Made by a program: the position numbers and the translations under genes | Assembly: GCA_030264375.1 (NCBI GenBank) | Contig: JASCQW010000081.1 | Span: forward strand, 92,630,052 to 92,693,750 | Length of the DNA stretch: 63,699 nt | Source of the DNA: Carcharhinus longimanus | Taxonomy: Eukaryota | Direction of reading: 5' to 3' | The notes under the pieces: model-generated | Databases searched by the model: none | Told to the model about the DNA's origin: nothing | Seen by the model: the letters and a program-made list of their open reading frames with translations, nothing else | Part shown: piece after piece, positions 1-63,699 of the stretch | Layout: every line of letters starts with the position of its first letter | Numbering within the stretch: position 1 is the first letter of the stretch

Positions 1-27
1 TTTTTTGGTGATTTTTACTTATCCCAG

Positions 28-65
<38 letters not shown>
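28..65. repeat. Poly-C homopolymer
   Basis: Uninterrupted C run; the length may be an assembly artefact. Confidence 0.9.
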
Positions 66-66
<1 letters not shown>

Positions 67-1078
67 CAACGCCAAAGATTCCTGACAGATCAGCACTAAT
101 ATCTCCACTATCCCTTTAGCTAGATTCTGTGGACCGAATGGTTTCTTTCTGCACTGCAGGGATTATATGACATTTTTTCATTCTATGGTTTTCTTCAGAA
201 TCCCACGTCGTAGTCCATCAGATCTATGTTGTTTATCTACCTTAAGGTGCCACGTCCCTATGATTCCCAGAGCATCATAACTGCTAATTTTGTTTTGAGT
301 TTCAGGGTCATTTGTGTATGTTCATATATTGTACACATTCAAATACAATAATGCCAGTCCTGAATTAGTCACCCCCTTCCAAATATCGTCCTGTTTTCTG
401 CTGTCCTAACTCTTTTCAAATACTATTATTTATTTTGGAGACTTTAAAAACCTTTCCTGAGCTCTCATTTTTTAATAGTTTTCCATGGAGTTGAACACCC
501 CCCCGCCCTCCCCCACCTTCCCTCCCAAAAACCCCAGTCCAAACCCCCACCTTCCCTCCCCGCACACACACACATGGCAACCTGATGTTTTGTTTCCCAC
601 TGACCAGAATAGTTCCTGTAGTTTTGCCCTTACCTTACACCCAAATGCAAGGTTAAAGTCATTGTGACCAAACTATGCATCCATTCCATTAGAACACTGG
701 TCTTACACCGGTTCGGGGGGAGAATCTCAAAACTACAGCTCCACCATTTTCTAATACTGATGACATTGGAATCCCTCTTTCCCCCCACAGCTTCTTTAGT
801 CACCTGCTTACTTGCCTAATTTTCTCAACGAAATGCCAGTTTCCTCGTAGCTCGGGGGGTAACCCCAAGATTATAACACTTGAGGACCTATTCTTTTATT
901 TAGTTCCTAGTTCTGATTAATGCCCAAACAGGTTGGAACTTCGTATAGCTTAGGTAACTCCTGTGAATATATGTTTTTTGCACCTCTTCAGGATGTCTGT
1001 TTTTTTTTGTAATACGAAGCTCAGAAATACACAGCGTGTCCGCGTATGTATCTTCTACGAAAGTTTTTGTTTCAATTT

Positions 1079-1277
1079 TCATTCCATTATCCTGGATTCC
1101 AATTCTAACATTCGATGAATGGACCTCACTGCTTTATTTGCATGTATGTTCCTTGATTCAACTGCATTGCTACTTCTGATGGTTGGTGAATGTGAAGGAT
1201 TTGATATTTTTGTCCCATTGACTGATTTGGCCAATGGTTGAGATAATTGTGTTTTCTTTACTCTTCTTTGCCGCCAC
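1079..1277 (-). CDS. Candidate terminal exon (phase 1: xGGKEE*, stop 1258-1260; phase 2: 65-aa tail WRQRR...ESRIME*)
   Basis: ttttgttatttaaaatag|GTGGCGG acceptor; minus-strand AATAAA at 1133-1138 and 895-900. Confidence 0.4.
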
Positions 1278-1389
1278 CTATTTTAAATAACAAAAGTTAT
1301 TGAATATTTACAAGAGAATTCTACGTTCTTTCATAAGGCCCATGAATGTGGAGGGATCACGTTCTGCCCTGATTCTAATGCTAACACAC

Positions 1390-2330
1390 AATAAAGGAGC
1401 AACGTCAGTGTAGTCAAACGTCCTTAGGCTGCTCTCAAATGTTACTTAAAGCACAATTTGGCATCGCGCAGCATAAGGAGATTTCGGGGCCAATGCTAAA
1501 ATCACGTTCAGGTAGCTACGTTTTAAGGAGGATCATAAAGCAAGAAGATGAGCAGAGTTATAGAACGATGTAGAATGGTTATTCTACATTCTGGAGTCTT
1601 AACTGCTGAAGGATCGAACATTATTCGTGGAAGAGTTACTTTAGGACAAAAAGAAAGAAACACAGATGACCCCAAGGTTGGGATCTAGATTTGAGTGGGC
1701 AGTTAAATTAATTAGGATGAGCGAATGCAGGCAAAGGATTGCAGACCTGACCGGTAAGGAGACTTGTGTTTATAACACAAAAAAAAGGTTTTGTAAATAC
1801 TATAGTAATTGGTGGGTAGAAGGTGAATGGCTGAACAAGCGCATAATGGGGATGTCAAGTCAAAATGTTAAGAATACTTAAGGTCGTGTATCAACATCGT
1901 CATCATGATGTGGTTCCCCAGTGTTTCACAGGCATTAAATTGAGGTAAGGACAGAGTCAGGCGACGTAATAGAGGTGAAAACAAAAGATATTTATAACGG
2001 CTTGGATTATGGTCAAAGCTGATGTCGAGGTCAAATATGGCTGCAAATTTCAGAAAAGTTTTGGAACATGACTTCGTTACCCTTGGTAGTAAATCAATCG
2101 CTAATTGGCTAATGAACTTTGTGCATACAACCATACGCAAGGGTTTCTTGCCTTTATAATTTATCATTTATAATTCCTATTGAATTGAGAAATTGCGCAC
2201 AGCTTGATCAGTTAGAAACAATGTCAAGTTCTTCAGATTTTCTGGCCACACATATATTAGCTTTTTAAACAATTACGAGGAGACTGGCTGTCAGATAAAT
2301 CACCTCACGATGCCAACGAGAATTTCAAGA
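1390..2330 (-). mobile_element. Old L2-like LINE 3' fragment
   Basis: Degenerate resemblance to the reverse complement of an L2 3' end; similar to 26770-27250. Confidence 0.45.
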
Positions 2331-2665
2331 ATACGTATTTTTTTACTTTGAGAATGAAGGCAGTCAATGGCGGGTAGGGATTAGGCAAAGAGATGTGCGA
2401 CGAAATTGTTTGCCCACAGGAAGCAAATGTGTTAGCATGCATGGCATGGAAAACTATTGCAGGAGGTTGGTAACGTCTTCATGCACTCCCATCCCCAACT
2501 TTCTATCATCCGCAATCTTTGGAATTGTATCCGCCATTCTTGAGTCCAAATTGCTGATGTGTCAATGAAATAGTCAAGCAAACTAAATGTTCCGTTTATC
2601 AAGTTAATTTCACATCTACATCTGTTCAGTGGTTTAGCAAGAATGAATACTGCTCAAATACTCAC

Positions 2666-2767
2666 TTGGCACCCCTTTAGAATATATGAAAACATTTTCT
2701 TTGACGGTTATGTTACATTTGCAAAGTTCATAGTTTGTGTTCTTTTTGTGTGCCTTGTCAAATAAGG
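2666..2767 (-). CDS. Candidate 102-nt phase-1 exon, (A)LFDKAHKKNTNYELCKCNITVKENVFIYSKGVP
   Basis: ttgttgtttcag|CCTTATTTG...GGTGCCAA|gtgagt; open only in the phase-1 frame. Confidence 0.5.
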
Positions 2768-3242
2768 CTGAAACAACAACTTAAAATGTAGACGGATTTA
2801 ACAATTGGGATTTCAGGCTTAGCTCATCAAATTAATCTTGATCAATATTTCTCCATAATTATTTTAAGGCATTTCGTTGCACTTTATTTGATTTCAGGGA
2901 CACGGAAGGTTATGGCCCTAGACTGAATGCATATGGGAGAGTTGACGATATGTTGGCCACCGTAGGTCGGAACAGAACTGCGCTTCATATTTTAAAATCC
3001 TCCCCTAGATTTCTGCCCAGTCATCTCTTAAAACTCGGTGCGGATGAGTAAGTTATTATTATGGTGGCACTTCATTGACCTACTAAATTTCTAAAGTTTG
3101 GGAGGCCGCTTCGCTATGGAATGATGGGATTGCCAAGATCATAAGCATCGTAGATAATCGAGTTATTTGTCTATTGACAGATATTGGAATGACCATTTCG
3201 AGGTGAAAATGAATATTTCCAAATTTATATGGCCTTATTGTC

Positions 3243-3410
3243 TTAGAATCCCTACAATGCATAAGGCGCCAATCGACCCATCCAGTCTTACCCTGGCATG
3301 ATCCCTCTAACCCCACGTATTTACTCCACTAATGCCTATAACCTACACATCTTGTGATACTAAACAACTTAGTAACGCCAATATAACTAACTTGCACATC
3401 TTTGGACTTT
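3243..3410 (-). mobile_element. HE1/V-SINE-like fragment
   Basis: Reverse complement of the 3' half of the SINE at 58960-59290. Confidence 0.7.
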
Positions 3411-3713
3411 CACTATTAATTGCTTTATATTATTGAGCATTGCACATGTTTACAAAAATATGCAAATTGGATTCAGACTGTTTCTTGACTCTGTACATTA
3501 TTATTATTCATTCCTCCACATCAACAACCACCACAAAACTCCCTACTCTTTCTGTTTTCACTCAGTGTCTACCCACTTGTGCTGATTTCACATCTCAATT
3601 AAAGCATTTTCATTCAATCATCCAATCAACCCGGTTAAAGAAAATCTCTGTTTTGAACAATTGGAATTTCGCTCAGAAATGATAAAAAAGGATGAACCTT
3701 TAATTTTTCTTAC

Positions 3714-3740
3714 CCTGCACTTTACTTTTGAACTGAGCTT
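3714..3740 (-). CDS. 27-nt micro-exon, (E)AQFKSKVQ
   Basis: tattgtttgcag|AAGCTCAGTTCAAAAGTAAAGTGCAGG|gtaaga. Confidence 0.8.
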
Positions 3741-5199
3741 CTGCAAACAATATTTAAAATGTCAAGCTAGTACCCAGATATGCGTTTGAAAATACAAACA
3801 TAGTTTCCTAAAATTACTCAGCCAGCCAGGCATGTTTAATGATAAAACGGAATAGCTAATCGTTCCATCTGGATGATATGCCATCACAGACATGAGGTCC
3901 TGCCAGATCTTTTAAATGCAGGCTGATTTGATTGTTTTGAATTCTGTTGCAACTGCAGTAGTTGTTCATCTATATTGTGGGTTATGTTTCTCCAAATATG
4001 GTCATTCGATTATAAAGGCTGATTGAAGCCACCAACTGTTTTACATTGATTGAACCTATTTTTTACGCAAGATCGGTGAACCTGTGAAAACTACAGCTCA
4101 TGTTGACTGAATACCTTGTGGTTTATATGCCATACGTTAGTTGTCCATGTCTCCAGCTGAAACATGACAAGAAATATATAGAAATACTCTTTTCTCTTTC
4201 CCATTTTGAATGAATGTCTCTTCCTGAAAGTTTTCAATTATGGGTAAAAATTCAATTCTTGCTAGCAATTGTCAATCTCGTATATATTGTAGAAATACAT
4301 GTCCATTTCTGGTCCAAAACCCCACAAACAGCGAGGAAATTAACAGCCAATTGATCTACTAATCCAGTTGCGTGCTCTTAGTTGATAAAACTGTACTCTG
4401 GTATCAGTTGCAATCAAGTAATAATAACACAATCGATTATTTATGACTGCGTTACACAATGAATTTTTCGCGTATGCAATAGGGACATAAAGAAAAAAAA
4501 GGACAGAAAACATATTCCTCGATGACCACGCAGTGACTGAGATCAGAGTTATTAATAAGACAAAACCTATGCATTTGCAGGAATGTTGTTGATTATTTCA
4601 CCAAATCGTTGGTACATTGTTGGTTTGTATCATCCATTTAGCCAACATTGATCAACTAAGACTTCTTGAAAACTCTTTCAAAAAACGCTGGACTGATATA
4701 GAAAATAATTGTAATGCGACACGTTATTGCCAAATACCCCCATTGCATTCGTGAAAAATAACTACAGGTATGTTGGCAGTCTGAGGTCACTGAAGAAGAT
4801 AGAGTTTTATTTCGACCAGGAGATCTCCGCACAACTGCTTCCGTTCTTCGTTTTCATCATTTAACCATGGCAGGACACATTTAGTATGTGGTCTATTGCA
4901 TGAACTTTCTTTGACACCAATCAACTGCAATTGAAGTGATGTTTGAATTATGTGTAAGTGTTGACAGTACAATTAACAGCACTAGTGTGGTAAAGATCTA
5001 TTATGTTCTCCACCCTGAATACAGTTGTATGGCACATATACAACAGAGTATTGCTTTAGCTTTCTCCAGTCAGTCAAAAAAATAATTTTCCCCTTACTGT
5101 ATTCTCAATAAATTATCTGCAACAGGTTGCGTACAGCAAGTCTGTCTAGGTAAATTAATATAAAACGTGGTAGATTTGTGAAATAAATTTTAGCACGTG

Positions 5200-7200
5200 A
5201 CTCAGGTTGACAGTTGAAATTCGATGGGATTCAAAAACGCATATGGCATATGCATCAAGTCGTTTTTTTTCACTGGTTAGGAATAGCTGCAAAACATTGC
5301 CGGTGATGGAAACCCAAATAAAAATGAGGAAGTTTTGGAAGAANNNNNNNNNNNNNNNNNNNNNNNNNNNNNNNNNNNNNNNNNNNNNNNNNNNNNNNNN
5401 NNNNNNNNNNNNNNNNNNNNNNNNNNNNNNNNNNNNNNNNNNNTGGAAGAACGTACTAGCTTTGTCAACATCTATGGAGATAGTAAGAAAGTTAGTGGTA
5501 CCAGTGCAACATGATACTCCTTTAAAGCGCTTTCTCTCTGATTTCCAAAAGATAAGCGACATTGGCCTCCGAATATTAGCTGTGTTCCTCTCTCCACAGT
5601 TGCTGTCAGACGTGATGGAAAAGGGGACTTGTTTTCGCCAATAGTTATAAGACATATCTGACCGTTTTGGGGAAGGGAAATTTATGACTGGCCATATTCG
5701 ATTATGGTGAGTGAAATGCCAAACTGATTTCCCAGTTATTTTACCACAGATGTGCATGAAGAGGTTCCTGATTATACTGCACCTAAGTTTCTAAAAGGAA
5801 TTTTACAAGGGGCCACGTCAAAAGTTGTTGAAAAAGAAGTCCATGTTATTGAGATACCATATTCGCATGGAAAAAGATGGGCAAGCTAACAGTAGTTCTC
5901 ACAGATATTATTTTTTTTCCGCTGGCAGGATGTAAAATGTTGTGTGTCACAACATTACTGTGCCCTTAACATTATTACCATTAATTTAGATTATTTAAAA
6001 AGAAGGGGAAGAAGTGTAATGCTGATACATTTTCTGAGAACAAAACAGATACCTAGGAAAGTGCGATTTGAAGCACATATTAGTTTAGTACAAAGGGGCA
6101 AGCGTCGTACTGCTGAGAAAAGAAACATGTTGCAGATCTTGGCCATGCATTCATTAGGCACATCACTGAAATATGATGAGAAAAGAACGGTTGAAACTAT
6201 GAAAATGGCCTACTGTTTGATGGGTAAGTGGACTGATTTTTCGAGGTTTCGCCATGGAGAATGCGCCAGGACATGGCGATTGACAATTAATTACATAGAA
6301 TTTCATGAAACTGGGATGAGGCAGTTTGACCCGATAGAATGAATCAGCAGATGGGTGCAGTATGTTTTCTTTAGCTGAAACAGATGCAATACGTGTACCT
6401 GCTATTTTGGCTTGCAAAGAGCACGTTATGTCTATGAATATTTGCAGCGTCTCTTACATGAGATGCCCCATTGTGCAAGAACGACTGTTAATTTTTAAGT
6501 TCTTGTCAGTGCAGTTCTAGCAAGCTGATCGTCATTTAGAAAATCGTTTGCAATCATGGAATCTCACCTCACGTTAAACAATATATTTTGAGTTCCGCAA
6601 ACGTAAGCTGGGAGGGTACGGTCTGCATTTATCATAGGTAAGTATTGTGTGCAACGATCTGGCAAAGGAGTGTATATTTGAAACATGTTACATTGTTCAA
6701 AAAAGTACATTATCTAAATTGTCAGAAATTAAAGCGCCCTAAGTAAGGGCGGATCCGGGTGTCACAGTGCCTGAACCAAAAAATGCTACTGTGCAGATAT
6801 AGCTTGTAATTAACAAAGGTATTATGGCGTTTATTTTATTTTGAGAGGAATTTATTATGAAGCGACTGAGGTCATTTCAAGTAGCATATCGTACTGGTGA
6901 AGCCAATGTGAAATATTGTGCGCAACAAGTCTCGATATATCTGGATATCCAGCCAAAGACTTAGAGAAAGTTCATGGAAAGTTTACAAGTCTAATACCGG
7001 AATTGGCGGTTTGGCTTTTCAGGAGCAATTAGGCAGTTTAGATTTGCATCCGTGGAGGTTTACATATGGAGATGCGACTTATTTCATACTGTAAGGCCCT
7101 GAAGGATCTCGACGGTGGCTGTGAAGAGAACGTTTTCCTTTTGTGCGGGAATGCAGATCTCCGTGTCACGGTTATAAGTATAAGGACAGTAGAACATATG
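5200..7200 (+). mobile_element. Highly decayed CR1-like LINE (RT region), contains an N gap
   Basis: Degenerate SLTSVVGK/GKSCLT/LDF.K and C-terminal LEKVHGKFTSLIP-type motifs with stops and frameshifts. Confidence 0.65.
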
Positions 7201-7269
7201 ATGTCGGAGCAGAAGCCGGTCAATAGCCCTCTCGAGACGGTTCGTTCATTCAGTGAGTTCAAACTAATC

Positions 7270-7700
7270 CAAAATAGTACACTTGAACTCCATCTTCGCA
7301 CCTTATTCCCATATCACGTCCCTCGGTTATTAAAACTCTGCTTATCATGTCTTGAGCACATTTAACGACCTAACCTCCACAGCCCTCTGCGGTGAATTTA
7401 ATAGATTTGAAATAACAAAATACTCCTGATGTCTCTTTTATATGTGTGGACATCTTCCACTGAGATAATTCTCTATGTTCCTGGATTCTGTCACAAGGGC
7501 AAGCCTCTTGGCATCTAACCTGTCAAGCATCCCTATAAGCTTCATCATCCTAGTTTGGACGCCTCACATCCTCCCTAACTACAACATGCCCAACTACTGA
7601 TCCTCTCTTCATAAGAAAATCCTCCCATACGCGGAATCAACCAAATGAGCATTTTATTGACAATCTCCAACACCAGTATATTTTTCCTTAGATACTTTCC
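7270..7700 (-). mobile_element. CR1-like 3' fragment
   Basis: WLIPRMGGFSYEERISS motif in ORF 7575..7772. Confidence 0.65.
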
Positions 7701-8077
7701 TCCTGTATGAATACAAACGTAATTGTTAGGTCGGGAAAGGACATTTGACGTAATAATGTCAGAAATATTCATACAAAATTGGCTGTCTGTTTAAAAACCT
7801 GTAGTAATCGATTTTACATAGAGTGTATATACTTTAAACCAAGACGTTCTACCTTCGCATGATAACAGTGATATAAATAATTATTGTTCATTTCTACATC
7901 TAATAGGAAACTATCAACACAATGCCAACATTACTATGCAACATACAGCAGTCAATTCCAGTGAAACGATTCCATTCAAATCCGAGGGATATAATTTTCA
8001 ATATTTGCGACAGCAAGTATGTATAAATTTCGATTACAAAGGTATTAATGAAATCAAGAAAAACGAATAAGTCCTAC

Positions 8078-8104
8078 CTAGATTCTCTATAGTTGTTTTG
8101 TGCT
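8078..8104 (-). CDS. 27-nt micro-exon, (E)HKTTIENL
   Basis: tattctttacatcag|AGCACAAAACAACTATAGAGAATCTAG|gtagga. Confidence 0.75.
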
Positions 8105-9399
8105 CTGATGTAAAGAATACATAATGTTAATAAAATTATCAATGACTTTAATTAGCAATGAGGCGTTTCTCTTGAACCCATACCGCCAATCCTACAGAAC
8201 ACAGCCTTTGTTTATTTCAGAGTAGATATTCGGACCAAAGGGTCCGAACATCTACTGATGCCTCCATATTCCGTGTGAAACATGTTTCAGGTGAAAAAAA
8301 AAATCACACGGTGTTCTCTCCAGATTTGAAGACAATGAATAGCTCCCAGGCTATGAGGCGCGTGTTTCGACTTGCAGGCAAAAAAAGGTTTGCACGGAAC
8401 TAAAATAAATTATTTGGTGACATTTCAAGAAAACGCAAAAAACACAGTTAATCTGAAAATAAAGATAAGAAAAAAATAAGCTTTTTTGATTCGCAGGATC
8501 AGATCTCTTCATGGACACCTCTGATTTCAAATTCAACATCGATTTGCCTTGTCAATTTGGCGATTAAGCTCGTCTAATGGTTCAGTGGAGCCACAAAGTA
8601 TGTGACCACGAATTGATCATGCCACTTAATGAAAGATGGCAGTACATGTGTAAACGTATCACCTTATCATCTGAAACAAAATACTATTTTTGCTACTGTG
8701 TGCGATTAATTCATAATTAATATTGTGGTTTCTGAAGTCCACCCCCCCCCTCCCCAAATGGATTGTCTGCATTCATATTGTGATCTGCTCCGAAGTTTTC
8801 CGAATTAATTTTCCTTTTTTTCAAATACTATTTTTATTGTTCGAGCCAGTCCTTTGGCAACGCCATGCACTGCTGATTTTATAATCCCAGAAAATTGATT
8901 TCAAAACATTTAGTAACATTTTTCTTAGATCATTGGGTTTATAATAGGGTCCTAAGCATGCCTGCCGAAATATTACACCAATAGTTGATGAAGGCACATT
9001 TGGAATCGATTTGACTCGCACCAGATGACAGCCATAAATGCAGCCAGTTTGCCGTAAAATCGCAAAGTATGCAGAAAATGTAACCTGGCGATAAAGTGCA
9101 CTACTTTGACACAATACAGAATTTAAATGAATACCTTTGAAGAAGAAGCCAGTCAATAATATGACGCATGAAAACCTTTATCGTTTCGGCGGTAGTTTTC
9201 ATTGACAAAAAAGTAAGCAACTTGTGTGAAGAATTATCACATTGTTGGGCCAAATGACCGGCTCCTGTGCGCAGTGAGGGGGTCATAAACAGTTCTATAA
9301 AATGACACTCGCTTTCTAAAACCGGAACATGGATCATGAGATTCGATTCTGTTACAGTACATCTATTCCTGACCCCATTATAACCTTGGTCAAATCTGG

Positions 9400-10610
9400 A
9401 AACAAAAGATTAAACACTGGAGGCGAGTTGAGCGTGCCAGTTCTTGACATCAGGGTAGCATTAAACTGAGTATGACATGTTTGAACCCTAGCAAAGCTGA
9501 AGTCACTTGGAGTCATGGTAACAACCATTAGTTCCATTAGTTGGATTCATATCCAGCACAATCATGGATGGTTATGACAATTGGAAGTCCATGTTCTATG
9601 CATGACATCACTGCAGGAAATTCTCAATGTAATTTCCTGGGCCAAATAATCTTCAGTTGCCTCACGAATTACATTCCTGCTTCAAACGTGCAGACATTTG
9701 GATGTTCAGTGATGATTGCATAATGTGCACCACCATATACTGAAACGATTCATGTCCAAATGCAACAAGATCTGGACAACATCCAGGCTTTCGTTGATAA
9801 GTGGCAAGTAAATGTCGCACCACATAAGTTTCAGGCAAAGAGCATCTCCAAATATGAGTGGTTCTGACCATTGGCCCTTGGCATTCAATGCCACCAAAAT
9901 CCTCACTAACAAAATTCTGGTAGTTCTTGTTCACCAAAAAACTGACCTTGACAGAACGTATAAATATGTTGTCTACATAAACAGGCCGGAATCTGGAAAT
10001 AATAGCTCCCATAATGACTCCCTGAAAGCTTTTCACCATCTAGTTCAAGTTTTTTTTTAGTTTATTTATTATGGTAAAGGTAGGCTTACATAAATATTGC
10101 AGTGAAGTTTGCATTATGGAAGGTGTTATGGAAAACTCTCCAATGGTCTGAATGCTTGTCGCTTCAACAAAATTTAAGGAGCTTGGCACTGCCTAAGACA
10201 GAGCAGTTTGATTGAATAGGATCCAACTGATGAACATTTACTTACTCATGACAGATGGAAAATGATAGCAGGATGCTGCACTCTCAAGGTGGAAAACAAA
10301 CTCAGCATGAATCATTCGCCAGGTAATTTCTAATCAATACCCCCTACCATCTAGAAAGTCAAATGTGACAGATAATTGCGACGACCAAACACTGGAACTT
10401 TCACTCCAAGTTACTCAACGTCTTAATTTAGAAGTGTATAACCTTTCCCTCAGTGTCTCTGGATTAAAATCCTGGAACTTTCCGTTAACCACATGGAAAT
10501 CCAACGGTTCAAGAGGGCAGTTCTCGAGTCTCTACTGAAGGCCACTGAGAGGTGAGAATAGATTTTGGGCTTGGCAGCGCGTCCAACATCCCACGAATGA
10601 ACTGAAAAGA
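9400..10610 (+). mobile_element. Decayed LINE RT and 3' end, same family as 48840-52004
   Basis: Nucleotide similarity to 50850-52000 (gatgattgca, caagatctggacaacatccaggct, catcccacgaatgaa). Confidence 0.7.
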
Positions 10611-11163
10611 AAGACTGGTGGGACGAAATGCATGTGGTTAAATCCAACGTTACACAATCATTCTGCATATTTAAGCATTCATTTGTTGCTGTACTAGGAA
10701 AACGCGAAAATGCGGATCANNNNNNNNNNNNNAGTAGCCGTTTTAAATGAATAGAAATAAATCCTGACTTTTATGAACAAATTATATTTTGTTATATGTT
10801 TGAATTCAATTGAGGCGCTTTTTTAATTGAGTTCGCAGCAAACGTCATAGAATAACGTATTATGAACTGGACGCTATATCAGTCAATGTTGTGTTGCAAA
10901 TCATTCATTTTGTTAACGTCAAACTTGCTCTTCTCAAGTGACCGAAAGCTTTAACCTATTGAATAAACACAGTTAAATTTTGTTTTATGCAACCTTTTCA
11001 TTCGTATGTACTGACTGACTTATTTCACAATAATCAACAACAAAATTTGCATTTTTTGCATTATTTGCATGTTAGCGCACGGCTGACGAGAAATACGTTT
11101 AACATTGCGAAAGATACAAAAATGTCTTGATAAATGATTTTTGCATGTTCTGACGAAATTTAC

Positions 11164-11187
11164 CTTTATTTGCTTTGAAAGTTGCAA
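11164..11187 (-). CDS. Candidate 24-nt phase-1 exon, (V)ATFKANK
   Basis: tttttcgctttaccag|TTGCAACTTTCAAAGCAAATAAAG|gtaaat. Confidence 0.55.
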
Positions 11188-11379
11188 CTGGTAAAGCGAA
11201 AAACATTGTAAATTAACAGACAATGTCGGACTACCTCGGGAAAAAAAAATCCAGATCAGCAAAAGCAGAATTACACTCGATAATTGTAGGATTGCACCCG
11301 CTGATTATTTACCTTAATATTTTATCAGCGTACCAATAACTCTGGAATTAATTCCTGCCTATTGCACCATTAGTCTTGT

Positions 11380-11620
11380 GTTAACTCGCGGTCTCCAATT
11401 AATTATATACCCACTGATGTGTGGCTTTGGCAGTCGTCCAACGATTGCTAAATTTAGTGTTCTACATTTCATTTTCCTTCTCAGCTCCCAAAAGTCAACT
11501 TGGATGACAGCATTCCACTGTTTATCCATGTCATTGACATCGATTTGAACCAAAATCTCTGACCCTTTATCTGCTCCACTCGGACCGTTCTTGAATAGCT
11601 CCATGGCGTTACTAAAAATG
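11380..11620 (-). mobile_element. CR1 ORF1 (SGNH esterase-like) fragment
   Basis: ILVQIDVNDMDK..VIQVDFWELRRKMKCRT..IVGRLP resembles the CR1 ORF1 consensus VVHIGTND..DFRELG.KLKSRT..ISGLLP. Confidence 0.65.
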
Positions 11621-12131
11621 CAATAATTTAAACAACAAATCATCTAGCTTATGAGTGAGGCTGAATATCAGTATGAAGACTATATATTCTTAAAAAACAG
11701 GTACACTCACTTGTGCCTCATCCTCAGAGACGCCCTACTGCTTGGTGTTTTCCTGCTGTCTTTAAAGTCTGAATTTATTTAGATCGTCCACTTCAGAGAA
11801 ATGAAGAATGGCTGATTTCGAGATAAATTGACACACACGTAAACTGAGCGCAGGGTAATAGGAATTGCCCATTTTAATAGATAGCTAAACTCACAATTGG
11901 AATATATTTCCTTTGCAAAAAAAGAACAAACGAGACAATTGCATGTACTGGAAATCACGTTGATACTTTACCGAGTTGCAAACGAAGCATATCACTTTCT
12001 GAAGTTGAACAGAGATTCACACAATGTAACTGAAATAATAGATTAACTTCTCGTTTGATCTGCAATTCAATTATTTGTATTTGCATTCATGGTTTGAGCT
12101 CAACTGTTTACGCCAATTATTTCTGTTTTAC

Positions 12132-12179
12132 CAAATGCAATGTTTTCAACAATTGCATGGATATAAGCAAGTGAATCAC
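12132..12179 (-). CDS. Candidate 48-nt phase-1 exon, (G)DSLAYIHAIVENIAF
   Basis: tatttgctgtttcag|GTGATTCAC...GCATTTG|gtaaaa; 79-nt intron from the 18-nt candidate. Confidence 0.45.
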
Positions 12180-12258
12180 CTGAAACAGCAAATACTTGAA
12201 GGAAAACTAATTAAATGATCATAGTTGACTTGCTTCCTGATGAATACAACTTTCTTAC

Positions 12259-12276
12259 CCAAAGCAGTAGGTTTCA
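12259..12276 (-). CDS. Candidate 18-nt phase-1 exon, (x)KPTAL
   Basis: tttccttattcggtttgcag|TGAAACCTACTGCTTTGG|gtaaga. Confidence 0.5.
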
Positions 12277-12992
12277 CTGCAAACCGAATAAGGAAATAAA
12301 TAAATAGATAAATCGTTTTCCGATCATCAAACGTAGAAAGAAGAATTAGCTTACGCAATATTTTCTCCACCTTTAGGATTATCCAGCAATTCTCCTTCCC
12401 AAAACGGGAGCAGGTTTTGTTTTTGTAGTCAGACGTAACTGCTCCATTTACCACTCCTCTTATTTCAATGGACGTACTGTGATTTCGAGTGAAAATCAAG
12501 TTTATATCAAAATGGTTGCGTATACTGGAAATAATGTCCCACGGCCGCAAAATGCATTCAACCCTATTGAGAAACAACAGACTTAATCAGTTCACAGCAA
12601 TTAGCGAGGCACTCTGAGGTCTGGTCATGTGGAAGTTCTTAATATCTGTTTAGTTTTGGCCAATTTTTATTTTCGGAGAATTAACGAACTTTGAAAGCAG
12701 GAACAAAAGAATAGGTGGAACCATAAGCCATCACGTTAAAAAAAAACACATTGTCATTAGATTCCAAAGAAGGCATTAAAGTGGACGATGCAAAGTGATT
12801 GCAGATTGCATCCAACGACATTGTCGGGAATACATATGCTGTTGGAACTTGGTCATTATCTTAATAAGTATTCTGATCCAATACTGTACAGGATACTCTG
12901 TTAACCCACAACATCTAACCAAAGACTATAATAGGCGTACATTTGAAATCTACCGCTAACTATTACAATTTTGTGAAGCATTTTCAAAGTAC

Positions 12993-13016
12993 CATTTAAC
13001 ATCAACATTTCTTTTC
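12993..13016 (-). CDS. Candidate 24-nt phase-1 exon, (G)KEMLMLN
   Basis: Strong acceptor ttgttctttccccttcag, weak donor G|gtactt. Confidence 0.3.
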
Positions 13017-14049
13017 CTGAAGGGGAAAGAACAATCGATGAGACATGTGTGTGTTGAAGAAACTGCCTTGCTCTGTTTCTGCAATTACATTTTTTGATTG
13101 GAATAAATTTATTGACCATGTTTTAAACCCGATGTATGTGCAGAATTATGAGTTTTTTTATTCTTTTACTAATGTTGGCAATTTGATGAATGCTATGTGG
13201 TCAGACAGCGAATTATTGGACTTGACCTCGACGTATTTTTGTCATATACGAATCATTCATCTCAGGATATCAGTATGAAATATTTGATATAAATATGCAG
13301 GAATTCCCAATTCCCCAACTCTCTGCATCACTTTTCTCCCCCTTCATTGAAATGTGTCATTATTATTTAAAATTCATGCTGGGTTTCGCCTCTTATTTGA
13401 TGCTGAACCGAAGTGTTGCCGAAAAAAGAGATACGTTGGTGCACGTGCTAGTCTTGCACTTTTTAGGCCGGATAAAGATTTGTCAAATATCAAAGGAGAA
13501 TTCATGCCTCATGGAAAATGGCGCTGATTTTTCGGCAAATTGAAATTGCTACGTCGAAGCATTATCAAAAAATATACCACAAGGGAGTTTTTTTTTTCCC
13601 AATCTAATGTTTTGTTCAGCAACGGCTCAATAACAGAAGAAATAACGTCCCTGCATCTGATTATATTCAGCTTCTAGCGTTCGGAAATGAACCTCATTGC
13701 GAGTCCGGCTGCTCATCGTAAACTGAATGCTAGTGTACTTAGCACAGTCGTGATTGTTCACCAAGCGTTGCCAAAACGTGGATTCATAGCAAGCGTTGAC
13801 TTTACGGTGTGAGTTATGTAAGTACTGCCTTGGTGAGTACAATCAAGACTCGACCTATCGCGAATAATCAAATGGATTTGTTGTTTGAGCTCATCTACCA
13901 ATGTTTGGGATAACTAACCCAATGGTCTCGCATTCCCATAACATTGAAAACAATTTACCAATTGCCATGTTTTCATTTACCAATCAATCAGAAAGTGTAT
14001 TATGTTCTCAACAGCAAATCTGAAACTTTTTTCTTCTTTCTCACAATGG

Positions 14050-15130
14050 CTATTACTCCAAATGCCCGTCGTCGAGATATTAATCATGTTTTATCCTTAA
14101 ATGTCGTTGGTGATGCTTACACTTTGCCCAGATGTTGAGAATGTCTCCAGCCTACAACAATTGGTGTTGCAGGCGTTATTATTGAATTATTGTGGTGTAG
14201 TCTTCAGGATGACAGCAACATTTATCCCTCGGAGCCCTGATTGGATCTGGAGAATGTGCATTGGCGCTGTCGTTGTAATTTCTCCAGGGTCGTGTGTTTC
14301 GCAGATGCTTACTCTAAGTATTTCAGCAGTGCGGGGGCAGAGTCGACGACAACGGATTGGGACACTATGCGTTTATATGATTGCAAGCTATCTTTGAAGT
14401 CACACAGAGACTTGTAGAATGTGCTCCTCCAATGTTTAATCTATTCGTCAATTGTGTTTTCTGAGATGTATTTGCCTAGCTATAGAAAATGCTCAATATA
14501 TTCAAGAGTATCTCATTCAACATGTCTTAGAGTTGGAGACATTCGCTGAGCATGTGTAAGGTGAGATCCGAGTTTTGTTTTAGAACATACAGGGACGGAT
14601 CGAATCTGATATGTGCAAAATTTAAAACATCAAAATTGGCTTGCAAATGTAATTGCAGAGTGGTGAAAAGCACATTAGGCCTTTGCAGGTCATGTATGCA
14701 TAAAATGGTCGCTTTGCTTTTGCACGGAGGCAACTGAGGGCAGACAAGTCTGCATCCAGGCAGCATCTCATGCTGACACCAGGTGACAGTTGAGTTTCGA
14801 TGAGCTGATTGCGCTGTTAGGCCAGCTGCACATACCATGGGCGTTATTGCTCAGCGTTACCTGACACCGAATTTGTCATTCAACGATCTGTCCCAGATCA
14901 TTCAATCATCAAGTTTGTAGCCATTTGTTCGTGAAATAGTTGAAGGATTGTGGCGGCGTTCCTTGGTCATCCAAACATTCTGAACACATTCCCAAGCCTC
15001 GTCATTTTCTGAGCAAAATGTAATGATTCTACAAATGACTACAATGAAGGAGGGTTTTCCCTGGATGTCGATGACAACCAGGGCAATGTCAAATGTTACA
15101 GCCTCGCTCGCGGTCAACAGACATTGCCAT
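14050..15130 (-). mobile_element. Decayed LINE fragment, family of 48840-52004
   Basis: Reverse-strand RT remnants (AVTFDI, IDIQGK). Confidence 0.5.
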
Positions 15131-16029
15131 TGACCGGACCTCGCCTCCTTCAATTTCATACCGGGCGAGATGGTAGAATTTCAGAGATTGCGTCTCTGAA
15201 AGCAGTTGCTGAGTATGGTTCAGGAAGTGAACGACTGAACAGAACGGTTGTTGGGATTTCCCACAATATCGGCAATAGGCAAAAAAAAAATGTTTCTACA
15301 GCATGACGTATTTCACTTTTGAAGTATAATTACAATTTTCACACTTCTATGCCCAGATTTTGGGGTGAAGTTACCTTGATAATGTATGTGTTTGTGTGAC
15401 TGTGCGTGTGTGTGTGTGGGTGAGGCAGGGGGAGCGGGGGAGACGAGGTTGCGGGAGGTAGGGGGCGGGGAAGCGAGGCTGGACTGAGAATGGATGAGTG
15501 AAGAGAATCTTGATTTGAGCATGCGCCGAGCAAATTTCGAGACTTCAGCTGGACTACCGCCTCTGCCACACAACTATTGCTTTCATTCTCTTACTTGTTG
15601 CAATCTTTCAATCGATGGTGCGTCGAAATGGAAACGACTCTCTGTTTCACGGAGATAGCTAAGGAATCGTCACCAGCCGATGTAGATGCATGGTTGGGGA
15701 GTTGTGGAACGCGTTCTTGTGAGGGTTGATAGATGACATTATTACTACTTAGAGGGAAAACATCAATCTACGAAGCAAGGAGATTTGGTTCACACATTTT
15801 TGCTTTTTTTAATGGAACCAGTACTGCAGATGGTGATTCCCCAACGCAATGGTATGGACAAACAAGTCTCATGCAGTTGTCTTTTCTATCAGGTAACCCG
15901 TTCACCCCATTAAGTTTAATGACATCGTATCAAAAATCGATAAGGCATCATATGCATTATACATTATCTGTACATTATAACACAAGTTTCTGCCTCATTC
16001 AACTTTTAGATAGCACTGTTCTGTGGCTA

Positions 16030-16870
16030 ACATCATTTCGATTAAGCAATCAAGGAGCCAAAGAAACAGAAAGTGCACATGGCGAGGGAGATAATTGTGA
16101 AAACCAGGAGCAGTTCGCATCATCATTCCTGGCCAGGATCTCTGGTCTCGGAGACAATGTCTGTCAATCTGGATGTACGCCAGATAATGAAGGAAACAAC
16201 ACAAACATATACAATTGATCTCGTCCTCACTAATACGCTTGCTGCGGATGAACTGTTTGGAGCAACCACCAGATAGTGCTTATGGGCAGGGAAATGCCGC
16301 ACACTGCTAACAAAATAGATTCAGAAAAGATGTGGCAGCTCAGACAGTGCGTCCAATAGATGATGTGGTCCTTCATCATCAGCAGAATCGTATTCAAAGC
16401 AATCGGTCCTCTGAAGGGCATGCAATGATTTCATTTCACACTTCCCATCAGATCCACCCTTGTCCATCATCTGGATAGTGTAGCAGGAGGAGCAGGAAGG
16501 GTAGCTAAAAGTGAATTGCCAACCTGCTGAATCTTGAAAATTAGGATCGCATGCCTACTAAACAGTAAAAGTAGTATTGGAATGTCAAATTCAATTTGAC
16601 CCACAGCAAATAGACGCGATTAAAAATCTGCAGTCCTGGGAGATCCTATCGTGAAAGGTGGGGGATGCTCAACAAATAACGACAGATACAAGCTCCATAA
16701 ACAAACTGCATGTCAAAGACACGAGAGTCCAGTTGGTCAGTACAATAGTCAGGGCAGAAGTATTTTCGAAACAGCGACAGCGCATCAGTTACATTGAGGA
16801 GCACAAACAAAATTGAAGTCAACGTCATTCAGGACAAACTCGTTGCTGTCATGCCTTGCAGAATGCAGGA
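16030..16870 (+). mobile_element. Decayed LINE endonuclease-region fragment, family of 48840-52004
   Basis: IDLVLTN motif and similarity to 49600-50500. Confidence 0.5.
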
Positions 16871-17619
16871 TGATTTTTGATCTTGCACTCCCATCACCAG
16901 AGGAGAAGGTAATTTGAAAGTGATCTTCAGAATAATATCCTCAGCACAATCATTTTCAGCTTCTTCATCAAAAAAAGAACTCCAGATGAAAAGAAAAACA
17001 TGCCGTGAGGATGTTCATTCTGATTGCACATTATTCAATACAAATCGCCCCTGCTCGAAACTTCAAGCAGTCTCTGACAAATATAGAACAACCTCAAAAA
17101 AATTCAACTGCCTACTTTTGGTTGACAAGCAAAAGTGAAGCTTAGGAAATGCAAAGTATGATTCAAGCTGAACCGATGCAGTCAACGGCAGCAGAATTTC
17201 TGAACCCCACACCATCTCCACCCTCCGGATTGCATTTACAGAAAACGTAACTGAACCAGAAATATCAGTACAATTCCTCTAAGAACAGTTTACAGCATTG
17301 TAACTCTGCAGCCAACAACTGATGTTCTGATTATGGAAAATCTTGCCACTTGTATTCTCTGCCAAGTGCGCTAACTCTCCCAGGTGACTATGCTCATCGT
17401 ATCCCTTAAATTACTCACATGCACATCCCCTGACTCTCATTCTGTCTGGCTGAAATCTTATCGCTGTCCTCACTGATTAACCTTTTGATTTAACATCAGC
17501 CAATAAGATTAGTGTTGTTCCCTAGAAAAAGGTATATGATGACAGAATTTAAGGCTCTACTGAGCTTGCGCACGAACTGTTATTCCTTTGGAGTGGAATT
17601 CAGCCAGAGTGGGGGTGAG

Positions 17620-20600
17620 GCGACTAGAATCTAGAGCTCACTGGGAATTGAATTGAATTGCAGATGTGTTGCCCTGCTGCAGTATTAGCAATCACAGTGA
17701 ACACTTTTCATTCGTAGTAAGGCTTGGTTAGTGTTTAATGTTTTTATCACTTTCTGTACCTTATAGTTTGTAAGCAATCCGCTCAGCATGATCGAAAAGC
17801 ACGAGAGAAGAATACTAGAGATTTAAGTAAAAGCTGATATTAAATTTCTTCTAAAACTTTAAATGTTTAAGCCATGATAGGAGAGTCCATGCCTTCGCAA
17901 GCTCCATATGCTCCATGTGGAGATCTGGAATATTTCCAGTGCTGGCGGCCATCATGTCTGTTCGAAATGCCTCCAGCTACTCCTACTGGAAACCCGTGTT
18001 CCGGAGCTGCAGTGGCTTCTTCAGACACTATGAAATATTTGCGAGACAGTGTGTATCACGGACAGCATGTACAGAAAGGTGTTCACACCGCAGGCAAGCA
18101 GGGAGTGGATGGCCACCTCATTTCCCATCTGAGTTTCGTATCTGTGGTGGGTAAATTGTTGAAACGTATTTTGAGAGGCAGGATATGCAGACACTTAAAG
18201 ACGCAGGGACTGATTAGGGGCAATCAGTGTAACTTAGTGAGTGGAAAATCATGACTCTCAAATCTGATTGAGTTTTTTTGAAGGGGCAATCAAGAAGGTA
18301 GATGATGGCAGTGCTGTTGAAGTTGCCTGCATGGACTTTAGCTAAGCCTTTGACAACATGAAGCAAGGTAGATTATTGCATGAGTTAAATCGCATGGGAT
18401 CCAGAGTGAGGTAGCTAAATGGATACAAGACTGGCTGGATGACAGAAGACAGAGGGTGGGCGTAGAAGGTTATTTTTCAAACTGGAAGCCCGTGACCAGC
18501 GTGTGCTTCAGGGATCAGTTCTGGGTCCACTGTTATTTGTCTTTTATATCAATGATTTGGCTCAGAATACAGGAGACCTGGTTAGTAAGTTTGCAGATGA
18601 CACCAAGATTGGTAGCATAATAGACAATGAAGAAAATTATCTCGAATTACAACGAGATGTTGTTCAATTGGGCCAGTGGGCTGACGAATGGCGGATGGAG
18701 TTTAATTTAGATAAATGTCAGGTGAAGCATTTTAGTAGTTTTAACTTACTCAGTTAATGGTAGGGCGTTGGGGAAAGTTACAGAACAAAGAGATCTAGGC
18801 ATGCATGATCATAGCTCCTTGAATGTGGAGTTGCAGGTGGACAGAGTGGTGAAGAAGGCATTCAGCATACTTGGTTTCATTAGTCATAACATTGAATACA
18901 TGAATTGCGATGTCTTGGTGAAATTGCACAAGACAGTGGTAAGGCCACACTTGGAACACTATTTATAATTCTGGTCATTCTATTATAGAAGTGATATTGT
19001 TAAACTAGAAAGAGTGCAGAGAAGATTACCTAGGATGCCATCAGGACTTGATGGTTTGAGTTATAAGGAAGGTTGGATAGACTGGGCGTTTTTTTTTCTC
19101 TAGAGTGTAGAAGGCTGCGGGGTTATCCTATAGAGATCTATAAAATTATGAGGGACACAGATCACCTAGATAGTCAATATCTTTTCCCAAAGGTAGGGGA
19201 GTTTAAAACTTGAGAGCAAAGTTTTAAGGTGAGAGGGTCGAGATACAAATGCGTCCAGAGCGGCATTTTTTTTTCACACAGAGGGTGCTGAGTGTTTGGA
19301 ATAAGCTGCCAGTGGAGGCAGGAGCAATTTTGTCTTTTAAAAAGCATTTAGACAGTTAAATGGGTAAGTTGGCTACAAAGGGATATGTGCCAAATGCAAG
19401 CAATTGCGATTAGCTTAGGGGTTTTAGAAAAAAAGGCGGCATTGACAAGTTGGTCCGAAGGGCCTTGTTCCATGCTGTAAACCTCTATGACTCTATGACC
19501 ACACACAACATGATAGCGAGATAGGCAATGTAGAAATGCCTTACGTCTATATCCCTGCAAAACAGATATTCCGTTCTGGATTCTGTTGAGGGTAAGTGCC
19601 ACACAGAGGAAATCAGCAATGGGCATATTCGTTGCGCCACAGTTGGTACTGCTGCAGGGCGAGACATTTGTTACGTTAAATCCAATTGCAAGGGAGATAG
19701 GCATTTCTGTGGCTGGAAAAGTGACTGCAGAATGGTATGTTTCCGTCCTGGTGCGAGAGTGAAGGCTGCCTCAGAGTGGCTGTTGGAAAATCTGAAGACT
19801 GATTGCCGTCATGACGCGCATGGGGGGAAAATAACTAAAACAGGGAGGAGGCCCTAAAAGCAGAGTATAGGGAACAGGATGAAAGGTGGAATGATAATTA
19901 TCTTGGAATTGCTACCTGTGTCACGTGCTGGCCGGCGAAGAGAAAGCAAGAAAGATATGGTCAATACATGGCTGAAAACATGGTGTAAGCCTTCAGATTC
20001 CTGGCACATGGCGACTGGTTGTTGCGGACGTGGGACCTTCTGAAGACGTATATTTGAAGACTTACCGGGGTTGATGTCCTGTTGCTTGGGGGCGGGGTTT
20101 TGGGGGGATTGGGGTTGGGGGGGGGGAGGGGGGCGGGGTGTAGGTGGTTACTTGCTGAAATAGTTGAAGAGTATTTAAACTATTATGGCAGGGGAATGAG
20201 TAGCTATGCACGATTTCAGAGCAGAAAGAGGCAAGAACAAGAGGAAAGCAGATGGCAACACAATAAGAAAACAAGAGAGAAATCCACGATCAGATTTAGA
20301 TATAGACAGAAAAAAAATACTAAGAGAGGGAAAGGGGATGGTAAAAAGACTTATAATAAGGTAATGTAACTCAACGTTCAGAACACTGTGAAGAAAATGG
20401 ATGAATTGATAGCTCAGATGTAAAATATATGGCTCCATAGTTTGAGTGTATGCGCATATGCATGACAGATGCCGTGTAAATGGGTAAATATGAAGTTATT
20501 CACTTCAGCCGCAAAGATCGGAAGGCAGATTATTTTTTGAAAGAGTGCATATTGACAGTTACATACTCCGCAAAACCTTGTTTACCCCACACATCAGCCA

Positions 20601-21285
20601 CTGAAAGTACATGCACGGGTATAATAGGCAGCAACGAAGTGAAATATTACATTGGCCAATGTAGCAAAATGATTTCTGTATAGGACTAGGGATGGCTTAA
20701 TGCAATTATATAGGACGTTGGTGAGACCACACCTGGAGCATTTTGTGCAATTTTGGTGTTTTTATCAGAGGAAGGATGTATTTGCAATACAGGGCATGAA
20801 GAGGAGGTCTGGCAGGCTGATTCCTAGGCCGCCAGGTCTGTCATATGAAGAAAGACAAAGCCGGTGAGGATTGCATTTATTGGAATTAGTGAGCAGCGAT
20901 CTCATAAATACTTATAAATTCTAACAGGGTTAAATAGAATGCAATCAGAAACAATGTTCTTCATGGTAGGGGAGTACAGAACTTTTGCTCATAGCCTGAG
21001 ACGAAGCGATAAACGTTTTAGGATTGGGGTGATGAGAAATTTCTTCACACAGAGAGTGCTGAATCTGTGGAATTCATAACTATTGTAAGTAGTTCAGACG
21101 AAAATATTGTGCCATTTCAAGAATGAATTCGCTCTTGTTCTTGGGGCTAAATGGACCAAATGACTTGGGGGAAATTCGGGATCAGTATATTGAATTGAAT
21201 GATCAGCCATAATCAAACCAGATGGCGGAGCAGCCTCGAAAGGAAAAGCATTTCACTTCTGTTTTTATTTTCTACGTTTCTATGT
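17620..21285 (+). mobile_element. Internally deleted CR1-like LINE (ORF1, RT C-terminus, 3' tail) interrupted by a younger copy
   Basis: ORF1 motifs (IPLQNRYSVL-like, PGARV), RT tail (KYEVIHF, TLVRPHLE) and 3' microsatellite-like tail. Confidence 0.75.
18117..19498 (+). mobile_element. 5'-truncated CR1/HER1-like LINE
   Basis: QGSVLGPLLF.FYINDL, SKFADDTKIG and VRPHLE motifs; tail ctctatgactctatga. Confidence 0.92.
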
Positions 21286-22019
21286 CAATCTGGCCACTAA
21301 TACTCTGGTTAAATGAAAACTGTGCTGCCCAGCTTCCTCGGACTGTAGTGTGATTATTTGCTGAGATACCTTAAATTGTTCTCTTGCCAGTTCAGATGCG
21401 TCTGAGAGCGTTCTGGAAGTCTTGAGACATAATTGAGAAAGACATTTTCACCTCCAGAGTCACACAACTTATCTGAATGAGTGGCACTTGCTGCACTTTA
21501 TTCGGTGGGCGTGAGGTGATGCTGGGCGTGGTAGTTGTCCATGGACCAATGAGAAAGGCATGCCATCAATCGACTAATGTGCGCTTCCCCCAGTCATAAA
21601 TCACAAGAATAATAACCACTTTGCCTGATCCATGTGCTGTCAGCTAATTACGCCCTGATCGTTTCATTTATTTTACAGTGACACATATAGTCGTTTCCTA
21701 GAAAAAAAACAAGCAAACTATGTTTAGGAAAACTGAGCATGTTTTCAATGGAAACCGGTACAGTGAGTAACTTCTTCACTGAAGCAGGGTGATAGAAGAG
21801 AACGTCAATACTTTCCAGCAAAATCTGAACTTTATACCCTCCCATTTAGTCTCCTGCCAACTACAGTGCCTGTGTCGTTCCAGGTAACAAACGGTGTTCT
21901 TGTCTGAGCACTTCAGCCTCAATTCGAACATTTTCTTAACGTCCATCAATTTCATTTTCCCGTAAATTAACTGCGTGTCAGTTTTTTTTTGTTGTTCTTT
22001 CGGGTAGGACCATTTATAT

Positions 22020-22265
22020 TTTTTTCTTCCCTCAAAGAGTTGTGAATCTCTGGAATTCCCGGCCCATTTAGACAGTTGAATCTTCCTCGTTGAATGTTTT
22101 CAAGGCAATTAAAGAACACTTTTTGAACACTAAGTTCATTAAGGGTTAAGATGAGCGGGCGGGCAAGTGGAGCCGAGTCCGTGAAAAGATCGGCCATGAT
22201 GTTATTAAACGGCAGTGCAGATTCGAGACCCTATTCCTGCAAGTAGTTTAATAGTTTTTATGTTT
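22020..22265 (+). mobile_element. CR1-like 3' end
   Basis: gagttgtgaatctctggaattc ... gatcggccatgat ... cctattcctg. Confidence 0.7.
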
Positions 22266-22541
22266 CATCTGTCAAACACAATCCAGCAAACCCTAGGTCT
22301 GACCGTACGCCATTTTAAATTTTCTGAATTTATGTTCACATCTTCTGGTATAAAGCACAGACATCGAAAGTACCAGGTTTGCGATGTCATAGTGACTTCA
22401 GTGCGCTTCTGAAAGAGGTGTCCACACCACATCAGCTTTTTCCAATTTATACAGTCAGCGGCAGAGTCCAAGGTAACTGAGATTAAATTGGATTCAATTC
22501 TTTTCTCTCAAAGTACACAAAGTGCATTTCTAATAACCTAC

Positions 22542-22571
22542 CAAAATTAAGGACCAGGCGGATATTATTCG
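22542..22571 (-). CDS. Candidate 30-nt phase-1 exon, (A)NNIRLVLNF
   Basis: ttttttgatattatttag|CGAATAATATCCGCCTGGTCCTTAATTTTG|gtaggt; the peptide is less coiled-coil-like. Confidence 0.4.
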
Positions 22572-24448
22572 CTAAATAATATCAAAAAAAACGATTTTGT
22601 TCTCTCGTTAACATTGGGTTTCACCACGAGATGCTGTCCAGATAATCTGTGATTTTATTCTTCCAAGGCCATTTCATTCATCCCTTTCCTCATGCTAACC
22701 TTTCTATTTCTCATATGAATTCACGATTTTTTTTCAATTTCCTTTCTAATTTAAGAAAGAAACAATAATTCGAATCTTTTCTTCAACGACTGTTCCACTG
22801 GCATTGTCCTAGCTAAAATGTTGTCCTTCTCCAGAATATCCTTAGCTCTATTGATGATAATCTTGGCAGTGGGGAGCTACCAGCATGACATTTTAATCAA
22901 CTTCCAGTGACAATTCTGTGCTTTTCTAGATGAATCTGTACAAACATTTAAGTTAATTAAAATATTCAGCTGCAACAATCCTATGGCTTCTCGTTTAATA
23001 ATTAATGTTTTAAGTCAGTATGTGTGTGATGTTTGCAGTTTTCCGGTCACCTCATAATAATAGGCAAATAATACAAACTGAGAATCAAATGATTATTTTC
23101 TTCAGCCTTCGTCCACGACAGCACTGTATGAATTGAGACAGTGCGGCTGGTTGTATTTTATCTGTTTTCAAGTTGTTGCACTTATCATTAAAATCTTTAT
23201 GATCAGTTTCTTTGCCAATTATCTGATACCAGCCTCGAAACAAAACAGATAAGCAACCTTGGAAATGTTTCAATACGGCGAGATTGGATCAGGAAGCAAA
23301 TAAGTGCATAATCAAAGAAGGCCAGACTGTACTTGCAACGTTGTAACCATTTCATAGAAAGGGCGGCAATGATGGATGCTCAATTATCGACAGAACATGA
23401 GAGTCATGTCTGTTGCAAATATTTAATTCCAAAATGTTCTGATCCAGGTCTGCTCTCACTCTATTGACATTGAATTATTAAGCTCTGAAATTCAAAGTCG
23501 TGCATTTTCCATGCCGCTAAACTGCATTTTATTGCACTTCGATAACTGTTCCCTACTATGTGGCAACGGACTGGCTTTAATCCATGAGAACATGATCAAA
23601 AAATTACACATTGGATCGCTCCAGTAATGAACAAGGAAATCCTTTGGAATACATTTAGAATCTTCTTAAAATTCTCAGTTCATTATAGCAGTATAGTATA
23701 TTATTTTCAATAGGCCTTGCATGACTTGATCACACGGTCTTAAATACTGAGCAACTAATTAATATTTTAAGAAGTTCCCACTCTCGCCAGCATTTTCCTT
23801 TCCTTACTATCAGTTGAAGAATTCTCCGATGTGTTCTCAATGCAATAGTAATTCATTATACTACATGAAATACCAATTATATTGGTTATCGAATAGTCTT
23901 GTCAAATAATTCCAAAGGTGGTATATTTAGATTTGTAATGTGCTGACAAAGTTTGCATAAACACATGTTTACAATACTGTTTGACTGTCCTTATTATAGA
24001 TGGATGGACAAAAAAAAACAAAGAAGAGGGTCGGATGAGATTGTCTGAGTTTTTAGTCTCGCCCTTTTCAAACGGAGGTGATGCATTCTGGTTCAGGTTA
24101 ATAAATAAGTGGGAAGATTTGTTAGCTTCCAACTTGTATCATCGAGTCGATCCTGTTGAAGTGTGCTTATATCCTATCCCTTGGACACAATGTTCTGGGT
24201 TTTCATTGTATGCGAGACAAGCAGAAACCTATTCAATGTTGTGTAAAATATTGAGTAGAAAGGCATTCCTCTGAATGGGCATCTGTTAAATAAGCAACTG
24301 CTTTACCTACTGCTTTCAGAAGTGCTGCTCCTTTTCCTATTAAATTGAATATATTTTGCTATATGTTTACATGTGCTGTAAAAGAAATTTAATTTTGATT
24401 AGTTAGAGTCCTGTGGATTGTAGTTTTCTGATTTATGAGAGGCAATCT

Positions 24449-24737
24449 GAACATAAGAACATAAGAAATAGGAGCAGGAGTAGGCCATCTAGCCCTTCGA
24501 ACCTGCCCCGCCATTCAACAAGNNNNNNNNNNNNNNNNNNNNNNNNNNNNNNNNNNNNNNNNNNNNNNNNNNNNNNNNNNNNNNNNNNNNNNNNNNNNNN
24601 NNNNNNNNNNNNNNNNNNNNNNACGGGCAGAGAATTCCAGAGATTCACCACCCTTTGAGTGAAGAAGTTCCTCCACAACTCCGTTCTAAACTGCCCCCCG
24701 CCCCCCCCTTATCTTGAGGCTGTGCTCTCTAGTCCTG
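24449..24737 (-). mobile_element. Young CR1-like 3' end (with gap)
   Basis: aacataagaacataagaaataggagcagg tail; RNFFTQRVVNLWNSLP. Confidence 0.9.
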
Positions 24738-26220
24738 AACAGTATTACAAACGTTTAAGGTGGAGTTAATTTTTTCCGGGCTCAGAGTGCATTTTGTTTT
24801 TATTGTACTGGAGGTGACCTGTGAATATGTTCATCAGTTAAAAGACAATTGGAATGATACTCATGCGTACAATATTGTTCTTCTCCAAATAGCTCCAAGG
24901 ATAATTATGTTGGCATATATGTTCACGAGACATGATTTTCAGCAGAATGTTCCTCAGACCATTTTTATGGCAGTCAAGTTAAGAATTGAAATCGAGTTAT
25001 CTGGGTTTTTTTGGATGCTTCGTGTGCCTGAAGCTATGGGCGCTGGCTGCGCAGTCAAAGGTAACACATCTTTTCTTTTTGATAGTGTTTACATAGAGTG
25101 GCAAAGAATCAATATTTCAGTCTCAAAATCGAGGGTCGAAAATGTTCCCTTACATTTTTGATAAATGTGGCAATAATAACGTTGTATAGATATCAGTTAT
25201 TCTCCTGCAATTTCTTTATTGCCTTTGTCCAATATTTATAAAGTGATACCAAGGTATTCAATATGCATGCTTGGTTTTTTTTTTTCTGCCCACATATTCA
25301 TACTCTAATTGTTCAGACACTTCTTCCCTCATCTGTCGAAATTTACTTTCACTTGTCTGAATATGAATGTGAGCAATCTACGTAGTTTCAAAAGGTTTGG
25401 GATATGAATTTTATAGCTTGAGCATGCCACTCATGAAATAATGCCTACTTTCCTGGTTATTGTTTAACGTTTCTTCCCAGGATCTTACGTTGGTTCTGAA
25501 GTCCAAGGGCCTTGCTCCACTTATTTGCAAACACACACTCTGGCCATGACTGAATTCTTCCTCGAAGCCAATTCCATCTAAGTTCATTTTTTTGGACCTT
25601 GCGAGGATAACATTTCTTTATAAATGAAGGCTGTGTATTGAACGAGGTGCCTTAACGAGATTTAACACTTCATGAAAAATAATCGATGAAAAAGTAGTTT
25701 CGAATAATGAAGAATTCGCAATGCAGTGTATAGTGTTAGTACAGAAAAGCGAGGACACTCTTTATTTCTGCACTTAAGCAAATCCCTCCTTCAAATACTT
25801 TTGAAATAATGTCCACACATCTGAGAGCCTCACGTTCGAATTCAAATTTTTGTCATAGAAAGGGCACAATTTCTTTGCAGTACTTTCGAGAACCTGAAAG
25901 GTAGGCAGTGTTGAATTGCTTTCTTTGGAATATCTAATTTAATTGAGATTTGTGTGAAAATTATATAAAAAAATGAAAGGCTAGATGTAGAGTTAAACTA
26001 CTAGTGCTACCAGACTCGAAGACAAAGGTTCCTGCCTCAAATTTCCCTCAATTACAACTTTGGACAGGCTTGGAAGTTAAGGCTCCAGTTTCCCCTTTAC
26101 TCCTGCTTCTACAGAAACGGGATTCACGCGAAATTTGCTGACATATGTGGCTGCACATTACGTTTTAATATTAATTTCTCTGAAAATACGAATTGGTGAA
26201 CTTTTATTTTAGCTTCTTAC

Positions 26221-26256
26221 CGTTATCTTTTCGCAAACTCTCGCATTTTTCGAACG
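26221..26256 (-). CDS. 36-nt micro-exon, (A)FEKCESLRKDN
   Basis: ttttttaaacttctcag|CGTTCGAAAAATGCGAGAGTTTGCGAAAAGATAACG|gtaaga; an in-frame upstream acceptor at 26421 would give a 201-nt version. Confidence 0.8.
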
Positions 26257-26769
26257 CTGAGAAGTTTAAAAAACCGGTCTTAGTCGTGCCATTTCCAAAA
26301 TCCTGAACAGCCTTTCCATTGAGGAACAGCCTTTCCACATTCAGGTAAGTGTCTTCTAGGTGGAGAGCAGAAATGAATTCTGCGGCCACGTTTTCGTTCC
26401 TGAATTCACCTTCAATTATCTCTAAATTGTACAACAATTCCACGATAGCCTTTCCTTACTGCCATTTTTAATAAAACGGTAAAATCTAATTTTGTGCCTT
26501 ACAATGTCATATTGCTTCAATGCATTGTACCTGATTACTGAGTTCTTTGCCTAAAAGTTTGCATTGCTGAGGCAGCAAGCAACAGGGCTAAGTTGTTAAT
26601 AATCAAAATGTAATTCTCCGAATCCCAGATTTTTACCTTCAACTGTTTCGTTCACCTTTGCCTCTGTCGAATAATCATACACGTAAGGTAAGTGAATAAC
26701 ATTACTCTGTGTGTGTGTGTCTGTGTGTTATTCGGGGGATGTTGTGGGGGGAGGGGTGGTGGGAGTCAA

Positions 26770-27250
26770 CAACAGCTTATATGTATAGTATATGTTCAAT
26801 CTAATAAAGCGTTGCAATGCTCTTCACATGAGCATTATGAGAATACATTCGACATATAGGAAGTAGGTTTGCTTACATTTTCCTGACAGTAAGTGAAAAG
26901 TGAGGGACAGGTGCAGAGAGAGTTTGGAATTTCGGATTCGTGATGATGCAAAACTCAGTGCTGGAGCACTGAAGATTGAGCCAACAATTTTGTAGTGATT
27001 GAAATTGAAGATAATATGGGGATTGGTATTAGCAGATTACGGCTAACAGGAGAACTGTGTACCGGAACAGTTCACATGGATAAGCTGGAGAAAGGCACTG
27101 AAGGAATGTCCATACCACGATGATCAATTTAGAATCAGAGCTTTGTTTGAACGGGAACTAACGCATATCAGCCAGCACAGGGATAAAGTACGTGTTTACG
27201 TCTGGGCAATAAAGTTTTTGGTAATTTGAAGTTTATAGCAGGCAGGTTGT
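26770..27250 (-). mobile_element. Old L2-like 3' fragment
   Basis: aacagcttatatgtatagt...gctcttcaca resembles a reversed L2 terminus. Confidence 0.5.
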
Positions 27251-27499
27251 CAGAAGATCAGGAAGCCGGCTTTCTTAGTTGACGGGAAATCACGTTTCAT
27301 ACTTTGTATAAACTAGGTTTCTTTCCAATGCTGGCTGACGGCCTACATTTCTTCCATGCAACATTTCCATTTCATGCTGATGGCGAATTTGCGGAGGGCA
27401 ATGATGAGCAAAAGGTCACAATCCAGTGAGAAAGTGTGAACAAGCGAGTAAGTGATAGAGATGCATGTAGACTAGATGCATCACTGGTGAAACGCACAT

Positions 27500-28830
27500 T
27501 TCTTTTTTCTTATTGGCTATTCCGGAAGGGTCGTGAGAATATAATGGTGATCTAGCTTCTTGAGTCGCAGCAGTGCAAGCTCTGTAGGGTCATTCAACAT
27601 GCAGTAGGGGCGGGAGTAACTAGATTTTCAATCAGCAGCAATGAAGGAATAGTGATAGAATTCCACATCAGCATGGTATGTAGCTTGGAGGCCGACACCG
27701 AAGTGATGATATTCCAGCTCGTATGCTGCAATCGTTCTGCTTGGTAGCGTTCACGGGTTTGGAACTGCTGAGGCATGGGTATTACGAATTTGCTGCAATG
27801 TACCTTGCAGACAATGCACGCTGCTGCCACGTTGCGTCAGTGATAGAGGGACTCGATACAGGAGCTTTTGCAGAGAGTAGCAAGGAAACAGGCTGCCCTG
27901 TCCTGAACTGTATTGAACTTCATGAGTCTTTTGAAACTGCTTTCACTCAAGTAAGCAGAATCTGCTCTACCACAGTAATTACATGGCCGTAGGGGATAGT
28001 GGAAATTATTTGTGTTGTCAGAAAGTGAGATAGTCTCCTCACAATTCTCAGCTTCTGAACTGCTCTGGTGGTAAGTTGCCTGCTGTTAAAAACGGTATGT
28101 CACTGAAGGAGAAACGATGATACTTGGGTGCTTTCCTGATTCCATGGTCATTTCCCTTCACCAGTTTAGCCAAATGTTGCGTGCCACTTATCAGTGGAAA
28201 CTTGACCGTTGTCCCATTCTTGCTGGGTTTGGACAAAGCCTGTTTCAATATGTAAGGAGTCATGAATGAGTGAATATTTTATAATCATGAGCAAACATCT
28301 CCAGCTCCGATCGTATCATGAAAAGAAGCTCATTGATGAAACAGCAGAATATTGTGTTGGTCAGGAAATTAGATGAGCAAGTTATGTAGTGATGCCTCGA
28401 GATTGAGCTGATTGCCTTCAAAGAACTGCCCAAGAGGTCATCGCTCCAACCATTTGAGAGTTTCCACACCGATTGCCATTGATTCCAGTTCGGCGGTGCC
28501 CATGATGATTTAATGACGATTAAATGTTGCCTTGGTGCTGAAAATGTCACTCTCCCCTCACTTCATAACTGCAATTCGTTTGTCTACTTTTAGATGATTA
28601 TTACTTTAATATCAAGAACTGATTTACCCAGCCGGATCCTGAACTGTGCGTCAGTGAGCATGTTACTGCTGATTCAAAGCCATTTTGGAATTTCCGCGTA
28701 CGTCTTACTCGTTCACATTGCTGATGATCAAGAATGCACTGATAGGATGGTACTTCATTCTCCTGGATTCATCTCGATTTTTGTGATCACGATATACTCT
28801 AAATCTTCAGACCCATCTCGTGTTTATTGC
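27500..28830 (-). mobile_element. Decayed LINE, family of 48840-52004
   Basis: FCCFINELLFMIRSELEMFAHD (RT FADD region) in ORF 28260..28550. Confidence 0.75.
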
Positions 28831-28919
28831 CCCTTCTTCTTTCCTAAGAACTGTGCTTCCTTCGTAATTCTGCACTCCCCAGTCAACTCACAAACCGCCA
28901 GCCGAAGGAGAACAATCTC

Positions 28920-29310
28920 AGTTTAACCAGAATCTCCTCACAGCTGAAGCCTTCCAGTCAAAACTAAAAACTGATGAAAGTCCTGTGCACCTTCCTATTA
29001 TAATCAGCTTGTTCCTGTACTGTGAGGATAAGAACTGCAGTCGATAATCTAGCTGTGGTCTAACACGTGTTTCATACAGATCAACCATAATCTCCCTGTT
29101 CCTAAATTATATGACTCAGCTAATAAAAGCAAGTATTCCCAATGTTTTTTTTAACCACATGATCTACTTGTGCTGTTGCCTTCATGAATCTATGAACATG
29201 CACCCGAATTCTATCTGATCCTTTGTATTTCCTAGCGTCCTGCAGTTCATTGTGCAATTCCTTACAGGTTTAAATTTCCAAGTATGTATCACCTCAGACT
29301 TTTCAGTGTT
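28920..29310 (-). mobile_element. CR1-like fragment
   Basis: Reverse-strand RT C-terminal remnant. Confidence 0.6.
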
Positions 29311-30494
29311 AATGACGTTACATTCACTATCTTTCTCTATCTACAGATGATTGCAGACTATTGACATTTTGTATATTATAGATTGTAAATCTGCTATTAA
29401 AATAGTAGGTTTCTGAATTAATCTACAATCATTAAAGATATTGTTTATAAAGCTGTTGCTAAACTATGAAATGTATTATACTTGGACGTTTTATATTGTT
29501 CATGAAAAATGGCGTATAAAATGATGCAACTCCTCTAAAGCTGTTTGAATTCTGAATCGGCTGTCAAGTTCCATTGATTGTTTGCGCAGTTGAATTGAAA
29601 ATCAATGATTTATGATTGCGCTCATAATTTGCATTGATTTAAATATAGTGGTACCAAAGCCATTAGACTTCTCAGTGCACTGAAATGATTTTTCTGACCA
29701 ATAATTACAAGGACAGTTGACGCAGCCGTTGACATATTCCAAAGAAGAGAAGGGATTATCAGTGGACAATAGCTCACTGGAAGACGCGGCGAGGGGGGAA
29801 GGGTGGGGGGGGGGTGCAATGAGGGACCTGAGTGCGATAAGTGGGGAAATATAAGCGGGGTGAATAGGGAAAGACAGTTAGTGGCGGGTGAATTTTATTG
29901 GTAGGTGTTGGCGGTAAATTAATTTAAATGGTATGGGGGCATTTGCTTCGTGGAAAAATGCAGGTTGGAGCTGGAATTGCGGATAATTGGGGTTAATGTC
30001 GGTGTTATTTGTTCAGTGAGTTTACTCTTCAAAGCCCCTGAAGCTTTCCGATGCAATAACCCCTAGTTGCGATTAGTAGCATACGCTCGCTGGAGTTAAT
30101 CTGTGGGTACATGTTGTTCATTTCGCCCAAGCATTCGCCAGACAACCTATCCGATCCTTCCACCGTGCAACACTATTAAACGTATCCGCTAATCCTGCGG
30201 ATATCGCCTGAACTTCCCCACTTCAGCAAACCGAATGTAGAGTCAAATCTACAGAGAGAAACGGAAGCATGAAGAAGTGTAAAATGGAAATCAATTTTCT
30301 ACTTGCTTCTCTACTTTGACATGAAATGGTGTTCTCGGATCGATGGAGAGTCATGTAACCCCATATTTTTCTTTCCTGTTTGAACAAGATGACTTTTATT
30401 ACAGGCTGCGGATTGACCGAGCTGTTAGTTTCATTTCTTTACACGGTGAAATGGAATGAAAATAACTGCTAGCGCTTTGTGGAAATTAGATAGG

Positions 30495-31140
30495 CATACA
30501 TGGTGGCACAATTGTTACAATTGCTGCCGTACAGCACCAAGGATGCGAGATCGATTCCCAGCTGGGGCCATTGTCTATGCACAGTCTGCACGTTCTCCCT
30601 GTGTCTGCGTGGATTTTCTTAGGTACTGCCATTTCCTCATACAGTCCGAAAGATGAGCTGGTTAGAAGCATTGGTCATTTTGAATGCACCCTCAGTGAAC
30701 CTAAGCAGGTGCAGGAGTGTGGCGACTGCGGGAGGCTTCGTTTAATGGCATTAAGGCTAGATTATTGCTTGAGAAACTCAACAAATATTCTAGAGACCCT
30801 GGTGCGAATCCTGGTGGAATTTGAATTCAATAAAAGAAAATCTGGAATTAAGGATCTACTGATGGCGACGTAACCATTGTCGATTGTCGAACGAAAAAAA
30901 GCCATCTGGTTCACTAATGTCTATTAGGGAAGGAAATTTTCCGTCCTTATCCTGCTGGCCTATATGTTACTCCAGCAATGTGGTTGTCTCTTAGTTGCCA
31001 ACCAAAGTCAACTGAGGATGGACAGCAAATACTGGTCACCAAAGTCGGTTATATCCCATGGAAAAATATAAAAAAAGGGATATTTATAATAACTTAATTG
31101 CTGTGTCAGTGTAAACCGACTTATGATACCAATAAATCAG
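30495..31140 (+). mobile_element. V-SINE-like element split by a second SINE
   Basis: V-domain tgcacgttctccctgtgtctgcgtggat; the tail resumes at about 31077. Confidence 0.75.
30730..31076 (+). mobile_element. SINE-like short element sharing head and tail with the LINE at 48840-52004
   Basis: Shared aaccattgtcgatt, ggttcactaatgtc and gaaggaaattt; 3' cccatggaaaaata followed by an A-tail. Confidence 0.8.
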
Positions 31141-32460
31141 TTATTAAAGTCGATTTTGCATTAATATTGCGTGAGAACTAAAACAACATGTGTTAGTTTT
31201 TTTTCTCTAAATGGGGCACTAATTTGACATTTTGACGTGGTTACTTCATCCGTAGCATTTACGTGTACCCTCATAATAACGATAGTCCTTTGACATACAC
31301 ATATACTTGCGGTAGAACCATTATTAGCATCATTTCACCTAGACTCTGTAGTGTTTCTTGAAGTTTAGTCAGTTCTGAAAGGTAAGCAACATTTTTTGAG
31401 AGTTGTATTAATTTTATCCTGTCTTACACGCTGATTTTTTTTTCATGTATTGCAGTAAATGAAAGCGAAAAAAACATGTAAATTGCGTGCATCATACTTA
31501 CATGAATGATGGAATGATCAGCAGCATCAGTTTCCCAGAGGGAGGCAGTGTGGGCAATTGACACGACATTACTTTCTGCTTTCCATTGAATTCAAATCAT
31601 GTGATATCAGATATCTTCTATTTTAAACTCCCGGTTTGCACCCATTTGACGAGATGAGTCCATCTTCAACAATACTGAACAAATTAACATAATTCAGCCT
31701 GCTTGATTGGCAGCTCGCTCTTGCAAACCCACTTTCTTCAAACATTTGTTCTTACAGGAACTTACACATTGAATATATGTATGGCAATAATTTCTATCGG
31801 TTCTTTCCAGAGCAATTTGAAAACAAATACATTTATCGTAAGTAGTAGAAGGACGACATGCACTTCGGAACTCAACTGCGTGCACGTTCACATGACATCC
31901 TGACTTGGAATTATACGCTTGATGTTTGGAAAAGTATTCCTTCAGCAGGTTCTGAATATTAAATGTGATGGCCAAGAATGATGTGAAATCGAAAGGGAAA
32001 TTAAATGATTCCTGCCACATAAAATAAATCTCCTCGTACCTACGACGTTTGAGATCACTTCTAGATCTAACAACTGACCAGTCTTACCTCGCTGACCTGT
32101 CTGTTATATGCGATGAGGACGACTTAATTTTCTCTCTTGGAGGGTAATGAAACTGTGGAATTATTTAAGTGAATGAAATGCTATTGGATGAGGTAGGAAA
32201 TACATAAATTATTATATCAGATCAATCATGACGGCATGGAATGGTGGAGCTGACTTGATGGATTAGAACGTCTGCTTCTGCTCTTACGTCATTGGGTATT
32301 AGCATATGGCCTGCCGCATATTTATTGTGTGGCTCCTTACCCTTGTTGTGACAGTTGCCTCGCGTCGCAATAAAAAAGGAATATTTCAAGTATCATTCAT
32401 TTTTTTTAAAAACTCGAAGCCCAGTTTCTTAGCATCAGCGTGGTTGACTTTAGATGTTTA

Positions 32461-32700
32461 AACAGAACAAAGAACAAAGAACAAAGAACAACCCAGCACG
32501 GGAAACAGGCCCTTCGGCCCAACAAGCCCGCGCCGCCACANNNNNNNNNNNNNNNNNNNNNNNNNNNNNNNNNNNNNNNNNNNNNNNNNNNNNNNNNNNN
32601 NNNNNNNNNNNNNNNNNNNNNNNNNNNNNNNNNNNNNNNNNNNNNNNNNNNNNNNNNNNNNNNNNNNNNNNNNNNNNNNNNNNNNCCTACCTCCCTGTTG
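32461..32700 (-). mobile_element. CR1-like 3' tail with (aacaaag)n and a gap
   Basis: gaacaaagaacaaagaacaaagaac...caggcccttcggccc. Confidence 0.8.
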
Positions 32701-33049
32701 GCCCACAAGGTCAGTTTATGTGTGTCAGGTACCAATCATCCGAATTGGTGGGCCTCCACGCGTATAGAACTGTACCATCTCATAACCTTTGGCGCTGCAG
32801 AGACTCATAGAAATTATGTCCCCTCTCATTGGCTGGAGGCTCTCCAGACCGATTTTGCTTCTATTCTAGTAATGAATTCCGGCGCGCAATTGGTTTTGTG
32901 AATTTGAGCATGATATCGCTCATTTAAAGTTGACTTCCCTTAGGGATGGCTTGGAAAAGGTATTGCTGACCAGAGTTCTACAGGCATCTCTCGTTGCCCC
33001 GCATGGTCCAGCCACAGGATGTTCGAGTGCAGTATTGAACGAATGGCTC

Positions 33050-33879
33050 AACGCACAGCCTATTCTAGCAATTACGTTGCAAATATTTTCCGTTTTTTTA
33101 ATGAAAGCTTCTGCAACTAATGCGTTTCTTGATACATGTAACCTTGAACACTGGCGAATCCTATCCTTTCCTTTGAACGTAGTAGCTCCCTTGGCACTGT
33201 AAATTGAATAAGAACACTCAAGCATTAACAACCACACACACACAAAAAAAGTCACTGTATATAAGGATCAGAATGTAAGAGGCCCGGGTTAGTTTTACCT
33301 CAGTAATCCTACTATTGTAATATTTGAGGAATTAATGAAGTGCTTAATTCACATGAACGAGACATTAAACATTGTAGTTTCAGAGAAACAAATGTATACA
33401 CATCTGTTGAACCTCTGCCTTTCCTGCATTACTGCAATGATCATGCAGTAAACACGTGTTGCCGGTTCCGATTCACTTTGGGAGGAATTGTGCAAAGTGA
33501 AATACTATTGCAAATGTTATCATTTTTCTTTTCTTATGTCATATTTTGCGATATGTGTCATATTTATAATTATTTTGTATTGTTGACTGAATGTCCAGTT
33601 TGCAATTCGACGGATATTGAATTGGAACTGATTTGACCAAAGACCGTGGCTACAGGTTATAAGACAAAATTGTATTGACTTTTATTCGCCTTCCCTTAAG
33701 TCCTCACTAAGTTTCGGTATAACGACATAATCCCGCTATGATACGAATCGCATCTTGAACGTTGCATCTTTTATGCGCTTGATCACTCATGTGGTAACAT
33801 GCAAATAACGCACAGCCTATTCTAACAATTACGTTGCAAATATTTTCCTTTTTTTAATGAAAGCTTCTCCAACCAGTGC
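33050..33879 (+). repeat. Local ~74-bp direct duplication (33050-33123 and 33807-33879)
   Basis: aacgcacagcctattcta[g/a]caattacgttgcaaatattttcc...aatgaaagcttct present twice. Confidence 0.92.
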
Positions 33880-36190
33880 AGATGTCAAGTCACCGACATA
33901 TACAACAGCAGTAAAATCAGGTCAAATATAAATTGCAGCTACCTTTAGTAATATTGGAACTAAAAGCAACAGAATTTAACATTAATTGTACGAATTTAAA
34001 TGGCACATATACACACCTGCGTTTTTGTTCGCTAGTCGGTTTTCTAAAATAATAGGCAGAATAATGTAAACTTAAGTATTATGATATGTTCCGTTCTCAA
34101 AGGAGATGTGCGTTACTAGCGAGAACAGCATTGAATGAAAGTCTCCTGTTGCCCTGCGGAAGATGTCTCACGTGGTCTTCTTGAACGGTTGCAGTTTAAA
34201 TATCACAAGAAGGCTCACTTTTCCTTTAGGGGGATGCTGAGTGGTTATAGCTCAGTGATATTGAATGCCCGTTGATAAGTTTCTACGTTATTATTATGTG
34301 TGACTTGGTGGACACCTTGATATACTTCTCTGCCATTTGAGCCATTATTCACTGAGGGGGAGGATGTGGCAAGTTGGGAACGGGGAATAGACTACTGCAG
34401 GGATTCTGACGATTGATTCACAATACAGTCAATTTGCATCTGCAACAGAACTGTTTAATGAGTAAGGCGGTAGATGCTGAGCCAATGGAATGGTAGCTTT
34501 TTTTGACTCGGATTGAGCATCTCTAGCGCTATTGGAGCTTACCACATTAAATTAAAAAAAAACCTATCCCACCAAACTATTGGTTTCTGTCTTCGAATTG
34601 GGGAGGTAGGGAAGACTTGGATAACTGGCAGGTAAAGTATTGTTAAAGGATTCCCAAAAGGCGAAGTGCCCTTTTAGTCTCACGAGGTATGTGATTCGTC
34701 TGGTGAATCTTCTGAATGATGCTTATCCTCCTGGTATGAAGGGTGGCAACCGAGCAACAAGAAGAAGGGTAAATGGCAGGCTGCATTCTCGTTTCTTGAA
34801 ATTTTGTTGACGGGTGGTTGTGTTGCAAAAATGTTATTTGCTAGTTACAAACCCAAGTTAGGATGTTGTCTAAATTTGCTGCATTGGAGGGAACGGTTAC
34901 ATTTTCTGAGGAGTCGGACAAAGAACTGAAAATGGTGCAGTTGCTGGCGTTGTAGCAAATATGAAGTTTCATAAGATATAAGAGATATACAATTTCAATT
35001 TCAGGAATTAAAATGTAAGATTCGTTTAAAGGCACTGGCTTGGCGCATTCATTGACAGCCCTAATTTATTTAGCTTTCAATTGATTGGGGGAAGAGGGCA
35101 GCACGCTGCGGCGTCCGAATGAAGCAAGAGAAGTTTGCTCTGGGGATGTGAGTCCAGGTTGCCTGTTGTTGTGTTTTGTTGTCTCTTCCATATTAGGTAC
35201 ACGTAAGGAAGAGGTCAGATTAAGAGCAAGCAGCTTCGCCACACGATTTCTGTTTCTTTAAAAACAAGTGCTACGGGACACGCTGTGTTATCTTTCTTCC
35301 AAAATTTTTTGCTTTTGGGTCAAATTTCCAGGATCCATTTCATTTTGCTTCCAATTCATTAGTTCATTGATTTACTTGCAAATTATCAACTTGTTTCTCA
35401 TGAACTAGATTCATCTGTTTTGATCTGTGTAATTTAGTATGCTCATTCTGTCAGTAAATAATTGCGTGTTCCAGTGCATTTTTCACTATCAACTCTTCTG
35501 CATGTAAACCGCAAAATTCCATGTGCAGCTTTCTTGCTTTTCTCATGGATAGGGTTTCATTGATGAAGCAACTGAGCGTGGTTTGCTTTTGGACCCTGCT
35601 CAACGGAACTTCTAAAGCAGTATACTGGGGTTGAGATGTGTGGACTTAAAGAACACAATCATGTTTATTGGCAGCTGTCCCCCAGAATTTGACTAAATAA
35701 CTTGCCAAAATGTATTCCAATTTTCATTGCAAAGTTGCTAATAATTTTTTTTTTATCCACATAGCATTAGCAAATGCCTCCACATAAGAAATACAACTCA
35801 CTCATTGATTCTCGATTTAGCCTGTGTTCGGATCAAGGTTTTTGTGAGATCCACATCCGACCTGTTTACAGTTATCGTCTTTCTTGAATTTTCAAGCCAT
35901 TACAGTGAATGATTGAATAACGATGCTAATTTTAATAACGTTCACAGTTTCATGAAGAAAAGGGGAGAGTAGCATCTACGTAATTGGCTGTCCGTTTAAA
36001 GTTACATGAATCAAACAAAATGCAACAGGGAAAATCAATGGGAAGTTATTTGTTCCTGATAATTTAATCTAATCAATACACAATAAAATCAAACATTTCT
36101 CAATAGTAAATCGCACCTTATGGAAGGAAGTTCAACAAAGGACAAGACACTTTCAATGCATTAAAGTTAACTTTCACTGCTTTTGCTTAC

Positions 36191-36226
36191 CTTTATCTTG
36201 CTGACTGAGAAGTGCCTTCTTCAATT
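36191..36226 (-). CDS. 36-nt micro-exon, (E)LKKALLSQQDK
   Basis: tcttctttctcgtgttaacag|AATTGAAGAAGGCACTTCTCAGTCAGCAAGATAAAG|gtaagc. Confidence 0.88.
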
Positions 36227-36282
36227 CTGTTAACACGAGAAAGAAGAGTTTGAAGATTAATTTGTTTCATGCTTGTCATCTT

Positions 36283-36735
36283 AAGAACATAAGAACATAA
36301 GAAATAGAAGCAGGAGTAGGCCATTTAGCACTTCGAGCCTGCCCCGCCATTCAATAAGATCATGGCTGATCTGAAGTGGATCAGTTCCACTTTCCCACTT
36401 TCTCCCCNNNNNNNNNNNNNNNNNNNNNNNNNNNNNNNNNNNNNNNNNNNNNNNNNNNNNNNNNNNNNNNNNNNNNNNNNNNNNNNNNNNNNNNNNNNNN
36501 NNNNNNNTTAAACGCCTTTTTGAAATCTAAAAATGCCACTTTCACCGGTTCCCCACTGTCTACCGCACTAGTCACATCCTCATAGAAATCCAATATATTC
36601 GTGAAACACCACTTCCCCTTAATGAATCCGTGCTGCGTCTGCTCTATCAAACCATTCTTTTCAAGGTGCCTCGCTATTTCTTCTTTGATGACGGATTCTA
36701 GCATTTTTCCAACTACAGGTGTTAAACTAATCTTA
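36283..36735 (-). mobile_element. Young CR1-like LINE (collapsed, with gap)
   Basis: ISLTPVVGKMLESVIK..QHGFIKGK..LDFKKAF; aagaacataagaacataag tail. Confidence 0.92.
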
Positions 36736-37197
36736 TTCAGAACTAGTCTTATTCTGAACTGCCAGGAATGTACAAGCAGTTTTACAGGTATATGTCGGGA
36801 CATACATCGGAAAGCAAAACTGTACAATAATAATGTTACTGCAGAAAAATATGTTTACGGATTAATAAAAAAATCTTCAAAAGTTGAATGGTGTGCTACT
36901 GATTCAATTATGCCTACAAAAAACCTCAAAAATGATTGTTAAATGATGAACAATTATATTTTGTTAAAGCATTAATGTGCTAGGAACGATCATGAAGTCA
37001 TTTGACGCAGGCTTTTCGAACATGAATGAATCAAAATAAATGTACATGCAGCGGTCTTCATGGACAAAACAAATTTATATGCAGTCAGTTGCACGAAAAG
37101 TCGCCATTTTGCACGAACGAATTCATGAGTGTAGCTAACTAGTAAGATAAATGGTAAATGCATTACAAAAGTCATTAATAAAGAAATATTGGCTTAC

Positions 37198-37224
37198 CAA
37201 TGTCTTTGGCAAGCAGTTGCTGTT
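37198..37224 (-). CDS. 27-nt micro-exon, (K)QQLLAKDI
   Basis: attttgtttttcag|AACAGCAACTGCTTGCCAAAGACATTG|gtaagc. Confidence 0.88.
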
Positions 37225-38224
37225 CTGAAAAACAAAATCCCAAAAATAATTTCAAATGTTAACTGCAATCGGAATGCATTCAGTGCAATATACAATATGG
37301 TACAACGGTTCTCAGGTAAATGAGAATTTGAACTCGATGTTTACCAGCGCAGTGACGATATTGCTTATAAGAACTCGGTGGCTTCCTCTTCCTCGGAGAG
37401 CATCACTTTTTTGCTCTTGCAGGCCATAAATGATACTTGAAACTAATTAGACCAAGAATGAACGTAGCCTAAGTGTTTCTGCCTTCTTCCTTATCTGTGG
37501 ATTTGGGATTGGCAGTGAAAAACATACTATCATCAATGAACTTCTTACTTTCAAACTGATGTCGAGGGAAATAAATCGTCAAAGCACGCGAATTGGTGTG
37601 CTCAAATAGCAGTGATGCGTGACACCACTGAGGCGACATCCTGTTGCTGAGCGGATTGTTGTCCAAGGCTCATGTTGGGACCGATCAAACACATAAAGAC
37701 ATATTATGAAGTTAGCCTCGATCCCAACTCTTTTTGACTGTCTCATGAATGTGAGCATCATTTGTTTCATTCTGAGTGGGATTTTGGGATTTTTTAAAAA
37801 ACTAAAACAAACTTTATTTATCAATACAATCTATCTATAATAAAAATAATTAGCGTACATTTTTTCCAATGGTTTTACCGAAAATTGACAAGGTATATGT
37901 GTTAACTGTTAACTTATCCCTATTCCTTCCAATTTAATTAATATTCCTCAGAGATAAACAGCTGTTCAAACTCAGTTATTAAAAATGCACTAGCTTACGT
38001 GGACTGCTAGTTCTCAACTTCTTAATACCTTCTGAGAGATTCCTATATTTTTAGTAGGTGTATGAGTTCAATTTCCAAATAGAGAGAGAGAGAGAGAGAG
38101 AGTACTTGCAAAATCCAACCAGAACTGTCTGTATGTCTTCCTCCATAACTCTAGCTTCTCCAATTAGCACGTGATACGCTCTGGCAATCAAGGTAATTAA
38201 ATGCTACTCCGAAACTCCAAATAA

Positions 38225-38418
38225 TATGGGGATACCGGCGTTGGACAGGCACATTAAAAAGTCTCACAACACCAGCTTAAAGTCCAACAGGTTTTTCAGG
38301 TATCAGGAGTGCTGCTTCTTCATCAAGTGAATGGACAGTTGGGTTCACAAACACGACATTTATAGACAGAGTCAATTGCAGAATAATTGGTTGTCTTCAC
38401 AGGTACAGACAATACGAG
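38225..38418 (-). mobile_element. Penelope-like element end
   Basis: gtctcacaacaccagcttaaagtccaacagg shared with 62145-62235; decayed hammerhead-like core. Confidence 0.65.
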
Positions 38419-38693
38419 NNNNNNNNNNNNNNNNNNNNNNNNNNNNNNNNNNNNNNNNNNNNNNNNNNNNNNNNNNNNNNNNNNNNNNNNNNNNNNNNNN
38501 NNNNNNNNNNNNNNNNNNNNNNNNNNNNNNNNNNNNNNNNNNNNNNNNNNNNNNNNNNNNNNNNNNNNNNNNNNNNNNNNNNNNNNNNNNNNNNNNNNNN
38601 NNNNNNNNNNNNNNNNNNNNNNNNNNNNNNNNNNNNNNNNNNNNNNNNNNNNNNNNNNNNNNNNNNNNNNNNNNNNNNNNNNNNNNNNNNNNN

Positions 38694-38822
38694 CTCACCA
38701 GTGCCCTGTACAGTTGCAGCAAGACCTCCCTGCTTTTATATTCTATCCCCCTCGCTATGAAGGCCAACATTCCATTCGCCTTCTTGATCACCTGCTGCAC
38801 CTGCAGACTGGGTTTTTGCGAT
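38694..38822 (-). mobile_element. Young CR1-like fragment
   Basis: QQVIKKANGMLAFIARGIEYKSREVLLQLYRALV. Confidence 0.92.
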
Positions 38823-38913
38823 GGGTGGTGTTAGCGTGATAGTGTGATGAATCGCCAATGGACAGCCCAAGAAACAAACAAAACTATTTTGGTTCTGATT
38901 TAAATATACATCC

Positions 38914-38957
38914 CATTATCTAGGATTATTTACGTCATTATCTAGGATTATTTACGT
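38914..38957 (+). repeat. Perfect 22-bp tandem duplication
   Basis: cattatctaggattatttacgt x2. Confidence 0.95.
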
Positions 38958-39229
38958 TTCTACATTCTCAGCAGTTGGGCTGCCTGCAAGAGACAAATTA
39001 GCACCAACGTTATCAAAGTTTTCGTTTTAAATATTCCCTTCACAAAGATCAAGATGCAAAATCCATGTCTTAAAGGGACAGTATCTTCACACTCATAACC
39101 AGCTTTATTTCCATTGAATATGAGCTTACGTGATGAACATTTGCCCTATGTTCCCCTCTTATTTCCTTATCGTTTCATTTGGTAGAACATTGTTTTGATG
39201 CCGATGGATGGAAACATGGCTCCCCACTG

Positions 39230-41190
39230 GAATTCAGTTATTTGTATGTGTTTGGCAGGAATATGCTCTGAAAACGCATTGCTATCCTTTGCTGTGGGGA
39301 CTGTGTTCTCGAAAATAATTACTGCTGAGATAGATAGAGTTTTGATTCATCAAGATATCAATGTTCACAAGGAAAGTGCAGGAACTTTATACATGAGAAA
39401 TTTTGAATCGGTCTTGATCCAAAGGTAAGGCAGAGCAGACTCGACGTGTTGAATGGCCGATTTCTCTTCCCATTTCTTATTGTATTCCGGAAATGAAAAG
39501 CCGTCACTGATGAGCAGTGGTGAACATCAGTGAGTCTAAACAGAGTGCTTAACGTCTTGACACATCGTATGTAAGTCATATTGCACTGTTCCCTCGTTCA
39601 AGAGCAGGTAAGTTGGACTATAACATTAAATGGCATGCCCTGTGTAAGATTGCATGAAACATTTGGAATAAAATTAACCCGTTAACTGCAGACTTTTTGA
39701 CAAATGAGTATGATTTAGTGGTCGTAATTGAGTCGTGATTGCAGCGAAACCAAGTTTGGAACTTGATGTTCTTGTGTACCCTATGTTTCGCAAGAATCAG
39801 TAGGAAGGACACAGGAGATGGTTTAGCTTTCCTTTTTCAGTGAGCGATCAGGGCTCAAGTGAAAAACGGTACAGACACAGAAATCTAAGACGTAGAATCA
39901 GTCTTGCTTGAAAAAAAAACAGATCAAGGGAAAGGTGTCCTTGGTGACAATAACCTGCAATTCCTCAGACAGCTGTCTCGCAGTGGCAAACAATATAATG
40001 TAATAAATATTTAACATTGTAAAAAACATACTGCGATGTTATTTCCAGAAAACATTTGATAGGACACTATACAATAGTTTAACACACACCATTAGTTCAC
40101 ATGGGATTACGGGTAATCCATTAATTTGGGTAGAGGATTGGCTAACCAGTCATCTATCAAGCGGAGTTAGCATAAGATTTTTTCAGCATAGGAAGGAGTA
40201 ACTAGAGGGATGAAAATGGCTTCGTCCCTTCGGCTCCAATTAGTTACAATCTATTTTAACGATTTAGACACATAAACAATATTTACTATTAACACAATAC
40301 TCAGATGACAATAAAGTAACTGGAATAATGATTTGCGAAAATAACAGAAGACATTTGAAGATTTGATATTAGCTTAAATGAATACGGCAGAATTTGCCAG
40401 TTGGGATCTAATTTTGAAGTTATCAACGTTGGTAGTAAAAATGTAAAAGTTAGTTATATAAATGGAGAAAATCATTGCAGTGTCCTTTAAAGAACAGTTT
40501 GCATCTTCCAGGGCAGCCATCGCAGAAACCAGTATGCAGGTACAGCAGGAAATTGGGAAAGCAATTCGAATATTGACATTTACTCTGAAGGGATAGAGTA
40601 TGGAAGTTGTGAATTGTTGCTGGTATTGTACAAAGCATTAGATAGACTTGATTACGATACTGTGTATAATTTTCGTCCCCTTACTTGAAGAGATATCAAT
40701 TGCATCGGAGGCGGTACACAGAAGTTCCACAGGTTAACAGAGTGATTCCAAACACGAGGGGTTGTAATTATGAAGCTAGAATGGACAATGTACTCGGTAG
40801 CGCTTATTAGAATAAAAAAAAATCAATTTAAGACTAACAGAATGATGGGAAGGATTGATAAATTCGACAGGGCGACACTTCCCCTTTCGGGCAACCTGGA
40901 AAAAGAGGTCATAGTTTTACTGCAAGGGTAGCAGACTTAAATAGAGATAAGCAGAAAATACGTCTGGTACAGCTTGCCAGTGTGTGGAATTCACCTACTC
41001 GAAGTGTGGTGGATGTCAGTACTTTAAGGAAGGGATGGACATATTTTTAATTCGCAGTGTTTGAAAGAGCTTTACAGGTAAGTGAAGCTGAGGCCGAGAT
41101 GAGCTCAGTCATGTGAGTATTAAATGGTGGAACAACCTGAGAGGTTGAGTGGCCTACTCCTGCTCTTTGTTCTTCGAATGCTTATGCATT
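39230..41190 (+). mobile_element. Decayed CR1-like fragments
   Basis: Degenerate RT motifs and two 3' tails (about 39480 and 41180). Confidence 0.65.
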
Positions 41191-41679
41191 TATTGTTCAA
41201 TGTGCGGAACAACGCCACATGCATACTTGCATGCCACAGCTTGACGTAGGTTCCATCATTTTAAAAGGCAAAACATCAGCCATAACTTCTCGATTCATCA
41301 TCGATCCAAGAGTTCTCGTGAGATTCCAGGATCAGAGATGAAAATTTTGAATTAAGTTTGCCATTAAAACACGGGACAATGTTTTCGCATACATCATGAA
41401 GTCTGACAGCATTTCGGAAATAGCACGGACAATTTTTTTCATATCAAGCCATCAAATAGCAAATGTAGCCAGGCCTGCCATGGCACACTAAAAAACAGAA
41501 AGTCCAATCCGTCAAATGAATGCCCCATCGGCACTCTTCATGATCATCAAAATGTTGAAATTTTCTGTCGACAATACTTTGATACGCTGCTTGCTCAGCA
41601 TTAACTTGTTTGCTTATGCTCTGTTTGCCTTCCGCCAGCATTCCTCAGCTCCTAACTTCAGCACACCCCTGCCACATAT

Positions 41680-42640
41680 GCACTCAATAGATGAGGTGGG
41701 GCGACCTCACAGCAACACTTGGCCGATTCTACGATGAAGGTCTCCTAACAGTATTGCAGTCACTTGGAACCAAAGGGAAATTTATCCACTATTTTGAATC
41801 ACACATAGTACAGCAGAGCATGGTTGTGATTGACGAAGTTCATCGTCTCATTTCCAAGGCAGCAATTTCTGAGATTAACAGAACCATTTTGTAGCTCCAA
41901 CTATCCTTAACAGCTACATCGATGATTTTTCCCCCATCATGAGGTCATTGCATGAGCGATATTCAGCACTATTCCCGTCTCCACGTATACTAAATTAATC
42001 ATGCCCAAATGCAGCCAAACCTGGAAAACATTCAAGAATTGGCCTGCCAAGTGACTGGCAACAATCTCGCAGCTCAACCTTCAGGTCATGACCATCACCA
42101 AGCATAGATCATGCAAGTATCCCCTATTGGCGAAATTCATAGTAACTTCATTGCAGTATTAATGCAATGTGACTAATAAGTCAACTTTTTTTACATATCC
42201 GATCGCGTGACAATCATTTGCTTGGCTGCCACCACATTTGCCACCACCAATATTCAATCACTCCATCGTATGCACAATGATACCAGTGTGTACAAATTAT
42301 ACCATGCACTGCAGCAATTTACCAAACCTTATTCCCAGCATCTTTCAACGCACGAAATCGGCCATGTAGAAGCAAGGCACAGAAAATATTTAGGACACGC
42401 CCACCTGACAGGCCCCTTCAATGACATATAACAATCTAAATTTGAAGTATATTGCTGCCCCATTACTGTCGCTGGCTATTATTCCATAACTTTGCTCCTA
42501 ACGGCAGTGAATGCACCGACAGTACACGGACAGACTTACGTCAAGAAATTGGCTCCTCACCACCACATTACCTGTCATCATAGATGAATAATAAATACTG
42601 GGCACTGCATTGACACTTCTCCAACACTTCCACATCCGAT
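41680..42640 (+). mobile_element. Decayed LINE, family of 48840-52004
   Basis: Similarity to 50850-52000 (caaatgcagccaaacctggaaaacattcaag; ccacatccgatgaa end). Confidence 0.6.
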
Positions 42641-44457
42641 GAAAACATTCTGTGACTAATATTAATAAGCAATTTTCATTTGATATCTTTGTGGTTGCGT
42701 ACATTTTTCATAGCATTGCATATTTTGAGATTGTACGCAAGGGGGGAGTCTGAAAATTCGCTTGAAGCAAAATTTACGTCCTCTTTTTACAATTGCCTAT
42801 CACTATTCCCAGTCGGATGTTACATCTATGCCATGTGTTGACGTGATCAGCTGTGTGGAATTCCTTAACAACATCCGAGAATGTTGCTTCTGCTTTTAAG
42901 CATATTTGCAATGTTTAGTTTTTGCTTCAAGAAAATTGGTGCTGCATTTTCAGCAGATTGCTCCCAGAGCCCAAAGATTTTCTAATTGGATGGATTGGCC
43001 ATTGTTTTGTGAAGTTGCAGGGTTAGAGTGCAGGAGAGGATCTGGGTAAGATACTCTGTCAAATACTCCACCCAGACCCTTCAGCACTTTTGATATTCCA
43101 TGATTGTCTTGGCACAATAATAGTTAGAAGTATCTGTGAGAAATAGATAGCTGATCGTGAAGTAGGAGGAATTAACAATGGTGTCCACTGTCATCTGTTG
43201 TAGCTTTTAGCTGCATGCTATTGTAACAAACACATATTCGGCACAAGAAGTGTTAATGTGAGGCTGGAGATTGTCACCATCACAGTATGAGATAGATAGT
43301 CATATGAGAGTAGTCCTTGACATAATATTCTCCAGAAAATCGTCACGAAGACGTCACACATAAATGGCCATACACGTGATATGCATATACCTATGAGTTT
43401 GAATGTTGAATAATTGAATGTTTAAGTAGATAATTCTCAAGAATTATCAGGTGGCGTTCAAATAAACCTTTACAATATCATTACTTTCCTTTTCAGATTC
43501 CTTTCTAGCTTGACCAGTATTGATGTCAGCTTACATCTCGCAATGCCATCTTCAAAGTGTGATGGATTTTTGGACGGCAGGCGTACGAGCTACTGTCTAG
43601 TATCATCAAAATAGCGTGGAACGAATTTTGCGTGACAGTTAGCAGCGCTAGCTTCATCTAATCTAGCAACATCAACATGGCGCAGAGCAAATGCTCGAGA
43701 GATTCTCGTGACTGATTGCCTAAAAATGTTTGCTACTTCCCAACGCATAAGTAAAAAGTGCAATGAATATTTTCTTGGGTAGATAGGCGCAGCTACACAA
43801 TGAGACAGAGGAACTTTAACATCAACCAGAGCGAAATAAAGGGTTATTTGCAATTTATGCTCCCAACCTTCACATCACACTGGATACCTTCGAGCAGCGC
43901 CATAACCATTCTCTCCTCCATATTAAGTACATCGTGATTGTGAAATACATCTTTTATAAAATGGTCTCCGGCAATTACCAATTTTTCTTTGAGGGCATCC
44001 ATGAAAGACATTACTTTGATTATTAAGGATAAACATTGCCGGCCCATAGGAACATTGCCATCTCCAATCTCCCTCGCAAGACATTGACCTGGCTTGACAA
44101 TATATCACATTCCCTTATTCTCGCTGAGTCACTCTTCTTAACAGATAATTGAGTGCTGACAGAGCATGGGCTGCAGCGTTTCAAGGTGGATGCTCAGCAT
44201 TAGTGTTTCAACGATAATGTTTCAACAACAAAGGGAATAAATGCTGAGCTTCCATGTGCTGCTCAAAGCCATGTATGGCTGAACACCTTGTTAGCAGCCT
44301 TACCTCTTCACCTTCCCATGCACTCAATGATACAGATGAGTTCTATACGTCTGACTGCACCTGCACATCACCACACGTATTCAGCTAATGCATGCTTTCA
44401 AGTGAAACATCAGTCACCTAATCTAACATTTGACTTGGATGTAATTGGGATACTCAC

Positions 44458-44484
44458 TTGTGGTTTCATGAAGTTTTTGCAGTT
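44458..44484 (-). CDS. 27-nt micro-exon, (E)LQKLHETT
   Basis: ttttaattttaaatcag|AACTGCAAAAACTTCATGAAACCACAA|gtgagt; 147-nt intron from the previous exon. Confidence 0.85.
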
Positions 44485-44631
44485 CTGATTTAAAATTAAA
44501 ACAGAGTTTAATTAGATTTCATGATCAATACTCTGAAAATCGAGATAAATAACAAACAAAGTTCTGCACAACATATATTTAAACAATCTCATGAACAACA
44601 TTTTCATAAATTGGAAAAAGCATAAACTTAC

Positions 44632-44658
44632 CTGCTTTGAGATGGATCAACCGTTCGT
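44632..44658 (-). CDS. 27-nt micro-exon, (D)ERLIHLKA
   Basis: ttaacttttgcag|ACGAACGGTTGATCCATCTCAAAGCAG|gtaagt. Confidence 0.88.
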
Positions 44659-44839
44659 CTGCAAAAGTTAACGTTTTATTGGAATGCAACTGTATAATTT
44701 AGAAAACTGTGCAGAACGACAGAAAACAATCACTCCACTTGGCTATTTATTTCAGCCAGCCATTACAAATTGCATTTCGTAGCTGTGCACGATATGAAAG
44801 CCAAAAAGAACATATATGATTTAAATACTTTGAATCTTC

Positions 44840-46570
44840 CAGTCTCCATTACTCCTTCACGGAACGAGTTCCTGAGCTTAAACAATTTTGGGGTAAAAGG
44901 GAATTGTCTGCCCGCCGAACAAGCTTACGTCTCTGATGATAAATCAATTCAGCTCATTGTGCACCCCACAACATACGAATGCATGAAAGTTCTTATGCTT
45001 CGTATCCGCATAAGTCACACCTCTGCGACTTTAATTAGGTCTCCCCTCAGTTTCTGTTGTCGCAAAACATATAATCTGAGTTCATCGCATGTTGCTTCAG
45101 AATTATAATTTTTCCGCCAAGCTAAAAACATCGCAATACCAGTTGTACTCCAATCAGTGCAATTAAACATTTATGATTGCAATTCTCCAGAATTGCATTT
45201 AGCTGTTCAACTATCGCCAGATCAATGTTTTATAGAGTTTCAACATTAGTTACTAGCTTTGATATTGAATCTAAAGCTCCTATGGTGAAGGCAGTTTGCC
45301 AACATATGTCCTGCTTTTTTTTGTGGCCATCAAGGATATTCATCCATGCGCCACTCTTCCTTTGTTCAATTAACCATCTCGATACCCTATCACTTATTGT
45401 GCATAACTTCCCCCTGTTAACCTTTTCTTCAACTGCATTGGCTCACATTTCTGTAGTATGAAGTGATTTACAATCGCTCCTCTCACTTGTCTCCCCAGTG
45501 ATTTCATCCCTCTGTCTACCGTGATACTACCTCAAATCCAACCATATCCTCGACTTCCGTAGCATTTGGACACGTCTTGATCATACGCTATCAGTTTATG
45601 CCCAGACTGTTGGTACATATACAGAAATTAAGCAGCATATTACAACACTTTGAGGAAACCCATTGGAAACAAACTCCAAAGAAGAAACACCTATATAAAG
45701 TTGGAGTTTTGGCTCTGTTCGAATTTTGCAGCCGAGTTTGGATACTCTCTTAGATCCCAAATCCTCATTTTTCTGGTTTCCATCAATTCCACAGAAACCA
45801 CTTTAATCTATATCATAACATGATAGGACCTAGGAGTCTTTGGGCGCATCTTTGAAAGCGTCTAGGTGCATTTGGGAGCACCTACTAGTTGTCTTCGGAA
45901 ATTAAAACTGTCAATATGTCACAGCTCATTTGTAGTCCGGGTTGCCTGTTCTTTATAACTGCACATTCAATTTCCTTTAGAAACCAATGCATTTTAAACC
46001 ATATTAGTGGACAGAGTGTTCCTTCGCTTGTTGCTTACTGTGTGAAGAGGTTCCTCGCCATACTCTGTTTACATCACTTGCTGAATTCTGAACGCCTGTA
46101 TGTCGCTGTCCTTGTACAATCAGCTAATTGGAACAGATTTTTTTCATGCACCTTTTCGGAACATGCCGCAAAGGTACATACTTCTGCCAAATGTGATTTT
46201 AATATTTTAATTCCCACAGGGAAAGCAACCTATATTTTCAATCCAATGTTGCAGCCAATCTTCCGGAAATATTCTGCAAGATTCTTCCAGCTAGGGCTTT
46301 CCCATCTAAAGTATAGTGAAGGAAACTGTACACTATCGTACAGGGGCTTTACCAGAGGTTTTTACTAGAGGCTTTAAATTATGCACCATAAGTTCTTTGC
46401 TTCTGCTTTGAGGAAATTCACAATGCTTTGCTAAACATTCTCTAAGTGATTCTTGCCAAATTAAAAAAAAACGGCTGCACCCGACGCGCCTCTGCTCCTT
46501 CACAGTCTTTGGAACTGTGCCATTAACGATTAATTGCCTCTCCGATCCCTTCTTCCACAATGTAACAGCA
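44840..46570 (-). mobile_element. Decayed CR1-like fragments
   Basis: Reverse-strand RT C-terminal remnants. Confidence 0.55.
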
Positions 46571-47804
46571 CATAGGCACATATTAAGTTCTCTCTTTCTC
46601 CTATTTCTCTAATTTCTCTCAAATTAATGCCATCTTGGCATACAGGTTGCCTGACTGTTTTTCGAGCACGTGCGTGCATAAATACATTCATCTCGGGCTA
46701 ATTTTTAACGGTTAACATCCGGACAATGCCACCATTTTTACAAATTACCAGCTGAGTGCTGTTGTAGAGAAAACTGGTAGCTGAAAAACAGAACCGTCTA
46801 TTTGCACGCTGAATGCTACTTACACTGGACTACAAATCGAGAGATGCAGGCTCATGGCCATCAAATCCTACCGTGGCAACTTTTTTACAAATAATTTTGG
46901 AACCTGCTTGCTAATCCGAGCAATGGTGGCGATTGAACTGTCACCGATTGCCATAAGCAACTCTAAGAGTGCACTTCAGGAAAGGAAATCTGACTTCTAA
47001 ATAGAATATGTAAGCAAAAAATAAGATTATCCAAGAGAAGTTGGTTTATCAAGTCAACAACTAAGAATCTGAATATGTNNNNNNNNNNNNNNNNNNNNNN
47101 NNNNNNNNNNNNNNNNNNNNNNNNNNNNNNNNNNNNNNNNNNNNNNNNNNNNNNNNNNNNNNNNNNNNNNNNNNNNNNGTGATACTGCAAGTTCCAAAGG
47201 CAGAAACAATCTCCTATCCAACTGATGTATCAGATTTATTCGTTTATTGTGTGAAAAAACGATTGGTTGCATGAGCCTTATACCGCTGTGGTGATCAATA
47301 AATGTTCACTCTATTTTATTGACAAAAGGAGATCGACAATGTGCTGAACCAGCAAAAAAGAACTGACACACAAAACACGGGTGTGTAATTGCGAATGGCT
47401 CCCAGGATAAAAATAAAGAATCACAGGAGTTCAACAGCGCTGAGCAATGTTGGGAGTCTAAACGCCTTGTTTAAGCAAAGTGCATTGTCGGTGGACATTC
47501 TGAAACATGAAGCAAGTTATAAATGTGGAAGATTTAGATTGAATGAAACAATGGGTCAGGTTTGTTGCTAAGAAAAATAAATGAAAAAAAATCACAAAAC
47601 ATGGATAGGCTTTCTTTCAGATTATATATTGAAAGAAAAGAGAAGGCTTGACAATTAACTATGGATTTCTATGTAGTGGAGGTTTTCAAATATAGTTAAG
47701 ATAGCGCCCATAACCAGGCCAATGCACTTCTTTGCAAAGGATAATTGTTGGCTCTTTAATTTTGGACTGACTTGCACAACATTACCTTGTTCTGCAGGAC
47801 TCAC

Positions 47805-47831
47805 CATCAGTTTTGTATTGCATGTCTTGGA
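47805..47831 (-). CDS. 27-nt micro-exon, (V)QDMQYKTD
   Basis: tttttgttttcatttag|TCCAAGACATGCAATACAAAACTGATG|gtgagt. Confidence 0.85.
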
Positions 47832-48389
47832 CTAAATGAAAACAAAAATGAAGAAGACCATAGTGAAAAAAAGACCCATGGCGTTATTATGGTCCCTATC
47901 ATGTAATTCAAGAAATAGAAAAAAGACAAGTAATGATTTATTACGTTGTTTCTGGAAAAATGTCAATGTCGCTATTCTTATTTAACCTTTATTAGCGTCG
48001 ATGAGCTTCTTTTCTGCGGAGAAACATGAACAATTATGCTGATGGAATACAATAAATTGTCTATGGTATATTTTCATTGTCATTATATTGTCATGTTTTC
48101 AATTGCATATATAAGACGATGAAAGCAAACTAACAGCGAAGTACTGCCGCAGCTGTAGTTCAGAACTTAAAACAAAACTAACACACGTCGCATGTTCAGC
48201 ATCATTAAAGAGAGGAACGACGTGAACGTTTTGAATCCAACATCACTTTCTTCGCTGCAAATTCATACTGGACCCAACATTTTAACACTTTTCCTCTCTC
48301 CACTGATGCGGTCAAACCTGCTGACATCTTTCCAGCGCTCTCTTACCTTACTACAAACATGAGCGCCTGTAATACTCTAAGAAACTCAT

Positions 48390-48790
48390 GACCTTAGAAA
48401 CACAGCATCAAGAGCAGGCCATTGGGCGTTTCGTGTCCACAACATCATTCAATAAGATCATGCTGATCTGATTGTAATTTTAAATGTACTTACCCTTCCG
48501 TTCGTATACTACTTGTCTCTGTATCAGACATCTGTCAACCATAGCTCGAATTAAACAGAATGACCGCGACCATATTGCCAGGAATAGAGTTCCGCAGGTT
48601 GACACCCTCGGCGTGAGAACAATATCTCAAAATCGGGATTTTGGATTCTTGTTTTAAACAATGTACCCGTGGGCTTTCCACGTTAGCAAATCGTAACTGT
48701 TTCCCTCTATGCGCCCTATGAATTCTCTTAACCGTTTTTTTCCCGGTAAAATTATCAGTCATTTTTCTGATTTTCAATGCGTAAAATGTC
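48390..48790 (-). mobile_element. CR1-like 3' end
   Basis: gagcaggccatt...ttcaataagatcatgctgatctg. Confidence 0.65.
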
Positions 48791-48839
48791 ATCATAATGC
48801 ACAAAATGTCAGAATTGCTGGTCTCTACCCACCTTGGAT

Positions 48840-51800
48840 GGGAGATAATGGCCTAGTGGTATTATCGGTCGACAATTAATCCAGAAGCCAGATAAAGTTC
48901 TGATGCCTGGGTTCGAATTCCGCCAGGGCAGATGGTGGATATGAAGTCAATTAAAAAAAAATCTGAAATTAAGATCTATTGATGACCACGAAACCATTGT
49001 CGATTTTGGGGAAAACCTAGCCGGTTCACTAATGTCATTTTGCGAAGGAAATTTGCCTTCCTTACCGGGCCTGGACCACATGGGATCCCAGAGCCATAAC
49101 AAAATGGTTGACTCTCAGTTGTCTTCTGAAATGGCCTAGCAACCACTCAGACGTATCCATCGCTGCAAAGTCTCAAGAAAGATATGAAACTAGACGGACC
49201 AGCTGGCTTTGACCTCGGCACCGGGAAAGACAACAGCAAAAGAAGGAGCCCTGTCAACTCTGCAACATCCTCCTTACCAACATCTGGTGGTTAATGGATG
49301 GCTAAGACTGGGAGAGCTGTCGCATAGATTCATCAAACAACAGCCTGACATACTGTTTCTTACGGAGCCGTACATCCAAAACCCTAAATATCACCATTAC
49401 CATCCTTGGATATGTCCTGTCTCAGCGGCAGGACAAGACCCGCTGGAGGTGGTGGCACAATGGTATACAGTCAGGAGGGAGTTTCCCTGGGAGGCCTTAA
49501 CATCGACTCCGGACTCCATGAAGTTTCATGGCTTCAGGTTAATTATGGAAACCTCTTCCTGGTTACCACGTATCCTCTTCTTTCGGCTGATGTATTGGTA
49601 ATACTCCATGTTGAACAAAACTTGGAGGAAACACTGAGAGTGACAATGGCGCAAAATCTACTGTGGGTGGGGGATTTCTATTTCCATCACCACGCCTGGC
49701 TCGGCCTGAACTGGTCTGGTCCTGATTGACTGGGTCTGCAGTAGGTGGTGAAGGAACCAACAAGAGGAAAAGCATACTTGACGTCATTCTTACAAATCTG
49801 CTTCTGCAGATCCATCTGTCCATGTCATTAGCGGTACGAGTGAAAAAAAAACAAATTTTTTGGAGATGAAGTCCCGCCTTGATATTGAGAAGAACCATCC
49901 TCGTGGCAGTATCACCGTGCCAAATGGGGCAGAGTTCGAACTGTTCTTGGAAGTCAAGACTGTGCATCCATGGGGCTTTGCGGGTCATCAAAATAATCAG
50001 GAATGTACTGACACAATCCAAAACCTCATGGCACTTCAAATTTCCCACTCAACAATTACCATCAAGCCAGTGGATCAAACCTGGTTCAATGGAAAATGCA
50101 GGAGGGCATGCCAGGAGCAGCACTGGGGTATACCTAAAACTGAGATATCTCTCTGATGAAGCTACTGAACAGGGCTGCTTGCATGCCAAAAGCAAAAAAA
50201 AGTGACTCAAAATCAGCTGATCAGACCTAAGCTATGCCGTTGTAGCACATCAATCGTGACTGTTGATGGAGAACTAAGCATCAGGGTGGAGGAGGAATAC
50301 TCCAGAAATATCCCTATCCTCGGTGATGGAGGATTCCAGTGCAAAAGATAAGACTAAGGTATTTGTATTCATCTTCACCCAGAAGCGCCGATCTATTTCA
50401 GCCTCCACTAGTGGGCCCCCGCTTCCCAGTCTCCAGCAAATTAGAGTCATTCCACGTAATATCTAAAACGGTTGGAGGCACTGGATACTGCAAAGGCAAT
50501 AGGCCCTGATGACATTCCGTCAATAGTACTGTCATTGCTCCAGAATTTGCCGTTCCCCTACCTAAGCTCTTGTAGTACATTTAGAACGTTGGCATCTACC
50601 CAACAATGTGGAACATCGCCCCGATATGTCCTTTACACAAACAAGCAGGGCAAATCCAACCAGTAAACGTCCAAACAGTCTACACCGGATCATCAGTAAA
50701 ATGGTAGAAAGGGAATCAACAGCCCTGTTCAGCTGTAAGCTGCTCGCTGACGCCCCATTTGGTTTTCGTCAGGGTCTCTTAGCTGCTGGTCTCTATACAA
50801 CCTTGGTTCAATCATGGACAAAGAACTGAACCCAGTCATTAGGTGAGAGTGATAGCCCTCAATATCAAGGTCACATTCTACCGAATGCGTTATCATGGAG
50901 CACTAGCAAAACTATAGTCAGTGAATATCAGGGGACAAGCACTCGGACGGTTGAAGCCATACGTGACATATAGGAATATGATTGAAGTTGTGGAGCGCCA
51001 GTCCTGTCAGCTCCAGAACATCTCTGCAGAAGTCCTTTGGGGTAATCTTCTAGGCCCAAAGACCTTCAGCTGCTTCATCAATGACGTCCCCTCCGTCACA
51101 AGGTGAGAATTGGGGATTTTTCCCGATGATTGCACAATGTTCAGCACTGTTCAGAACTCCTCAGATAAAGAAGCAGGGAACGTTGAAATGCAACACGATG
51201 TGGACAATGTCTAGGCTTGGGCTGACAACTGGCAAATAACATTTGGGCCGCACAAATGCCATGCAATGACCATCACCAGTAAGTGACATTCAACAACCCC
51301 CCACCCCTCCTTGACATTTGATGATATTGCCTTCACTGAGTGCCACACACTGCCAACATCTTTGGGTTTACCATTAACCGGAAACTCAATTGGGCTCACC
51401 ACATAAACACAATGGCTATAAAAGCAAGTCAGAGGTTAGGAATACTGCGACGACTAATCAGTTCCTGACTCCACAAAGCCTATCCGCCATCTTCAGTGCA
51501 CAAGCCAGGAGCGCGATGGAGTTCTCTCCACTTTCTTGGATGGGTCCAGCTCCAAAAATACTTAGGAAGTTTGACACCATCCAGGAAAAAGCAACTCCCT
51601 TGATAGGCACCATATCAACGAACATCCTCTCCCATCCCCTACTGACGCTCTGTAGCATCAGTGTGTGCTATCAACAAGATTAGCAATTCACCAAAGATCC
51701 TTAGCTCCTTCTAAACCAGAAAACTTCCGTCTCGAACGACGAAGACAACAAATACCCTTGCGTCTGGGAACACCTCCAATTGTAAGCTACTCTCGAATCC

Positions 51801-52004
51801 ACTCACAATGCGGATTTGGAAATGTATCACTGTTCCTTTGCAGTCGCTCCGTCAAAATCCTGGAATTCCCTCCCGAACGGCATCGTGGGTCAAACATAGG
51901 CTGCAGCAATGCAAGAAAACAGCTTATCACCACCTTTTCAAGGGAAACTAGGGTGGGCAATAAAAGCTTGTCATCCAGCAGCGCCCGTGTCCCAGGAATG
52001 AATA
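48840..52004 (+). mobile_element. Near full-length decayed non-LTR retrotransposon (APE endonuclease + RT, CR1/L2-group-like) with a tRNA-like head
   Basis: QQPDILFLTE, GGGGT, WVGDF, GPDDIP, FGFRQG and LLGPKTFSCFINDVP motifs across frameshifts; A-box tggcctagtgg 48849-48859 and B-box ggttcgaattcc 48910-48921. Confidence 0.88.
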
Positions 52005-52689
52005 GCAGTAGTAAATGAGTTGATTCTTTACGGTATTCCTGCTGACAGCAAATCATTGGTATGCTTGCGTGGTGGCATGGAACATGACATAGAGATTCTC
52101 TTCTGTAATGGCGAATAGCATCCGCTTTTCTTGGATGTCAAATGGTTGAGGTTGAAGAGTTTTTTTGGTCCATCTCACAGAGAATGTCCCCTTCACTGGG
52201 AGGTTTGAACTGAAAAACTGCAGGATAGGGGTGATGAAGTTAGACAAAACAAGTCACGGCCATAACACATCACTTCTTAACCCAAGTCTTGGCCTGGAAT
52301 GTTTGTGTCTTATTTATGTCGGTGAAGTTTGTCAGCATTGTCTTTTCATTGAGATTTCACAGGATATTGATGCATATCTTTGTTCAATCTGCATTTGTCA
52401 GTGCCTTCCATAATCCTTTCAAATGAACTGAATCAAAAGCTTGGTCAGATAGTTGGAGGCCATATAAGGTGTTTGATGTCGATCCTGACATTTCTCTCGA
52501 TGTTGTCAAGCAGTGAAAATCATATTTGTTGTTCATTGTTTACTGGGAAGCGTTCTGGAATGCTTTCAGAGAATTGATAAAAAAAAAGTGGCAAAGGCAT
52601 GGACTTTGCCTAATGATAGAGAAGAGAGAAGTTCCATGGTAGAACCTACAGTTCAATTAAACTTATTTAATGTCATACAGCTATCGATA

Positions 52690-53200
52690 TCAACGACATA
52701 GTAAAGGACATTCGATCCACCACAACTAGGCATGACAAACACAAAGTGCCCAACAATTCTGATCTACTCTTACAGCAGTTGGTGGACAGCACAGTATTCG
52801 TTGGTAGAACAAGTGCAGATTAAAATAGCTTGTAAATGTAACGACGTCCCTACCTCAGCCATCCTTCCAGAAAGTGAGTTCCGAATTCTCATTACGGTCC
52901 CTGTGAAAAATGCTTCACCTCTCATCCCTTCTAAACCTCCTACGCCTTGCGTGGATCCATGGCCCTTTATCATTGATGCCTCCATTCTTGTCTATTCTAT
53001 GTATGCCCATCATGTTTTTATACATTTCTTTCATGTTCTTTCACTTCTCCGCTGTTCCATGAAAATAATAACAGTTTATATATTTTTTTTTCACAGCTAA
53101 ATCTCCCTAGATCGGGCAACGTCTGGGTAAATCTCCTCTGCACCCTTTCCACTGCAATTTCGAACCTCCTACAATGTGTATTCCAGAACTGCAAACCTGT
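52690..53200 (-). mobile_element. CR1-like 3' fragment
   Basis: ERVQRRFTQTLP; MRGEAFFT..RNSL. Confidence 0.75.
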
Positions 53201-54929
53201 GTACATGCGTGCCACTTCAGGTTTTAGAACCTTTAAAGGGTACAGGGATTTTTTTTGCTCTATCCCCGATTTTCAGGAGCACGTGATGGAGATGACTGGT
53301 AATCTCTTGCATTCCAATTTTCGAAATCGCCGCCAGAATCCGCTCCATTCCTACGTACCCAATGGTGGTTTCTACTTCACCAACTCTTGGTGGGATTGCA
53401 ATTTCATAATTGATGGGGTGTTGGAGGAGTCCTATGAACACAATGACATTTGTGATTGTGTCAGAGTATAGCAGCTCTCTTCAAATGTTCTTCCCATCGA
53501 AGGCTAATGTTTTCAATGTCTTTCAAATCATATCCGTCCTTACTTCACATTACTAAGAAATCTGAACTGTACTTGGCATTTTGGAGAATACAATGTACAA
53601 CGTGGAGTAGAAGTCTTCTTCAGATGCATCATTGCCATTCAAAATTAAGTCTCAGCCAGTCACAAAAGTGTTTTCGTTTGGTTCTGCAAAATTAAAAGCA
53701 GAATCATAAGGCGCTCTTTGATGCCGAATAGGAGATCTGAGCGTCGGTGGGTGTGCTGGTTACTGATGGTGAATCCAATTCCTTGCATCATAAGTTCAAT
53801 CTTGCATTTTGCTTTCTAGGCAAAGATATAACCGCCACTTTCTCCCCTGTGCTGCCGTTCACCAGCTCCCGGGGTTTCTTGTGGGGCAGCGAGAATAACG
53901 TTGAGGTGTTTGAGTTCAAGTGAGTCACGTTCCCTGTTCCCATCGATTATTTTGTTCGTTACATTGAGCGTTTTTAGATTCCAGTCTCCAGGATTGACTT
54001 TATCTTTCATAAATGGACCAACTGGAGGCGATTTTACGTGCAGGTTGCCGATAGAGCATACTATTTTTATGGCACGTTTGCTAGCTTTTTGCGCGGAGAA
54101 CAGCATGGATCTTGAAACATGCTGCTCAACAACGAAGGAAGCTACAAATAAGCTCTCGTTTTCCTATTCCAAGAGTGAACGACTGAATTAAACTTCACTG
54201 CTTACTTGCCAGCACAACGCTAATGACTTTAAGATCTCATGATCCTGTCCCATTCTCCTCTTTCTGGTTGCGGTTGGGCTGGATTATGCCGTGGGCGTGC
54301 GTTAGTTTCTTCTAGGTAGATATTTTCTGTAGGGAATTTTTTAAAGTGGGAACACCGTTGCACATTGCCCGCCTTTGTCAAAAGTAAATGCAGTTTCATT
54401 GGCAAAGGAACCTTGATTGTGGACCTCGCGTAGTCCGACAGAGTTCATCTGCCATTACAACCATTGATATCGCAAGGGCATCTGCCGCCTGATACAATGT
54501 TTAACAGTTGTTTCGAAATGCGATTTTCTAGTTCCTCCCGTCCAACCTGATCGTCGTGGGAGACCAATCAGCAATTAAAGTAGCCAAACAATGTCAATGT
54601 CTGGTTCAACGTGGTCATCTATCACAATAATAGATATTGTAATCAAGCCATATAGATTTTAGTACAAACTACAGAAAACACAACCGGATATCATGAACAC
54701 ATTTACTTGTAAAGGTTACACCGCCCCCAGTTATGTCTAACATAAAGAGTTTGAACGTTCGTTGGCACTGAAGTGCCGACGCCTGTGAGAATGATAAATA
54801 GTTTTGGGATTAGTTTTCTTATATTGGGTTTGTGGACTTTTTCCACCATTCTTATACTCTGCCAGCCCCACCCATACCCATTATCTATCGCTCTATCTCT
54901 GGTAGCTCCATTGAGAACCCATCGTAAGT

Positions 54930-55400
54930 CCATGAGAACGTAAGACATATGAGCAGAATTGGCCACTCAGCCTATCGTCTGCTCCGACATTCAATCATGG
55001 CTTTTTTTTTCTCATCACCATTCTTCTGCCTTTTCCCCATTACCCCGATCCCCTTATTAATCAAAAATCAATCTATCTTTTTTTTTTCTTAAAGGCAAGT
55101 AATGACCTGGCCTCCACAGCCTCCTGCGGCGAAAAAAAAAATCCACAGATTCACTACACTGTGCCTCAAGCACTTCCTCCTCATCTCTGTTTTAAATAAT
55201 CGTCCCTTTACCCTGAATTTGTGCGCTCTGGTCCTAACCTGTCCTACTAGTGGAAAAATCAACTCCACGTCCATTCTATCCAGGCCCCGCTGTAGCCTTT
55301 ATGCTTCGATAAGATCCTCCACCCCCCCAAGACCACCCCCCTTCCTCTAATCTCCAACGTGTACAGACTCAGAGTCCTCAACCGTTCCTCATACCACAAA
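54930..55400 (-). mobile_element. CR1-like 3' end
   Basis: FPLVGQVRTRAHKFRVKGRLFKTEMRR..VVNLW. Confidence 0.88.
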
Positions 55401-55924
55401 ATGACGTATCTCTCCGAATATTAATAAAGTCATGCATTTTACATGCATTCCGAACGCCCAATGATCCCATTGACATGCATATTATATGCGAAGACCATCA
55501 AAAGACCTCTATTTTACTTAACAGTCTTTGAGGCAGACAGTGCAACAGACTCTTTGCCCTCGTAAGGTGGTATATTTGCAAGTATTTAACTGTCGTGACA
55601 GCTGAATTTGTAGTCATCAACAAATACAATCATGTTTTCTGTTCCAATTGGCCCCTTTCAGCATTGCACCCTGGAGAGTATTTTGGCATTCCTTTTTAAA
55701 ATACATTCCTGTCTAAAGTTCCCCGTAAGGATATTAGCCTCGTAGGCAATCCGTCCTTTTGAAAATGACCATACAGTGAAATTCTATACTTCCCATCACA
55801 ATTCAGTTCAATTGAAGCTAATAATACACAATATCAGGCAGAACTCAAAACCTGTGGCATATGTGCTGACATCATTCTTGTTCCACAGTGCAAGATGACG
55901 TTTTATATTTTTGAGTAAATTTAC

Positions 55925-55960
55925 CTGCAACTTCAAGTAGTTTAGTCAATTCCATTTGCT
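55925..55960 (-). CDS. 36-nt micro-exon, (E)QMELTKLLEVA
   Basis: tactcttttttag|AGCAAATGGAATTGACTAAACTACTTGAAGTTGCAG|gtaaat. Confidence 0.85.
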
Positions 55961-56019
55961 CTAAAAAAGAGTAAACTGTCATTGTGAATTAAATAGGCTT
56001 TTGATGGGTAGGTTTAGGC

Positions 56020-56330
56020 TGATCAATAGATGCTGAAACCTTAAACCCTTTTGAGTCAACACGAAGTCTGGTGACGTAGTAGATGAAACACCAACGATGG
56101 AGAAGAATTTATCCTCTGAATCTTTGTCAGAAAGCTGTGGGAACAGAATTCATTTGTATTTTTGAGCCCGAGATTGATTTTTTTTCTTTAGGAAGGGAAT
56201 CAAGATTTATGGGAAAAGGACAGAAAAACTGGTGTAACGTTGTCGGATCTGACGTGATCTGATGGAAGGCGGAGGATCAGTGAGAAGTACAACAGCTGAC
56301 TCCTGTCCTTATCTTCGATGGTCTTATGGA
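56020..56330 (+). mobile_element. CR1-like 3' end
   Basis: gatggagaagaatttatcctct ... tcctgtccttatcttcgatggtcttatgg. Confidence 0.6.
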
Positions 56331-57081
56331 CTTAGATCGGCAAAGCAATTTTTAAGCTTATTCAGGGATTCTTTTGACTAAGAAAATTCTTCGTGCCAGT
56401 AAGAGACAGTATTGACATCCTAATTATAATCAACTTAAAGATACAAAAAAGAGAATAATGGCGGGATATTTGAAATGTACTATTTCACCAACTTTCATTG
56501 AAGAACAATTGCATTGTTCCATTGGTTGTATGATTAGGACACAACATTCATTCCACCAATACTGCCTGCATTATTGATTGAATGCAGGAAACACTCGACG
56601 CACAAATCTCTCTGTTTTGTTTGAATAAACAATGCATGTACTCTGTCGTGATTGCGGTTACCACTGGAAGAAACAGATCAATGCCCTCCAAGCTGTGAAA
56701 TCCAACTTTAATGCCATGTCTTTTTTTTCTCTCTCTCTTTCTGATAGCCGATCAGTTGAAGGTCCGTATGCGAATTAGCAGAAAACATCACATTGTTGTG
56801 TTCAAACAAAGATTAAATGCAACCAAAGAAGCTGCTATTGCCAGGTCTGGCAATATATTCTCTTCCCACATAGAATTAGTTTTGACAAGAGCATCAAACG
56901 TCATGAAAACAGATCGATTCAATCCTGGTTTAGGTGCCGTTACCTGCTTCAATATTGAGTGTATTCACGCTGAACTATCAGTTACTCAATGTTACCTACA
57001 TTCCCCAAATTTACTTAATAATTTTTGGCTAACTACAATGTTATCAAACTTATTTTAGAAGCATTGAAAACGGGTCATTAC

Positions 57082-57108
57082 CTTTGTCTTTTATTTCCAT
57101 TTGCTTGT
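57082..57108 (-). CDS. 27-nt micro-exon, (D)KQMEIKDK
   Basis: tgttattttgcag|ACAAGCAAATGGAAATAAAAGACAAAG|gtaatg. Confidence 0.85.
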
Positions 57109-58959
57109 CTGCAAAATAACAACATGAAATGTTAATCTAAAAGGTAAGGATCATATAGCAATGTATTATTTTACAAAAAATGAGACGTTGAATACACATC
57201 TTGACTCATGACCTTCACGCAACACACACTACGACATTGTTCGATTTTCTTTCTATATATAGCTGTGTGCATGAATAATACTGTTTCAATTTGATTTAAA
57301 ATGATTCTATGAATATTCTTCGCGTCAAATAACTGTAGCGCATGAAAAGACCACATCAATCGCCGAATTCCCTGATACTCCCTAACTTGCGATGAACACT
57401 TACAGACATGTCTAATTTTATTGACTTACTGAGAAATCTTGTTAGTGCTGTTGGGAATTTCGTCCTTGGAAAGCAGCAGCACGCTCATAAGAGACAGGTA
57501 GTAGTTTACATCGAAAATGCTAAAAGCAGAAGCAGTCGACGATTTTCGTGACCAAGTATCACTCAGAGAGCCTGCATACCAAATTAGTGTTAATCCTGGA
57601 AGTTGGGAAGCTGACGCGAACACAACAACTGTTGAAAATACAAAGCGGCTCAAGCAGCACCTTGAGAAATAATGATTAATGTTGCCGCCACCCCTTCCCT
57701 TTACAGTCAGAAGATCCACATAATTACTATTTCTGTTAAATGATTGCTAGTTAGAATCAACATCATTCAAGCCATTAAAAGGATATCAACGACTCGGTCT
57801 AAGTTTATATTCCACTGAACTGGATCTATCGGATTATTATCCATTCACCGACCCGAGTTTACATGTGTTCATTATATTCATTCATTTCTACATTCCACAG
57901 CTGCATTCGACACTGAAATTAACTCATTTCTGATTTGATGATGAAACTTTGGGGTTGCATTTTCACCAGAAAGCTGTGCAGGATGTACGGAAAATGACAT
58001 TAACATGCCATCGGACTTATGTAGAAGCAGCACAATCCTCTGCCAAGCCTCCAAATGTGCAATTTTCGATTAAGCCTGTTGATACTAATTTCACACGTCC
58101 TCTCAGTTCTTCAGAGCCACCTGTCCAGGTCCTTCAGTCTTCCGAATACTCAACCCCACGTAGACAGCCCCCTCAGGCTCTTTACCCTGTTCTCCTCCCC
58201 CCAGTTACTTCTGGACTTGCAACACTATCAACTTCCTGCCTGACCTATTGCATTACCGGTAATGGTCGCGCTATCAGTGGCACCAAGAGACTGGAGAGCG
58301 GCTGACCGCTGATTTGTAGGCGGCCCGCTTGAAGCAGTATTTCATTGTTGTGACCGGCGTAAGAAAAGGCTCTGACAAGTTTCAGCCATTTGTTTCCGCG
58401 TAGTTATTTTAATAGCTGTAGTGGCGCAGGGGTTGGGATGGGGGGAGCGATGTAACTTCTCGAGTCTGGCGGAGATACCGGCACATTTTTCGTTTATTTG
58501 CTGAGGACCGTGGTCAATTCAAAAGCGGTTTTACGACAGCAATCTACAAAATCGGTAGAAACAGCTGTCGTTCTTGGCGTAGCAACACACAGAATGTGGA
58601 GTAGAGATCATTTTAAGCCAAAGGGAAACTGTGAAAAAGGATCCATTTCAATCAAACATTCCCTATTGTTTAATATTGCCCGAGAAACTTCGTTTTGTTT
58701 TTATGTGAAAAGCAAAACATTTAGCAATCAAATAACTGTGCCAGTTTCCCAACGCGCTCCTGCTGTATGTATAAGGGTGATAATACAAACCCGACATTTT
58801 TATGCGGTTTTCTAATTCTGTGATAGAAACGAACAAAAAATCAATATTTAACATATTCCCTCGTTTTTATCAGTAGGATATGTTGATGTCGAAGATCTTA
58901 CCGTATGCTTCTCCGCATCATTGCAGGATTATACCTTGTATTATCACCTGAATATTAAA

Positions 58960-59290
58960 AGTGGGGCTGCACGTGGTACCGTGGCTAGCATTGCTATCTC
59001 ACAGCGCCAAGGTCCAGGCTTCAATTCTGGCCTCGGGTCACTGTCTGTTGGAGTTTGCACTTTCTCCCCGTGTCTGCATGGATTTGCTCCTGGTGCTCCC
59101 GTGTCCACGCATATTCCAAAAACGTGCGGATTAGGTTGATTGGCTACGCTAAATTGACCCCAGTGTAACGGGGATTAGCACGGTAAATGCGTGGGGTTAC
59201 AGGAGTGAGGCCTAGGTGGAATTGTGGTCGGTACAGGCTTGATGGGTCCAATGGCCTCCTTCTGTATTGTACGGGTTCTATGGTTCTGTG
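58960..59290 (+). mobile_element. Full-length HE1/V-SINE-like tRNA-derived SINE
   Basis: tRNA-like head, V-domain ggagtttgcactttctccccgtgtctgc, CR1-type tail aatggcctccttctg...ttctatggttctgtg. Confidence 0.9.
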
Positions 59291-60313
59291 AAAGCAGAAA
59301 ATGTAAAGCAGAGGTTCTGCCAGATGTTTATTTGTTTGATTTACTAGAAGAGAAATCGTATCAAGTCGTTTGACCACCTTAAGGTTGCATGGATTGACGT
59401 CTCTCCTCTTCACTTCTCTGATGTATAAGACTTTTTGCCATAGCCTGAAGTTCACCCGTTCTTTAAAAAAAAACATTCACAGAAAAGTCTGGCGCGAATT
59501 GCTTCATGACAACGTTACGGCAATCTTGGAATGCATCGATTCCATACGCCGATATTAGGTGTCATCGCTTCGGTTTCTGATGTGTTCGAATTAGTTACTT
59601 TCCCCGTAGTCATCTTATATTCGTACTTGTTCATTTACCAAAGTCAAGTTTGTACACTTGGTTATGCGTAAATTCTCCATTGCCAAAGATCTTGTCGAAA
59701 AATACATGGTCTCAGCCTTCAAGCTCTGAAGCCTACCAAAAACTCAAATACACCATTTAAAGCCTCAGATTCACTTCTTCTATTACAAAGGTCTTAGTAA
59801 TACGGAAGAGTGATCAAGTTTACAGTTATCAAAGTTTGATAACTGCATCACGCCAAATGCATGGCAGCACTGTACTGCCCAGCTTGGCATACCTGCTGAA
59901 CCTTCGAGTAATATTGCACCCTGTAACATTCAATTAATTAGTAAGTCAGCACAACGTAAAACGAATGGCTTCTGTTTCCCTTTTGGTAGCAAAAGCCCTG
60001 GGGTATTATGAATGCATTCGTTTAAATTAGCAATAAGTGGCAATGTCAGATCAAATAATTACACACAAAAACATCGTGAGTTGCAATGACAAAAATACAA
60101 ACAATGGCATGAAATAAATGCAACGAGAATGACAACGTACTGGATTACATCCAGTTGCCATATCCGTTCAAACAATTGGTGAGGTAAAACGTGTAGACAT
60201 CGACAGTGCTTTTCAGAATTTGTGTGTTTTTATTTTTGAGTAGGTCCTTTAATAAATCGTGCATTTTATTGAGACGACTGCCATCTTTGTTAAAAACACG
60301 TTTTGTGTCTCAC

Positions 60314-60340
60314 CTGTCTGTTTATCAAGCATATGATTTT
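60314..60340 (-). CDS. 27-nt micro-exon, (x)NHMLDKQT
   Basis: ttttctttcttatag|AAAATCATATGCTTGATAAACAGACAG|gtgaga. Confidence 0.85.
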
Positions 60341-62141
60341 CTATAAGAAAGAAAATTTGTGTTTTGATATAAAACCAGGTGAAAGTAAAAACTATTTTTT
60401 AGCTCAACCTAGGAGAGAAATTTTTTGTTTAACATTTCCCATTCAGCCAGATATCAAGACATGACCTTGTTTCGATTTTTAAAAAATATTAACTTTGGCT
60501 ACCTTCTCACTAAAAACGGAATCACGGTTTTGTACTTTTAATGGTTGCAACCAGTTCATGTTCTAAGTACATGGTCATTTTGCTTCAAGTAACAATATTT
60601 TCACATGCAATTAAAGACGATCCCACCTATGCCATGCTAGGAAATTTCGTACAGCGTGTATGATTGCAAGGCTAAAGCCGCCTGCAGCAGTCAAATACTC
60701 AAAATGGTTCAGGCACAAAGCAGGAGGTATTTTTATTTAGCAGACAGATGTGTTTACCTTCTCTACCTCCAGTATCATTGGCAAACGTTTCATTAACTTT
60801 AGACAATTATTGCCCTTGAAAGTTGTATTTTTCATCATGAGTATATCATGTGTATCAAACTAAAATAAAATTGTGTCTAATAACTGGACATGAATATAGA
60901 ATAGACATGTTCTGTGTATAATTTCAGTACAAATTGATAAAATCGACACTGTATATGTTGTGCGCCCAAAAACCCCATGTGATCGTTCTCAGTCAACATA
61001 TAACCGCACGGTAGAAAAATGATTATCGTGGGTTTCAGGACAGCCAGGTGTTTCTTCTTTCGGAAAAGGCTGTCGTGGCTGTGGTATTGCAAAATGCATT
61101 TGCAGAGGATACCTGAAGCAGAGCAGATAGTGCCTGTGGCAGCAGTGGAAAGTTGCATTTGCAATACTGATCGCGAGAAGCTATGTGACAAAGAAATTAC
61201 CTAAAGTTGTGAATAGAATAACAAGCAGGTGAATCGAATACTGAAGCCCGTCCCGCTGTTCGAATTGGCGTTGTTTAACCTCCTGCTACAAGTCCGTTTA
61301 TCCTCACAATCCACAAAAAACATAATTGGTTGAACTTCCGAAAATGCCCCCATATCAGTCTTTAAGTTACTCACTGACGGATTATCTGCAAGTCTCTGGG
61401 GTACAGGACTTTAAAGCTCAACATCTTTCTGACAAAATGAATTTCGTGTTATGCCACTTTGTAAATATTGACTCCTTACCCGCAGACTGTCCCCGGAAAT
61501 ATATACTTCGGCCTGAGGGTTCTTCATTCTTCAACATTCACTTGAACAATATGTCAATACTGAAAATTTCAGTCAGTCAACTCTCAATCTTTTAAGCTGT
61601 ATAATTTTTTCTTATAGTCTATTCAATTTCTGCACCTGCAACAATCCGAGGCATCGATTGGATGATCCTTTTGTTTCATTCGCTGTAAATGAGTGACCCG
61701 AGCCGTTGCGAGCGGGATGTATCACCCAGTCAGCAGCAGTAGCCATGCAAGATTGAGAGAGGGCAATTTTCTACGCCTCGGGAGACCTGTTTACTTCTCC
61801 ACCCCACCCCCCCGCCCCCCCCCNNNNNNNNNNACCACGCGCAGGAAGCAGCAAAGAACGGAAGAACGGTTGACGTTGACAGATCACGCAAAATGGCGTT
61901 ATCTCCAAGTCCAAAACATAAAGTCCACCTCCGAGCTCACCACGTTAACTGGTTAAATTAAATTTACATGCCAGGTGACATTTAACTGAGATACGTACAA
62001 ATCCAAAAAAAAACCGTGGTCTTAAGTACGAAGAGAGACGTCTTCTAATGTCATTGCACAATGTAACAGATAAATGATTGGCCTGATCTCTGTTTTGAAA
62101 CTGACTGACCAGTATGCAGTAGCTGTTTGGGAAAAGTGAGT

Positions 62142-62235
62142 AAGAAGTCTCACAACACCACGTTAAAGTCCAACAGCTTTATTTAACAGTAAACGCCACA
62201 AGCTTTCGAAACACTGTTCCTTCATCGGGTGAGTA
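62142..62235 (-). mobile_element. Penelope-like terminus with a degenerate minimal hammerhead motif
   Basis: Minus strand CCGATGA-A-GGAAC-AGT-GTTTC-GAAAGCTT. Confidence 0.65.
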
Positions 62236-62249
62236 AAAAGTGAAACAGA

Positions 62250-62720
62250 GCTGCAGTTTCATCAGTAGAAGAATAGTGCATCGAAATCAGAAAGCTGACA
62301 TAAAACTTTACAAAACACTTCGGGCTCAGCTGGAATATGACGATCAGTCTCCTATCCAGCAAGGAAATGTAGTCATTATAGAGGGGACAGTTGCATTTCA
62401 ACATAACGTAAAAACAGTTGGTCCAGTTCACTTGTCTGTACCGAAAGTAGAAGCTGTTTTTTTCTGCAGAGCAAGTTCTGAGAGGCTTTCAGAGAGCTGT
62501 TCAAGATCATGAACGAGTTTGATCAATTAAATGAGACAGAAATATCTTCGGCACACTTACACGTCGTGGAAACCAGATCCATTAACTTCAGCGAATAGGC
62601 AATGTGAAGGGAAATCGTGAATACTGTGGATCAACATTATGCGTTGTGTTGATCTGCATTCGGAAAGCAGTGGTTTATTGTTGCTGGTGTAGTCACCCGG
62701 AGACTTTGCCGAATATTCTG
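62250..62720 (+). mobile_element. Decayed CR1-like fragment
   Basis: KLYKTLRAQLEY motif. Confidence 0.65.
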
Positions 62721-63014
62721 CATGCGAGCCACCAGTCTAGTATTAACATTCAATACCGACACAAGAATCTTAGGATCGCTCCAGCGCATTCTTTCTGCAT
62801 TGCCTGTCAGAGAGCATCCTACCCTGGCCCACCCCTGCCATGTTCCAGTAAACTCATATATTAATTCAGCTAATCTTCCTAATGTACATATCTTGGGACA
62901 TGAAGTGACAACTTATCATTGCAAATCCCCAACAGCCTACATATATTTGAGCTGCAGAAGAAAATTGGAAGAAATTCAAGAAGACATGGAGAGAACATGC
63001 AAACTCCGAGACAG

Positions 63015-63699
63015 AGTACAGGAATGAGACAGGGAATCTGGTGAGCTCGTGCGGCAACGATGATCTCTCCCTCAATGTCAAGAAAACGAAGAAGATTGTC
63101 ATCGACTTCAGGAAGCGTAAATGAGAACATGCTACTGTCTACATGACGGGACCGAAGTGAAAAGTATCGAGTGCTTCACTGTCCAGATCAACAACAACCA
63201 ATCCTGGTCCCCCATGCCGATACTATATTTATGAAAGCCGACCAACGCCTGTACTTTCTCAGAATACTAAGGAAACTCGGCACGTTAGCTACGACTGTCA
63301 CCAGTTTTTACACTTGCACCAGAGAAAGCTCTCTTTCTGGTTGTATCACAACTTGGTATGGCTCCTGGTCTGCTCAGGAAACTACAAAAGGTCGTGAACG
63401 TAGTCCAATCCATCACGCAAACCAGCCTCCCATCCATAAACTCTGTCTACACCTCCCGATGCCTTGGCAAATCAGCCAGCATAATTAAAGACTCCACGCA
63501 CCCCGGACATTCTCTCTTTCAAAAGTTCCTTCGGGAAATAGATACAGAAGTCTGAGGTCACCTACCAGCCGACTCAAGAACAGCTTCCCTGCTGCTGTCA
63601 GACATTTGAATGGACTTACCTTGCATTAAGTTGATCTTTCTCTACACTCTAGCTATGACTGCAACACTACATTCTGCACTCTCTCCTTTCCTTCTCTAT
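63015..63699 (+). mobile_element. Rex1/Babar-like LINE 3' part
   Basis: LSLNVKKTKKIVIDFRK, KADQRLYFLRILRK, SLSGCITTWYG and IIKDSTHPGH motifs. Confidence 0.85.

Follow-up and report, generated by a model that had tools for sequence, protein, structure and literature searches.

The analysed stretch of DNA, hereafter the window (1..63699; 63,699 nt), was found to correspond on its minus strand to the middle of one gene copy, copy A; the ATG exon and a broken B30.2 exon of this copy lie outside it, as do the paralogues B, Z and Y. Nineteen phase-1 micro-exons with a total length of 537 nt were located on this strand, thirteen of 27 nt, four of 36 nt, one of 24 nt and one of 18 nt. All of them are bounded by AG and GT, open in phase 1 and a multiple of 3 in length, and when joined they contain no in-frame stop, versus 13 and 17 in the other two frames. 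Thirteen exons tile residues 267-392 of the catshark (Scyliorhinus canicula) protein XP_038671248.1 (P0010) without a gap. These are 60314..60340 (27 nt, phase 1-1; residues 267-275), 58791..58817 (27 nt; 276-284, peptide identical), 57082..57108 (27 nt; 285-293), 55925..55960 (36 nt; 294-305), 47987..48013 (27 nt, weak donor GTTAAA; 306-314), 47805..47831 (27 nt; 315-323), 44632..44658 (27 nt; 324-332), 44458..44484 (27 nt; 333-341), 37198..37224 (27 nt; 342-350), 36191..36226 (36 nt; 351-362), 34017..34043 (27 nt; 363-371), 31339..31374 (36 nt; 372-383) and 26637..26663 (27 nt; 384-392), the last reliable catshark match. Six more lie at 26221..26256 (36 nt), 12259..12276 (18 nt), 11972..11998 (27 nt), 11164..11187 (24 nt), 8078..8104 (27 nt) and 3714..3740 (27 nt). 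An intact twin of the same length was present in paralogue B for 18 of the 48 window candidates examined; the 18-nt exon, whose AG/GT-bounded twin is 50% identical, is the least certain. The nineteenth exon (26663) owes its inclusion to the catshark match; it has no alignable twin in B, but a 27-nt B candidate stands at equal spacing.

The original prediction had described a hidden coiled-coil gene built from 11 such frame-preserving micro-exons. The gene was confirmed in kind and the segments are real, while their number had been set too low. The end points were exact: position 60340 is where one 27-nt exon begins and 3714 where another ends. The quoted peptide could be traced to exons 44658-44632 and 44484-44458, and the two predicted junctions correspond to 44658->44484 and 37224->36226, both within the gap-free catshark tiling. 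A chance origin of the window micro-exons was excluded in three ways. In a generic splice-site scan over 464 kb, the minus strand yielded 27 exons of the 27-nt class and 18 of the 36-nt class, the plus strand 0 and 1, respectively; restricted to the window, such a scan is weak (3 of the 27-nt class and 1 of the 36-nt class at a score >=8). A model trained outside the window made 17 calls on the minus strand within it versus 0 on the plus strand. Finally, the chain of exons onto the catshark protein scored 450, compared to 124 or less in 100 shuffled proteins and 46 on the plus strand.

Copy A is one of four tandem arrays (A, B, Z and Y) extending over at least 1.69 Mb, with 318 micro-exon candidates on the minus strand versus 21 on the plus strand. 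Each array contains 55-104 candidates and each copy covers approximately 280-520 kb. The family plan consists of a short acidic ATG exon, tens to more than 100 phase-1 candidates, mostly of 27 or 36 nt, and a single B30.2 exon, which is complete in copy B; the ATG exon was observed at the start of three copies. Copy A spans from +135 kb to -200 kb (approximately 335,000 bases) and holds at least 68 exon candidates (about 667 aa). Its ATG exon is placed upstream of the window (+135,358 to +135,227, minus strand). The B30.2 exon that had been anticipated beyond position 1 was found about 200 kb away (about -199,830 to -200,330, minus strand), broken in copy A and intact in its twin B. The arrays are set on an MHC class I contig (C81), among B30.2 and butyrophilin-type genes: 12 of 22 MHC class I matches fall on it (84.5-88.9 Mb), roughly 3 Mb away from the array end, a placement that relies on the assembly scaffolding, and many B30.2 exons are distributed across 85.9-102 Mb.

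Genomic duplications of exon blocks were seen, with units of 31 aa and 37 aa, and one dead 36+27 exon pair also represents a visible length change. A general 21-aa duplication unit was rejected in view of the 31-aa and 37-aa units; 36->36 steps numbered 6 of 103, close to the expectation of about 9. It was also considered whether array Y is a misplaced middle of A, which was discarded because Y continues for another 200 kb with its own exons, and whether a desmoglein gene is interleaved, which was discarded because its last exon alone is present. DNA contigs of related organisms were approximately 95% identical over 43500-61500; the 40 differences viewed out of 1574 were uninformative on exon conservation.

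The catshark protein is a predicted RefSeq model with the database label 'centromere-associated protein E-like'. It is orthologous to the 5' portion of copy A/B and shares the exon order. The name is unsupported, since no Pfam family was detected over cut-off in this protein and hence no kinesin motor domain. The match ends at the exon equivalent to window 26663. The model is likewise without B30.2, and its ending resembles intron read-through, so that the absence of this domain may reflect an incomplete model. Both catshark models begin at the ATG exon of the family. Over the window part, copy A matched the catshark at 75 of 105 residues and copy B at 86 of 105, A being the more distant. No longer relatives (754-2150 aa) were encountered among 7987 scored candidates, which is weak evidence, and the Atlas matches were generic coiled coils with few shared features. 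A second protein, P0011, was dismissed as a chance repeat match. The suggestion of a possibly lineage-specific protein was not upheld in that the product is not species-specific: there is an orthologue in the catshark, and the family has other loci. A literature search outside supplements and most subscription journals returned no paper on a shark micro-exon rod/B30.2 family or its accessions; shark MHC gene tables could use other names.

The C-terminal domain of copy B was identified as SPRY/B30.2 (Pfam SPRY, 38.9 bits versus a cut-off of 26.3). It matched 86 PDB sequences, and 30 of 30 Atlas matches were SPRY. The best PDB match was BTN3A1 (E=2.6e-14), over residues 65-182 only, with TRIM21 close to it (51.6 versus 56.7 bits). 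A single-sequence structure model of this domain was unusable (pLDDT 36.7). The corresponding exon of copy A carries 7 frameshifts and 2 stops, that is, 9 lesions in 510 nt; these lesions showed identical letters in run X1, with a further 4-nt deletion in X2 and a 2-nt deletion in X3/X5. The frameshifted exon was missed by the Pfam ORF screen and was found through comparison with copy B. That screen covered 150 of the 332 non-repeat ORFs lying between copies, none of which reached a Pfam cut-off, and 150 of the 825 ORFs at the outer ends, which yielded SPRY, RING and RPS5.

Ig exons had been expected upstream, and none was found. No match to butyrophilin IgC (PF22705; 0 of 26) fell within C81 91.8-94.4 Mb and no full IgV pattern was detected in six frames of 1.86 Mb, a result limited by N gaps upstream of A and Z; neither domain was matched at any of the three array starts. 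The arrays contain no RING or B-box pattern, the sole RING match being located 86 kb downstream of the end of copy B, in another gene. By inspection, no hydrophobic stretch that could point to a signal peptide or transmembrane helix was visible in the matched part of the catshark protein or in the ATG exons. The N-terminus carries a tyrosine motif, and the conserved donor of a candidate exon upstream of the ATG exon is preceded by in-frame stops in both A and B. The lack of an Ig exon suggests that the product is probably cytoplasmic.

An AlphaFold2 single-sequence model of the catshark protein displayed helices at residues 38-149, 152-210 and 224-409 (mean pLDDT 74.7, pTM 0.22). The hydrophobic period was 3.4-3.5; for the window part alone it was not significant, as 26 of 200 shuffles reached the observed value. 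Hydrophobic residues occupy positions 2, 5 and 9 in the 36-nt exons, and in most of the 27-nt exons position 4; a 36+27 nt pair thus yields three heptads. The 9/12-aa module, which had been regarded as unusual beside a 7-aa one, is thus compatible with heptads. The natural exon order held the 3.5-residue period better than shuffled orders (19/2000 overall, 18/2000 for residues 223-392 and 228/2000 for 39-209).

When the exons of copy B were aligned to A, 59 of 62 were intact in A (58 distinct A exons), and 8 of 70 were without an alignable partner; nearby intronic AG/GT dinucleotides were kept in 193 of 581 cases. The dN/dS between A and B was 0.45 overall (0.34-0.60) and 0.27 for 16 window exons (0.14-0.49). 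For the B30.2 exon a value of 0.75 was obtained, with an interval (0.50-1.21) that overlaps the overall one, and for the 5' exons of copy A the value was 0.59, with an interval up to 1.03. A 26-nt exon at 94539 in copy A, marked by a 1-nt deletion, keeps its AG and GT, and if it is spliced in, the protein stops at residue 169, before the window; the reading frame is kept if this exon is skipped or a weak 12-nt donor is used. The last candidate exon of copy A (-186895) has lost both splice sites.

Taken together, the window is best read as the middle part of copy A, which belongs to a tandem shark family near the MHC and likely encodes a soluble, headless coiled-coil rod; judged from the sequence, a probability of roughly 0.55 is assigned to this reading. 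The rod would be headless because the micro-exons are conserved while the B30.2 exon of the same copy is broken. Weighing against this reading are the retained 26-nt exon, the lost splice sites of the last candidate exon together with the failure to find a new stop exon in A, the greater distance of A from the catshark in the window, the 5' dN/dS interval reaching 1.03 and the overlap of the overall and B30.2 intervals. The exons of copy A would be spliced in order, and the product would be one long amphipathic helix that dimerises. With a helix rise of 0.15 nm per residue, it may reach approximately 100 nm in A and 150 nm in B. In complete members, the rod may keep a pair of B30.2 recognition domains spaced apart, like the coils of TRIM proteins and butyrophilins. 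Copy A, as a rod without a head, could then pair with the complete members or compete with them, or serve as a cytoskeletal rod like the chicken zipper protein. The small symmetric exons would permit the rod to lengthen or shorten through duplication or loss of exon blocks, with the frame intact.

It is unlikely, though not implausible, that copy A is a recently dead pseudogene in which the head decayed first and the rod later, the window exons being too young to have decayed. The broken B30.2 exon would fit, as would the frameshifting 26-nt exon and a lost donor upstream of the window, and copy A changes faster than B in the window. Nevertheless, 3 lesions in 62 aligned exons versus 9 in the 510-nt B30.2 exon argue that the rod was selected long after the head died, and the two upstream lesions affect neighbouring exons forming exactly one 21-aa unit, although this is one case only. 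Alternatively, the lack of a working B30.2 in Y, Z and A may mean that their exons are spliced onward into B and use the one intact B30.2 exon there, with the ATG exons doubling as alternative starts and internal phase-1 exons. This read-through unit, which appears rather unlikely, could explain why the one intact B30.2 exon in 1.86 Mb stands at the very 3' end, in copy B, and why no stop exon was found for A, Z or Y; in addition, each of the three ATG exons has an acceptor 14 nt ahead of its ATG, and the phase-1 frame between them is open. However, an open run of four codons would arise by chance in about 83% of cases, the catshark models start at the ATG, and the remains of an own B30.2 exon in A point to its origin as a whole gene, while the N stretches after Y (13.6 kb) and Z (12.5 kb) could hide B30.2 exons. 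Extending the same thought, a ruler resembling the protocadherin cluster can be tentatively imagined, again with rather low odds: from several promoters and ATG exons, hundreds of interchangeable micro-exons would be spliced to a common B30.2 exon, and the resulting cytoplasmic rods, between about 1,000 and about 3,000 residues long, would all carry one recognition head, next to headless rods such as copy A.

The proposal that cells tune rod length by omitting any one exon is doubtful. The frame would be kept, as 19 of 19 window exons are phase 1 and multiples of 3, and skipped exons and read-through are described for chicken BG tails in the cited part of PMC5043582. In contrast, neither 9 nor 12 is a multiple of 7, the 3.5-residue period is preserved more faithfully in the natural order than in shuffled ones, and the visible length changes are the genomic ones reported above (31-aa and 37-aa blocks and the dead pair), just as tail length changes are genomic in the account of BG1 given there (PMC5043582). 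Computational removal of single exons gave a mixed result (relative power 0.51-2.08; pairs 0.68-1.12), which does not prove that skipping is harmful. Least credible is a cytoplasmic tail of a transmembrane BG/butyrophilin receptor with Ig and transmembrane exons upstream or in assembly gaps. The arrays are MHC-linked and lie between butyrophilin-type IgC exons, the ATG exon has a phase-1 acceptor, the tyrosine motif is N-terminal, and BTN3A1 leads TRIM21 by a small margin; yet IgC and IgV were unmatched at all three starts, and the 30 kb from the end of copy A to the start of copy B is nearly gap-free (300 N), none of the ORFs tested there reaching a Pfam cut-off.

With these arrays, sharks possess a large gene family of the immune region that has been mis-annotated. 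Its more than 300 micro-exon candidates in multi-kilobase introns put both micro-exon splicing and gene annotation to an extreme test. A complete rod-plus-B30.2 gene beside a selected headless rod provides a natural system for the division of work between coil and head, to which the window contributes the contrast of a dead head with a conserved rod.

The analogy to BG and butyrophilins made in the original prediction was substantiated. Chicken BG genes are described in the cited sections as MHC-linked, with an IgV domain, a transmembrane region and 21-nt tail exons, of which BG1 has 13-21 (PMC8813856, PMC4046983, PMC5043582). As far as these sources go, BG and the zipper protein share with the shark family a one-orientation, MHC-linked tandem array, a long coil from tiny exons and the gain or loss of multi-exon blocks, and BG is, like copy A, without B30.2. 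The shark family differs in its 27/36-nt exons, its B30.2 end and the lack of a detected Ig domain; a heptad coil written in small symmetric exons is present in it, in sizes unlike the 21 nt of BG. Schistosoma micro-exon genes (MEG; PMC10526429) similarly have nearly all of their coding sequence in short exons amid kilobase introns, but they encode unrelated secreted parasite proteins, so that the likeness is architectural only. TRIM coils are short and encoded by a few ordinary exons. A RING and a B-box are expected at the TRIM N-terminus, and the shark arrays show neither pattern. Otherwise TRIM-B30.2 proteins are alike in having a coiled coil followed by B30.2 and in clustering in the MHC region, according to the passages cited (PMC8813856). 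In the butyrophilins BTN3A/BTN2A, a heptad region also precedes a B30.2 exon, and they are placed on the MHC chromosome in sharks in the cited portions of PMC8813856 and PMC12841164; they combine IgV-IgC-TM with a short heptad region, whereas the shark family has a coil of about 1000 aa and no ectodomain was found. Whether orphan B30.2 proteins bind BG tails is left open in the relevant section of PMC8813856. The shark family, with no detectable ectodomain, unites the very long micro-exon coil of BG and the B30.2 head of butyrophilins, which are separate in birds and mammals.

The minus-strand segments of 27 and 36 nt that the original prediction had proposed as micro-exons were found to exist, as judged by splice-site scans, a trained exon model and paralogue twins. 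A generic splice-site scan gave only a slight micro-exon excess in the window alone. Over 464 kb, the minus strand yielded 27 segments with a length of 27 nt and 18 with a length of 36 nt; the plus strand had 0 and 1, respectively. The exon model, trained outside the window, called 17 exons of 27/36 nt in the window, all of them on the minus strand. The resulting set comprises 19 exons (537 nt), stop-free in phase 1; after examination of 48 window candidates, 18 of the 19 were found to have an intact paralogue twin. It is virtually certain that these micro-exons are real. The window also contains a 100-N gap (47079-47178), spanned by about 14 bases in one contig of sequencing run X5 (another organism), so that a hidden exon there is unlikely.

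Self-comparison revealed a 132-nt ATG-bearing exon 72 kb past the window end, whose reading frame was fixed by synonymous differences between copies. As a query, this exon retrieved two catshark proteins, P0009 and P0010 (XP_038671248.1), the CENP-E label of the latter being unsupported. A series of 13 successive window exons covers P0010 267-392 without a gap and includes both junctions predicted beforehand; a 14th abutting match (21472) was weak and left out of the count. The window chain scored 450 on P0010, while 100 shuffles reached at most 124, the reversed control 99 and the plus strand 46. P0010 is a predicted model, and models of this kind draw on RNA alignments. Without RNA, 27-nt exons in kilobase introns would presumably stay unjoined in a model.

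Positions 2, 5 and 9 of the 36-nt exons (n = 79) are hydrophobic in 81-89%, and position 4 of the 27-nt exons (n = 163) in 61%; the exon-scoring model prefers Leu and Ile, though not their positions. The 9/12-residue module, initially considered unusual, ceases to be a puzzle, since a 36+27 pair equals three heptads. The period was kept better in the natural than in shuffled exon order overall (19/2000), and residues 39-209 showed no such advantage (228/2000). Single-exon-skip tests on the helical period had a mixed outcome. The fold predicted for P0010 from its single sequence consists of three long helices (pTM 0.22).

Across 1.86 Mb, candidates numbered 318 on the minus and 21 on the plus strand, and nearly all fall within four arrays (positions outside the window are those of its contig, C81, minus 92,630,051). 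Array Y (+1,050 to +766 kb) holds 55 candidates, with neither start nor B30.2 exon found, and array Z (+708 to ~+189 kb) holds 88, with its own ATG exon and no B30.2 exon found. Array A, which contains the window, has 68 candidates, an ATG exon at +135,358 to +135,227 and a broken B30.2 exon at ~-199,830 to -200,330. Array B (-230 to -639 kb) has 104 and an intact B30.2 exon (-638,247 to -638,755). The whole genome yielded three ATG exons. The first exon of P0010 is nearest to A and that of P0009 to Z, which suggests that the separate starts predate the divergence from catsharks. A D-E-Y-(I/M)-N-I-G-T motif, similar to a Y-x-N SH2 docking site, is kept in the ATG exons of A, B and Z and in both catshark proteins. 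Blocks of 31 aa in Z and 37 aa in Y are duplicated in tandem. Between +453 and +362 kb, Z also carries at least seven near-identical 27/30-nt exons, Arg/Asp/Met-rich and unlike the heptad exons; this group is a recent local expansion.

The final exon of copy B encodes a SPRY/B30.2 domain. Micro-exon candidates also precede the nearest other B30.2 exons (C81, 94.27 Mb, and contig C119), with 19 vs 0 in 70 kb, 5 vs 0 in 40 kb and 5 vs 0 in 20 kb. A W-x4-W-N-I motif is common to the five translated B30.2 exons, a sixth locus not being read in the right frame. The window gene very probably belongs to a rod-B30.2 family. This locus is linked to the MHC: 12 of 22 MHC class I matches fall on C81, at 84.5-88.9 Mb. 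Butyrophilin-type IgC matches occur on C81 at 88.0, 90.2 and 99.7-101.5 Mb, with none inside the four arrays. Shark butyrophilins sit on the MHC class I chromosome according to PMC12841164; butyrophilin, BTN and TRIM are absent from the main text of PMC10751288. Downstream of copy B, a RING-finger exon (L157:5079-5747, minus, ~-724 kb) lies beside RPS5-family exons (L154, plus, ~-757 to -753 kb) and offers a synteny anchor for other genomes. The arrangement is reminiscent of the human RPS5-RNF225 pair.

A look beyond position 1 for a B30.2 exon had been advised; such an exon is present in copy A at ~-200 kb but has decayed, with 7 frameshifts and 2 stops relative to B and a dN/dS of 0.75 (0.50-1.21). 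That copy A reads through to B's B30.2 head is improbable. The lesions have the same letters in run X1, and two other organisms carry further deletions of their own; since X1 is perhaps the assembly's own sample, its agreement rules out assembly error only. The micro-exons behave unlike this lesion-rich exon, 59 of the 62 aligned with B being intact in A (8/70 had no alignable partner), which makes a pseudogene unlikely. Their dN/dS between A and B was 0.45 overall, 0.27 in the window and 0.59 in the 5' part (interval up to 1.03). Two of the three micro-exon lesions affect neighbouring exons, 98807 (donor lost) and 94539 (26 nt), which together make up a single 36+27 unit. Inclusion of the 26-nt exon would end the protein at residue 169, and this is the main doubt on a headless rod; if both exons are skipped, the frame is open into the window. 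An active headless rod is the favoured reading of copy A, with a probability of roughly 0.55.

Copy A lacks the region matching B -507 to -634 kb, where a 5.5-kb gap lies, through either deletion or assembly loss. From -74 to -102 kb it shows successive exon candidates of 18-24 nt, several encoding Gly/Ser/Ala-rich peptides and two being near-identical 21-nt copies, possibly a hinge in the rod. The first coil exons (B -250 to -279 kb) match catshark in 36/68 residues for B, whose exons include Pro, and in 50/68 for A; in the window part B matches 86/105 and A 75/105. These opposite likenesses may reflect divided function or gene conversion. An intact desmoglein-2-like last exon lies on the plus strand in a copy A intron (-8097 to -7174; L042:1903-2826). 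With a Mustelus protein it shares 80% identity, which suggests a shark as the source of the DNA. The remaining exons of its gene are on contig C61. The exon is preceded by a repeat-like stretch, and its 4-kb contig, which also holds a true micro-exon, is likely chimeric; real transposition may be an alternative source.

The micro-exons would be spliced in order, yielding a cytoplasmic dimeric rod, and B30.2 would serve as ligand-binding head in complete family members. Copy A could act as a rod-only partner, a competitor or a cytoskeletal rod. Human BTN3A2 is a B30.2-less partner that pairs via its coil. PMC4046983 describes a zipper protein from a BG tail as regulator of the actin-myosin interaction.

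Literature searches found no description of a rod-B30.2 micro-exon family. Butyrophilin/BG membership failed, as the Ig exons originally suggested were not found; TRIM membership failed, as neither RING nor B-box was found in the arrays. The Z and Y block duplications resemble the four-exon tandem repeats of chicken BG1, as described in PMC5043582. The family behaves like a BG tail joined to a butyrophilin or TRIM head.
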